This document shows, piece by piece, positions 1 through 46,518 of a stretch of 46,518 nt of DNA. The stretch is from Prevotella sp. (GTDB lineage Bacteria; Bacteroidota; Bacteroidia; Bacteroidales; Bacteroidaceae): assembly GCA_017550455.1 (NCBI GenBank), contig JAFZPF010000112.1:1-46518 (forward strand), read 5' to 3'. A program made the translations under genes and the position numbers. Under the pieces are notes generated by a model. The model was not told where the DNA came from. It saw only the letters and a list, made by a program, of their open reading frames with translations, and ran no database searches. Each line of letters starts with the position of its first letter. Within the stretch, counting starts at the first letter, position 1.

Positions 1-231
1 AGATCCTAAAAGATAGTGGGCGAGCATTTTGTCATTGCTGCTGCCATGACGTTCGTAATACTTCACCAATACCTTCCCTATGCTGTCGGAGGTAAAAGGG
101 ATATAATCCTGATTCTGTTTCTGTGCTTGCTGCAGCAAAGATCTCATTTCTTTGTGTCTGCTATTGTATGTGCAACCACAGATAGATATGAGTAATAAAG
201 TAGCTAAAAAATGTCTGACGCGTGTAAGCAT
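1..231 (-). CDS. 5' part of a TPR-type lipoprotein/sensor (runs off window)
   Basis: Own translation from ATG 231: MLTRVRHFLATLLLISICGC (lipobox-like Cys) ...QNQDYIPFTSDS...VKYYERHGSSNDKMLAHYLLG, resembling Prevotella TPR proteins; frame open to the window edge. Confidence 0.7.
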   Translation of the reverse strand, partial: MLTRVRHFLATLLLISICGCTYNSRHKEMRSLLQQAQKQNQDYIPFTSDSIGKVLVKYYERHGSSNDKMLAHYLLGS

Positions 232-389
232 AATGTCTTTTTATGATGGTTTTTAAATTGAACCTTGGTTATATAATTTGTTTTCTACTTACAAAGATAA
301 CTATTTTAAACGACAATCGCAACAGTATGTTTATTTTTTGTGTTATTTATAATAATCCTTTCCCCCTACACCTTATTATATATATAGTA

Positions 390-424
390 GCGGGGCCTGC
401 CTCCGTAATGGAAACAGGCCCCGC
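390..424. terminator. hairpin downstream of secDF
   Basis: GCGGGGCCTG...CAGGCCCCGC inverted repeat about 25 bp after the secDF stop. Confidence 0.65.
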
Positions 425-448
425 ATGATATTGTTAAGCTATGATTAA

Positions 449-3400
449 TTACTTCTTCTCAACAACAGCATCGTCCTTGATACGACGACCCATCACTAAG
501 TAAGCGACAGGAGAAGCAATGAAGATAGATGACAGTGTACCGAATACAACACCGAGGATCATAGCGAAGGCGAAACTGCGGATACTTGCACCTGCAAGGA
601 TGAAGATACACAGCAACACGATCAATGTTGACAGTGAGGTGTTGATGGTACGTGCCAATGTCTGGTTGATACTCTCGTTGAAGAGTGTCTGCTTATCCTG
701 CTTCGGATGCAGTTTCAGGTTCTCACGGATACGGTCGAACACCACCACCTTATCGTTGATAGAATAACCGATCACCGTAAGGATAGCTCCGATAAACGTC
801 TGGTCGATCTCGAGTGAGAACGGCATCCATCCCCAGCAGAGTGAGTAGATACCCAGCACGATGATCGTATCGCAAGCCAAAGCCACGATAGATCCTACTG
901 AGAAGGCCACGTTGCGGAAGCGGAACAGGATATACAAGAAGATAGCCACCAAGGCGATGAGCACACTGATGATAGCTCCATAAGTGATGTTCTTAGCGAT
1001 GGAAGGACCTACCTTCGTAGATGAGATGATTGAACCACCCTCGCGGATATCCGGATTCTTGAACGACTCTACATCAGCCTGTGATACCAGATTGGCTTTC
1101 TTCAATGCCTTGTAGAGGATGTTCTCAGCCTGGTCGTCGGTGGTAGGATCATTACTCTCGATCTTGTAGTTGGTAGAGATACGGATAGTCTTGTTGTCTG
1201 TACCTAAGGCGATAGCACTGGTGTTACTGCCTGCGAAAGCCTCAGCGATGATGCCGCGGATCTCCTCCGGCTGAACAGCCTTGTCAAAGGTCACCACGTA
1301 GTTACGTCCACCAGTGAAGTCGATAGAACGGCTCAATCCACGTACTGCGAAGCTGATGCAGAAGATCACGATAGCTGCACCTACCACGATACGAGTCTTC
1401 TTGTAGAAGCTCATGAACGGGATGTGCATGTTCTGCATAAGGTCCTTAGAGATATTGGTATAGAACTTCAGGTTGAGCCACTTGTCATGCTTGAAGCGAT
1501 TCTCGTAAACCAAACGTGTGAGGAACACGGCTGTGAAGAATGAGCAGAAGATACCGATGATCCATGTGGTAGCGAATCCCTTCACAGGACCTGTACCGAA
1601 GTAGAGCAGGATGAAACCGGTGATGATACTGGTCAAGTTAGAGTCGAAGATAGCTGAGAAAGCATTGCTGTAACCAGCCTTCAACGCCTGCTTGATATTC
1701 TTACCGCCACGCATCTCCTCCTTGATACGCTCGTAGATAAGCACGTTGGCATCTACAGCAGTACCTAAGGTAAGCACGATACCTGCAAGACCACTCATCG
1801 TCAATGCCGCCTGGAAGGACGTCAGGATTCCGAGAGTGAAGAACAAGTTGATGATCAGGGCTGCGTTAGCCATCATACCAGGGATGAAACCGTACATGAG
1901 CACCATGTAGATCATCAACAGGACAAATGCGATAACGAACGACCAGATACCCTGACGGATAGACTGAGCACCGAGGCTCAGACCTACCACCTCTTCCTGT
2001 ACGATACGTGCAGGAGCCGGCATACGTCCTGACTTCAAGGTGTTAGCCAAGTCCTTGGTATCCTCGATGGTGAAGTTACCGGTAATCTGTGAGTTACCAC
2101 CTGAAATCTCCTGATTAACACGTGGAGCAGAGTAAACAACGCCGTCGAGCACGATGGCAACAGCCTTGCCGACGTTAGCCTTTGTCAGGGCAGCCCAACG
2201 ACGTGCGCCGTCACTGTTCATCTGCATGCTGACGCTTGGACGACCGCTCAACTGCTCGAACTCATCCTTGGCATCGGTAATCACGTCACCCTCCAGCGGA
2301 GCGCGGCCGTTAGTACCGGTCACCTTCAGTGCATAGAGCTCAAACACGTTCTTGTTGGTCTCAGAAGCAGGCTTAGCACCCCAGAGAAGCTTCAGATCTG
2401 ATGGGAGAATCTGCTTGGCAGCCTCACCGTAGATACACTTGTTGATCTCAGCGGTATCACGAACATTAGCATAACCCACAACGCTCAGTGAGCCCTGAGG
2501 AGCCAACTGCAGGATAGCGAGCAACGGATGCTGCTTCTTCATCTTCTCCAACTGTGCCTCTGTGGCCTTGCTGGCAGCAGCTGTAGCAGCTGCATCCTGA
2601 CCTTCTTTCTTAATCTCGAACTTCGGCTTTGCCTCTGTGGTAGAGTCTTTCTTCACCTCAGCGGTAGCCTCTTCCTTAGCCTTCTCAACAGCTGCTGTGT
2701 CAGCAGTCTCGTCACCGGTAAGACCGGCCAGACGCTGGTCGAGCTGACTCAGATACGGAGTAACCTCCTGGCTGTTATAAGTCTCCCAGAACTCGAGGTT
2801 TGCAGAACCCTGCAACAGTTTACGAACACGCTCCGGCTCACGTACACCCGGCATCTCCACCATGATACGGCCATCCTGACCCTCCAGCTTCTGGATGTTC
2901 GGCTGAACAACACCGAACTTGTCAATACGGTTACGTACTACGTTGAATGAGTTGTCGATGGCGGCCTGTACCTCTGCACGCAAAGCTTTCTCTACCTCCT
3001 GGTCTGAACTCTGGGTAGAAACCTTACCCTTGAGCTGCTGTGTAGCGAAGATCTCTGCCAGACGATGACCCGGCGCATTTCTGTGATAAGCATTGATGAA
3101 CAACGAAATGAAATCACTCTGACTAGTCTCCTCTTCTTTCTTTGCCTCACTCATTGACTTGACATAAGCAGCATCAGTCTTATGATCTGCCAACACGTCA
3201 ACTACATCGGGAACAGAGATTTCGAGGATAACGTTCATACCGCCCTTCAGATCAAGTCCGAGACCAATCTGTGTCTCCAAACACTTCTGATAAGAGTAAA
3301 CACCCAGATACTTCACAGAATCTTTGTAATCCTGCTGAGCAATGGGGTCTGCAATCTTTGATGCCTGTTTGTCATAGTAGTTGGTAGCTACTGAGAACGA

Positions 3401-3466
3401 CAGGTAGAAGATACTTGCAAGCGTCAGAAGGACGGCTGTACAAATTACGATACCTTTGTTTTGCAT
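449..3466 (-). CDS. secDF: protein translocase subunit SecDF (fused)
   Basis: LGLDLKGG, AVDANVLIYERIKEE, IDFTGG and GYSINDKVVVFDRIRE motifs; 1005 aa. Confidence 0.98.
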   Translation of the reverse strand: MQNKGIVICTAVLLTLASIFYLSFSVATNYYDKQASKIADPIAQQDYKDSVKYLGVYSYQKCLETQIGLGLDLKGGMNVILEISVPDVVDVLADHKTDAAYVKSMSEAKKEEETSQSDFISLFINAYHRNAPGHRLAEIFATQQLKGKVSTQSSDQEVEKALRAEVQAAIDNSFNVVRNRIDKFGVVQPNIQKLEGQDGRIMVEMPGVREPERVRKLLQGSANLEFWETYNSQEVTPYLSQLDQRLAGLTGDETADTAAVEKAKEEATAEVKKDSTTEAKPKFEIKKEGQDAAATAAASKATEAQLEKMKKQHPLLAILQLAPQGSLSVVGYANVRDTAEINKCIYGEAAKQILPSDLKLLWGAKPASETNKNVFELYALKVTGTNGRAPLEGDVITDAKDEFEQLSGRPSVSMQMNSDGARRWAALTKANVGKAVAIVLDGVVYSAPRVNQEISGGNSQITGNFTIEDTKDLANTLKSGRMPAPARIVQEEVVGLSLGAQSIRQGIWSFVIAFVLLMIYMVLMYGFIPGMMANAALIINLFFTLGILTSFQAALTMSGLAGIVLTLGTAVDANVLIYERIKEEMRGGKNIKQALKAGYSNAFSAIFDSNLTSIITGFILLYFGTGPVKGFATTWIIGIFCSFFTAVFLTRLVYENRFKHDKWLNLKFYTNISKDLMQNMHIPFMSFYKKTRIVVGAAIVIFCISFAVRGLSRSIDFTGGRNYVVTFDKAVQPEEIRGIIAEAFAGSNTSAIALGTDNKTIRISTNYKIESNDPTTDDQAENILYKALKKANLVSQADVESFKNPDIREGGSIISSTKVGPSIAKNITYGAIISVLIALVAIFLYILFRFRNVAFSVGSIVALACDTIIVLGIYSLCWGWMPFSLEIDQTFIGAILTVIGYSINDKVVVFDRIRENLKLHPKQDKQTLFNESINQTLARTINTSLSTLIVLLCIFILAGASIRSFAFAMILGVVFGTLSSIFIASPVAYLVMGRRIKDDAVVEKK

Positions 3467-3577
3467 TTTTTTGTTATGTTATATAATTACTGATTTTTAT
3501 TCCTATTGTCATCGCCTATACCCTGTTGAGAATCACAGAAAAGAGCCGATTTTCGGCTTATTAGGCAAAAACGACTG

Positions 3578-3585
3578 CAAAGATA
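3578..3585 (-). promoter_or_regulatory. Bacteroidetes -7 promoter element (TATCTTTG) of secDF
   Basis: Matches the TAnnTTTG consensus about 110 bp upstream of the start. Confidence 0.6.
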
Positions 3586-3637
3586 CATATTTTTTCACTT
3601 TTGAAGAAATTTCAACGTATTTATTATGTATTTTTTT

Positions 3638-4714
3638 CTAATTATCGTGTTTTTTCAGGTGGCAAATGATGGGATAATGGTCGCTGGCATGGATTTTTGT
3701 ATCTATTTCACATTTCAACGGTTGCCAATGATGTGAGCAGAAAATATTGTCGATGCGCACATGGATACGGTTACTGTTATACGACCACCCCACCCCATGG
3801 CCGGAGGTGACAAAACAGTCGGTGAGCAGTTTGGCAAACGTCTCATGACTGTAGGATATCGGTGTCTCATTAAAGTCACCGCACAGCAATAGCGGTTGTC
3901 CTTGATGCTCATGAACATAGGCCGCCACCTTATCCACCTGGCCGGCTCTCTTGGCAGCTGATCTCCCCAAGACGGTCAACAGGTGTTTCGACTCCCGATG
4001 AAGCTCCTGGCGATTAGTCCCTCCCACCATATCACTGAAATCTTTCTTGTCTTCGATGGTAAGTCCTGATGTCTGAAAATGATTGTTGATGACGGTGATC
4101 TTTTCCCCGTCAATATCTATCGTCACAGCCATGGAGAGATTACCTTGTGAGGGATAGGGAATACGCTCTTTCTTCAGGATAGGATATTTACTGAGCACCA
4201 CCAAGCCGCCGGAACGATCGCCGGGCATGTCGGTTTTCCAAGGGTACGCATCCAAGGCGGGTATCAGATAGGGATTGCCGAGCACTACTTCTTGCAGACA
4301 GACAATATCAGCCTGACTATCAAGAATATACTGACTGGCCTTATGCACGGGCAGACCATCATCCTTCCCAATCTCAAACTCTTTCACGTTGTACGACAAT
4401 ACCTTCAGGGTTGCCTCGGCAGGAGGATCCTGGAAGAAATGCAAGGGCAGATAAGTACTTAACGGTTGGTAACACACCAGAAAACCAATGATGGGGACGA
4501 TGACCAGGCGCAGACGTACGAACGCCCAGAAGAGCAGGAACAACAAATTGATTAGCAGGAGGATGGGAAAGAACAAACCCATACACGAGAAGATAGGATG
4601 ATCGGCTGGATTGAGCTTTCCCGAGTACCCCACCAGAAACATCACAATGATCGATGCGATATTGGCACCGACCATCAGATGGATAAAGAATTTCCGGACT
4701 TTACCTACGGCCAT
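3638..4714 (-). CDS. membrane-anchored endonuclease/exonuclease/phosphatase (EEP) family protein
   Basis: N-terminal TM helices; SYNV, CLQE, CGDFN, RIDNIF and SDHYP motifs. Confidence 0.92.
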   Translation of the reverse strand: MAVGKVRKFFIHLMVGANIASIIVMFLVGYSGKLNPADHPIFSCMGLFFPILLLINLLFLLFWAFVRLRLVIVPIIGFLVCYQPLSTYLPLHFFQDPPAEATLKVLSYNVKEFEIGKDDGLPVHKASQYILDSQADIVCLQEVVLGNPYLIPALDAYPWKTDMPGDRSGGLVVLSKYPILKKERIPYPSQGNLSMAVTIDIDGEKITVINNHFQTSGLTIEDKKDFSDMVGGTNRQELHRESKHLLTVLGRSAAKRAGQVDKVAAYVHEHQGQPLLLCGDFNETPISYSHETFAKLLTDCFVTSGHGVGWSYNSNRIHVRIDNIFCSHHWQPLKCEIDTKIHASDHYPIICHLKKHDN

Positions 4715-4718
4715 GCGT

Positions 4719-5645
4719 CTATTGCTTATTGTCGAAGAGTTTCTGTTTCTCTTCCTTCGTCAGACTGTCATAGCCCGACTTTCGGATCTTATCCAGGATA
4801 CGGTCAATCTCTTCTTGATGCTCTTGCTGACGACGGTTGTAATCCCAGTCTTTCTGTCGCTCATCACCTGCAGAGGGATTACGTGTGGTGGTATCCTGCT
4901 TGTTCGAGCGGCGTTCCCAGTTATTCTTCAGATTATCAAAGAACTGTTGCCCTTTCGACCGTCCGTATCTGCCTCCTCCAGGGTGTTTCTTCCAATAGAC
5001 GATCATCAGGAAACCGAAGAGCATACCTCCTAAGTGAGCGAAATGAGCCACACTATCGTTCGTCGTTGACAATGCGGAGAACAGTTCTACGGCCACGTAG
5101 AAGATAACAAACCACTTAGCCTTGATAGGAATGGGCAGCGGGAAGATGAAGATACGCTCATTGGGAAAGATCATACCGAAAGCCAACAGGATGGCATAGA
5201 TAGCGCCCGATGCTCCTACAGTGGTCCACATATTCAGATACTCTGCGGAGTTAGCGGCCACCGTCCATAAATCCACGAAGCTGAAGCCGGCGATCTGTGT
5301 GCTGGCGAGATAATAGAAAGAACCGAACTGGGCTATCTCCTGGATGATACCTGCACCCACACCACAGGAAATGTAATAAAAAAGGAATTTCTTCGGTCCC
5401 CACACGTTTTCAACGACACATCCGAACATCCATAATGCGAACATATTGAAGAAAAGATGGGTGAAGTTGGCATGCATGAACATGTAAGTGAACAACTGAT
5501 ACAGATGGAAATCAGGCGCCATGAAGAAATGGAGACCGAGCACATCGTTCAGGTCTAAGCCAGTTCTTTGGAACACGAGATAGGCCAGAAACATCAAGGC
5601 GTTGATGATCAGAAGATTCTTTGTTATCGTGGGGATTGTACGCAT
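4719..5645 (-). CDS. rhomboid family intramembrane serine protease
   Basis: HLFFNM, GASG (catalytic Ser), AHLGG (catalytic His); C-terminal IDRILDKIRKSGYDSLT tail. Confidence 0.95.
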   Translation of the reverse strand: MRTIPTITKNLLIINALMFLAYLVFQRTGLDLNDVLGLHFFMAPDFHLYQLFTYMFMHANFTHLFFNMFALWMFGCVVENVWGPKKFLFYYISCGVGAGIIQEIAQFGSFYYLASTQIAGFSFVDLWTVAANSAEYLNMWTTVGASGAIYAILLAFGMIFPNERIFIFPLPIPIKAKWFVIFYVAVELFSALSTTNDSVAHFAHLGGMLFGFLMIVYWKKHPGGGRYGRSKGQQFFDNLKNNWERRSNKQDTTTRNPSAGDERQKDWDYNRRQQEHQEEIDRILDKIRKSGYDSLTKEEKQKLFDNKQ

Positions 5646-5789
5646 ATCTTTTTATTATACTTTATGATTTCGGCAGCAAAATTACGAAAAATATCCCTTA
5701 TCCCGCACAAAAAAGGGGTTATTACGGTTTTTTTTCATTAAAATCTTCACTTTTTTTACTTTTTTGTTTGATTTATAAAATGATTAGGT

Positions 5790-5797
5790 TATATTTG
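5790..5797 (+). promoter_or_regulatory. -7 promoter element (TATATTTG) of the HU gene
   Basis: TAnnTTTG with TTTG upstream at 5763-5770. Confidence 0.6.
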
Positions 5798-5849
5798 CGA
5801 AGAAATTTCTAAAACATTATATATTTAAACCATTAAATAATAAAAGATT

Positions 5850-6119
5850 ATGAACAAAACAGAGTTAGTTGAGAAGATTGCAGCAGGTGCTGGTCTGACA
5901 AAGGTTGATGCAAAGAAAGCCCTTGACGCTACTACAGCAGCTATTAAGGAGGCTTTGGCAGCTGGTGATAAGGTTGCTCTTATCGGTTTCGGTACATTCA
6001 GTGTTAACGAGCGTCCGGCTCGCGAGGGTATCAACCCACGTTCAAAGGAGAAGATTGCCATTCCAGCAAAGAAGGTTGCTAAATTCAAGGCAGGTGCAGA
6101 ATTGGAAAAAGCTCTGTAA
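5850..6119 (+). CDS. hup: DNA-binding protein HU
   Basis: MNKTELVEKIA...GFGTF...REGINP; 89 aa. Confidence 0.97.
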   Translation: MNKTELVEKIAAGAGLTKVDAKKALDATTAAIKEALAAGDKVALIGFGTFSVNERPAREGINPRSKEKIAIPAKKVAKFKAGAELEKAL

Positions 6120-6136
6120 TTCTGTAAACAAAATTC

Positions 6137-6168
6137 AAAAGCCCCACTCCTTCGAGCGGGGCTTTTTT
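6137..6168. terminator. bidirectional intrinsic terminator
   Basis: AAAAGCCCC-ACTCCTTCGAGC-GGGGCTTTTTT between convergent HU and kduD. Confidence 0.85.
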
Positions 6169-6242
6169 AGTATATAAGTTTTCAGAGTATCGAAATCTCG
6201 AGATATCGTAACTATAATCTCTATACTCTAAACTCTAAACCA

Positions 6243-7043
6243 TTAAGGCTGTTTGCCGATATATGCCAAGATACCGCCATCCACATAAAGGATATGACCG
6301 TTAACGGCATCAGAAGCATGGGAGGCAAGGAACACGGCAGGGCCACCGAGCTCTTCGGGCTGTAACCAACGACCGGCAGGAGTCTTAGCACAGATAAAAC
6401 TGTCGAAAGGATGACGACTGCCATCCGGCTGACGCTCACGCAGAGGAGCTGTCTGCGGGGTAGCGATATAACCCGGACCGATACCGTTACACTGGATGTT
6501 ATACTCGCCATACTCTGAACAGATATTACGGGTGAGCATCTTCAGACCACCCTTGGCTGCTGCATAGGCAGAGACAGTCTCACGACCCAACTCTGACATC
6601 ATCGAACAGATATTGATGATCTTACCCTCGCGGCGCTCCATCATCTCAGGTAATACAGCTGAAGAAACAATGAAAGGAGCTACCAGGTCAACATCGATGA
6701 CCTGCTGGAACTGCTTACGCTCCATCTCATGCATCGGGATACGCTTGATGATACCGGCATTGTTAACCAGGATATCAATCTGTCCTACTTCAGCATGAAT
6801 CTTCTCCACAGTAGCCTTCACGGCATTCTCATCAGTAACGTCACATACATAACCCTTTACATTCTCAATACCGGCTTCCTTATAGTTAGCCAAGCCACGC
6901 TCCAACGCAGCCTCGTTGATATCATTGAAAATGATGTTCTTGATACCTGCTCCTACAAAAGCCTTTGCAATGTTAAAACCAATACCATAGGATGCGCCTG
7001 TTATCCACGCATTCTTTCCCTCTAATGAAAACGGATTTGCCAT
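6243..7043 (-). CDS. kduD: SDR oxidoreductase, KduD / gluconate 5-dehydrogenase-like
   Basis: TGASYGIG, NNAG and YAAAK motifs; directly downstream of kduI. Confidence 0.88.
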   Translation of the reverse strand: MANPFSLEGKNAWITGASYGIGFNIAKAFVGAGIKNIIFNDINEAALERGLANYKEAGIENVKGYVCDVTDENAVKATVEKIHAEVGQIDILVNNAGIIKRIPMHEMERKQFQQVIDVDLVAPFIVSSAVLPEMMERREGKIINICSMMSELGRETVSAYAAAKGGLKMLTRNICSEYGEYNIQCNGIGPGYIATPQTAPLRERQPDGSRHPFDSFICAKTPAGRWLQPEELGGPAVFLASHASDAVNGHILYVDGGILAYIGKQP

Positions 7044-7093
7044 AATTGTTATTAATTAAATCACATAATATACGTTTGAAAAGACAAAAATAC

Positions 7094-7936
7094 TTACCGG
7101 ATGTCGGTAATCTTTGAGAAATCCTGATCGCCATAGTCGAGATTCTCACCACCCATACCCCAGATAAAGGTATAGTTGTGTGTAGCTGCAGCACTGTGGA
7201 TACTCCACTCAGGAGAAAGCACAGCCTGATCGCCCTTCATCCAGATATGACGGGTCTCGTCGATCTCACCCATAAAGTGGCATACAGCCTGATCTTCAGG
7301 AACCTCGAAATAGAAGTATGCCTCCATACGACGGCTGTGTACGTGTGCCGGCATTGTGTTCCATACACTACCGGTAGCCAACTCGGTCATACCCATCTGC
7401 AACTGGCAGGTAGGCAGTACTTGGTTGACGATCATCTTGTTGATATTACGCTCGTTGCTCATTTCGAGAGAACCCATGTGAGCTACAACAGCATTCTCCT
7501 TCGTCACTTTCTTGCAAGGATATTCCTTATGAGCAGTGGTAGAGTTGAAATAAAACTTAGCGGGCTTTGCTGCATCCTTACTGCAGAAGATCACATCACG
7601 GTCACCACAACCGATATACAGTGCCTCTTTGTAATCCAACTCAAACTCTTCCTCGCCTACCTTTACCTTGCCGGCTCCTCCTACGTTGAAGATACCAACC
7701 TCACGACGGGTGGTGAAGAAAGGAGCTTTCAGAGGATCGATAGCCTCAAGCTTCAAACACTCATTGACAGGCATAGCGCCACCTACCACCATACGGTCGT
7801 ACATACTGTAAACCATATTCACTTCATCAGCTGCAAAAACTTTCTCAATCAAGAAGTCACGACGGATTCTTTTTGTGTCATAACATTTTGCGTCCTCAGG
7901 ATGTGCCGCATAGCGTACTTCATAATTTGTCTTCAT
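7094..7936 (-). CDS. kduI: 5-dehydro-4-deoxy-D-glucuronate isomerase
   Basis: WNTMPAHVHSRRMEAYFYF, WSIH and MGGEN motifs; start moved to ATG 7936 (280 aa) because the longer start overlaps the -7 box near 7973-7980. Confidence 0.95.
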   Translation of the reverse strand: MKTNYEVRYAAHPEDAKCYDTKRIRRDFLIEKVFAADEVNMVYSMYDRMVVGGAMPVNECLKLEAIDPLKAPFFTTRREVGIFNVGGAGKVKVGEEEFELDYKEALYIGCGDRDVIFCSKDAAKPAKFYFNSTTAHKEYPCKKVTKENAVVAHMGSLEMSNERNINKMIVNQVLPTCQLQMGMTELATGSVWNTMPAHVHSRRMEAYFYFEVPEDQAVCHFMGEIDETRHIWMKGDQAVLSPEWSIHSAAATHNYTFIWGMGGENLDYGDQDFSKITDIR

Positions 7937-8228
7937 AATCTTACTAATCTTTAATTGTTTGTTTTCTTTGGGCAAAGATACAATTTAATTCTCACATTCA
8001 TTCATTTTTTCCATAATTAATTGTATCTATTGACGAAATAACAACATCATTATGACATTTAGACCCATACACCTGTTGACGTTTATGGGATATCTCCACA
8101 GGAAGTTGAGCTAATTTAATAATTGAAAGATTTATTACGATAATGAAGTAGAAAGATTGTTAAGAGTAAAAAAGTAATTTGCAATTCTCTTTTTTGATAG
8201 ATATTTTTGCGATGTATAAAAGAAAACC

Positions 8229-8750
8229 ATGCGGATACTCTTTTTGTTCATAAGTATGATCTGTGGCTGCACGCTCTATGCCCAGGATGTGGATACGCTC
8301 ACCATCAAGGCGCGCGAGTCGGGAAGGCATATTGTCGTCATCACAGATATCGAGTCACGCCGCCCTTTGCAGCATGCTTCTGTCAAAGTAAAGGGAGAGA
8401 AACAGGTAGAGGTAGGATGGACCGGAAGGTTTGAAGTAAAGAAAGAGGAATTCGATTCGCTCATCGTGTTATGTCCAAACTACCTTACCCGTCATCTGTC
8501 ACGTGAGGAAGTGATGAGTACCGATACCATCAGTCTGATACCCACAGGAATGATGCTCTCGGAGGTGGTAGTATTAGGGAAAGCCAATAGGATGCATGGC
8601 TTGGAAGAGGCTCATCTGAAAGAGATCTTCAAGGCTTATACACCACCAGGCGGCGTCATGTCGTTCGATTTTGCCAATCTCATCGACCGTCGGAAACGAC
8701 ACGACAAGAAAATGCTGAAACGGTCGCAGAAGATATTGGAGAATTATTAG
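8229..8750 (+). CDS. secreted hypothetical protein, carboxypeptidase-regulatory-like domain
   Basis: Signal peptide; ITDIESRRPLQHASV and LSEVVVLG motifs; -7 box TATTTTTG just upstream. Confidence 0.65.
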   Translation: MRILFLFISMICGCTLYAQDVDTLTIKARESGRHIVVITDIESRRPLQHASVKVKGEKQVEVGWTGRFEVKKEEFDSLIVLCPNYLTRHLSREEVMSTDTISLIPTGMMLSEVVVLGKANRMHGLEEAHLKEIFKAYTPPGGVMSFDFANLIDRRKRHDKKMLKRSQKILENY

Positions 8751-8836
8751 TTGAGTTTGTGAGATTGTGTGTTTATAAGTTGGTGTGTTTGTAAGTACAA
8801 CTCGTTTACTCGTCAACTTGTTACTTGTACACTAAC

Positions 8837-8866
8837 AAAAAAGAGCACTCGTGAGAGTACTCTTTT
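8837..8866. terminator. bidirectional terminator between the 8229 gene and tRNA-Gln
   Basis: AAAAAAGAGCACTC-GTGA-GAGTACTCTTTT. Confidence 0.7.
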
Positions 8867-8891
8867 CATGCAACATCCGAGGATCTTGCTG

Positions 8892-8962
8892 TTGTCCTTA
8901 GCGGATTCGAACCACTACAAACAGAACCAAAACCTGTTGTGCTACCATTACACCAAAGGACA
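8892..8962 (-). tRNA. tRNA-Gln (TTG)
   Basis: Reverse complement TGTCCTTTGGTGTAATGGTAGCACAACAGGTTTTGGTTCTGTTTGTAGTGGTTCGAATCCGCTAAGGACAA folds as a cloverleaf with anticodon loop TTTTGGT and T-loop TTCGAAT; CCA not encoded. Confidence 0.96.
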
Positions 8963-9027
8963 ATCGTGATATTCGGCTGCAAAGGTAGTGCTTTTTTTAT
9001 CCACTACCAAATATTTTCGCAAAATTC

Positions 9028-10329
9028 TTATTTTACCGTCAAGAGGAAGTAGTTCTTCTTTCCTTTCTGAACGAGCAGATATTTGCCGTCGATGAGATCA
9101 TCTTCCGTGATAGGACGCTCGAAGGAATTCAGTTTCTCCTTATTCAAAGAGACACCGCCACCCTGAACCATCTTACGCATCTCTCCCTTACTGGAGAAGA
9201 TAGGAGCCGACTGTGTGAAGACCTCTACAGCAGGGAATCCGAGCACATCCTTTTCAATGTCATAGTGAGGAACACCGTCGAAGACATCCAGGAAGGTAGC
9301 CTCATCGAGTTTCTCCAGTCCCTCTTTCGTTGACTTACCGAAGAGAATGCTGCTGGCCTCGATAGCTGCCTCGAGTGCCTCCTTAGAGTGAACCATCTCT
9401 GTAACCTCCTCAGCGAGACGACGCTGTAACACACGGCGACCGGGATCCTGCTGATGCTCTGCCACTAATGCATCTATCGTCTCCTTATCCAAAGAGGTGA
9501 AGATCTTGATATAACGCTCAGCATCCTCATCGCTGGTATTCAACCAGAACTGGTAGAATTTGTAAGGAGTGGTACGGTTAGGATCCAGCCAGATATTTCC
9601 GCTCTCTGTCTTGCCGAACTTCTTACCGTCAGACTTGGTGATCAGTGGACAAGTGAGGGCGAAAGCTGGTTCTGCATCAGCACCTAAAGTACGGCGGATC
9701 AGCTCGGTACCTGTTGTCATATTACCCCACTGGTCGTTACCACCCAACTGCAAACGAACGCCGTTATGCTGATAGAGATAGAGGAAATCATAACCTTGCA
9801 GCAACTGATAGGTAAACTCTGTAAAAGAAAGTCCGTCACGGGCTGTACCATTCAGACGTTGCTGAACACTCTCCTTTGCCATCATGTAGTTGACAGTGAT
9901 GTGCTTACCTACCTCGCGGGCGAAATCCAGAAAGGTGAAGTTACGCATCCAGTCATAGTTGTTCACCATCTCTGCCTTATTCGGTTCTTCACTGTCAAAA
10001 TCCAGGAATTTTGCCACCTGCTTCTTGATACACTCCTGATTATGACGGATCGTAGTGTCATCAAGGAGGTTACGCTCCTGGCTCTTTCCTGAAGGATCAC
10101 CGATCATAGCTGTTGCTCCACCCACCAGGATGATGGGTTTATGTCCGCATCGCTGCAGATGACGGAGCATCATGATTCCACAAAGATGTCCGATATGCAG
10201 TGAGTCGGCTGTTGGGTCTGTACCCAGGTAAGCAGATACAAGATGTTCATTCAGATACTCTTCTGTTCCCGGCATGATCTGAGCCAGCATCCCTCTCCAC
10301 TTTAGTTCTTCAACAAAATTCTTTATCAT
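9028..10329 (-). CDS. tyrS: tyrosine--tRNA ligase
   Basis: [24 protein letters not shown] and C-terminal S4-like domain. Confidence 0.98.
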
Positions 10330-10383
10330 CGATTGATGTATAATGAGTTAATTAATATTTTTGGTTACCTAAATATCTTTTCT

Positions 10384-10635
10384 TTACGGAACAGGATCAT
10401 AGCCTGATCCTCCCCAAGGGTTACATCGTAAGATCCTCCATATCGCCAACCCTAATCCTTTTATCGGTCCGTGTTTCTTCAGTGCTTGTCGGGCATACTC
10501 CGAACAAGTTGGCGTAAACCGACATGATGGCGGGGTATATGGAGAGATAAACTTCTGGTATAGCCAGATAGGTATCAGTAAAACAGCTACCAAAAGCCAT
10601 GAGATGCCACGTATGATCTTCTTCAGGATGTTCAT
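10384..10635 (-). CDS. yidD: membrane protein insertion efficiency factor
   Basis: [10 protein letters not shown]...[14 protein letters not shown]. Confidence 0.96.
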
Positions 10636-11024
10636 AGCCGTTCGCTTACTCGCAACAATAGGTTTCTGACTATCTTTTCCACTTCTGCACTCTCATGCAA
10701 CTGATCATCCATCCAGATGAAGGCGAGAACCAGTGTTTTACCTTCCCTCTCCGGCAGTATCTGTTTATGATGACGATAAGCCTCCCGTATCTGTCGTTTC
10801 ACCCGATTACGGTTGACAGCCCTCTTAAAAAAACGTTTTGGCACACTGACCAAGATCTGTGCACCTACCCCATTGTAAGACGCCCGCTCAGTCTCCATAT
10901 ACACCAGTCGTATGGGGAAAGAGGTGAGTGAACGATGGTTCGTCCCACCAAAGAGCTGGTCGATTGTTCGTTTGCTCGACACCCGCTCCTTCTTGTTTAG
11001 TCCCTGAGCATCGGCAATCATCAT
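10632..11024 (-). CDS. rnpA: ribonuclease P protein component
   Basis: [18 protein letters not shown] (RNR motif); adjacent to yidD. Confidence 0.95.
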
Positions 11025-11027
11025 CGT

Positions 11028-11774
11028 TTATTTCTTTGTCTTCTTCAGATAAGCCTTGAGGGCACTTGTCATAGAAGGATATTCCTTCGAGGGAGCCTCT
11101 ATCTCCACATTCAAATCTGCTTGATGAGCAGCCTGAGCAGTAGCAGGTCCGAACGTTGCTACGATCGTCTCGTTACGCTCATTACCGAAGGTGTTCTTAA
11201 ACGCACGGATACCGGAAGGACTGAAGAAGATACACATGTCGAAATCGAAAGCATTCTTCTCTTCTTCAGTGAAATCGTTGCTGACAGTACGGTACATCAC
11301 ACATTCCATATGCTGCAGTCCTTTGGCATCGAGCATCTGCTTTACGCTGTCGTCGTGGACACTACTCATAGGTATCAGATAACGCTCCGTCTTATGCTTC
11401 ACCATGGTTGGAACAAGACCATCCACCTTACCGGTAGTACCGAAGAACACCTTACGCTTACGATACTGAACATACTTCTGGATGTAAAGAGCAATTTGCT
11501 CAGTAACACAGAAATATTTCATATCCTCAGGAATCTCCAACCGCATCTCCTTAGCCAACTTGAAATAGTTGTCTATCGCATGGCGGGAGGTGAAGACAAC
11601 GGCCGTATAATTCAAAATACTGACCTTCTGCTGACGGAATTCTTTTGAAGTCAATCCTTCTACCTTGATGAAAGGGCGGAACACCAGTTCTACGCCAAAC
11701 TCGTTGGCTATGTCATAATAGGGCGATTTGTCGCTTGCTGGCTTTGGCTGAGATACTAATATCTTTTTTACCAT
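11028..11774 (-). CDS. hemD: uroporphyrinogen-III synthase-like protein
   Basis: KKILVSQP, VFTSRHA, YRTV and FFSPSGI motifs of Bacteroidetes HemD. Confidence 0.9.
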   Translation of the reverse strand: MVKKILVSQPKPASDKSPYYDIANEFGVELVFRPFIKVEGLTSKEFRQQKVSILNYTAVVFTSRHAIDNYFKLAKEMRLEIPEDMKYFCVTEQIALYIQKYVQYRKRKVFFGTTGKVDGLVPTMVKHKTERYLIPMSSVHDDSVKQMLDAKGLQHMECVMYRTVSNDFTEEEKNAFDFDMCIFFSPSGIRAFKNTFGNERNETIVATFGPATAQAAHQADLNVEIEAPSKEYPSMTSALKAYLKKTKK

Positions 11775-11781
11775 TACTGTC

Positions 11782-12843
11782 CTAAAAATTTATTTTTAAA
11801 TAATCGACGACGATCCTCAATATCCCAAATAATATGATTAAGGGTACGATTTCGAGGGCACAAAGGTACAAAATAAATTGAAAAGAAAGTGCATTTCCCC
11901 TGAAAAAGATTACGTAACACTTATAAAATGTTAGTATTTTCACCAATATTAAGACAATAAGGGCATAAATGACAGCATTATGTAACGACAAATCGAAATA
12001 ACTAAGCAATAATACCAATGGTAACAACACGATTCCCGTCATAGAAATCAGGAAGAGTTGGGACTTCAGCCATTGTCCATTTTTTTTCCCATCAAAAAAG
12101 ATCTGATTCAGTATTGTATACAACAATGCCTTCAGCAGGTAATAGATGAGAAAAGCCCCGGCAAAAAGAGCTATCAGGTGATAGGGGGATTTTAAGATAA
12201 ATGTTTGTGCGACATTTTCCTGGACATAGAAGAAACACAGCAATGCCCAGAGGATACAAGTGTGAAACACAAGGAAGAACTGGAAACGGAATTCACTTGT
12301 CGTCTCAGTTACCTCGGTTGTGCGCTCACTGCGGGGGATATAGAAGAAATCCTTTATCTGTCTGAGGATAAAGTGCCTAACGCGTGAAAAAGCAATCATC
12401 ACAAGGATGAAACAACCCAACAACAGTCCGGTGATAACATCGTCATGACGAATGGCATAAGGCATCGGATCACCAGCCATGCCATAGCGGCCACCGTTGA
12501 TCTCCGGATGATACATAGGGTCTTTGGAAAAGAAATTCTCTCTGTAATATTGCGGGATATTCACTTCCTTAATACTCTTCCCCACATCATGTCCCGGCAA
12601 GTGTAAAGTATCCGGCTGCCCACTGATATGTTTGATTTCCGGGTGAAAGGTTGCCTGTATGGCAGAATCCTGCTGTGCAGGTGTCGCATCTGCCGGCAAT
12701 TGTCGTAATACCTGGTAAGGGTGTTTGGGCGCATGGGATACCGACGCACTGTCCACCGGTGATGCGGCTTTCAGCACCTCCACCGGTTCTTCCACCACCG
12801 GTTGTTGATTCTGGTGAACGATAGTATCCTGCGGTATGATCAT
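11782..12843 (-). CDS. conserved membrane protein (DUF4271-like)
   Basis: Multiple TM helices, FILYLCALEIVP motif, position between metK and hemD. Confidence 0.8.
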   Translation of the reverse strand: MIIPQDTIVHQNQQPVVEEPVEVLKAASPVDSASVSHAPKHPYQVLRQLPADATPAQQDSAIQATFHPEIKHISGQPDTLHLPGHDVGKSIKEVNIPQYYRENFFSKDPMYHPEINGGRYGMAGDPMPYAIRHDDVITGLLLGCFILVMIAFSRVRHFILRQIKDFFYIPRSERTTEVTETTSEFRFQFFLVFHTCILWALLCFFYVQENVAQTFILKSPYHLIALFAGAFLIYYLLKALLYTILNQIFFDGKKNGQWLKSQLFLISMTGIVLLPLVLLLSYFDLSLHNAVIYALIVLILVKILTFYKCYVIFFRGNALSFQFILYLCALEIVPLIILFGILRIVVDYLKINF

Positions 12844-12847
12844 GGTA

Positions 12848-14107
12848 TTATAATCCGAAAGTCTCGCGTATCTCTTCTACACGATCCAGTTTCTCCCAGG
12901 TAAACAATTCCACAGGGATGGTCAGTGTCTCATGATAACGACTGGTGAAGGTCTTGTACACGACCTCATTCTTTCTTCCCATATGTCCATAAGCGGCAGT
13001 CTCCAAGTACATCGGCTGGCGTAACTTCAACGTCTTCTCAATGGCCTTCGGACGAAGATCGAACAACGCTTCAATCTTCTTGGCAATCTCACCGTCAGAT
13101 AGCTTTACACGACTCTTTCCATAGGTGTTGACATAGATATTCACAGGTTTGGCAACACCGATGGCATAACTGATCTGAACCAGCATCTCATCAGAAACAC
13201 CTGCAGCTACCATATTCTTCGCAATATAACGGGCTGCATAGGCAGCACTACGGTCCACCTTACTGGAGTCCTTGCCGGAGAAGGCACCTCCTCCATGTGC
13301 ACCCTTACCGCCATAGGTATCAACGATAATCTTCCTTCCGGTCAGTCCGGTATCGCCATGAGGACCACCGATAACGAATTTACCTGTAGGGTTCACGAAA
13401 TATTTGATATCGTCGTGGAAGAGTGCGAGCACCTTCTCACTGTGTATCTGCGACTTAACCCTTGGGATAAGGATATTGATAACATCATCTTTGATCTTTG
13501 CCAGCATCTTCTCATCATCGCTGTCAAACTCATCATGCTGGGTAGAAACCACGATGGTATCGATACGCAATGGTGTACCATTATCATCATATTCTACGGT
13601 TACCTGACTCTTTGCATCGGGACGCAGATAAGTCATCACCTTACCCTCTTTACGGATCTCGGCAAGTGTCTCCACCAGACGATGGGAAAGATCGAGTGTT
13701 ACTGGCATGTAATCCTCCGTCTCGTTGGTCGCATAACCGAACATCATACCCTGATCACCGGCTCCCTGCTCCTCCTCATTCTCACGATCCACACCACGGT
13801 TGATATCTCCACTCTGCTCATGGATAGCTGTGAGCACACCGCAAGAGTCACCATCGAACTTATACTCGCTCTTGGTATAGCCGATTCTATTGATTGTTCT
13901 ACGCGCAATGGTATCGAAGTCGATATATACCTCACTGCGCACCTCACCCATGATCACCACCTGACCGGTCGTGACAAAAGTCTCTATGGCGCATCGCGCC
14001 TTATCATCGTATGCTAAAAACTGATCTACCAACGCATCAGAAATCTGATCGGCCACCTTGTCAGGATGCCCCTCTGATACAGACTCCGAAGAAAACAAAT
14101 ATGCCAT
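12848..14107 (-). CDS. metK: S-adenosylmethionine synthetase
   Basis: [17 protein letters not shown] and GGGAFSGKD motifs. Confidence 0.99.
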
Positions 14108-14136
14108 ATCTTTACACCTTATTAAATATCAGGGTG

Positions 14137-14438
14137 CAAAGTTACAAATAAGTGAGTGAAAAGCCAAATAATCATCGAAGATTAATTTAGGAGCAACGAG
14201 AATAAAGGAAATCGTGGTTTACTTTATTGAGTTGTGACTAAATTAGCATTTGATAATGTCAAATGTTATTTGGCTTTTCCGAACGGGCGTAACTTCGGCA
14301 AAGCCAAAGTTACGAAAACAAAAAGAACAATTCTTTTCATTCCCGAGACGGAGTAACTTCGACGAAGCCAAAGTTACGAATAAACGAGCACAATGCAAAA
14401 GAAAAGTTCATTTTTCTTTTTTTGCCCAGCAGAAGTAA
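14137..14438. repeat. tandem/nested copies of a dispersed hairpin element overlapping the metK -7 box
   Basis: GTAACTTCG..AAGCCAAAGTTACGAA twice; AAAAGCCAAATA/TATTTGGCTTTT inverted pair; same architecture as the elements at 25380, 28380 and 29461. Confidence 0.7.
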
Positions 14439-14583
14439 CATGTATCAACCCTCATGAATTCTCTCGAGAATTCCGGGCAAAAGGCCACCTTTGGCCGGGC
14501 TTTTAGTACCCTTTGCTCACCAATTCTCGAGAAAATCCAATGTTGCGTAGCAACAAATGGTTTAGGGTTTAGAGATGGAATCT

Positions 14584-14680
14584 TGTCAACCTCATGTCAA
14601 CCTTTGACAGCCTTCAACAGGTTGCACGCCCTTTGCTACAGCGGGTTGTAACAACCTGACAACCTATTTTGCAAAAAAAA
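14584..14680. repeat. about 100 bp dispersed element with TG(T/A)CAACCT units, copy 1
   Basis: Colinear similarity to 44092-44188. Confidence 0.8.
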
Positions 14681-14720
14681 TAGGTAATGATATTACAGTT
14701 GACACATGTATGTACTTAAT

Positions 14721-14916
14721 AACCGCAACGCGGTTACCGCTCAATAGCCGTGGGTCGGCACGACCTACGGACAAGGTGTTGTAACAAACATCCAACCCTG
14801 GAGGGCGTTGCCCAACAAATATATGGGGGCACGCCTTCAGCGTGCATATTTGTCATTGCCACGTTCTCCGCAGGTCGATGACCTGCGGCTACTGAGCGTT
14901 GACGCTTTCAGCGTCA
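14721..14916. repeat. REPIN-like composite palindromic element
   Basis: Terminal mini-hairpins, inverted arms CGCTCAATAGCCGTGGGTC / GACCTGCGGCTACTGAGCG, and internal hairpins. Confidence 0.65.
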
Positions 14917-14999
14917 TGTGCCAACAACTATATCATTACCAAAAAAGAAAGGTGCAAAACAAATGTCTGCACCCCTCTTTTATTTATATCATCATATTT

Positions 15000-17810
15000 T
15001 TACTCCTCCGGCAACATCACCACCTCTACTTTGTTGGCTCCCTTCAGGAACTTCTTCATGAAGTTGCAGATCTTCTCAGGAGTCTGAGAGGCAACAACAT
15101 CTTTGAAGGTAGTGTGGTTATCCAAGCCATAACGGTCATAAGTATTGATAACACCCATCCAATAACCGTTTGTCTTCACACTGCTTTCAGCATTCTTCAG
15201 CATATACTCCTTTACCTTCGTAAGCATATCCTGGTCGCATGTAACGGCGAGCGCAGGAAGTTCCTCACGCATGATGGCCAATGCCTCTTCAGCCTTCTCG
15301 GGCTTCATCGGGCAGAACACCTGAACAGTAGTAGTGACATCCTTGTCTGTCTTGCTCATAGATGCCTGTGCACCACATGAATAAGCAGCACCGGCATCCT
15401 CACGGATCTTCTTCAGGTAGATCATCGAGAGAATCTGTCCGGCAATGCTTGCCTGGATAGAAGACTCCAGTGAATAAGGCATCTTCTCATTCAACCAAAC
15501 CATTACGGCATTAGCCTTTGGAGGTTCTGATTTACGGAGGAAACGATTTGTTACGTCATTCTTGACGAAGTCAACCACCTTATGTCCCTTCACAATTTTC
15601 TTGCTTGATGGTAAGGAAGCGATATACTGCTCAAGCAATGGGCGTAACTCAGCTTCATCGAAATCACCAATGATTGTAAAGCGGTAAGCTGCTGCATTGG
15701 CAGTACGCTCTTTAGCCATCTGAAGGATACGGTCGTAGTCGATCTTGGCAATATCGCTGATCTCCATACTCTTTGAGCGAGGATGATGGTTCGTCAGGGT
15801 ATATGACAGAGAATCCTGGAAGGCTGCATCGGGATTATTAGCCTTATTCTTCAGCTGCATCTCATACGACTGCTTGAGCAGTTGGAAGTTCTCTTCGTCT
15901 TTCTTGATATTGGTAAAATAAAGATAAGCCAACTGAAACATTGTCTCCAAATCTTTCTTCACAGCACTACCGGAGACAGACATTCTGCGCTCACCCATGG
16001 ACAGGTCACAGTTAGCCACCTTACCTGCGAGTGCTTTTCTCAACTCGGTAGTAGAGAAATTACCCAAACCGCTGGAACCGATCACATCATTAAAGACATT
16101 CAGGTTGACAATTTCATTATTGCCATACAAGGAAGAACCACCCTCACCGGTAGCAGTCATGACAATCTCATCCTTCTTGAAATCGGTCTTCTTCAGCAAT
16201 ACTCTCACACCATTGCTAAGTGTCAGCTCCTTATAACCGAACTTCTTTCCAGCCTGCTCCTTAACGATAGAGCCTTTCTGGGGCAGAACAGTGATAAGCG
16301 GCTCATTCTTTACATTATCCACGAAAGCCTCTAACTTCTCTGCACGAGCCTCATCAACGGCAGCCAGGAACTCGCTGGCCTCCGGATAGACAGCACCTTC
16401 TTTCTCTACATTAGTGCTAAGGACAACCAGGTTTTTCTTGCCCTGCGGCATCAACTGCTTGATATACTCATTGACAGTCTGCAAAGGAATAGACGGAATC
16501 AACTGCTTCAACAGCATATATTCGTCATCCAAAGATACCATCGGCTCATGACTGAGGTAAACCTCTACCAACTCTTGTGCCAAGCCACCACTGGCTCGCT
16601 TATCTTTGTTTGCATATAACTTCTCAAGACTGCTGAGCATATTGTCTTTGAAACGCTGATACTCTGTTTCTGTATAACCAAACTGTGCGGCACGCAAAGC
16701 CTCACGGTAAACTGCGATGGCAGACTCTTTGTTCTTACCCTCTTTAGGAGCATAGTTCAAAGAGAAGGCATCCTTGGTCTTAGAGAAAAGATAAGTACCG
16801 TCGCCTACCTGTGCACCGAGGAAAGGACAATCCGGCTTTTGGGTAAGCTCACTGATACGCTGGTTCAGCATACTGATGGCTGCATTCTTCAGGAAACTGT
16901 TTACAACATTCAAAACAGTGCCTTTCAGAGAATCGGGGAACACATCATGTTTGAAGAGATAACTAACCTGATTATTCGGCTGCTCCTTATCTTTCTCTAC
17001 CACGACGATAGGCTCTTCATTGTCAGGAACGGGCTCATCCCATACCTGTGCGGCATTGGCAGGAACCTTAATGTCGGAGAACAGACGTTTGATCTCAGCC
17101 TCTACATGGTCAACATCCACATCACCGACAACGATGATGGCCTGATTATCTGGACGATACCACTTCTCGTAGTAGTTACGCAGTTCAATGGGTTTGAAAC
17201 CGTCAACCACACTCATCAGTCCGATAGGCATACGAAGGCCATACTTAGAACCCGGATAGAGTGTCGGCAATGAGCGCTCTAACATACGCTGCTGAGCACT
17301 TGAACGGAGACGCCACTCCTCATGGATCACGCCACGCTCCTTATCAATCTCTTTCTCATCGAGCACCAGACCGTCGGCCCAATCATAGAGAATCAGCAGA
17401 CAGCTGTCCAAAGAAGCTTTGTTCTTGGTCGGCACATTAGAGATATTATACACCGTACGGTCAACACTGGTATAAGCATTCAGATCGGCACCGAACTTCA
17501 CGCCGAGAGACTCGCAATAGCGGATCAGGTCATTTCCCTGAAAGTGCTTGGTTCCATTGAAGCACATGTGCTCCAGGAAGTGTGCCAAGCCACGTTGTGG
17601 CTCATCTTCCTGCAATGAACCCACTCTCTGGGCAATAAAGAATTCTGCACGGTTTTCCGGCCAATTGTTGTAACGGATATAATAAGTCAGTCCGTTATCC
17701 AACTTACCGGTTCTCACATCCTTATCCTGAGGAAGAGGAGGCATCATCTGAGCCATGGCATTCCCTGCGATGGCCAAGAGTAATACAATAAATAGATTTT
17801 TAAGTTTCAT
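15000..17810 (-). CDS. M16 family zinc peptidase (PqqL-like), secreted
   Basis: Signal peptide; inverted zincin motif HFLEH; ERGVIHEEWR; IREDAGAAYS. Confidence 0.95.
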   Translation of the reverse strand: MKLKNLFIVLLLAIAGNAMAQMMPPLPQDKDVRTGKLDNGLTYYIRYNNWPENRAEFFIAQRVGSLQEDEPQRGLAHFLEHMCFNGTKHFQGNDLIRYCESLGVKFGADLNAYTSVDRTVYNISNVPTKNKASLDSCLLILYDWADGLVLDEKEIDKERGVIHEEWRLRSSAQQRMLERSLPTLYPGSKYGLRMPIGLMSVVDGFKPIELRNYYEKWYRPDNQAIIVVGDVDVDHVEAEIKRLFSDIKVPANAAQVWDEPVPDNEEPIVVVEKDKEQPNNQVSYLFKHDVFPDSLKGTVLNVVNSFLKNAAISMLNQRISELTQKPDCPFLGAQVGDGTYLFSKTKDAFSLNYAPKEGKNKESAIAVYREALRAAQFGYTETEYQRFKDNMLSSLEKLYANKDKRASGGLAQELVEVYLSHEPMVSLDDEYMLLKQLIPSIPLQTVNEYIKQLMPQGKKNLVVLSTNVEKEGAVYPEASEFLAAVDEARAEKLEAFVDNVKNEPLITVLPQKGSIVKEQAGKKFGYKELTLSNGVRVLLKKTDFKKDEIVMTATGEGGSSLYGNNEIVNLNVFNDVIGSSGLGNFSTTELRKALAGKVANCDLSMGERRMSVSGSAVKKDLETMFQLAYLYFTNIKKDEENFQLLKQSYEMQLKNKANNPDAAFQDSLSYTLTNHHPRSKSMEISDIAKIDYDRILQMAKERTANAAAYRFTIIGDFDEAELRPLLEQYIASLPSSKKIVKGHKVVDFVKNDVTNRFLRKSEPPKANAVMVWLNEKMPYSLESSIQASIAGQILSMIYLKKIREDAGAAYSCGAQASMSKTDKDVTTTVQVFCPMKPEKAEEALAIMREELPALAVTCDQDMLTKVKEYMLKNAESSVKTNGYWMGVINTYDRYGLDNHTTFKDVVASQTPEKICNFMKKFLKGANKVEVVMLPEE

Positions 17811-17916
17811 AATAAAAAAATAATGTCTTTTTGTCTAATAACGAAATAAAGGATTCTGGGGCCACATTCAGGCCCCAAAATTCGTAATAATTAATTATCC
17901 TTAACGTCTGATTAAA

Positions 17917-18246
17917 CTAAAATGTCTTGGAAACCACCACTGCTGTACCGCTGCTTGATACCATCAGCATCGAACTGTTTTGTCCCACTGTCTCATAATC
18001 CAGGTCAATGGCCAGTATCGCATTAGCTCCCAGCTCCTGTGCACGCTCCTCCATTTCCTGCATGGCTATATCCTTGGCTTTTGCCAATACCTTCTCGTAA
18101 GCACCGCTTCGGCCACCTACCAAGTCACGTACGGAGGCGAACAGATCCTTAAACATATTGGCTCCGATAATCGTCTCACCGGTTACTACTCCAAGATATT
18201 TCTCTACTTTGTAACCTTCTAAATTGTGTGTTGTCGTTAATATCAT
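17917..18246 (-). CDS. YbjQ/UPF0145 family protein
   Basis: GGRSGAYE...[14 protein letters not shown]...SGTAV. Confidence 0.93.
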
Positions 18247-18262
18247 AATTCTGTTGTTTTAA

Positions 18263-18922
18263 TTAGTTCCTTTTTCCACCGAAATGTCCACCACCACTGG
18301 TATTCGTGGCGGGCTGACTTTGTTGATTCTGCTGTGGGGTCGTCTGAGACTGACTCTGTGGTTGAGTCTTCTGATTACCCTGTGGCTGAGCATTACCACC
18401 CTGTGTGCGTGGTTGTGTCGCTGTACCACTGTGCGTATTGGGGTTATTCACACCCACCCCCTGTCCATGTTGTGGTTGAGAAGTTCCTGGTGGCTGTTGG
18501 TTCCTCGGAACTGTAATCACCTGACGGGTAGGGGGTATCCTTCGTGGCGGTATTACAACAGGGCGCATGTTCACAGCCCGGTAGTCACTGGTATCATACC
18601 CTGCACGTGCAATAGCCTGTTGGATAAGATACGTATTCGTTCTGCCCGGATAATACTGTACGGTCATGATATACGACCCGGGGCTCCAGGACACATCGCG
18701 TACCCCATAGACATTCATTGCTATACGCTCCACATGCATCCTGTCTATCATCGGTGCATAGACACGGAATGAAGAGGTGACATACATCATCCGCGCACCG
18801 TAATGCACATCGTAGGGATCGACGGGTGGGGGCGTATCATCCAACTGAGGTGCACACGACATCAGCATAGCGATGACGACCACCATCAGCAATCCTATTC
18901 GTTTATTATTGATCCTTCTCAT
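18263..18922 (-). CDS. lipoprotein with HMA-like domain and Q/P/G-rich tail
   Basis: Lipobox MLMSC; GVRDVSW...IQQAIARAGYDT resembles the heavy-metal-associated fold. Confidence 0.6.
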   Translation of the reverse strand: MRRINNKRIGLLMVVVIAMLMSCAPQLDDTPPPVDPYDVHYGARMMYVTSSFRVYAPMIDRMHVERIAMNVYGVRDVSWSPGSYIMTVQYYPGRTNTYLIQQAIARAGYDTSDYRAVNMRPVVIPPRRIPPTRQVITVPRNQQPPGTSQPQHGQGVGVNNPNTHSGTATQPRTQGGNAQPQGNQKTQPQSQSQTTPQQNQQSQPATNTSGGGHFGGKRN

Positions 18923-19017
18923 ATCTTTTAGTCCAAAAAATCCAAACTCAAAAACTCAATATCTATTAACTCGTTTACTAAACAACCAAACAACTAAACG
19001 ACCAAACGACCAAACAA

Positions 19018-19482
19018 CTAAACAAAATAATACAAGAACGACGCGATACCCTCCAGGGCCGGTTTACGCTGCCCCTCTATCTCAATCTTAAAGGCTATCT
19101 CTGCCTTACAGATACCACGGAGGTTGGCGATGTTATGCAATTTCGTTGTCAGACGCACCCTGCTGCCGGTGATCACCGGTTGACCGAAGCGCATCTTGTC
19201 CATGCCGTAGTTCACCAGCATCTTGATATTGTTCACCTCTATGATCTGATCCCAAAGATAAGGAAGCAGTGAGAGGGTCAGATAACCATGTGCTATCGTA
19301 CTTTGATACTGACTCTCTTTCTTTGCTCTTTCCACATCCACATGAATCCACTGGTGGTCAAGCGTTGCATCAGCAAACAGATTGATACGATCCTGATCTA
19401 CCTGCAACCAGTCAGAACAGCCCAACTCTTCTCCTAAGTGGGCCGCAAACTCCTCATACGAGTTTATAACTAATTTTCCCAT
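19018..19482 (-). CDS. MaoC family dehydratase
   Basis: FADATLDHQWIHVD, IAHG and NYGMDKMRF motifs. Confidence 0.93.
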   Translation of the reverse strand: MGKLVINSYEEFAAHLGEELGCSDWLQVDQDRINLFADATLDHQWIHVDVERAKKESQYQSTIAHGYLTLSLLPYLWDQIIEVNNIKMLVNYGMDKMRFGQPVITGSRVRLTTKLHNIANLRGICKAEIAFKIEIEGQRKPALEGIASFLYYFV

Positions 19483-19592
19483 CTTATTTTCGTATTTCTA
19501 TTATTATGCTGCAAAGATAATACTTTTTTTTAAAACTACACACTTCCCATGGATAATGGTATAAATATTTATCCATGTAATCCCTGTCATGT

Positions 19593-22500
19593 TTATCGCA
19601 TCATTTCCTTCACAGCAGCCTCCAACTGGCGGTCTATGCCTTGCAGCATCTCCTCCGGTGTGTTATACACGGTAATATCCGGCTCCAGCTGCAGGTTTTC
19701 CTGATAGCGGCCCTGCATATCCATGCACCCTACCTGAGGGATGCCGAACACTAAGGTTTGGTCTATCACACGTTCCCACCACACAGCTGTCATAGTGCCG
19801 GCAACGGGAGTTCCTACTAACTTACCAATGCCCAGGGTCTTATAAACCCATGGGAAACCATGACCGTTACTGTAGTCATCCTCGCAGATCAGCACACAAC
19901 TGGGCTTTACCCATTTGTTATAAGGATCAGTTCCAATGTATTGTCCACGTGGCATAAAACGCTGATACTCTTTGCCTGCCAGCAATGTGCAGAGGTCATC
20001 ATGCAGCCAACCGCCACTGTTGTGACGCTCATCAACTACTGCAGCTTGCTTCTGACGGTTCTCATCGCTCAACAGTTCACGATAAACCCTACGGAAGCTG
20101 GGACTATCCATCGCTTTTACATGTACATAAGCCACTTTACCACCCGAGAGTTCTTCCACTTTCTTCTTATTGCGTTCCACCCAACGGTCGTAAAGCAAGT
20201 CCGCACGCTCACTTGTGCTGATGGCCTTTACCGTAACTTCAAAGCGTCGGCCATCGGGATTGAGTACACTCACACGCACCTGCTTGCCAGCCTTACCCTC
20301 TAACAGTGGGTAATAGTCCATATCTTTCGTGATGGCTATGCCGTCTATCTTTTCGATGATGCTGCCAGTCTTCACATCGGTCTTCTTTACGGCAAAGGGT
20401 CCTTTTGCCATCACCTCATCAATCTTAATTCCATCGCCTTGGTAAGTATCGTCGATGAACACGCCCAGATTAGCGGTTGCCAGACGACCGGATGGCGGAC
20501 TATAACGCATGCCCGTATGAGAAGCATTCAGTTCACCCAACAACTCACACATCATCTCGGCATAGTCATAGTTGTTATTTATATAGGGTAAGAAACGGCA
20601 GTAGTTCTGTTTCATTCCCTCCCAGTCAACACCATGCAGGTCGGGCAGGTAGAATTTATCTGCCACCTGTTGCCACACATGACTGAAGATGTATTCGCGC
20701 TCTTCCCCGCCCTTATAATTGAAGGTAGCTTCAAAGTCGATATTCTTCGTGCTCTTCTTCTCTATATCTATCTGTTTGATACCTTTTTCAGAAGCCAGGA
20801 ACACATGTTTAAAGTCCTTGTCAGCAAGCAGTTCTCCTCGTCCCACTCCTTTTAAAACAATAGAGGTAGTACCCTCTTTCATGTCGTGCATCCATAAGTC
20901 AGGTGTGCCTTCAAAACGGGCTGTGTAGTACAGCTTATCACCTTTAGGGGTGAGCAGTGCATCACCCAGATTAGAAGAGTTCACGGTAAGACGAATCACT
21001 CGGTCACGACAGTTGTCCAGATCGAACACCAGTGGCTCCACCTCTTTCTTCTTGTCCTCTTCCTTAGCCTTCTTACCCTTCTTGTCATCAGCAGATTTCT
21101 TCTCCGTCTCTTCCTTGCTCTTTTCCTTCTCTTTATCAGCTTCCTCTAAGAGGGCTGTCTCCTCCTTTGTCATGCGGAACTTCTCGTAGGCATCGAGGTC
21201 GAAGAACATGATATAGATATCGTCTTCAGCTCCCCAACTTCCATGACTGCGATAGCCCGCACGATCACTACCGAAGAGGATGGCCTTGCCACCTAACACC
21301 CACTTGGCATGCGTATCGTTATAACCACTTTGCGTCACATTATGTATCTCAGTGCCGTCGGCTTTGATCAGGGCCACGTCCTTGTTGTTCCAACCACCAT
21401 AGCCGATATAGTTAGAGAGCAGCCACCTGCTGTCAGGGCTCCACTGGAACCACTGGTCACCATCGCTATAGCTATACTCATACTTACCGTCCATCACGGT
21501 GCGCACCTGCTTAGTGGCCAAATTGATCACACGCAGCGTCGTACGGTTTTCCAGGAATGCCACTTCCTTACCATTGGGGCTGTACTTCGGTAGGAAGGAG
21601 GTCACCTCACTGTCAGTCAAACGTTCTTCTTTGATATCAGAGGCATAGGTAAAGAGTTTTTCTTCCTTTTTCACAATACTACTCTGGTAGATCTGCCAGA
21701 ATCCGCCACGCTCAGCGGCATACACCAGACTGCGTCCGTCGGGACTGAAGTCAATACTACGCTCCTGCTCAGGGGTGTCGGTAATCTGCTTGGTCGTGTT
21801 ATATTCTGCACTGGTCACATACACATCGCCATGCAGGATAAAGGCCACCTCCTTACCCTCAGGACTCACCGCTATCTCGGTAGCCCCACTTCGCTGCACC
21901 TGCTTCACCACGTCACGGTTGTTGCTGTCGGTGACAATGCGGATGTTCACCTTCTGTGGTTCACTACCTTCACGCATGGTATAGATTTCGCCATTGTAGC
22001 CGAAACACAGTATGCCATTCTGACTGACAGAGAGGAAACGTACGGGGTGTGTGTTCATGTGAGTGATCTGCCGTTGCCCCGTACCGTCGATATTCTTTTT
22101 ATAGACATTCATCGAACCGCTGGCTTCACTCAGATAATAGAAGCTCCGTCCGTCGGCAGCCCATACGGGATTACGGTTCTCGCACTTGGTATCCGTAAGT
22201 TTGGTGAAATGGTCGTCTTTCGTTTTGAGCCATACATCACGTACTACGGCTGATGTCTGATGTTTACGCCAGGTATCTTCCATACCTTTACGGTCGTGAT
22301 AAAGGATACGTCCGTCGGGCGCCACACTCAGATTGTCCATCGTCAATGAGGAAAAAAGACGCATTCGTCCACCCTGTGTGCTTACCTGATACACCTGTGG
22401 CATACGCTGAGTGAAACAGATACTCTGTGCCGTTGGCAAGATGTTGCATTGCAACAGTATGGTCTGACTGTCAAGAAACCCTAAAGGCACCTCACTGCCA

Positions 22501-22820
22501 CTATGGATAGTAAGTCGGCGTGGCACTCCACCCTCCTTATTGATAAGGTAAACGTCAAGACTGCCCTCACGTGCTGAGGTAAAAGCTATCTGCTGTCCAT
22601 CAGGACTCCATACGGGCTGTGAGTCATAAGCCGCATTCGTCGTGAGCTGTCGGGCATGGCCGCCACCCACAGGCACCGTAAAGAGATCACCCTGATAACT
22701 GAAGGCAATAGTACTACCATCAGGTGAGATGGCGTTATAACGCATCCACAACGGATTATTCTGAGCACTGAGGACCGTTGAGAAGGTCATAACAAGGATA
22801 GATAAAACGATTTTCTTCAT
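19593..22820 (-). CDS. tricorn-like S41 peptidase
   Basis: Signal peptide from ATG 22820 (MKKIVLSIL); PD40 repeats (WSPDG); GELNASH; PDZ region; DYSN catalytic region. Confidence 0.93.
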   Translation of the reverse strand: MKKIVLSILVMTFSTVLSAQNNPLWMRYNAISPDGSTIAFSYQGDLFTVPVGGGHARQLTTNAAYDSQPVWSPDGQQIAFTSAREGSLDVYLINKEGGVPRRLTIHSGSEVPLGFLDSQTILLQCNILPTAQSICFTQRMPQVYQVSTQGGRMRLFSSLTMDNLSVAPDGRILYHDRKGMEDTWRKHQTSAVVRDVWLKTKDDHFTKLTDTKCENRNPVWAADGRSFYYLSEASGSMNVYKKNIDGTGQRQITHMNTHPVRFLSVSQNGILCFGYNGEIYTMREGSEPQKVNIRIVTDSNNRDVVKQVQRSGATEIAVSPEGKEVAFILHGDVYVTSAEYNTTKQITDTPEQERSIDFSPDGRSLVYAAERGGFWQIYQSSIVKKEEKLFTYASDIKEERLTDSEVTSFLPKYSPNGKEVAFLENRTTLRVINLATKQVRTVMDGKYEYSYSDGDQWFQWSPDSRWLLSNYIGYGGWNNKDVALIKADGTEIHNVTQSGYNDTHAKWVLGGKAILFGSDRAGYRSHGSWGAEDDIYIMFFDLDAYEKFRMTKEETALLEEADKEKEKSKEETEKKSADDKKGKKAKEEDKKKEVEPLVFDLDNCRDRVIRLTVNSSNLGDALLTPKGDKLYYTARFEGTPDLWMHDMKEGTTSIVLKGVGRGELLADKDFKHVFLASEKGIKQIDIEKKSTKNIDFEATFNYKGGEEREYIFSHVWQQVADKFYLPDLHGVDWEGMKQNYCRFLPYINNNYDYAEMMCELLGELNASHTGMRYSPPSGRLATANLGVFIDDTYQGDGIKIDEVMAKGPFAVKKTDVKTGSIIEKIDGIAITKDMDYYPLLEGKAGKQVRVSVLNPDGRRFEVTVKAISTSERADLLYDRWVERNKKKVEELSGGKVAYVHVKAMDSPSFRRVYRELLSDENRQKQAAVVDERHNSGGWLHDDLCTLLAGKEYQRFMPRGQYIGTDPYNKWVKPSCVLICEDDYSNGHGFPWVYKTLGIGKLVGTPVAGTMTAVWWERVIDQTLVFGIPQVGCMDMQGRYQENLQLEPDITVYNTPEEMLQGIDRQLEAAVKEMMR

Positions 22821-23323
22821 GAGACTAACTGCTATTATTTGGGGTACGAAGATACAATTTTTTATGATATTACACCTTATTTTTGTATTAAATATATCAA
22901 AAAACCACCAAAAGGACAACCACGAAAAAAGATTTGACAGGTTTCTGCTTATAAGCGCAAGGCCTTCTGCTTGTAAGGTTGTTCGGGGAAAAGGCAACTT
23001 ATGCACCAACTACCATACGATCATGTACTGAGAATAATATTTCCGCGTACCAGAAAAAATGGTTTTTACGTGAGAAACGTTCGAAGATCCATGTTATTGC
23101 TTTTATTTGACTTTTCTACTTTAATGTTTTTTTCCGCAAATAAAGTTGAATTATCTAATAATTGCAAATCGGTTTAAGGTACTTTAGGCGTATTACGCTA
23201 TATATCTGAGAAATCCTATTATGAAAGTCTTGAAAAGGGGTCAACGATTCTTAACTTTTACCGGATAAAGGTTAAGAACGAATACCCGAAAAGTCAAGAA
23301 CGGTTGAGGGGACTTCTTGGATT

Positions 23324-24238
23324 TTATTTCTGGATATTCCTCGGATGATGCTCCAGAATAGCTTCGCGCAGGGTATGGGTGTCGATGTGGGTATATATCT
23401 CTGTAGTACCGATACTCTCATGACCGAGCATCGCCTGGATGACACGAAGGTCGGCACCTCCCTCCAACAATGCCGTGGCAAAACTGTGACGGAAGGTATG
23501 TGGGGAGATGGTCTTCCGGATACCTGCTTCGTCAGCGTATTTCTTCACCATGATAAGGATCATCGTACGGGTGAGATGAGCACCACGACGGTTTAGGAAG
23601 ACATAATCCTCCTCTCCTTTCTTGATGGTCATCAGCCTCCGGTCGTCAAACCAAAAACCTAACTCCTTGATAGCCTTCTGAGAGATGGGCACAAGACGTT
23701 CTTTCCTTCCCTTCCCTTCTACACGCACATACTCCTCGTCAAGATACAGATTACTCAGTTTGAGGTTCGTCAACTCACTGACACGCAGTCCGCAAGAGAA
23801 CAACACCTCAATAATAGCCTTGTTACGGTGCCCCTCCCACTTGGAGAGATCGATGGCCGACTCTATCGTATCTATCTCTTCCACGGATAACACCTCCGGC
23901 AAGTGATCACCCAACTGTGGACTCTCCAACAGTTCGGTAGGATCATCTTCTATATATCCGTCGGTGACGAGAAACTTATAGAAGCTACGTATCCCACTGA
24001 GGATACGACATTGTGAACGGGCAGTCACGCCGATATCATGGAGTGAAGCGGCAAAATGCTGTAAGTCTTCCAGTTTTACATTCTCTGCTTCGATATTCTC
24101 CCCATCTATATATGAAAGCAGCTTCTCCACGTCACGCGAATAAGCATCCAGCGTGTTCGGTGTGTAGTTACGCTGTAATTTCAGGTATCTCTGGTAGGCC
24201 CTGAGCAATAATAATCCACTTTTTTTCTCTTTTTCCAT
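23324..24238 (-). CDS. xerD: site-specific tyrosine recombinase XerD
   Basis: GLRVSEL, GKGRKER, HTFRHSFAT, LGH and TTEIYTH motifs; divergent from aroQ. Confidence 0.92.
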   Translation of the reverse strand: MEKEKKSGLLLLRAYQRYLKLQRNYTPNTLDAYSRDVEKLLSYIDGENIEAENVKLEDLQHFAASLHDIGVTARSQCRILSGIRSFYKFLVTDGYIEDDPTELLESPQLGDHLPEVLSVEEIDTIESAIDLSKWEGHRNKAIIEVLFSCGLRVSELTNLKLSNLYLDEEYVRVEGKGRKERLVPISQKAIKELGFWFDDRRLMTIKKGEEDYVFLNRRGAHLTRTMILIMVKKYADEAGIRKTISPHTFRHSFATALLEGGADLRVIQAMLGHESIGTTEIYTHIDTHTLREAILEHHPRNIQK

Positions 24239-24315
24239 GAAATTGTTTATCTTTGCAACTGTGGTTACAAGTGTTAACTGCTTCTGATTGCAAAGATAAT
24301 AAATAAAACCGATAT

Positions 24316-24744
24316 ATGAAAATTCTGATAATAAATGGTCCGAACCTGAACCTCTTAGGAGTTCGTGAACCGGAAATCTATGGCGACAGTAGTTTTGACA
24401 AGTATCTTCCCGAGTTACAGAAACGTTATCCTGACATAGAGATCAGCTATTTCCAGAGTAATGTGGAAGGAGAGTTGATCAACAAATTACAGGAGGTAGG
24501 GTTCAGTTACGATGGTATTGTTCTGAATGCCGGAGCCTATACCCATACGAGTATTGCCCTGCAGGACTGTATCCGTTCACTCAAAAGTCCTGTCGTTGAG
24601 GTACATATCAGCAATGTACACCAGCGCGAACCCTTCCGCCGTAAGAGCATGATCAGTTGTGTCTGCAAAGGTGTTATCTGCGGTTTCGGACTAGACAGTT
24701 ACCGGTTGGCCATAGAAGCGTTGAGAGTGAAAAGTGAAGAGTGA
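24316..24744 (+). CDS. aroQ: type II 3-dehydroquinate dehydratase
   Basis: NGPNLNLLGVREPEIYG and EVHISN motifs. Confidence 0.98.
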   Translation: MKILIINGPNLNLLGVREPEIYGDSSFDKYLPELQKRYPDIEISYFQSNVEGELINKLQEVGFSYDGIVLNAGAYTHTSIALQDCIRSLKSPVVEVHISNVHQREPFRRKSMISCVCKGVICGFGLDSYRLAIEALRVKSEE

Positions 24745-25369
24745 AGAATTAGAAAAATATATCCTTCAGCATATTGATGCGGAGGGTGATTATCTGTATC
24801 GTCTGTGGCGATCCACCAACGTTCATCTGTTACGTGGACGGATGGCCAGCGGTCATCTGCAGGGACGTTTATTGAAGATGCTCGTTCACATGATCCGTCC
24901 GAAGAACATCCTCGAGGTAGGAACCTTCAGCGGTTACAGCGCTATCTGCATGGCAGAAGGACTGGAAGAAGGGGGGAAGGTTTATACCTTTGAGATCAAC
25001 GATGAGCAGGAGGACTTCACCCGTCCGTGGATAGAAGGTTCATCGGTGGCAGATAAGATCATCTTCACCATCGGTGATGCGCTCGTGGAAGCTCCAAAGT
25101 TGGGAATCACCTTCGACATGGCTTTTATTGATGGTGATAAGCGCACGTATCTCGAGACTTACGAAATGGCGCTCAAGGTATTACGCAAAGGTGGTTTTAT
25201 CCTTGCTGACAACACCCTATGGGATGGTCATGTGTTAGAGACACCGGCTCCTGCCGACCGGCAGACGCAAGGTATTGAATCTTTCAACGATTATGTAGCA
25301 CGTGACAACCGCGTGGAGAAAGTGATCCTCCCCCTCCGTGACGGTCTCACCCTTATACGGAAAATATAG
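24734..25369 (+). CDS. class I SAM-dependent O-methyltransferase (GTG start)
   Basis: LEVGTFSGYS, FIDGDK and DNTLWDG motifs. Confidence 0.93.
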   Translation: MKSEELEKYILQHIDAEGDYLYRLWRSTNVHLLRGRMASGHLQGRLLKMLVHMIRPKNILEVGTFSGYSAICMAEGLEEGGKVYTFEINDEQEDFTRPWIEGSSVADKIIFTIGDALVEAPKLGITFDMAFIDGDKRTYLETYEMALKVLRKGGFILADNTLWDGHVLETPAPADRQTQGIESFNDYVARDNRVEKVILPLRDGLTLIRKI

Positions 25370-25379
25370 TTTAGGATTT

Positions 25380-25450
25380 ACGGCTTCGCCGTGATTATCG
25401 GCTGCACCTCAGCAATAAGCAAGCTTACTGCATTCGGTTTGCACGATAAT
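25380..25450 (+). repeat. dispersed hairpin element embedded in a heptamer array
   Basis: ACGGC-TTC-GCCGT, then ATTATCG...CGATAAT stem enclosing CACCTCAGCAATAAGC/GCTTACTGCATTCGG. Confidence 0.65.
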
Positions 25451-25499
25451 TAGGGTTTAGGGGTTAGAGTTTAGAGTCCCTCCCCTAAACTATCAATTA

Positions 25500-26891
25500 T
25501 CAATTATTAACTAAGTACCCTCCTACCTTATTTATAAAAGGAGCACCCTTGCGGGAACGAAGGACGATACGCAGTTGCTTCGTCTGAATGTTCTCAAACC
25601 GGATGATACGCTTATATCCCACCGTGGTCATCTCTTCCTTACACACGATAGGCAGCCATCCCTTCTTTGTCTTATATTCCACGGTGAAACGATTTACCCG
25701 TTGCCCGGTAGCGATATCCTCACCTAACATCAGACAGTTGAGCGTTTGTTTTCCACGTAACTTACAGATGATTTCCTGACAGGGGACTCCTCCCTCCACG
25801 AAATCTCTCTTTTGTAATCGCCCGCTTTCAACCAGATTATGCTGGAAATCACGACGGATCATCTCAGCAAAGGTAACCAGATGGATGGAATCAACAGCAG
25901 AGATCAGTCCGTCTTTATTCACCGGCACATTCAAAAGCATCGTAGCATTACGCCCCACGCTCTTATAATAGATCTCACGCAGTGTCTCCGGTGTCTTCAC
26001 CTTGTCATTCTCCTGATCATGATAAAACCATCCCGGACGGATAGACACATCACATTCCGCAGCCGTCCATTGATAACCGTCAGCATGACCATTGGGCAAC
26101 TCCTGATACTTTGGATATCCCGGATACACCTCTTTGCCACGCAGAAAAGCCCAGTTGGTTTCTCCTGCAAAACCATCTTCATTACCTACCCAACGACAAC
26201 CGGGGCCACCATCGGAGAAGATAATCGTCTGTGGCTGGTACTTCCTTACTTTCTGGAAAAGGTTAGGAAAGTTATAATAAGTACCTCTGTCGATATTCCG
26301 TTTCTCATTGGCTCCTCCATACCATCCGTCACCGCCATTAGCTCCATCGAACCAAATCTCGAAGAGCGGACCGTATTGTGTGAGCAACTCCTCTAACTGA
26401 CGGTTATAATACTCCACATAAGCCGGCGTGCCATAGGTAGCCTGATGACGATCCCACGGTGAGAGATAAAGCCCGAACTTCATACCATACTTCTTACAAG
26501 CCTCATACAGTTCCCTGACCAAATCACCCTTTCCACCACGGAAAGGAGAAGCTGTGATGTTATAGTCGGTATATTTGGAGGGCCACAGACAGAAACCGTC
26601 GTGATGCTTGGCGGTAAGGATCACTCCTTTCATACCACCTTTCTGCAGTACACGCACCCACTGTTCACAGTCGAGTTTCTGGGGGCTGAACACTTTCGGA
26701 TCAGCATCACCATATCCCCACTCCTTATCGGTATAGGTATTCAGTCCGTAATGGATAAAGGCATACGTCTCCATCTCCTGCCATGCCACCTGATAAGGGG
26801 TCGGCAGCGGTTCTACAGTCTCTTGTGCTCTCACGTCAAGAGTGCCCAGCAGACTGAGCATCACAAGACATATCTTTATTTTTTGTAACAT
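25500..26891 (-). CDS. GH29 alpha-L-fucosidase family glycosidase
   Basis: TAKHHDGFCLWPS, YLSPWD, WFDGA and ECDVSIRPGWFYH motifs; signal peptide. Confidence 0.95.
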   Translation of the reverse strand: MLQKIKICLVMLSLLGTLDVRAQETVEPLPTPYQVAWQEMETYAFIHYGLNTYTDKEWGYGDADPKVFSPQKLDCEQWVRVLQKGGMKGVILTAKHHDGFCLWPSKYTDYNITASPFRGGKGDLVRELYEACKKYGMKFGLYLSPWDRHQATYGTPAYVEYYNRQLEELLTQYGPLFEIWFDGANGGDGWYGGANEKRNIDRGTYYNFPNLFQKVRKYQPQTIIFSDGGPGCRWVGNEDGFAGETNWAFLRGKEVYPGYPKYQELPNGHADGYQWTAAECDVSIRPGWFYHDQENDKVKTPETLREIYYKSVGRNATMLLNVPVNKDGLISAVDSIHLVTFAEMIRRDFQHNLVESGRLQKRDFVEGGVPCQEIICKLRGKQTLNCLMLGEDIATGQRVNRFTVEYKTKKGWLPIVCKEEMTTVGYKRIIRFENIQTKQLRIVLRSRKGAPFINKVGGYLVNN

Positions 26892-27694
26892 AAGGCAGCA
26901 CCGATAGCTGTACAGAATTGTGAATATTTCGGTATGATAAAATGTACACCGTAGAGATTCTCCATGGCAGGATAAACGATGTTACACTGTGGCAGCAGAC
27001 TGAGATTACCGATGAGCACAAACTCACGAATACCATTTCCTAAAGAAGACAATATAGCAGCCGAGCCGATAGTCTGCAAAACCATACAGATCAGTCCTAA
27101 TGCCAGGTCCTCAGGGGTTACCGTGCTCTTCACCTTTCCGAAGAGGGATGCCGTGGCATCCATCGGCAGGTTTGGCAATGCGATAGAACTGATATCGCCG
27201 ATCTGCAGATCAACCTGCGAGAGATCACCCCGCTCAGCCATATTTGCCACCAACTTGATATCATCGGTATTCAGCAACAACCGTGATAATCCCGCCAGTG
27301 TTCCACCACCCATACCGATACCTCCGATATGACTGATGTCTTCACCGTCGCACTTCACTAAGGTTGTTCCTGTGCCCATGCTCACCACAATCATCTTTTC
27401 CTGCTTCGACTCATAACGGGCACCCAAGCCATCGGCAATAAACTCTTCTGCCTTGGAAGTGGGCAGACCATAGATCGGTTCGTTGACATAACCGGCACCG
27501 ACACCCGTGAGCATCACATGATCCACATCCTTCAGCGCAATCTTATTGTCGTAAAGATATTTGCCGAAAGCACCATACAACGAGGTTACCGGATCGGTAG
27601 CTTTGATGCGGATAGGAGAAATAACAATATCGTCACGAAGACCCACAATCTTCGTGGTACTGATACCCACATCGATTCCAATAATTATACCCAT
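26876..27694 (-). CDS. type II pantothenate kinase-like (ASKHA fold)
   Basis: GIDVGISTTK, LTGVG, MGTGT, GGGTL and TAIGA motifs. Confidence 0.85.
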   Translation of the reverse strand: MGIIIGIDVGISTTKIVGLRDDIVISPIRIKATDPVTSLYGAFGKYLYDNKIALKDVDHVMLTGVGAGYVNEPIYGLPTSKAEEFIADGLGARYESKQEKMIVVSMGTGTTLVKCDGEDISHIGGIGMGGGTLAGLSRLLLNTDDIKLVANMAERGDLSQVDLQIGDISSIALPNLPMDATASLFGKVKSTVTPEDLALGLICMVLQTIGSAAILSSLGNGIREFVLIGNLSLLPQCNIVYPAMENLYGVHFIIPKYSQFCTAIGAALCYKK

Positions 27695-27709
27695 TTTCTT
27701 TTATATTAT

Positions 27710-28048
27710 CTATTTAAGGAAATCAGCACGATGCGGACTGAACGTGTCAACCAGCATTCCTGCCTCTAAACAGACACACCCATGAAGGAGATCGGGAGCC
27801 ACGTAGTAACCGTCACCGGCAGAGAGCACGGCCGTCTCTCCATCTATCGTCACCTCAAACTTCCCACTCTCCACCAGTGTCGTCTGACTGTGTGGATGAC
27901 GATGGGCAGAACCCACAGCACCCTTCTCAAACTTCACCTTCACCAACATCAACTGTTCGTCATAACCGAGAATCTGCCGGGTAACGCCAGGCTCGGGATT
28001 CTCCCAACCTATATTCTCAGCATGCAAAAACTTGTCACTTCTTATCAT
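27710..28048 (-). CDS. kdgF: cupin, KdgF-like uronate-processing protein
   Basis: [22 protein letters not shown] and FSPHRADFL match the KdgF pattern. Confidence 0.75.
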
Positions 28049-28232
28049 CTGTATCTCCTTTCTTTTTATCTGGATCCATACTCTTCACTTCATCCTCCAC
28101 TTCGTTGAGGCCTTGTTTGAAACTCTTCACACCCTTGCCCAATCCTCTCATGAGCTCAGGAATCTTCTTACCGCCGAAAAGCAGCAAGATAACCAATACA
28201 ATCAGTAGTATCTCCGGTGTTCCTATATTCAT
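28035..28232 (-). CDS. tatA: twin-arginine translocase TatA
   Basis: [23 protein letters not shown]. Confidence 0.95.
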
Positions 28233-28379
28233 AATTTTCCTTGTTATAATATTATAAATATCCTACATTTTGTTTCGTCTGCAAATATACAAAAATTCCC
28301 CGAAGATTCAAATGTTTCGAAAATTATTTCATTTATCCGAAAAAAAACATACCTTTGCATGATTGGTGAAGAGTGAAGA

Positions 28380-28452
28380 ATTTTGCGAGTAAGCGAGAGC
28401 AGAGTGAAACAAGTTTCAACTCTGCCGAGCGTGAGCAAAATCGCCGAAGGCA
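28380..28452 (-). repeat. dispersed hairpin element flanked by GTGAAGAGTGAAGA direct repeats
   Basis: Reverse complement GCCTTCGGC-GA-TTTTGC..CGCTCGGCAGAG/CTCTGCTCTCGCTT..GCAAAA. Confidence 0.7.
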
Positions 28453-28508
28453 GTGAAGAGTGAAGAGTTTAAGGCTTAAGGCTTTAAGGCTTTAAGGCTT
28501 TGAGGAAG

Positions 28509-28555
28509 ATGAAAAAAGGATTGGTATTGGAAGGAGGAGCGTTGAGGGGATTATT
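28509..28555 (+). pseudogene. orphan 5' fragment (about 16 codons) of the patatin gene
   Basis: MKKGLVLEGGALRGLF, identical in protein to the start of 31686-32537, with the same TACCTTTGCATGATTGGT promoter upstream. Confidence 0.9.
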
Positions 28556-28783
28556 CCGTATGCAATTGCCGTCTCCGAAGATGGTTCCTGTCCCCAAGTC
28601 GATACTGCTTTCCGTTTCCGAGATCACTCGGTTAACAACATCACCCAGACTCTTTGCGATGCTGACTTTATCGAATGTGTTTACTGATGAGGCAGGAATA
28701 GCAGAAGGGAACAACATCAACAAGACTGCAAGAAGATATCTTGCCGTCTGAGTGAATACGTATATGTTGCTCCTGTATCTCAT
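28556..28783 (-). pseudogene. 3'-truncated secreted protein gene
   Basis: Signal-peptide-like N-terminus; frame runs into the antisense of the patatin fragment at the junction. Confidence 0.5.
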
Positions 28784-28804
28784 ATATTGCTAATCAGATC
28801 ATTT

Positions 28805-29341
28805 TTAGTCCCGCTTTGATATAGGAAAGGTTATCCTAAGGATTTCTTTTATTATAGGATGGCCATTGTACAAAATATAATGAGATGGATCAATATATAA
28901 ACACAAAGTATCATTATTAAGCTTTGTCCTATAAATTATATCGAACATTTGTTTTACATATTTCTCCTTTTTCCCAAACAGTTCGTAGGAGGTTTGGATA
29001 TACGCAGACTCACCAAATGATTTCCCTCTTTCCTTTACCGGAATAATAGAAATGTTTGAGCTTGTTGTCACAATACGAAGTGAATCAGGGGTTATTAAAA
29101 ATCCTTTTCCTCGTAAAGTAGTATGAACAGTGATCCTATACGCATAGGTAGAATCTCCTTCCCATGTGCATTCAATACATGATTTATTTTTATCTAACAT
29201 TAATTCTTTTCTAATTTCCCCATCAATTAAAAGCCTTTTTATTCTTATTACTTTATAACTAGAAAAAACGAGAAGAGCCAGAAATAGGACAATTACCTTA
29301 AATGTCATTTTAGAACCCATAGAGATATTTATATTCCACAT
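28805..29341 (-). CDS. AT-rich hypothetical protein, lipoprotein/immunity-like
   Basis: 178 aa; hydrophobic leader ending LLVFSSY (lipobox-like, TAT where TGT would be expected); true start may be an internal Met. Confidence 0.6.
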   Translation of the reverse strand: MWNINISMGSKMTFKVIVLFLALLVFSSYKVIRIKRLLIDGEIRKELMLDKNKSCIECTWEGDSTYAYRITVHTTLRGKGFLITPDSLRIVTTSSNISIIPVKERGKSFGESAYIQTSYELFGKKEKYVKQMFDIIYRTKLNNDTLCLYIDPSHYILYNGHPIIKEILRITFPISKRD

Positions 29342-29416
29342 AGATCACCACCATTTCGTTTTATGTAAATCGATAAAATCCTCGTAATAATTATACCTTT
29401 CGACAAAGTTCCCTCC

Positions 29417-29676
29417 CGTTCCGGCGGATATATCATCCGCCGGTAATGAATATCAGGATTTAGATAAAATAGGCTGCGCTCGGCAATTTGAAAGCGAACT
29501 TTCATTGCACTCACTTGCACTATTTTTGCAATCCGCGAAAAGTTCTTTATAGTAACTGTTTGCTGCTCCATGTTTATTGCCGTTATTCACGCATTATACA
29601 TATTTTCATTATTTAAGTTACATGCGGATAGCATATCCGCCATTACTGACATCGGGATAACATATCCCGATGAACG
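29417..29676. repeat. inverted pair of CGTTC-headed REP hairpins (REPIN-like) with a nested hairpin element at 29461-29529
   Basis: CGTTCCGGCGGAT-ATATC-ATCCGCCGG at 29417-29443 and CATCGGGAT-AACAT-ATCCCGATGAACG at 29650-29676, each with a secondary GGAT..ATCC hairpin. Confidence 0.75.
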
Positions 29677-30265
29677 GATAGATGCTCTCAACATCCTGCA
29701 GGGTGATGAACTTGCCCTCACAGAGCCAGTCAATCAGTTTTGTCGCTGTTGTGCCAGATGTATTACTAACCACGCTCGACAACTTGATATTGCAGTCCTC
29801 TAAGATTCTCATGATGCGATTCTTTTCTGAAGCCACATGCTGTATCAGTTTATTGCGGTAGCGAGTCAGGTCTCTAAGCTGTCGCTGTTCCTTGGGGGGA
29901 ATATAACTCGGCTTTAGTAAACCTGCCAACAGGAGCTTGCATATCCACTCGCTGTCCATCTTGTCTGTCTTGTGGCCTGGCACATTCTTAATGTGACGGG
30001 CGTTCACTATCCAGACATTCGGTATCGCATCTTCGAGTATGCGGTACACGGGCTTCCAGTAGACTCCCGTACTCTCCATTGCCACGTGGGTAATGCCGTT
30101 CTGCAATAGCCATTCTTTCAATTCTGTCAAAGAACTCGTGAAGGTGTCGAATGAACGCGTCTCCTTGCGGATACCTTCACCCTTGATCGTTGCCACCACC
30201 ACCTTCAAGTGGACGTCAATGCCACAGCCGCGTAGCACTTGACTCGGGAATGAAACTTCTGCCAT
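29677..30265 (-). mobile_element. IS110-family transposase, C-terminally truncated
   Basis: CGIDVH, AMESTGVYW, KTDKMD (DEDD RuvC-like domain) and LRDLTRYR coiled coil; C-terminal catalytic-Ser domain absent; the frame enters REP sequence at 29677. Confidence 0.9.
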
Positions 30266-30356
30266 ATGATATACCTTTGGGGGTTCTGCCTACAAAGGTA
30301 ATATCAGATTAACAATTTTCATCCGCTTTGGCGAATATTATTTATTCATGGGCATT

Positions 30357-30959
30357 TCATTTTATTTGTTTTTGGGTCCAATCAGGATCTTTTAATATAT
30401 TACACCATATCTGATATATTTCTAATATACCATTTTCTTTACGCACACCTTTTGCAATCTTTATTGCTAATATATATATCAACCATATTGGGTTCATTTC
30501 AAGATTTCTAATTTTAATAACCATGTGTCCATAATTATTTTCCCTCTTATTTTTAGTATATTGTTCCCATTTTAAATCTTTATTATTGAATATCATAGTG
30601 TCACCAAGGTAAATCCCCACATCCATTATCTTTGAATACGTTGCTAAACTTAAATCCCAGTTCTCAACATGTATCTCTGAAGAAAATGAAGTTTTTTTTT
30701 CTTCATATTCATTTTCAGATAATAATTCTCTCTCAACATTATTTAAAAACCAATGAGATAATAATGTAAGAGATTCTTCCGAATAATCTGGTCTCCAAGT
30801 CTTAAATTGAGTATCAGCTACAATAACATGAGTTAGTTCTTCAACACGAATTAATTTGTTGTTAACAAACCAATCGGAGTATAATTTTACTTTTTTCTTA
30901 TCGTAATTATAAAAGTCCAATCCGATTGGAAGATTATTAATAATATTATATTTTTTCAT
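30357..30959 (-). CDS. AT-rich hypothetical protein, immunity-protein-like
   Basis: 200 aa, very low GC; DYSEESL..L..W and DVGIYLG..LKW..YG..VI..NP pattern recalled from genes downstream of polymorphic toxins. Confidence 0.6.
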   Translation of the reverse strand: MKKYNIINNLPIGLDFYNYDKKKVKLYSDWFVNNKLIRVEELTHVIVADTQFKTWRPDYSEESLTLLSHWFLNNVERELLSENEYEEKKTSFSSEIHVENWDLSLATYSKIMDVGIYLGDTMIFNNKDLKWEQYTKNKRENNYGHMVIKIRNLEMNPIWLIYILAIKIAKGVRKENGILEIYQIWCNILKDPDWTQKQIK

Positions 30960-31049
30960 CTTTGATTAATTAATGATTGTTTGACATTAATGATTACATT
31001 ATGCGAAAAACTCAACCCTTGTAATTATAATTTTCAAAGTTTTTTTATT

Positions 31050-31084
31050 GATCAAATGGGGACGGTTCTGCAATGATCCGTTTT
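31050..31084. repeat. GATCA-stem/GGGGACGGT-loop hairpin, copy 1
   Basis: 31 of 35 nt identical to 46379-46413. Confidence 0.85.
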
Positions 31085-31235
31085 ATCATCCGCAATAACT
31101 TCATCTTCTCCTCCTTTCTTTATTGATAAAATATTGTTAACTTGACTTTTAGCTATTACTTAGCGTTTGTATAACTTTGGCAAATATAGAGGATTTTTTT
31201 CATCCTGCAAAGAGAATCATGATTATTTTGGTTCA

Positions 31236-31476
31236 TCATTTGCTGCGAATTTCCAAAAGACTCAGGCAACTTTGTATCCCAGCGGATAGCAAATTCGTAC
31301 TTGGAAGGCCATATTTCATGGCTATTTCCTTCCGTGACTTGCCACTTTGCATGTACTCAATGCAAATACTGCGCTTCAAACCGCGACTGAATTTCTTGTT
31401 TCCCATTTTGCTTAAATGACTTTAATTATTTAACATTTAAGGCTGCATGGGAGTCAACCTATTTCAGGCTAAGACA
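31236..31476 (-). mobile_element. IS3-family left-end remnant (terminal IR plus degenerate orfA HTH)
   Basis: Reverse complement begins TGTCTTAGCCTGAAATAGGTTGAC; 56-aa ORF 31406-31236 MGNKKFSRGLKRSICIEYMQSGKSRKEIAMKYGL. Confidence 0.6.
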
Positions 31477-31685
31477 CTTAGATTTTACCGAGCGTAAGCA
31501 ATTTATCTAACGCAATACAAAATAAATCCTAATATATTTTTATTGCTGAGGTGCAGCTCATCTTATTTAAATATAATACGAAAGATTCATATTTCCAAAT
31601 GATAGGGGATTATTTATTTGCTCTGTAGAAAAAAACAACGTACCTTTGCATGATTGGTTTAGAGTTTTGCGATTTTTTGAGGAAT

Positions 31686-32537
31686 ATGAAAAAAGGATTG
31701 GTATTGGAAGGAGGAGCGTTAAGAGGATTGTTTACCGTGGGGATCCTTGATGTGCTCATGGAGAACGATGTCACCTTCGACGGGCTCATCGGTGTCTCCG
31801 CCGGGGCAGCCTTCGGATGTAACATGAAAAGCCGTCAGCCGGGGCGTGCCATCCGCTATAATACCGACTATGCCAAAGACTGGCGTTACTGCAGCTTCCG
31901 TTCTTACCTGAAGACCGGTGACCTGTTCGGCGGTGAGTTCGACTACCACTACCTGCCCCGACACCTGGATATCTTCGACGAAGAGGCATTCGACAAGAAT
32001 CCCATGGAGATGCATGTGGTATGCACCGATGTGACGACAGGCAAAGCCGTTTATAAGCAACTCGACAAATGCAGCTACGACTGTTATGAGTGGATCCGCG
32101 CCTCCGCCTCCATGCCCATCGTTTCGCATATCGTGAAGGTAGAAGGGTATCAGTTGCTCGACGGAGGCATCGCCGACTCCATTCCCTTGAAGTATTTCCA
32201 ACAGATAGGCTACGACAGGAATGTCGTCATCCTCACCCAGCCTGCCGGTTATGTGAAGGAAAAGAACAGGCTATTACCCCTGATGCGGATGCAGCTCCGC
32301 AAATATCCCGCCTTTATCAAGGCCGCTGCCGACCGCCATCTGATGTATAATGCGCAGACCGCTTATGTGAAAGAACAGGAGTCGTTGGGAAACGCCCTCG
32401 TGATCCGTCCGCACGAGCCGATACCTATCGGACATATCTCTCACGACCCAGAGGAAATGTGGAAGGTTTACCGCATCGGCAGAGCCGTAGGAGAAGAATA
32501 TCTGCAGAAGATTATCGACTTCCTGGCTAAGCCCTGA
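31686..32537 (+). CDS. patatin-like phospholipase
   Basis: EGGALRG, GVSAG and DGG motifs; start at ATG 31686 (283 aa). Confidence 0.95.
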   Translation: MKKGLVLEGGALRGLFTVGILDVLMENDVTFDGLIGVSAGAAFGCNMKSRQPGRAIRYNTDYAKDWRYCSFRSYLKTGDLFGGEFDYHYLPRHLDIFDEEAFDKNPMEMHVVCTDVTTGKAVYKQLDKCSYDCYEWIRASASMPIVSHIVKVEGYQLLDGGIADSIPLKYFQQIGYDRNVVILTQPAGYVKEKNRLLPLMRMQLRKYPAFIKAAADRHLMYNAQTAYVKEQESLGNALVIRPHEPIPIGHISHDPEEMWKVYRIGRAVGEEYLQKIIDFLAKP

Positions 32538-32649
32538 AACACTTTCTTTGAAAAAAGACAAACTTTTTTTTGGGCATTACAAGCGAAATGCGTAACTTTG
32601 TCGGTGAGCGATAAAAATTGTTTTTTTTACTCACTTATAGTAGTAAGCC

Positions 32650-33336
32650 ATGGGAAAGATAACACAGGAGAATTTTGAACATACCTACGTAGATCCTATC
32701 GAGTTACGTCAGATCGATAAGTTTGTGTGTGCTGAGATGGGGCGGCAGATACACCGTTACATCAAGGGAATGTCAGGATCAAAAAAGATCATGGAGAAAT
32801 TCGAAGAGGCCATCTCCACATTCTCTGTACCTGAGAAAGAAGTAGCCATCGCAAGGTATATCGACCTGAACCGAAAGGCTATCAGTGGGTTGGACTTCGA
32901 GATTGTATTGGCACGCGCCATCGCCAACTACTGTGATACGTACGACTATTTTTTGACGATGATCAACGACAAGGAAAAGATGGACTTCTACCTGAAACGT
33001 ATCAAAGACAAATATATCCGTTTCCATAAGGTGATTGAGCATAACGGGCTCTTCGGCATCGTTGATCATGAGGGAAAGACGATTATCTCCCCGAACTATG
33101 AATTCCTGCGTACCTGCTATACATATGTCGATGATCTGGTGACCATGCCCATCATCGCACAGAAAAACGGAAAACTCGGACTAATACTGCCCGACCGGAA
33201 AGATACCGTGGTAGCCGATTTCATCTTCGATGATATCCAGTTGCGCGACGAATATCCCTACTTCGAAGGATGGATCGGTGACAAGAAAGTTTATCTCGAC
33301 GAGTCATTCTACAATCAGACATTAGATAAAAATTGA
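32650..33336 (+). CDS. hypothetical protein with C-terminal WG-like repeats
   Basis: NGLFGIVDHEGKTIISPNYE and NGKLGLI; own -7 box TAACTTTG upstream. Confidence 0.65.
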   Translation: MGKITQENFEHTYVDPIELRQIDKFVCAEMGRQIHRYIKGMSGSKKIMEKFEEAISTFSVPEKEVAIARYIDLNRKAISGLDFEIVLARAIANYCDTYDYFLTMINDKEKMDFYLKRIKDKYIRFHKVIEHNGLFGIVDHEGKTIISPNYEFLRTCYTYVDDLVTMPIIAQKNGKLGLILPDRKDTVVADFIFDDIQLRDEYPYFEGWIGDKKVYLDESFYNQTLDKN

Positions 33337-33360
33337 AAAAACATAGTTACGTAACTATCG

Positions 33361-33388
33361 AAAGGTTTCTCATCAAGAGAAGCCTTTA
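33361..33388 (+). terminator. intrinsic terminator-like hairpin
   Basis: AAAGGTTTCTC-ATCAA-GAGAAGCCTTT. Confidence 0.65.
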
Positions 33389-33431
33389 TTGTAATTTATG
33401 CTCTTAGTTGGCGGGGACTACCAACGTATAT

Positions 33432-33720
33432 CAAAGGCCGAAGGCCTGATAAGATTATAGTCAGGCGGTGGAACTCTATTTTTGCCTGAGTCACCACCAT
33501 ACATAGTACAAAGGCCAAAGGCCTGATAAGATTATAGGCAGGCGGTGGAGCGCAGCGAAACCCCTGTAATGATGCATACGATCATCTAAACCCCGACGGG
33601 GTGACAGATTTCTGTCATACCTTCGGCATTTATTAATAGCGACCTTTTCGCAGGGGTTCCGCTTCGCTTCACCCCTGCCTATGGTCTATCGCACTTTCAG
33701 TGCTCTGGGCCAACTGATAT
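33432..33720. repeat. REPIN-like composite element (33509-33720) with a partial tandem copy (33432-33472)
   Basis: Inverted homolog at 43574-43785; ATAGGCAGG/CCTGCCTAT arms and four mini-hairpins. Confidence 0.85.
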
Positions 33721-33728
33721 ATCATTAC

Positions 33729-33779
33729 CTAAAATTAAAAGCAGAGTATGAAAAAAATAAAAAAAACAGAAATATTTGA
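33729..33779 (+). pseudogene. C-terminal remnant of a RelE/HigB (Gp49-like) toxin
   Basis: LKLKAEYEKNKKNRNI* overlapping the antitoxin ATG; no start codon or N-terminal part. Confidence 0.5.
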
Positions 33780-34053
33780 TGTTGATGCTCAATTGGATGC
33801 TTTCTTTGGTAAAGAAGGTTCTCCCGAACGCCGTGCTGCTGAAGAGCGTGCAAATGCATTCTTTACAGGTCAAATTATAGAAGAAGCACGTAAGAAAGCA
33901 AATATCACACAGGCTGAGTTAGCAGAGCGCATCGGTACAAACAAGTCTTATATCTCTCGTGTGGAGAACGGTAGGACAGAACCGAAAGTCTCAACTTTTT
34001 ATCGTATTGCTGCTGCTCTGGGCTTATCTGTGGAACTCATGCCAACAAATTAG
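33748..34053 (+). CDS. XRE/HTH transcriptional regulator, HigA-like antitoxin
   Basis: FGKEGSPER..., EARKKANITQAELAERIGTNKSYISRVENG. Confidence 0.88.
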   Translation: MKKIKKTEIFDVDAQLDAFFGKEGSPERRAAEERANAFFTGQIIEEARKKANITQAELAERIGTNKSYISRVENGRTEPKVSTFYRIAAALGLSVELMPTN

Positions 34054-34100
34054 AAGTGTAATTATTTTGCACTTTACACTTTTTTGTGTACTTTTGCGCC

Positions 34101-34258
34101 CGTAATCGGTTCACAATAAGTGATTAAAAGGGAATCAGGTGGAAGTCCTGAACAGTCCCGCTGCTGTAAATGTTATTTGTTGTGCAAGCAAAATACCACT
34201 GAAAATTTTTTCGGGAAGGTGCTTGCATGAAGACATAAGTCAGAAGACCTGCCATTGC
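34101..34258 (+). ncRNA. cobalamin riboswitch
   Basis: AAAAGGGAATCAGGTGGAAGTCCTGAACAGTCCCGCTGCTGTAA, CCACTG...GGGAAGG and B12 box AGTCAGAAGACCTGCC; -7 box TACTTTTG at 34089-34096. Confidence 0.95.
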
Positions 34259-34305
34259 AAATGTTTCATCACGGCCTCGAGGAAAGGCTTCGTAATGATT
34301 GATTT

Positions 34306-36309
34306 ATGAACAGGTTTTTATTATTCTTTTTGATGGTCTTTCTCACCCTCTGCTCGCAAGCGCAGAACAATCATCGTATGCAAAAAGAGCAGCAGTTAGA
34401 CTCCGTCATCGTCAAAGGGCACCGCATTGACAGGAATGTGTTAGCAGGGCGCCCCATACAGGTGATGCAGAAAGAAGAACTGGAGCAGTTAGGGCTTACC
34501 AACCTGGCGGATGCCGTAAAGAAATTCGCCGGCACAAACGTGAAAGACTATGGTGGCATCGGAGGTATGAAGACGGTGAGCGTGAGAAATCTCGGGGCAC
34601 ATCATACGGCAGTGAGCTACGACGGTATCACCATCTCCAACACCCAAGCCGGACAGATAGACATCGGGCGCTACACCTTAGATAATATACAGAGTGTCAG
34701 CATGGCTATCGGTGAACAGGAAGAACTGATGCAGTCGGCACGTCACTATGCCGCTGCAGGTATTCTGAACATGCTCTCGGAAAGGCCCCACTTCGAGAAT
34801 GGCCGTAAGGACGCTTTGCGTTTCCGGCTCCGGGCTGGTTCTTTCGGGTTGTTCAGTCCCTCCCTGTTATACTGGCGACAACTCGGTAATGCCACCACCC
34901 TGTCGCTCAACGGCAGTTATATGCGGGCTGACGGCACATATCCCTTCACGCTGATCAACGGTATCGAGAAGACGAAAGAGAAACGTTATAACTCCGATAT
35001 CTACTCCTGGCAGGGTGAGGCAAACATCTATCATACCTTCAAGGATGACAGTCAGTTAGACTGGAAAGCATGTTGGTATTACTCACAGCGTGGCTTGCCC
35101 GGCAGTGTGGTTCTTTATAACAACAGGAGTGAGGAGCGTTTGTGGGATGAGGATTTCTTCACACAGGCTATCTATAAACGCAGGCTGTCCGCTCATTGGA
35201 ACCTGCAGGCACGGATGAAATACACCCACTCATGGAATCGTTATGAAGATACCGATGTGAAATATACCGATGGCAAACAAGTGGATGTGGACCGGCAGAA
35301 CGAATACTACGGTTCTGCCACCATCGGCTGGAATCCGATAGCGATCCTCTCACTGGCTCTTGCACAGGATCTCTCGTACAACAACTTGAGGAACAATATC
35401 AACATTGCGAACAACAGTGAGTCTCCCTACCCCGAGCGATTTACTTCGCTGACCTCACTGACAGCACAACTGAGAACACAGCGAGTGGACATCACCGGAA
35501 ATATCGTAGCCACATACGCTACGGAGAAAGTGAAGAGCGGCAACCAGCCCGACGACCGCAAACGACTGTCACCCTCCCTGTCACTCTCCTATCGTGTGCT
35601 TCACGATCAGGCCCTGTTCCTCAGAGCCATGATGAAGAGCACCTTCCGCATGCCCTCGTTCAACGATCTCTATTATCGCCGGATGGGAAATACCGGACTG
35701 CGCCCGGAGATTGCACGCGAATATAATATAGGTATAACGTGGAGCGGACAACCGCTGCGTGCCGTAAGATACCTCAGTTTTACCCTCGACGGTTACTATA
35801 ATGACGTGACCGACAAGATCGTGGCATTCCCCAGCACGTATGTTTGGAAGATGGCCAACTTCGGTAAGGTACACATCAAAGGTGTGGATATGACCCTCGC
35901 CACGGAGATACCTGCCAGTCGGCAAGTGAGTGTTATCGTAACAGCCGCCTATACCTGGCAACAGGCAAAAGACAAGCTGGAGCAGTCGGCATCCTACAAC
36001 CGTCAACTGCCCTATACCCCGCAGCATAGCGGTAACCTCTCCCTGCTCGTGAGAAACCCGTGGGTGAATATCGGCTACAGTATGCTCATGCAAGGCAAAC
36101 GGTGGAGCTCCGCCCAGAATACTTCCGAGTATTCACTGAATGCGTATTGGGAACACACCCTCACCCTGAGTAAGGAGTTCCTGTTGAGATGGGCTCGCAT
36201 GAATATCCAAGGATCCATACACAACTTCACCGACACCCACTATGAGATTATCAAATATTATCCCATGCCGGGACGCTCATATCATTTATCTGCAACAATA
36301 ACATTTTAA
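34306..36309 (+). CDS. btuB: TonB-dependent cobalamin receptor
   Basis: LDSVIV TonB box, plug domain, FRMPSFNDLY and C-terminal PGRSY..F; under a B12 riboswitch. Confidence 0.9.
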   Translation: MNRFLLFFLMVFLTLCSQAQNNHRMQKEQQLDSVIVKGHRIDRNVLAGRPIQVMQKEELEQLGLTNLADAVKKFAGTNVKDYGGIGGMKTVSVRNLGAHHTAVSYDGITISNTQAGQIDIGRYTLDNIQSVSMAIGEQEELMQSARHYAAAGILNMLSERPHFENGRKDALRFRLRAGSFGLFSPSLLYWRQLGNATTLSLNGSYMRADGTYPFTLINGIEKTKEKRYNSDIYSWQGEANIYHTFKDDSQLDWKACWYYSQRGLPGSVVLYNNRSEERLWDEDFFTQAIYKRRLSAHWNLQARMKYTHSWNRYEDTDVKYTDGKQVDVDRQNEYYGSATIGWNPIAILSLALAQDLSYNNLRNNINIANNSESPYPERFTSLTSLTAQLRTQRVDITGNIVATYATEKVKSGNQPDDRKRLSPSLSLSYRVLHDQALFLRAMMKSTFRMPSFNDLYYRRMGNTGLRPEIAREYNIGITWSGQPLRAVRYLSFTLDGYYNDVTDKIVAFPSTYVWKMANFGKVHIKGVDMTLATEIPASRQVSVIVTAAYTWQQAKDKLEQSASYNRQLPYTPQHSGNLSLLVRNPWVNIGYSMLMQGKRWSSAQNTSEYSLNAYWEHTLTLSKEFLLRWARMNIQGSIHNFTDTHYEIIKYYPMPGRSYHLSATITF

Positions 36310-36320
36310 ATAATATCATT

Positions 36321-37391
36321 ATGAAATTCAGAAAAATTATGTTAGGTGCACTGAGTGCACTGATGATCACCGCAGGATTCACTGCCTGTGATGACGAAGA
36401 CTGGGATCCGATCAAAGAAGGTTCAACCATTGAGATGGTGCAGACACGTGCTTTTATCCTCAATGAGGGTAACTATGGAGATAACAATGCCGGCATCACC
36501 TATTTCGACTGGATGACAGACAACACCTATAACAGTGATCTGTACATGGCTCAGAACAAGAAGGCGTTGGGCGACACCGGACAGGATATCATCGTTGAAG
36601 ACGGAAATATCTATGTGATCCTCTCCAATAGTAAATCCATCGTAAAACTCAACAGTGTGGGTGTGGAGAAAGCAAGAGCATCTGTTCCTACCGACTTGGG
36701 AGATCCCCGTTATATGGTAGAGGAAGACGGTTATCTGTATGTCACCTGCTATGGTGGTTTCATCGCCAAATACAAAGCATCCGACCTCACCTTCGTCAGC
36801 AAGGTTACCGTGGGCCAGAACCCGGAATATATCATCGAGGAAGACGGTAAGCTCTATTGCACCAACTCCGGTTGGGGTAAGGACAACCGTGTGGCTGTCG
36901 TTGACATCAAATCCTTCAAAACTGCTACCTTCCAGGAGGTGATGAGTAATCCTGACCATATCATCGAGGTGGCCGACCATATCTATGTACAGGGGTACGG
37001 CGCAGCATACGACTACCCATGGGGTGAGCTGAAGAACGGCAAGTTCACACAGATCGGCAATGCCAGCAACTGGTGTGCTTACAGTAACATGCTGTATATC
37101 GTAAACTCTGTTACTGACTGGACAACCTACACCACCTCAAACACCTTCTATAGCTACAACGCCAAGACTGGTACGCTCAACAACAGCAGCTTCTTGAAGA
37201 ATGCCCCGGCAGAACTTGCCAGCTCTTCTGTCTATGGTATGAGCACGAACCCGAAGAATGGTGACATCTACATCATGACATCCGACTATGTCAACAACGG
37301 TAATGTCTATCATTTCAGAAACGACGGTACCTTCGTATCGAAGTTTGGCACAACAGGTCTCAGTCCACGTAAGATCGTCTTCCTGAACTAA
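36321..37391 (+). CDS. btuG: surface beta-propeller lipoprotein, BtuG-like
   Basis: Lipobox FTAC followed by acidic export signal DDED; ILNEGN and LGDTGQD motifs. Confidence 0.8.
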   Translation: MKFRKIMLGALSALMITAGFTACDDEDWDPIKEGSTIEMVQTRAFILNEGNYGDNNAGITYFDWMTDNTYNSDLYMAQNKKALGDTGQDIIVEDGNIYVILSNSKSIVKLNSVGVEKARASVPTDLGDPRYMVEEDGYLYVTCYGGFIAKYKASDLTFVSKVTVGQNPEYIIEEDGKLYCTNSGWGKDNRVAVVDIKSFKTATFQEVMSNPDHIIEVADHIYVQGYGAAYDYPWGELKNGKFTQIGNASNWCAYSNMLYIVNSVTDWTTYTTSNTFYSYNAKTGTLNNSSFLKNAPAELASSSVYGMSTNPKNGDIYIMTSDYVNNGNVYHFRNDGTFVSKFGTTGLSPRKIVFLN

Positions 37392-37398
37392 TACTTCA

Positions 37399-38532
37399 AT
37401 GAAGAATAAAAGCATACTTATCCTGTTTACCGTCCTGTTCCTCTGCGCTTGTGGCAGGAGAACAGGTACGGGAAAGGATGTCCAAGGAGACACCCTCCAA
37501 CTGAAGTATGCTGAACATCTCACCATCATCCGCCATCAGGGGTTTACCGAAGTGCTGTTGGCTGATCCATGGAATACCGGAAAGACATTACATAAGTATC
37601 TCCTGGTTCCCTCGGAGAGTGAACTGCCCCGACAGTTACCACAGGGATCGGTCATCCGCACCCCTATCCGAAAGGCAGTCATCGCCACCAGCGTGCACTG
37701 CGGACTTGTAGCGTCGATGGGTTGTCAGAAGGCCATTGCCGGTGTCTGCGATCAACAGTATATCCATCTGCCATGGGTACAAGAAGGTTGTAAGAATGGC
37801 ACGGTGATCGACTGTGGCAGCGGACTGGCGCCTTCGGTGGAGAAGATTATCGATGTGAATGCCGATGCACTCTTCCTCTCTCCCTTCCAGAACAGTGGTG
37901 GCTACGGCCCGGTGGTTGAGTTGGGCGTACCCATCGTGGAGACAGCCGACTATATGGAGACGTCTGCCCTTGGACGCGCTGAATGGATGAAATTCTACGG
38001 TATGCTGTTCGGTGTGGAGGAAAAAGCCGACAGTATCTTCCAGGAGGTGGAGAGCGATTATCTTTCGCTGAAGGAGAAAGCAGCCACCGCCAGTCGGCAG
38101 AAACCCCGGCAGTCGATCGTCATGGACAAACAGACGGGGTCCGTATGGTATGTGCCCGGAGGGAAGAGCACCATCGGAAAGATGATCACCGATGCCCAGG
38201 CCGACTATGCGTGGTCTGCCGATGACCATAGCGGTAGTTTGGCACTGCCTTTCGAGAGTGTTCTCGAGAAAGCAGGCAACGCCTCCTTCTGGTTCTTCCG
38301 GTATAATGCCCCTCAGCCCGTTACCTATGCCTCCCTGTTGAGTGAGCATCATGGCTATGATCACTTTGATGCCTTCCGCAACAAGAAAGCCTACGGCTGT
38401 AATACCGCCACCAGCACCTTCTATGAGGATACCCCCTTCCATCCCAACCTCCTCTTGCGTGACTTTGTCACCGTCCTCTATCCGGAATTATCTTTAGGAG
38501 AACCCCGTTATTTCATCCATTTACAACAATAA
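37399..38532 (+). CDS. btuF: ABC transporter substrate-binding lipoprotein (B12/Fe class)
   Basis: Lipobox LCAC; DYMETSALGRAEWMKF. Confidence 0.85.
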   Translation: MKNKSILILFTVLFLCACGRRTGTGKDVQGDTLQLKYAEHLTIIRHQGFTEVLLADPWNTGKTLHKYLLVPSESELPRQLPQGSVIRTPIRKAVIATSVHCGLVASMGCQKAIAGVCDQQYIHLPWVQEGCKNGTVIDCGSGLAPSVEKIIDVNADALFLSPFQNSGGYGPVVELGVPIVETADYMETSALGRAEWMKFYGMLFGVEEKADSIFQEVESDYLSLKEKAATASRQKPRQSIVMDKQTGSVWYVPGGKSTIGKMITDAQADYAWSADDHSGSLALPFESVLEKAGNASFWFFRYNAPQPVTYASLLSEHHGYDHFDAFRNKKAYGCNTATSTFYEDTPFHPNLLLRDFVTVLYPELSLGEPRYFIHLQQ

Positions 38533-38539
38533 GACCACG

Positions 38540-39559
38540 ATGCAAAAAGGAGCCCTCTTCCTGTTGGTAAGCACCCTGCTGATCATCATACTCTTCTGTG
38601 TGAGTCTGCTGATCGGAGCCGTTGACATCCCCGTCAACGAGGTCATCAGTATCCTTACCGGAAAGACATCGGAGAAGGCATCGTGGCAGTATATCGTGTT
38701 ACAGAGTCGTCTGCCGCAAGCTATCACCGCCACGCTCTGCGGAGGATCCTTAGCGGTCAGCGGACTGATGTTACAGACGGCTTTCCGTAACCCCTTAGCC
38801 GACCCGGGTATCTTCGGTATCAACAGTGGTGCATCGATGGGTGTTGCCTTGGTGATGCTCCTGTTAGGTGGGAATATCATCGCCGGCAACCTGAATATCA
38901 CCGGGTTCTTCGCCATCCTCTTGGCAGCCTTTATAGGGGCTATGCTCGTGATGGCCTTGATCCTCTTTTTCTCTACCATCGTGAGAAACAACGTGATGCT
39001 GCTGATTATCGGCATCATGATCGGATATATCACCTCCTCGGGCATTTCCCTGTTGAACTTCTTTGCCACAGAAGAGGGCGTGCAGAGTTATATGGTATGG
39101 GGATTGGGTAACTTCGGTGGTGTCACCATGCAGCAGATGCCGGTATTCGCCAGTGTGTGTGTGGCAGGACTGATCCTGTCTCTCCTACTGATAAAACCGC
39201 TGAATGCCTTGTTGTTAGGAGAGCAATATGCTGAGAACCTTGGTGTGAACACCCTGCGGGTACGTAATTATTTGTTGGTGGTTACCGGACTGCTCACCGC
39301 CATCACCACTGCCTTCTGCGGTCCTATCTCGTTTATTGGTTTGGCTGTACCCCATATCGCACGTATCCTACTTGGCACCGATAACCATCAGTGGCTCATG
39401 CCGGCCACCATCCTGTCAGGAGCCGTCATCGCTTTGCTGTGTAATATCCTCTGCGTGTTACCGGGTGATAACGGCATCATCCCCCTGAATGCCGTCACCC
39501 CCATCATCGGCGCGCCCGTTATCATCTATGTCATCGCCAAACAGCGAAAACGAGGTTAA
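38540..39559 (+). CDS. btuC: FecCD/BtuC-family ABC permease
   Basis: RLPQAITA, FRNPLADP, LGEQYAENLG and FIGLAVPH motifs. Confidence 0.9.
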   Translation: MQKGALFLLVSTLLIIILFCVSLLIGAVDIPVNEVISILTGKTSEKASWQYIVLQSRLPQAITATLCGGSLAVSGLMLQTAFRNPLADPGIFGINSGASMGVALVMLLLGGNIIAGNLNITGFFAILLAAFIGAMLVMALILFFSTIVRNNVMLLIIGIMIGYITSSGISLLNFFATEEGVQSYMVWGLGNFGGVTMQQMPVFASVCVAGLILSLLLIKPLNALLLGEQYAENLGVNTLRVRNYLLVVTGLLTAITTAFCGPISFIGLAVPHIARILLGTDNHQWLMPATILSGAVIALLCNILCVLPGDNGIIPLNAVTPIIGAPVIIYVIAKQRKRG

Positions 39560-39560
39560 T

Positions 39561-39646
39561 TAGTTCAAAGTTCATAGTGCATAGTTCATAGTTATGAGCT
39601 TATGATGTATTTTTAACTATGAACTATGCACTATGAACTATGAACT
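39561..39646. repeat. convergent ATAGTTC heptamer arrays forming a perfect 25 bp inverted repeat
   Basis: 39570-39594 pairs with 39614-39638; likely bidirectional terminator. Confidence 0.85.
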
Positions 39647-41317
39647 TTATTCCACCGGATATTTCTTATACTTATCCCCATATTGCTCCACCAACTCCTT
39701 TGCCAAGCGTTTCTTATACTCATCGGTAAAGCCCGGACGGACATAGAACTTATCCTTCGGCTCATTATCATGACTGCCCACCGTCTCCGACGGTTTCATC
39801 TGTCGGATAGCGCCATCGGCATATTTCACAATCAGATACTCCCCTAACTTCCGCCACGTCTCCAATACTGTCTGGGCAGTCTGCTGCGTATAACGGGTGA
39901 GATAAGCAACAGCCTCCTTGGGGTTCTCCGCATACAACTGTTGTGCCACCTGCTCCACACCCGGTTGTGACTGCAGGAAAGTCTTCTCCAACATCTGTTG
40001 TGTCACCCTCACATCATTGATCTTCTGGTCATACCATGGATATACCTGGTTAGCCACCCAGTTGCAAACCCAGAAAGAGGAGTTAAACGAGAAGGTATTC
40101 CTGTCGGCAGCTCCTTCAATCTCTTGATAACAATCGGGAACACGGTCGGTGGCACAATACACCGGGGTATATACCGACATGTTCGCATCATCGGTGGCAA
40201 ACCAGAAGATACCTCCTATCGGGTCGGGCAGCCAGGAGCGTAACTGTGCCACAAAGCTCCAGGCTGTCTGTTGGGTGGAGATGGGGCGCTCACAGAAATA
40301 ATCCACGCTATCCACCCTAAAAGCTGTACTCAGACGGTAGGGCGAATGGTAGGCACCGCCACCCATATCTTTCGTCGGGTCGAGCGGTGTACCCTCAAAA
40401 TGATCACGCATCATCTGCTGAAGATCACTCAGTGAAATCAAACGATTGGGCTTGACATACAGTGGCAATGGTGTCTGATCCTGTCCTAAGATATATGGCA
40501 ACCACTTCTCTCCCTGGTCGGTAAAACGGTTGTAGAAACTCCATACACGGGCTTCGCAGGCACGTAACCTACTGAACGTCTGTGGACTATATGCCTTGGC
40601 AAAACTGAAGTCCTTGTCTTTCCCTGTAAAGTACCCTTTCTCACGGGCAAAGGAGATCACGTCGGGGGCATACAGACAGTTCTTCTTGTCATTCCTGTCA
40701 AACTGATGGATCCTGCTTTGGTTCGCATGGGCCGCAATACAGTCATCCGGTATGCGCACAGCCACCCATACAGCCCCTTTGTTACCGGGTCCTTTGCCGA
40801 TCATCTCCATGATCCACGCCTCGTTGGGATCAGCGATGGAGAACGACTCCCCCGTACTGTAATAACCATACTCTTTTACCAAGGAGGTCATCACCTCTAT
40901 CGCCTCTCGCGCTGTCTTAGCCCGTTGCAGAGCAATATATATCAGACTGCCATAGTCAAGGATGGCCGTGGTATCTTTCAGTTCTTTTCTTCCCGTGAAG
41001 GTCGTCTCACCGATCGCTACCTGATGCTCATTGATGTTTCCTATCACGTTGTATGTCTTCTCCACCTGCGGAATCTCCCCTAAGTAGATATGCTCCCCAC
41101 TCCACTGGTATATCTTCAGTTTGTCACCGGCAGGATAGACACCCGCCCCATAGTGAGTCAGAGAACCATATTTGCCATAGAGATCATCGGCATAGGTGAT
41201 AAACACAGAACCGTCTGCCGATGCTTTCTTACCCACAATGAGATTGGTGCAGGCGTTGATGGGTTGTAAACAACTGAGAAAAATGATAACAAATGTCAGA
41301 AAACAAGTTTTTTTCAT
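39647..41317 (-). CDS. C69 family dipeptidase
   Basis: Signal peptide followed by N-terminal nucleophile CTNLIVGK; NEHQVAIGETT. Confidence 0.93.
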   Translation of the reverse strand: MKKTCFLTFVIIFLSCLQPINACTNLIVGKKASADGSVFITYADDLYGKYGSLTHYGAGVYPAGDKLKIYQWSGEHIYLGEIPQVEKTYNVIGNINEHQVAIGETTFTGRKELKDTTAILDYGSLIYIALQRAKTAREAIEVMTSLVKEYGYYSTGESFSIADPNEAWIMEMIGKGPGNKGAVWVAVRIPDDCIAAHANQSRIHQFDRNDKKNCLYAPDVISFAREKGYFTGKDKDFSFAKAYSPQTFSRLRACEARVWSFYNRFTDQGEKWLPYILGQDQTPLPLYVKPNRLISLSDLQQMMRDHFEGTPLDPTKDMGGGAYHSPYRLSTAFRVDSVDYFCERPISTQQTAWSFVAQLRSWLPDPIGGIFWFATDDANMSVYTPVYCATDRVPDCYQEIEGAADRNTFSFNSSFWVCNWVANQVYPWYDQKINDVRVTQQMLEKTFLQSQPGVEQVAQQLYAENPKEAVAYLTRYTQQTAQTVLETWRKLGEYLIVKYADGAIRQMKPSETVGSHDNEPKDKFYVRPGFTDEYKKRLAKELVEQYGDKYKKYPVE

Positions 41318-41492
41318 GATATATTATCTATCGTTGATATTTTTTCTATGACGCAAGAGGAATGTGTCATGTACCATATATATTAAACGGGAAAACATCT
41401 CTTTTATGTTCTTTTTCAACTCTTTTTTTACAATAACATGGCGATTATTGTGCTATTTTGATTAATTTTGCAGCGGATAAATCATTAAGTAT

Positions 41493-41828
41493 ATGCAAGA
41501 AACAAGACAAAATAAGATTTCACGACTCTTACAGAAGGAACTGAGTCTGATCTTCCAGAGTCAGACGCGCATGACGCATGGCATGCTGGTATCTGTGACA
41601 AGAGTAAGGATCAGTCCCGATCTGAGTGTGTGTACGGCCTACCTGAGCGTGTTCCCCTCTGAGAAAGCTGAGGAGACTATCAATAACGTGAATGCGAACA
41701 TGAAAACCATCCGTTATGAGTTGGGCACCCGCATCCGCAATCAGGTACGTATCATCCCCGAGCTGCGCTTCTTCCTGGATGACTCCCTCGACTATATCGA
41801 CCATATCGACGAGCTGCTCAAGAAATAG
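41493..41828 (+). CDS. rbfA: 30S ribosome-binding factor A
   Basis: VTRVRISPDL and RIIPELRFFLDDSL motifs. Confidence 0.96.
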   Translation: MQETRQNKISRLLQKELSLIFQSQTRMTHGMLVSVTRVRISPDLSVCTAYLSVFPSEKAEETINNVNANMKTIRYELGTRIRNQVRIIPELRFFLDDSLDYIDHIDELLKK

Positions 41829-41909
41829 TTCATAGTGCATAGTTCATAGTTTGGAATTCCCGTTCCCCGATTAACTATTAATTATTAACTTTTAATTATT
41901 AACTTTTAA

Positions 41910-43139
41910 ATGAACTTCCCGTTTTACATCGCCAAGAGATATCTCTTCTCAAAGAAGAGCACCAATGCCATCAATATCATCAGTGGCATTAGTGTGGTGG
42001 GCGTTGCTGTGGCTACCATGGCTTTGGTGGTCACGCTGAGTGTGTTCAACGGGTTTCATGACCTGGTGGCAACCTTCTTCACCTCCTTCGACCCCCAACT
42101 GAAGATCACGCCTCTTGAGGGGAAGTCGGCCCCTGCCGATGATCCCTTATTATTAAAGGTGAAACAACTGCCGCAGGTGGATGTCGCCACGGAGTGCGTG
42201 GAAGATAATGCGTTGGCGATCTATAAGAACAAGCAAGCCATGGTGGTGGTGAAAGGAGTGGAAGACAATTTCACGGAGCTCACCCATATCACCGATATCC
42301 TGTATGGCGACGGTGAGTATTCCCTGCATGCCGCCAACTTAGAATATGGCATCTTGGGTATCCGACTGGCAGTGGCGTTAGGCACCGGTGCCCGTTTTCA
42401 GGACTATCTGAAGATCTATGCCCCTAAACGGGAGGGACAGCTCGACATGGCACAGCCCACGGAAGGGTTTGTGGAAGACTCGCTGCTCTCACCGGGGGTG
42501 GTCTTCTCCGTACAACAAGCGAAGTACGACCGCAGTTATATCATCACCTCGTTAGGTTTTGCGCGTAGCCTCTTCGACAAGGAGGGACAGTTGTCTTCTT
42601 TGGAGATCCGTCTGAAGGCAGGCAGTAACTTTGATGCGGTGAAGAAGGAGATGCGTAAGATTGTGGGAGAACGGTATAAGGTGGAGGACCGCTATGAGCA
42701 GCAGGCTGACACTTTCCGTATCATGAAGATAGAGAAGCTCATCGCTTATTTCTTCCTTACGTTTATCCTGATGGTAGCTTGCTTTAACATCATCGGTTCA
42801 CTGTCGATGCTGATGATCGACAAGAAAGACGATGTGGTGACGCTGCGTAACTTAGGGGCTACGGATAAGCAGATCGTGCAGATCTTCCTCTTTGAAGGAA
42901 GAATGATCTCTGCGGCTGGCGCTATCGTGGGAATACTGTTAGGATTGTTATTGTGCTGGCTGCAACAGACTTACGGACTGGTTTCCTTAGGTTCTTCCAG
43001 CGGCAGCTTCGTTATCGATGCTTATCCCGTGAGTGTCCACCCCACGGATATCATCCTGATCTTCATCACCGTACTCGCCGTAGGTTTCCTCGCCGTATGG
43101 TACCCCGTGAGATACTTCGCCAAACGGTTGCTGGGCTGA
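41910..43139 (+). CDS. LolC/E (FtsX-like) ABC transporter permease
   Basis: IAKRYLF, SVFNGF and FNIIGSLSM..DKK..LG motifs. Confidence 0.9.
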   Translation: MNFPFYIAKRYLFSKKSTNAINIISGISVVGVAVATMALVVTLSVFNGFHDLVATFFTSFDPQLKITPLEGKSAPADDPLLLKVKQLPQVDVATECVEDNALAIYKNKQAMVVVKGVEDNFTELTHITDILYGDGEYSLHAANLEYGILGIRLAVALGTGARFQDYLKIYAPKREGQLDMAQPTEGFVEDSLLSPGVVFSVQQAKYDRSYIITSLGFARSLFDKEGQLSSLEIRLKAGSNFDAVKKEMRKIVGERYKVEDRYEQQADTFRIMKIEKLIAYFFLTFILMVACFNIIGSLSMLMIDKKDDVVTLRNLGATDKQIVQIFLFEGRMISAAGAIVGILLGLLLCWLQQTYGLVSLGSSSGSFVIDAYPVSVHPTDIILIFITVLAVGFLAVWYPVRYFAKRLLG

Positions 43140-43340
43140 ACGAAAGTTTCAAAATGGAGGTTATCTTCTACGGAAAGCACTTTAAGCGTTTAATCTTCAG
43201 CAATTTACCGAAAAATTTACCTCTACGGATCTTCTACGAATCTTCTACGGATTTTTATTATTTTATGAGTTTAGGCTTATCCTGTCCCCTCCCCATAGGA
43301 AGGGGTGTTCGATTCATAACGCATAGTCTCTCATCAAATT

Positions 43341-43399
43341 GTAGGGGCAGACTTCATGTCTGCCCGTTGCTACCGGGTAGGGATAAACCCTACCCCTAC
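43341..43399. repeat. GTAG-family REP inverted doublet
   Basis: GTAG-GGGCAGAC-TTCAT-GTCTGCCC and inverted GGGTAGGG-ATAAA-CCCTACCC-CTAC. Confidence 0.85.
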
Positions 43400-43412
43400 G
43401 AATAATATGAGC

Positions 43413-43562
43413 ATTAGTACTTAAACCGATGAGAAAAGGGTACTACAGGCCCGGCCCGTGGTACCCTTTTCACCGACTTTTAGGTACTAATACTCCACTA
43501 ATTAAGTACTAATTAGTCCAGTAAAGGGTACTAATACTCCACTAATTGAGTACTAATTAGTC
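43413..43562. repeat. long hairpin plus two 36 bp direct repeats
   Basis: GGTACTAATACTCCACTAATT(A/G)AGTACTAATTAGTC at 43483-43518 and 43527-43562. Confidence 0.8.
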
Positions 43563-43573
43563 GGCTTTTATTA

Positions 43574-43785
43574 ATATCAGTTGACCTAAAGCACTGAAAG
43601 TGCGTCATAACATAGGCAGGGGTGAAGCGAAGCGGAACCCCTGCGAAAGGGATATCATTAATAAGTGCTGAAGGCACGACAGAATATCTGTCACCCTTTC
43701 AGGGTTTTGATTATTGCATCCATCATAGCAGGGGTTTTGCTACGCTCCACCGCCTGCCTGTAATCTTAACGCCCCTTTGGGGCTT
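43574..43785. repeat. REPIN-like composite element, inverted copy of 33509-33720
   Basis: Colinear reverse-complement similarity over about 210 bp. Confidence 0.85.
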
Positions 43786-43865
43786 AAGTAACAGCAAACA
43801 CTGTTCATATTGGGCCAACTCCTATATTATAGCCTTTATTAATCAATACTCAAGCCCAATTCCAT

Positions 43866-43894
43866 GTGAACAGTGGGACGGTTCCCATGTTCAC
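43866..43894. repeat. TGAACA-stem/GGGAC hairpin
   Basis: GTGAACAGTGGGACGGTTCCCATGTTCAC; relatives at 44214-44243 and 45476-45634. Confidence 0.8.
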
Positions 43895-44091
43895 TTTCCT
43901 GCTGCGATAGCGGGAGAGTCAGTTAATAAAATCCGATGACCGAACATGATGCCGTAGGCATTGCGAGGACTTGTTTGAGCGAAGCGAGTCCCGCAGCAAA
44001 ATGTGAGGAATCGTGATTTTATCTGACTCGAAGCGTGCAGCATGGTCTCTCTTGTTTCCTTCTCTCTGCCGAAACAGAGAGAAGGAAGGTG

Positions 44092-44188
44092 TGTCAACCT
44101 TGTGTCAACCTGTGACAACCTCAAAAAGGTTGCATGCCCAGTGTTTATCAGGGTTGTGTCAACCTGACAACCTTTTTTGCAAAAAAAT
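44092..44188. repeat. about 100 bp dispersed element with TG(T/A)CAACCT units, copy 2
   Basis: Colinear similarity to 14584-14680. Confidence 0.8.
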
Positions 44189-44213
44189 CATAGTAGAAGA
44201 AAAAATGATAAGG

Positions 44214-44243
44214 TGAACAGTGGGACTCACGTCCCCTTGTTCA
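44214..44243. repeat. TGAACA-stem/GGGAC hairpin abutting the ATPase stop codon
   Basis: TGAACAGTGGGACTCACGTCCCCTTGTTCA immediately followed by TTA (minus-strand stop). Confidence 0.8.
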
Positions 44244-45368
44244 TTATTTCTCCTTCCTTACCCATAGAGAGAAAAGCGGATCGTTGAAATGTATGTTGCC
44301 ATCATCATCCATATATATCAGATCCTTGCTTATCATAGCTTTCTTTATTGCCTGGACATTAGCAGATGATTCAAGACGGTACTTTCGCAGAATATCCTTA
44401 CGGGTGAATCCTTGAGTAACTCCATTCGCAATCGCTCGCATGAAATTGTACTGCAGTTCTGTGAGTTGCTCCACGTCAGCCTGAAAGAATGTTTTATTCT
44501 GTTCCAGAAGGTCGTCTATGGCAGAGTCTATATTCTTGTCCGTTGTGGTTCCTTCTGTTTTATACCATGTTATCCATGAAAGTTGCTGCACATACGATGA
44601 CTGACACGCAGTGACATTACAGATGCGCTCGGCCTGCTTCTCGCTTATACTTTTCCCCGTATTAGAGAAGTTGCGGCAGATGAAAGGTATCCATTCCGTG
44701 ATCTCGATTTTCTTAAGGAACATCATATCGCCGAACTTAAAGAATGGCATACTTTTGTTGGAAAAGAAATTCTCCATGAGATGTTTCTTACTTCCGAACA
44801 TGCAGTATGTAACATCCTGTTGATGCTGCCACATGCTACGCAGTTTCTTTTGGAAATCAACGGAAGAAGGAAACTCTGCTATTTGCTGGAACTCGTCAAG
44901 GCAAACTATAATCTTCTTCCCCTTCTTCTCGGCTATTTTCTGTGGCAACGAGAGTATCTCGTCCTCTGTATCATCGCACTCATTCCATTCAAAGGACAAG
45001 CTAAAGTCATTGAGAGGGTCTGAACCAAAAGAAAACTTTGGAGTGATACCACTTAGGAATGTCTTTACCGTCTCCACCCATTCGTCTATCTTTGAAGACG
45101 TCTGTTTGATAACGCATGTTGAAAAATTACGATAGAACTCATACTCTGACTTGCATCGAAATACGTCGACAAAGACGGTGAGGAATCTCTCATCGTCAAT
45201 ACTACTTAAAACGTTCTTAACAAGCGAAGTCTTTCCCCATCGGCGTGGGGAGATGATTACTGTATTCATTCCATGCGTCAGATTTGCATTCAGTCGCTTG
45301 CGGTCTTCTACACGGTTGATGAAATACTCACCCTCTGCAGCCTTGCCTATGATAAAAGGATTCTCCAT
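44244..45368 (-). CDS. archaeal-type AAA/P-loop ATPase with C-terminal winged helix
   Basis: ENPFIIG..FINR; Walker A SPRRWGKTS; Walker B VCLDEFQ; FNDPLFSLW. Confidence 0.88.
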   Translation of the reverse strand: MENPFIIGKAAEGEYFINRVEDRKRLNANLTHGMNTVIISPRRWGKTSLVKNVLSSIDDERFLTVFVDVFRCKSEYEFYRNFSTCVIKQTSSKIDEWVETVKTFLSGITPKFSFGSDPLNDFSLSFEWNECDDTEDEILSLPQKIAEKKGKKIIVCLDEFQQIAEFPSSVDFQKKLRSMWQHQQDVTYCMFGSKKHLMENFFSNKSMPFFKFGDMMFLKKIEITEWIPFICRNFSNTGKSISEKQAERICNVTACQSSYVQQLSWITWYKTEGTTTDKNIDSAIDDLLEQNKTFFQADVEQLTELQYNFMRAIANGVTQGFTRKDILRKYRLESSANVQAIKKAMISKDLIYMDDDGNIHFNDPLFSLWVRKEK

Positions 45369-45475
45369 ATTCCTACACGATAATTACTTTTTGATGGTGC
45401 AAAGGTAGTAATAAAAAATAAAAGTAACAAACCTTTTAGTAAGAAGTTTATTACTAATAGAAGTATAACTTTATT

Positions 45476-45634
45476 TGAACAGGGGGACTCGTGTTCATTT
45501 GAACAGCGGGACCGTGTTCATTTTATTTCTGATGCAAAAATACAACTTATTTCAATATACTCCAAATATATCAAACTATAATGAACACTTAGAGTCCCCA
45601 TGTTCACCATGTTCATTCAGGGTTCCCGTGTTCA
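45476..45634. repeat. cluster of TGAACA...TGTTCA hairpins and half-sites
   Basis: Units at 45476-45497, 45500-45520 and 45582-45606; half-sites at 45607-45615 and 45621-45634. Confidence 0.8.
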
Positions 45635-45639
45635 TGTTA

Positions 45640-46086
45640 CTATACTCCTCTGTATGTGATAGAGAAAGATCTTGCATATGGCAGATATATCCTTCTATAT
45701 GAATAGACAGTATCAACTAATTTATTATCACGTATGTCTATCCATTTCTTTATTTTATCCTCCGATGATGCAAAAGCTACAAATACACTATCTCCAATAT
45801 TATCGATTGTACCTCCCCCACTCCATTTAGCTTCATCATAATAAGTCCTCCATCTAATATCGATCTCTTTTGTGCTAAGAGCATCAATTGATTCAAACTG
45901 TTGATTGGATTCTAAGATTGATTCTCCATTAAAGCGAGAACCATGAACAGCAACAAATAATTCCTTTTCAGTCAGATTATGAATATAGATAGACAAGTTA
46001 CTGTCTGGTTCTAACTCACAACCACGACAACATGATAAGAAAAAGGGTAATAAAACTCCAACGGTCACGTATAAATATTTTTTCAT
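45640..46086 (-). CDS. AT-rich lipoprotein, candidate immunity protein
   Basis: MKKYLYVTVGVLLPFFLSC lipobox; starts 17 bp after the toxin-like fragment. Confidence 0.7.
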   Translation of the reverse strand: MKKYLYVTVGVLLPFFLSCCRGCELEPDSNLSIYIHNLTEKELFVAVHGSRFNGESILESNQQFESIDALSTKEIDIRWRTYYDEAKWSGGGTIDNIGDSVFVAFASSEDKIKKWIDIRDNKLVDTVYSYRRIYLPYARSFSITYRGV

Positions 46087-46102
46087 ATATAAAATGGTGT
46101 TT

Positions 46103-46378
46103 TCAGTTATTTTTTTTGTAGTAATAATCTATAATTCTGTCAATATTGACTGGATATTCCTCATACTTCCAAGGTATTCCTTTTTTCCTAAAATATTTTT
46201 CAGCTTTTTGATTTGCATTAACTTCAAACCATCGGGTTAAATGCTTATCTACGCTGAAGACTTCGTCGACATGAAGATGATCTTCGATAAGAGCATGCCA
46301 GTCATTATCTATTTTACTGCTAAGTAGGCTTGGAATACCAACTGAAAAAAGATATCCCCAACCATATTCTTGACTTTG
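46103..46378 (-). pseudogene. C-terminal fragment of an Rhs-type zincin-like toxin domain
   Basis: IQSQEYGWGYLFSVGIPSLLS...RWFEVNANQKA resembles the sequence following HEYGH in Bacteroidetes Rhs tips; the HExxH motif is replaced by repeat-derived sequence. Confidence 0.6.
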
Positions 46379-46413
46379 GATCAAACGGGGACGGTGCTCA
46401 AATGATCCGTTTT
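46379..46413. repeat. GATCA-stem/GGGGACGGT-loop hairpin, copy 2
   Basis: 31 of 35 nt identical to 31050-31084, same orientation. Confidence 0.85.
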
Positions 46414-46518
46414 CAGGATTTGCCGAGAGTCGTTTACTTGAATGTTTTGTTATAATAGTCAACAATTTCTTCATATTCTATCCTTATTATTCTTATGTTT
46501 TAAACGATTAATAATTCC

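Follow-up and report, generated by a model that had tools for sequence, protein, structure and literature searches.

Ends of Y1 transposase elements border putative toxin-tail and immunity gene cassettes in a Prevotella genome

How does a small gene come to stand intact behind a repeat and the severed tail of another gene, and why several times on a single contig? The question is raised by contig JAFZPF010000112.1 of the gut bacterium Prevotella sp. (GCA_017550455.1), whose 46,518 nt constitute the window analyzed here. Between positions 28,805 and 46,413, a repeat is followed at each of four sites, designated a to d, by an open reading frame tail without a start and then by a complete small gene. 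A preliminary description had interpreted these as four instances of one hairpin-delimited system that captures or trims toxin-antidote pairs. Its observation of four repeat-bounded cassettes of tail plus gene is largely real, and the junctions are present at all four sites. A single hairpin family, however, is ruled out, because the repeats fall into three families, i.e., a TIR family at b and d, a REP family at a and a REPIN at c. Three cassettes (b, c and d) are toxin-tail/antidote pairs as judged by homology or family context, while a is an exception. Note that the assembly is a metagenome bin of 294 contigs with 82% completeness and that the strong pattern was seen in three genomes, which are mutual close kin and not independent.

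The repeats at sites b (31050..31083) and d (46379..46412, both minus strand) are 35-nt copies that are 89% alike. They had been described as GATCA hairpins, but stable hairpins were rejected in both cases, as folding (z of -0.05 and +0.15, respectively) was no better than for shuffled sequences. They are instead right terminal inverted repeats (TIRs) of an element that most probably represents a TIRtron (TIRYT). The repeat at b, which ends a deleted copy, is 97% identical to the right TIR on C124, where inverted copies of the repeat enclose an intact Y1 transposase gene (TIR 7871(+), Y1_Tnp 8070-8429, TIR 8909(-)); the proposed search for Y1/RAYT genes flanked by the same repeats was thus successful. 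The encoded protein contains the motifs NHVH and YIHQNP and a C-terminal helix-turn-helix (matches to HTH_58, HTH_28 and HTH_23 with E about 1e-3, below the Pfam cut-offs). A Y1 gene within TIRs, HUH and Y-x-x-x-NP motifs and a C-terminal HTH are among the features that characterize TIRtrons. The GGGGWSAS motif of TIRtron repeats reads GGGGACGG in the copies studied here (7/8 positions) and GGGGACAG in many relatives. The likeness to subclass 2.1 is one of features, with the NCBIfam RAYT model scoring the transposase at 57.7 bits against a cut-off of 80. The earlier statement that the window lacks a RAYT gene holds for an intact gene, but the last 47 nt of the contig (46472..46518, minus strand) are a remnant of the TIRtron Y1 gene, with a 79% match to its 3' end. 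The exact TIR pattern occurs at 12 loci in the species collection, eight of them in two Prevotellaceae genomes and four in unrelated taxa; one of the latter, L008, was inspected and has the appearance of a chance match.

At site a, the claim of a CGTTC-REP hairpin withstood scrutiny. CGTTC at 29417-29421 belongs to a true hairpin (z -3.3, none of 200 shuffles as good) within an internally deleted REPtron (29415..29677, minus strand). Its left end, REPb, lies at 29677 and its right end, REPa, at 29416, with 84-91% identity to both ends of an intact counterpart in the close genome G748 (C261, locus L184), where a Y1 gene resides between REPb and REPa. L184 exhibits the motifs NH[LIV]H, WQ and YIH[QN]NP, atypical hairpins and dispersed copies, the latter in three genomes, and on these criteria the site-a element would be a REPtron of the subclass 2.6 type. 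This assembly (82% complete) lacks the exact cognate transposase, and the nearest enzyme reaches 54%. The exact REPa pattern was found in none of 200 other genus genomes, and all 14 matches of the REP pattern in viral contigs lack the hairpin arm. With intact Y1 genes on C124 and L184, the proposed affiliation of the repeats with HUH/Y1 transposase elements has been substantiated.

What stands behind the REP end at a gave no support for a toxin. The headless tail (29345..29415, minus strand, 22 aa) matched none of 122 Rhs C-termini, and no toxin donor for site a appeared in protein clusters, 250 family genomes or 200 genus genomes. The following gene (28805..29341, minus strand, 178 aa, GC 0.31) encodes an N-terminal hydrophobic segment. 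Its nearest genomic homolog, the one close homolog among the 200 genus genomes, is located behind a BsuBI/PstI restriction gene and not behind a toxin. Weak matches in two of 250 family genomes do not follow toxins either, and three close protein clusters come without genomic context. On its other side, at the REPb left end, the element cuts an IS110 transposase gene, of which the 5' part is left (29678..30265, minus strand), a non-toxin victim.

At site d, the TIR is followed by a headless C-terminus of 91 aa, derived from a polymorphic toxin of the SpvB/VCBS/RHS kind (46103..46378, minus strand). It matches residues 1896-1986 of a 1995-aa protein at 56% and starts immediately after the HExxH motif of full-length relatives, in agreement with its initial reading as an Rhs tail. 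The adjacent lipoprotein gene (45640..46086, minus strand, 148 aa) has relatives that immediately follow Rhs toxins of the tail-d family (E 8e-8 to the gene behind L020), and its product is a predicted immunity protein. At the 3' side, the cassette is bounded by a cluster of GAACA-arm repeats with a shared GGGAC core (45477..45630), which bounds a different cassette in G748. Both element families have truncated cassette d, to three different lengths in total, leaving 91 aa at the TIR in the window, about 190 aa at the REP-derived N-terminus of P0001 (shared part 97% identical) and about 21 aa at a REP in run X17. Two contigs from other studies cover tail and lipoprotein gene (X13, 45560-46407; X15, 45733-46392), with only 14-29 letters on the TIR side.

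Site b has the same architecture. Its 16-aa tail (30999..31049, minus strand) is too short for identification, and the 200-aa gene behind it (30357..30959, minus strand, GC 0.27) belongs to a family of 584 proteins found directly behind CDI-type toxin domains, which suggests another immunity protein. No solved structure was found for this family or the associated toxin domain. Searches of Pfam and NCBIfam families assigned none to genes a, b and d. A predicted promoter motif facing gene b is retained from the transposase (31181..31211, minus strand); it is of the Bacteroidetes type.

Site c differs. Its repeat is a common REPIN, unrelated to the TIR and REP families, and the junction exists, albeit at 33730 and not at 33720 as first given. 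A REPIN block (33403..33729) replaces 526 bp with the greater part of a HigB/Gp49 toxin gene and its promoter; the last codons of the gene remain (33730..33779, plus strand), followed by an intact HTH_3 antitoxin gene (33748..34053, plus strand). G748 keeps the intact HigBA pair at this site. The comparison of the two alleles indicates that site c is a case of toxin trimming in place, not capture. The junction falls within a 6-nt microhomology usable by host repair, and two other genomes (L116, L142) have lost the HigB toxin without a repeat at the junction. Among the 25 REPIN-c copies listed, only the one at c has a toxin tail, as judged by eye; the REPIN was rejected as a general trimmer, and membership of c in a shared pattern was not confirmed.

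For the TIR and REP families, the outer edges are precise breakpoints. Ten junctions (4 REP, 6 TIR) had a donor that matches at the edge, and in all of them the homology starts 0-3 nt from the element, so the anticipated coincidence of homology limits and repeat edges was found. The junctions are polar, with gene heads at left ends and gene tails at right ends, and 26 of 29 distinct REP ends have G as the next base, a bias that points to a REP Y1 enzyme cutting ssDNA beside its cognate hairpin. The cut falls at most 330 nt before the next start codon in 21/22 cassettes with a small gene (median 90 nt; three distances estimated by hand). For two further genes, the tail differs in length between the two element families, and a 483-bp regulator segment occurs in two copies of 99.2% identity, one located at a REP end and one at a TIR. 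A crude proxy for the pattern, an edge-open tail plus a low-GC gene, was positive at 3/5 scored REPa ends and 3/13 scored TIR ends (left and right pooled), compared with 0/56 ends of four unrelated repeat patterns (two further patterns, both parts of the REPtron remnant, are excluded), 0.55% of random positions and 7% of random low-GC positions. In a Rhs-toxin/immunity library search of this genome, all four matches lay within element arrays.

The ends are not specific for toxins. Thirty-one right ends in three genomes, classed by hand, comprised 8 with toxin tail and immunity gene (assigned by homology or family context), 7 with non-toxin genes, 2 empty ones and 14 not assigned; because of these 14, the antidote share may be anywhere between 26% and 71%. 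The same ends cut genes for a LuxR/TPR regulator, an IS110 transposase, other transposases of the Y1 type, outer-membrane proteins and AraC-type proteins, contrary to what a toxin-specific mechanism would predict. Genus-wide, TIRtrons cut mostly ordinary genes, with a Rhs tail and an immunity gene at the right end of only 1/37. None of 28 bounded Rhs-core frames starts at a clear TIR or REP hairpin, including two inspected further. Rhs gene heads and tails flank the elements in L010 and L184. In this assembly, the sole Rhs core is a fragment of 371 aa at the end of a contig. Groups of at least two co-oriented genes below 41% GC with repeated intergenic motifs occur in the window (a+b), on C148 and C124 and at L010/L182 and L179. 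At the arrays mapped, neither a tyrosine recombinase directly upstream nor any integrase was found, which places them outside the integron definition; the XerC/D-like gene of the window (23324-24238) lies 4.5 kb away beyond several housekeeping genes. Two cassette genes presumably resemble Imm26 and Imm44, a likeness for which Pfam gave no confirmation, and a 214-aa cassette gene has one weak match in 140 genomes. In G748 the a+b block is missing, and at two sites, one of them d, the same TIR is followed by other cassettes.

We favor, with a probability of roughly 0.55, a general process of oriented insertion and one-sided deletion in which selection spares antidotes. Elements of two HUH (Y1) families would insert with the orientation of the target gene, followed by loss of DNA on one side, so that toxin genes likely shrink from their front and selection would preserve the antidote gene that follows. 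The Y1 enzymes would cut ssDNA at short targets, possibly with G at the junction for the REP family and, tentatively, pyrimidine-A^pyrimidine for the TIR family. Segments bounded by two element ends may move or swap between sites, through the enzyme or through host recombination between repeats, and the retained genes may protect against toxins of neighbours. Since cutting is not toxin-specific, any antidote bias would stem from selection, and this must be incomplete, because some immunity-like genes (L019, L014) have themselves lost their 3' ends to left ends of elements. Of the two activities proposed initially for the breakpoints, trimming in place is documented at c, capture from a distant donor is possible, and specificity is not supported. 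It appears likely that transposon ends build antidote collections without the recombinase of known collections.

At two orthologous sites, an identical TIR is followed by different cassettes in close genomes, and this could alternatively reflect a dedicated, integron-like acquisition, in which a Y1 enzyme would join foreign ssDNA to a resident right end that supplies a promoter at a fixed site. A left end 0-35 nt past the stop codon often terminates the cassette, one non-toxin segment has been copied to a second site, and family b was not found in 250 Bacteroidales genomes; the homolog clusters consulted name a single genus, Pseudobutyrivibrio (44% identity). The promoter motif occupies a fixed position (-133/-134) in four deleted TIRtrons, but such motifs occur at 10 of 52 ends compared with 12% of random low-GC windows, i.e., there is no overall enrichment. 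Trimming in place at c, the position of the L010 and L184 elements within remnants of Rhs loci, the non-toxin genes at 7/31 right ends and the genus-wide figures for TIRtrons (1/37) and Rhs-core frames (0/28) also speak against acquisition, which we regard as unlikely. An acquired immunity without recombinase, with domesticated HUH transposases joining foreign ssDNA to their own ends at fixed sites, removing the toxin and expressing the antidote from a promoter within the element, strikes us as rather doubtful.

A neutral scenario, in which repeats accumulate in AT-rich accessory islands where insertions do no harm, host microhomology repair or recombination erodes the genes and short, common immunity genes survive, would account for the cutting of non-toxin genes, the loss of toxins without repeats in some genomes, the microhomology at c and REP junctions and the immunity-like genes cut at their 3' ends. 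We nevertheless consider it improbable: junctions coincide with the outer edge and are not spread through the repeats, the adjoining base is constant at 26/29 REP ends, breakpoints concentrate before start codons and the pattern is seen at 7% of random low-GC positions compared with 3/5 REPa ends. Moreover, low-GC islands are not generally colonised, because 26 of the 35 low-GC genes of this genome reside on contigs without these elements. Finally, a metagenome assembler could have fused unrelated sequences at repeats, and contigs of the 294-contig bin do often end at them. This is very improbable, given that the X13 and X15 contigs of other studies run from tail d and the lipoprotein gene into the TIR, two genomes assembled separately show this architecture as well and the junctions are strand-polar and base-specific.

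The locus bears on two questions, the cellular role of REP- and TIR-associated Y1 transposases and the assembly of orphan immunity genes in Bacteroidales. With naturally occurring alleles from before and after the cut, nested cut points and identified pairs of enzyme and ends (C124, L184), the lineage makes target sequence, polarity and gene capture directly testable in vitro. If the acquired-immunity reading were true, it would provide the first host function for TIRtrons and subclass 2.6 REPtrons and a second route, besides rAID, to orphan-immunity arrays.

HUH enzymes that move neighbouring DNA are known from ISCR, IS91 and Helitrons, which use Y2 rolling-circle enzymes and ori/ter ends; the elements described here have Y1 enzymes and share with them the combination of an HUH enzyme with neighbouring DNA. 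One-ended transduction by these elements is named in work on TnpA-REP (PMC3333891), which cuts and joins ssDNA at dinucleotides (Ton-Hoang 2012, PMC3333891; PMC8266576) and whose REP units were proposed to be able to sequester whole genes or gene fragments (PMC3333891). The REP family resembles REPtron subclass 2.6 in its Y1 motifs NHLH/WQ/YIHQNP and atypical hairpins (PMC6006769). E. coli REPtrons are described as immobile as a unit (PMC3333891, PMC8266576, PMC6006769), whereas here intact and deleted elements lie inside genes at strain-variable sites, and many of the fragments consist of a toxin tail and its immunity gene. The b/d element shares with TIRtrons (TIRYT; Di Nocera 2013, PMC3733652; subclass 2.1 in Quentin 2018, PMC6006769) a Y1 enzyme with C-terminal HTH between TIRs and a small dispersed repeat family, and its repeats resemble their GGGG[AT][CG] core. 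The TIRtron sections of these papers ascribe no activity or cargo to TIRtrons; here, the ends are precise, polar gene breakpoints that border swapped toxin-tail/immunity cassettes. Literature searches for 'TIRtron' returned the founding paper only, and no link between TIRtrons or REPtrons and such cassettes was found in the literature covered, which extends to few subscription journals. Orphan cdiA-CT/cdiI and rhs-CT/rhsI modules, some of them IS-disrupted, have been proposed as an immunity repertoire (Poole 2011, PMC3150448), and the headless toxin C-termini with an intact immunity gene directly after them at a predicted 8/31 right ends are similar. Those modules, as described there, stand behind a full-length toxin gene and begin at a conserved VENN motif. 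This placement was not found here, where cassettes begin at transposon ends and arbitrary codons between housekeeping genes, cut points vary within one cassette and most lie too far downstream for a toxin domain to be retained. With rAID and polyimmunity loci, the arrays have in common co-oriented, strain-variable, small low-GC genes and repeated intergenic motifs (PMC12247911, PMC3482391). In contrast to rAID, defined by an adjacent tyrosine recombinase and with a biogenesis that is called open (PMC12247911), they are short (1-4 genes), have HUH transposases or their remnants as neighbours and retain toxin stubs.

The four sites in the window (a to d; 28805-46413), at each of which a repeat is followed by a headless gene tail and an intact gene, are all set among housekeeping genes. 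The preliminary description had treated them as one hairpin-delimited system. Three families are in fact involved, namely the terminal inverted repeat (TIR) of a TIRtron at b and d, a REPtron at a and a separate REPIN at c, and the b/d repeat folds no better than shuffled sequences, so that stable hairpins at these two sites had to be abandoned. A profile search of the assembly (GCA_017550455.1, 82% complete, 294 contigs) yielded 18 matches with E below 0.1 for the GATCA..GGGAC..TGATC repeat of b and d. The Y1 gene flanked by site repeats that was sought in this genome exists for these repeats: on contig C124, two inverted copies bracket an intact gene for a Y1 transposase that shows the HUH and YIHQNP motifs and gives weak HTH matches. 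This is the layout of the TIRtron, a Y1 transposase gene between inverted repeats, as defined by Di Nocera 2013 (PMC3733652), and the element probably falls into subclass 2.1 as outlined by Quentin 2018 (PMC6006769). The promoter region of the transposase survives at site b, and the final bases of its gene at site d. At site a, window positions 29415-29677 match the two ends of a complete element from the close genome G748; the Y1 gene of that element carries the subclass-2.6 motifs, and site a is therefore a deleted REPtron. Of REPIN-c, 25 copies were listed, mostly adjoining ordinary genes. The site repeats are also present in relatives from Prevotella or Prevotellaceae, and window DNA was found in gut metagenome runs, some of them bovine. 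Three more Y1 transposases, each with its own repeat family, reside on C138 (2500-3350, between direct repeats), C189 and C35. Abundant other repeats (AACTATG, TGTCAACC and GTACTAAT types; window 39562-39646, 41825-41897, 43409-44190) form islands without relation to the cassettes.

The prediction that donor homology stops at the repeat edge was borne out. In all ten junctions with an edge-matching uncut copy (four REP, six TIR), homology starts 0-3 nt outside the element; three further hits were not counted, since homology set in only 12-25 nt away, where a contig began or the DNA was diverged or repeated. The base after the REP end is G in 26 of 29 distinct ends. Five of six TIR donors are compatible with a cut behind pyrimidine-A, a rule that is only tentative because the cut position is uncertain by one base. 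Such a short target, putatively chosen by the enzyme, would fit TnpA-REP chemistry as described in parts of PMC8266576 and PMC3333891. Right ends lead into gene tails reading away from the element, while in most cases gene heads or 3' ends precede left ends within 0-35 nt, and the same polarity prevails at TIRtrons of other species. This polarity would arise if the elements insert in gene orientation and then delete DNA on one side. REP left ends also cut other TIRtron transposase genes just past the catalytic tyrosine motif region, at two loci (L013, L179; G748).

Whether the tails are toxin C-termini, as had been proposed, depends on the site: this holds for d and c, is suggested by gene family context for b and finds no backing for a. 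Tail d is the C-terminus of SpvB/VCBS/RHS proteins of about 2000 aa (56% over 91 aa). At 46 metagenome loci inspected by eye, the gene after such a toxin is mostly lipoprotein-like with 135-175 aa, and the window lipoprotein matches two of these genes. Tail c represents the C-terminal end of a Gp49/HigB toxin; the toxin frame is intact in four of seven other loci with the site c antitoxin and has one internal stop in a fifth, and G748 carries an intact HigBA pair at this site. In two other species (L116, L142), the HigBA toxin was lost independently, near but not at TIRs, with the antitoxin whole. The 16-aa tail b is too short to place. The family of gene b comprises 584 representatives, and in two of three plasmid loci examined a member directly follows a CDI-type toxin domain, presumably of the nuclease type; one of these two domains lies in an array that also contains haemagglutinin repeats and a colicin-E5-like pair, and in the third locus the gene follows an IS fragment. 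No toxin context was found for gene a, with weak homologs among 250 family genomes and one close homolog among 200 genus genomes.

Several arrangements were observed in addition. The promoter and first codons of the patatin gene occur as two diverged copies (window 28345-28555 and 31630-31732) that enclose the a+b block; G748 has one copy and no block. A signal-peptide gene fragment recurs in these arrays (window 28484-28783, C148:33400-33600, L016:1591-2085); in the window as well as in L016 it runs up to a GGGGACAG-type repeat. In some trimmed cassettes the toxin domain looks complete and has a start codon in frame, namely P0001, a relative of cassette d that retains HExxH and starts within REP, and L013 (138-497) with a nuclease-like domain; judged by these two features, they could work as toxin-antitoxin modules inside the cell. 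A REPb left end follows 7 nt behind an intact Gp49/HTH toxin-antitoxin pair (C212:7156-7855). REPb ends also close an Rhs core at C269:15475-17797 that has a Tae4-like amidase C-terminus and is accompanied by a thioredoxin-like gene; the contig stops inside the Rhs gene.

The cassettes differ between strains. The a+b block is absent from G748, whose shared DNA is 94-98% identical to that of the window genome, and site d of G748 is occupied by a cassette with a nuclease-like tail. At a second site, the window genome has a 13-aa tail plus a gene with homologs behind Rhs toxins, and G748 has a ribonuclease tail and barstar. Cassette d occurs with three cut lengths made by two element families, and two other cassette genes have two tail lengths each. 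Close homologs of gene a start with residues readable as TIR translation, as judged from the protein alone. Block b is missing from contigs of two runs, with short sides at the joint.

The claim that repeat ends are toxin-antidote breakpoints stood only in part. Among 31 right ends classed by hand in the three genomes with the strong pattern, which are the window genome, G748 and G749 (left ends, nested joins between elements and ends close to a contig border set aside), eight lead to toxin tails with immunity genes by homology or family support, 14 to a short tail and a small low-GC gene, mostly a lipoprotein, to which no origin was assigned, and seven to genes other than toxins, while the last two are empty. 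Three initially unassigned cassette genes were searched in genomes; one proved to be a gene behind an Rhs toxin (counted among the eight), and for the other two no toxin origin was found. When libraries of 90 Rhs immunity-position genes and 122 C-termini were used, all four matches in the window genome fell inside these arrays. This clustering speaks for the claim; the non-toxin victims and the TIRtrons elsewhere, only one of 37 with the full toxin-tail and immunity pattern, speak against its specificity and generality. At the 20 of these 37 loci with a recognisable TIR pair, about nine genes were counted by eye as cut at an edge, and the only toxin tail is that of L119, of the Rhs family of d, with its lipoprotein; among the others are lipoprotein heads and pieces of AraC-type, surface-protein and transposase genes. 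Of 28 bounded Rhs-core frames from other genomes of the genus, not one clearly starts at a TIR or REP end.

We consider it likeliest (probability about 0.55) that HUH-driven insertion and trimming act on genes generally, that selection keeps antidote genes and that repeat-bounded pieces are shuffled. Swapped cassettes and a retained promoter would also suit a dedicated capture system, which is nevertheless unlikely given that site c was trimmed in place and that victims include non-toxin genes. A neutral safe haven, equally improbable, accounts for the location but leaves unexplained both the precision of the edges and the crowding of cuts ahead of start codons. That the arrays are an assembly artefact is very hard to credit. 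General insertion and trimming with selection aside, it is doubtful that these loci constitute a recombinase-free system of immunity acquisition.

Other window genes were inspected as well. At 23324-24238, 4.5 kb away from the array, housekeeping genes surround the gene of a XerC/D-like tyrosine recombinase, for which no link to the array was found. At 34060-39559, genes for a TonB receptor, a DUF5074 protein and FecCD-type ABC components follow a conserved leader that we take to resemble a cobalamin riboswitch. Adjoining site d, an AAA ATPase (44244-45368), 99% conserved across runs, matches the anti-phage model NF053860 weakly and far below its cut-off.

TIRtrons and REPtrons are known kinds of elements, and properties of the RAYT groups are given in part of PMC5581495. 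Topic searches of the literature found nothing linking TIRtron or subclass-2.6 ends to strain-variable toxin-tail/immunity cassettes. Headless toxin/immunity modules are already known (PMC3150448), and PMC3333891 contains the proposal that REP units sequester gene fragments. As described in PMC12247911 and PMC3482391, rAID and polyimmunity loci resemble these arrays, which by the recombinase criterion in PMC12247911 nevertheless fall outside the rAID loci.
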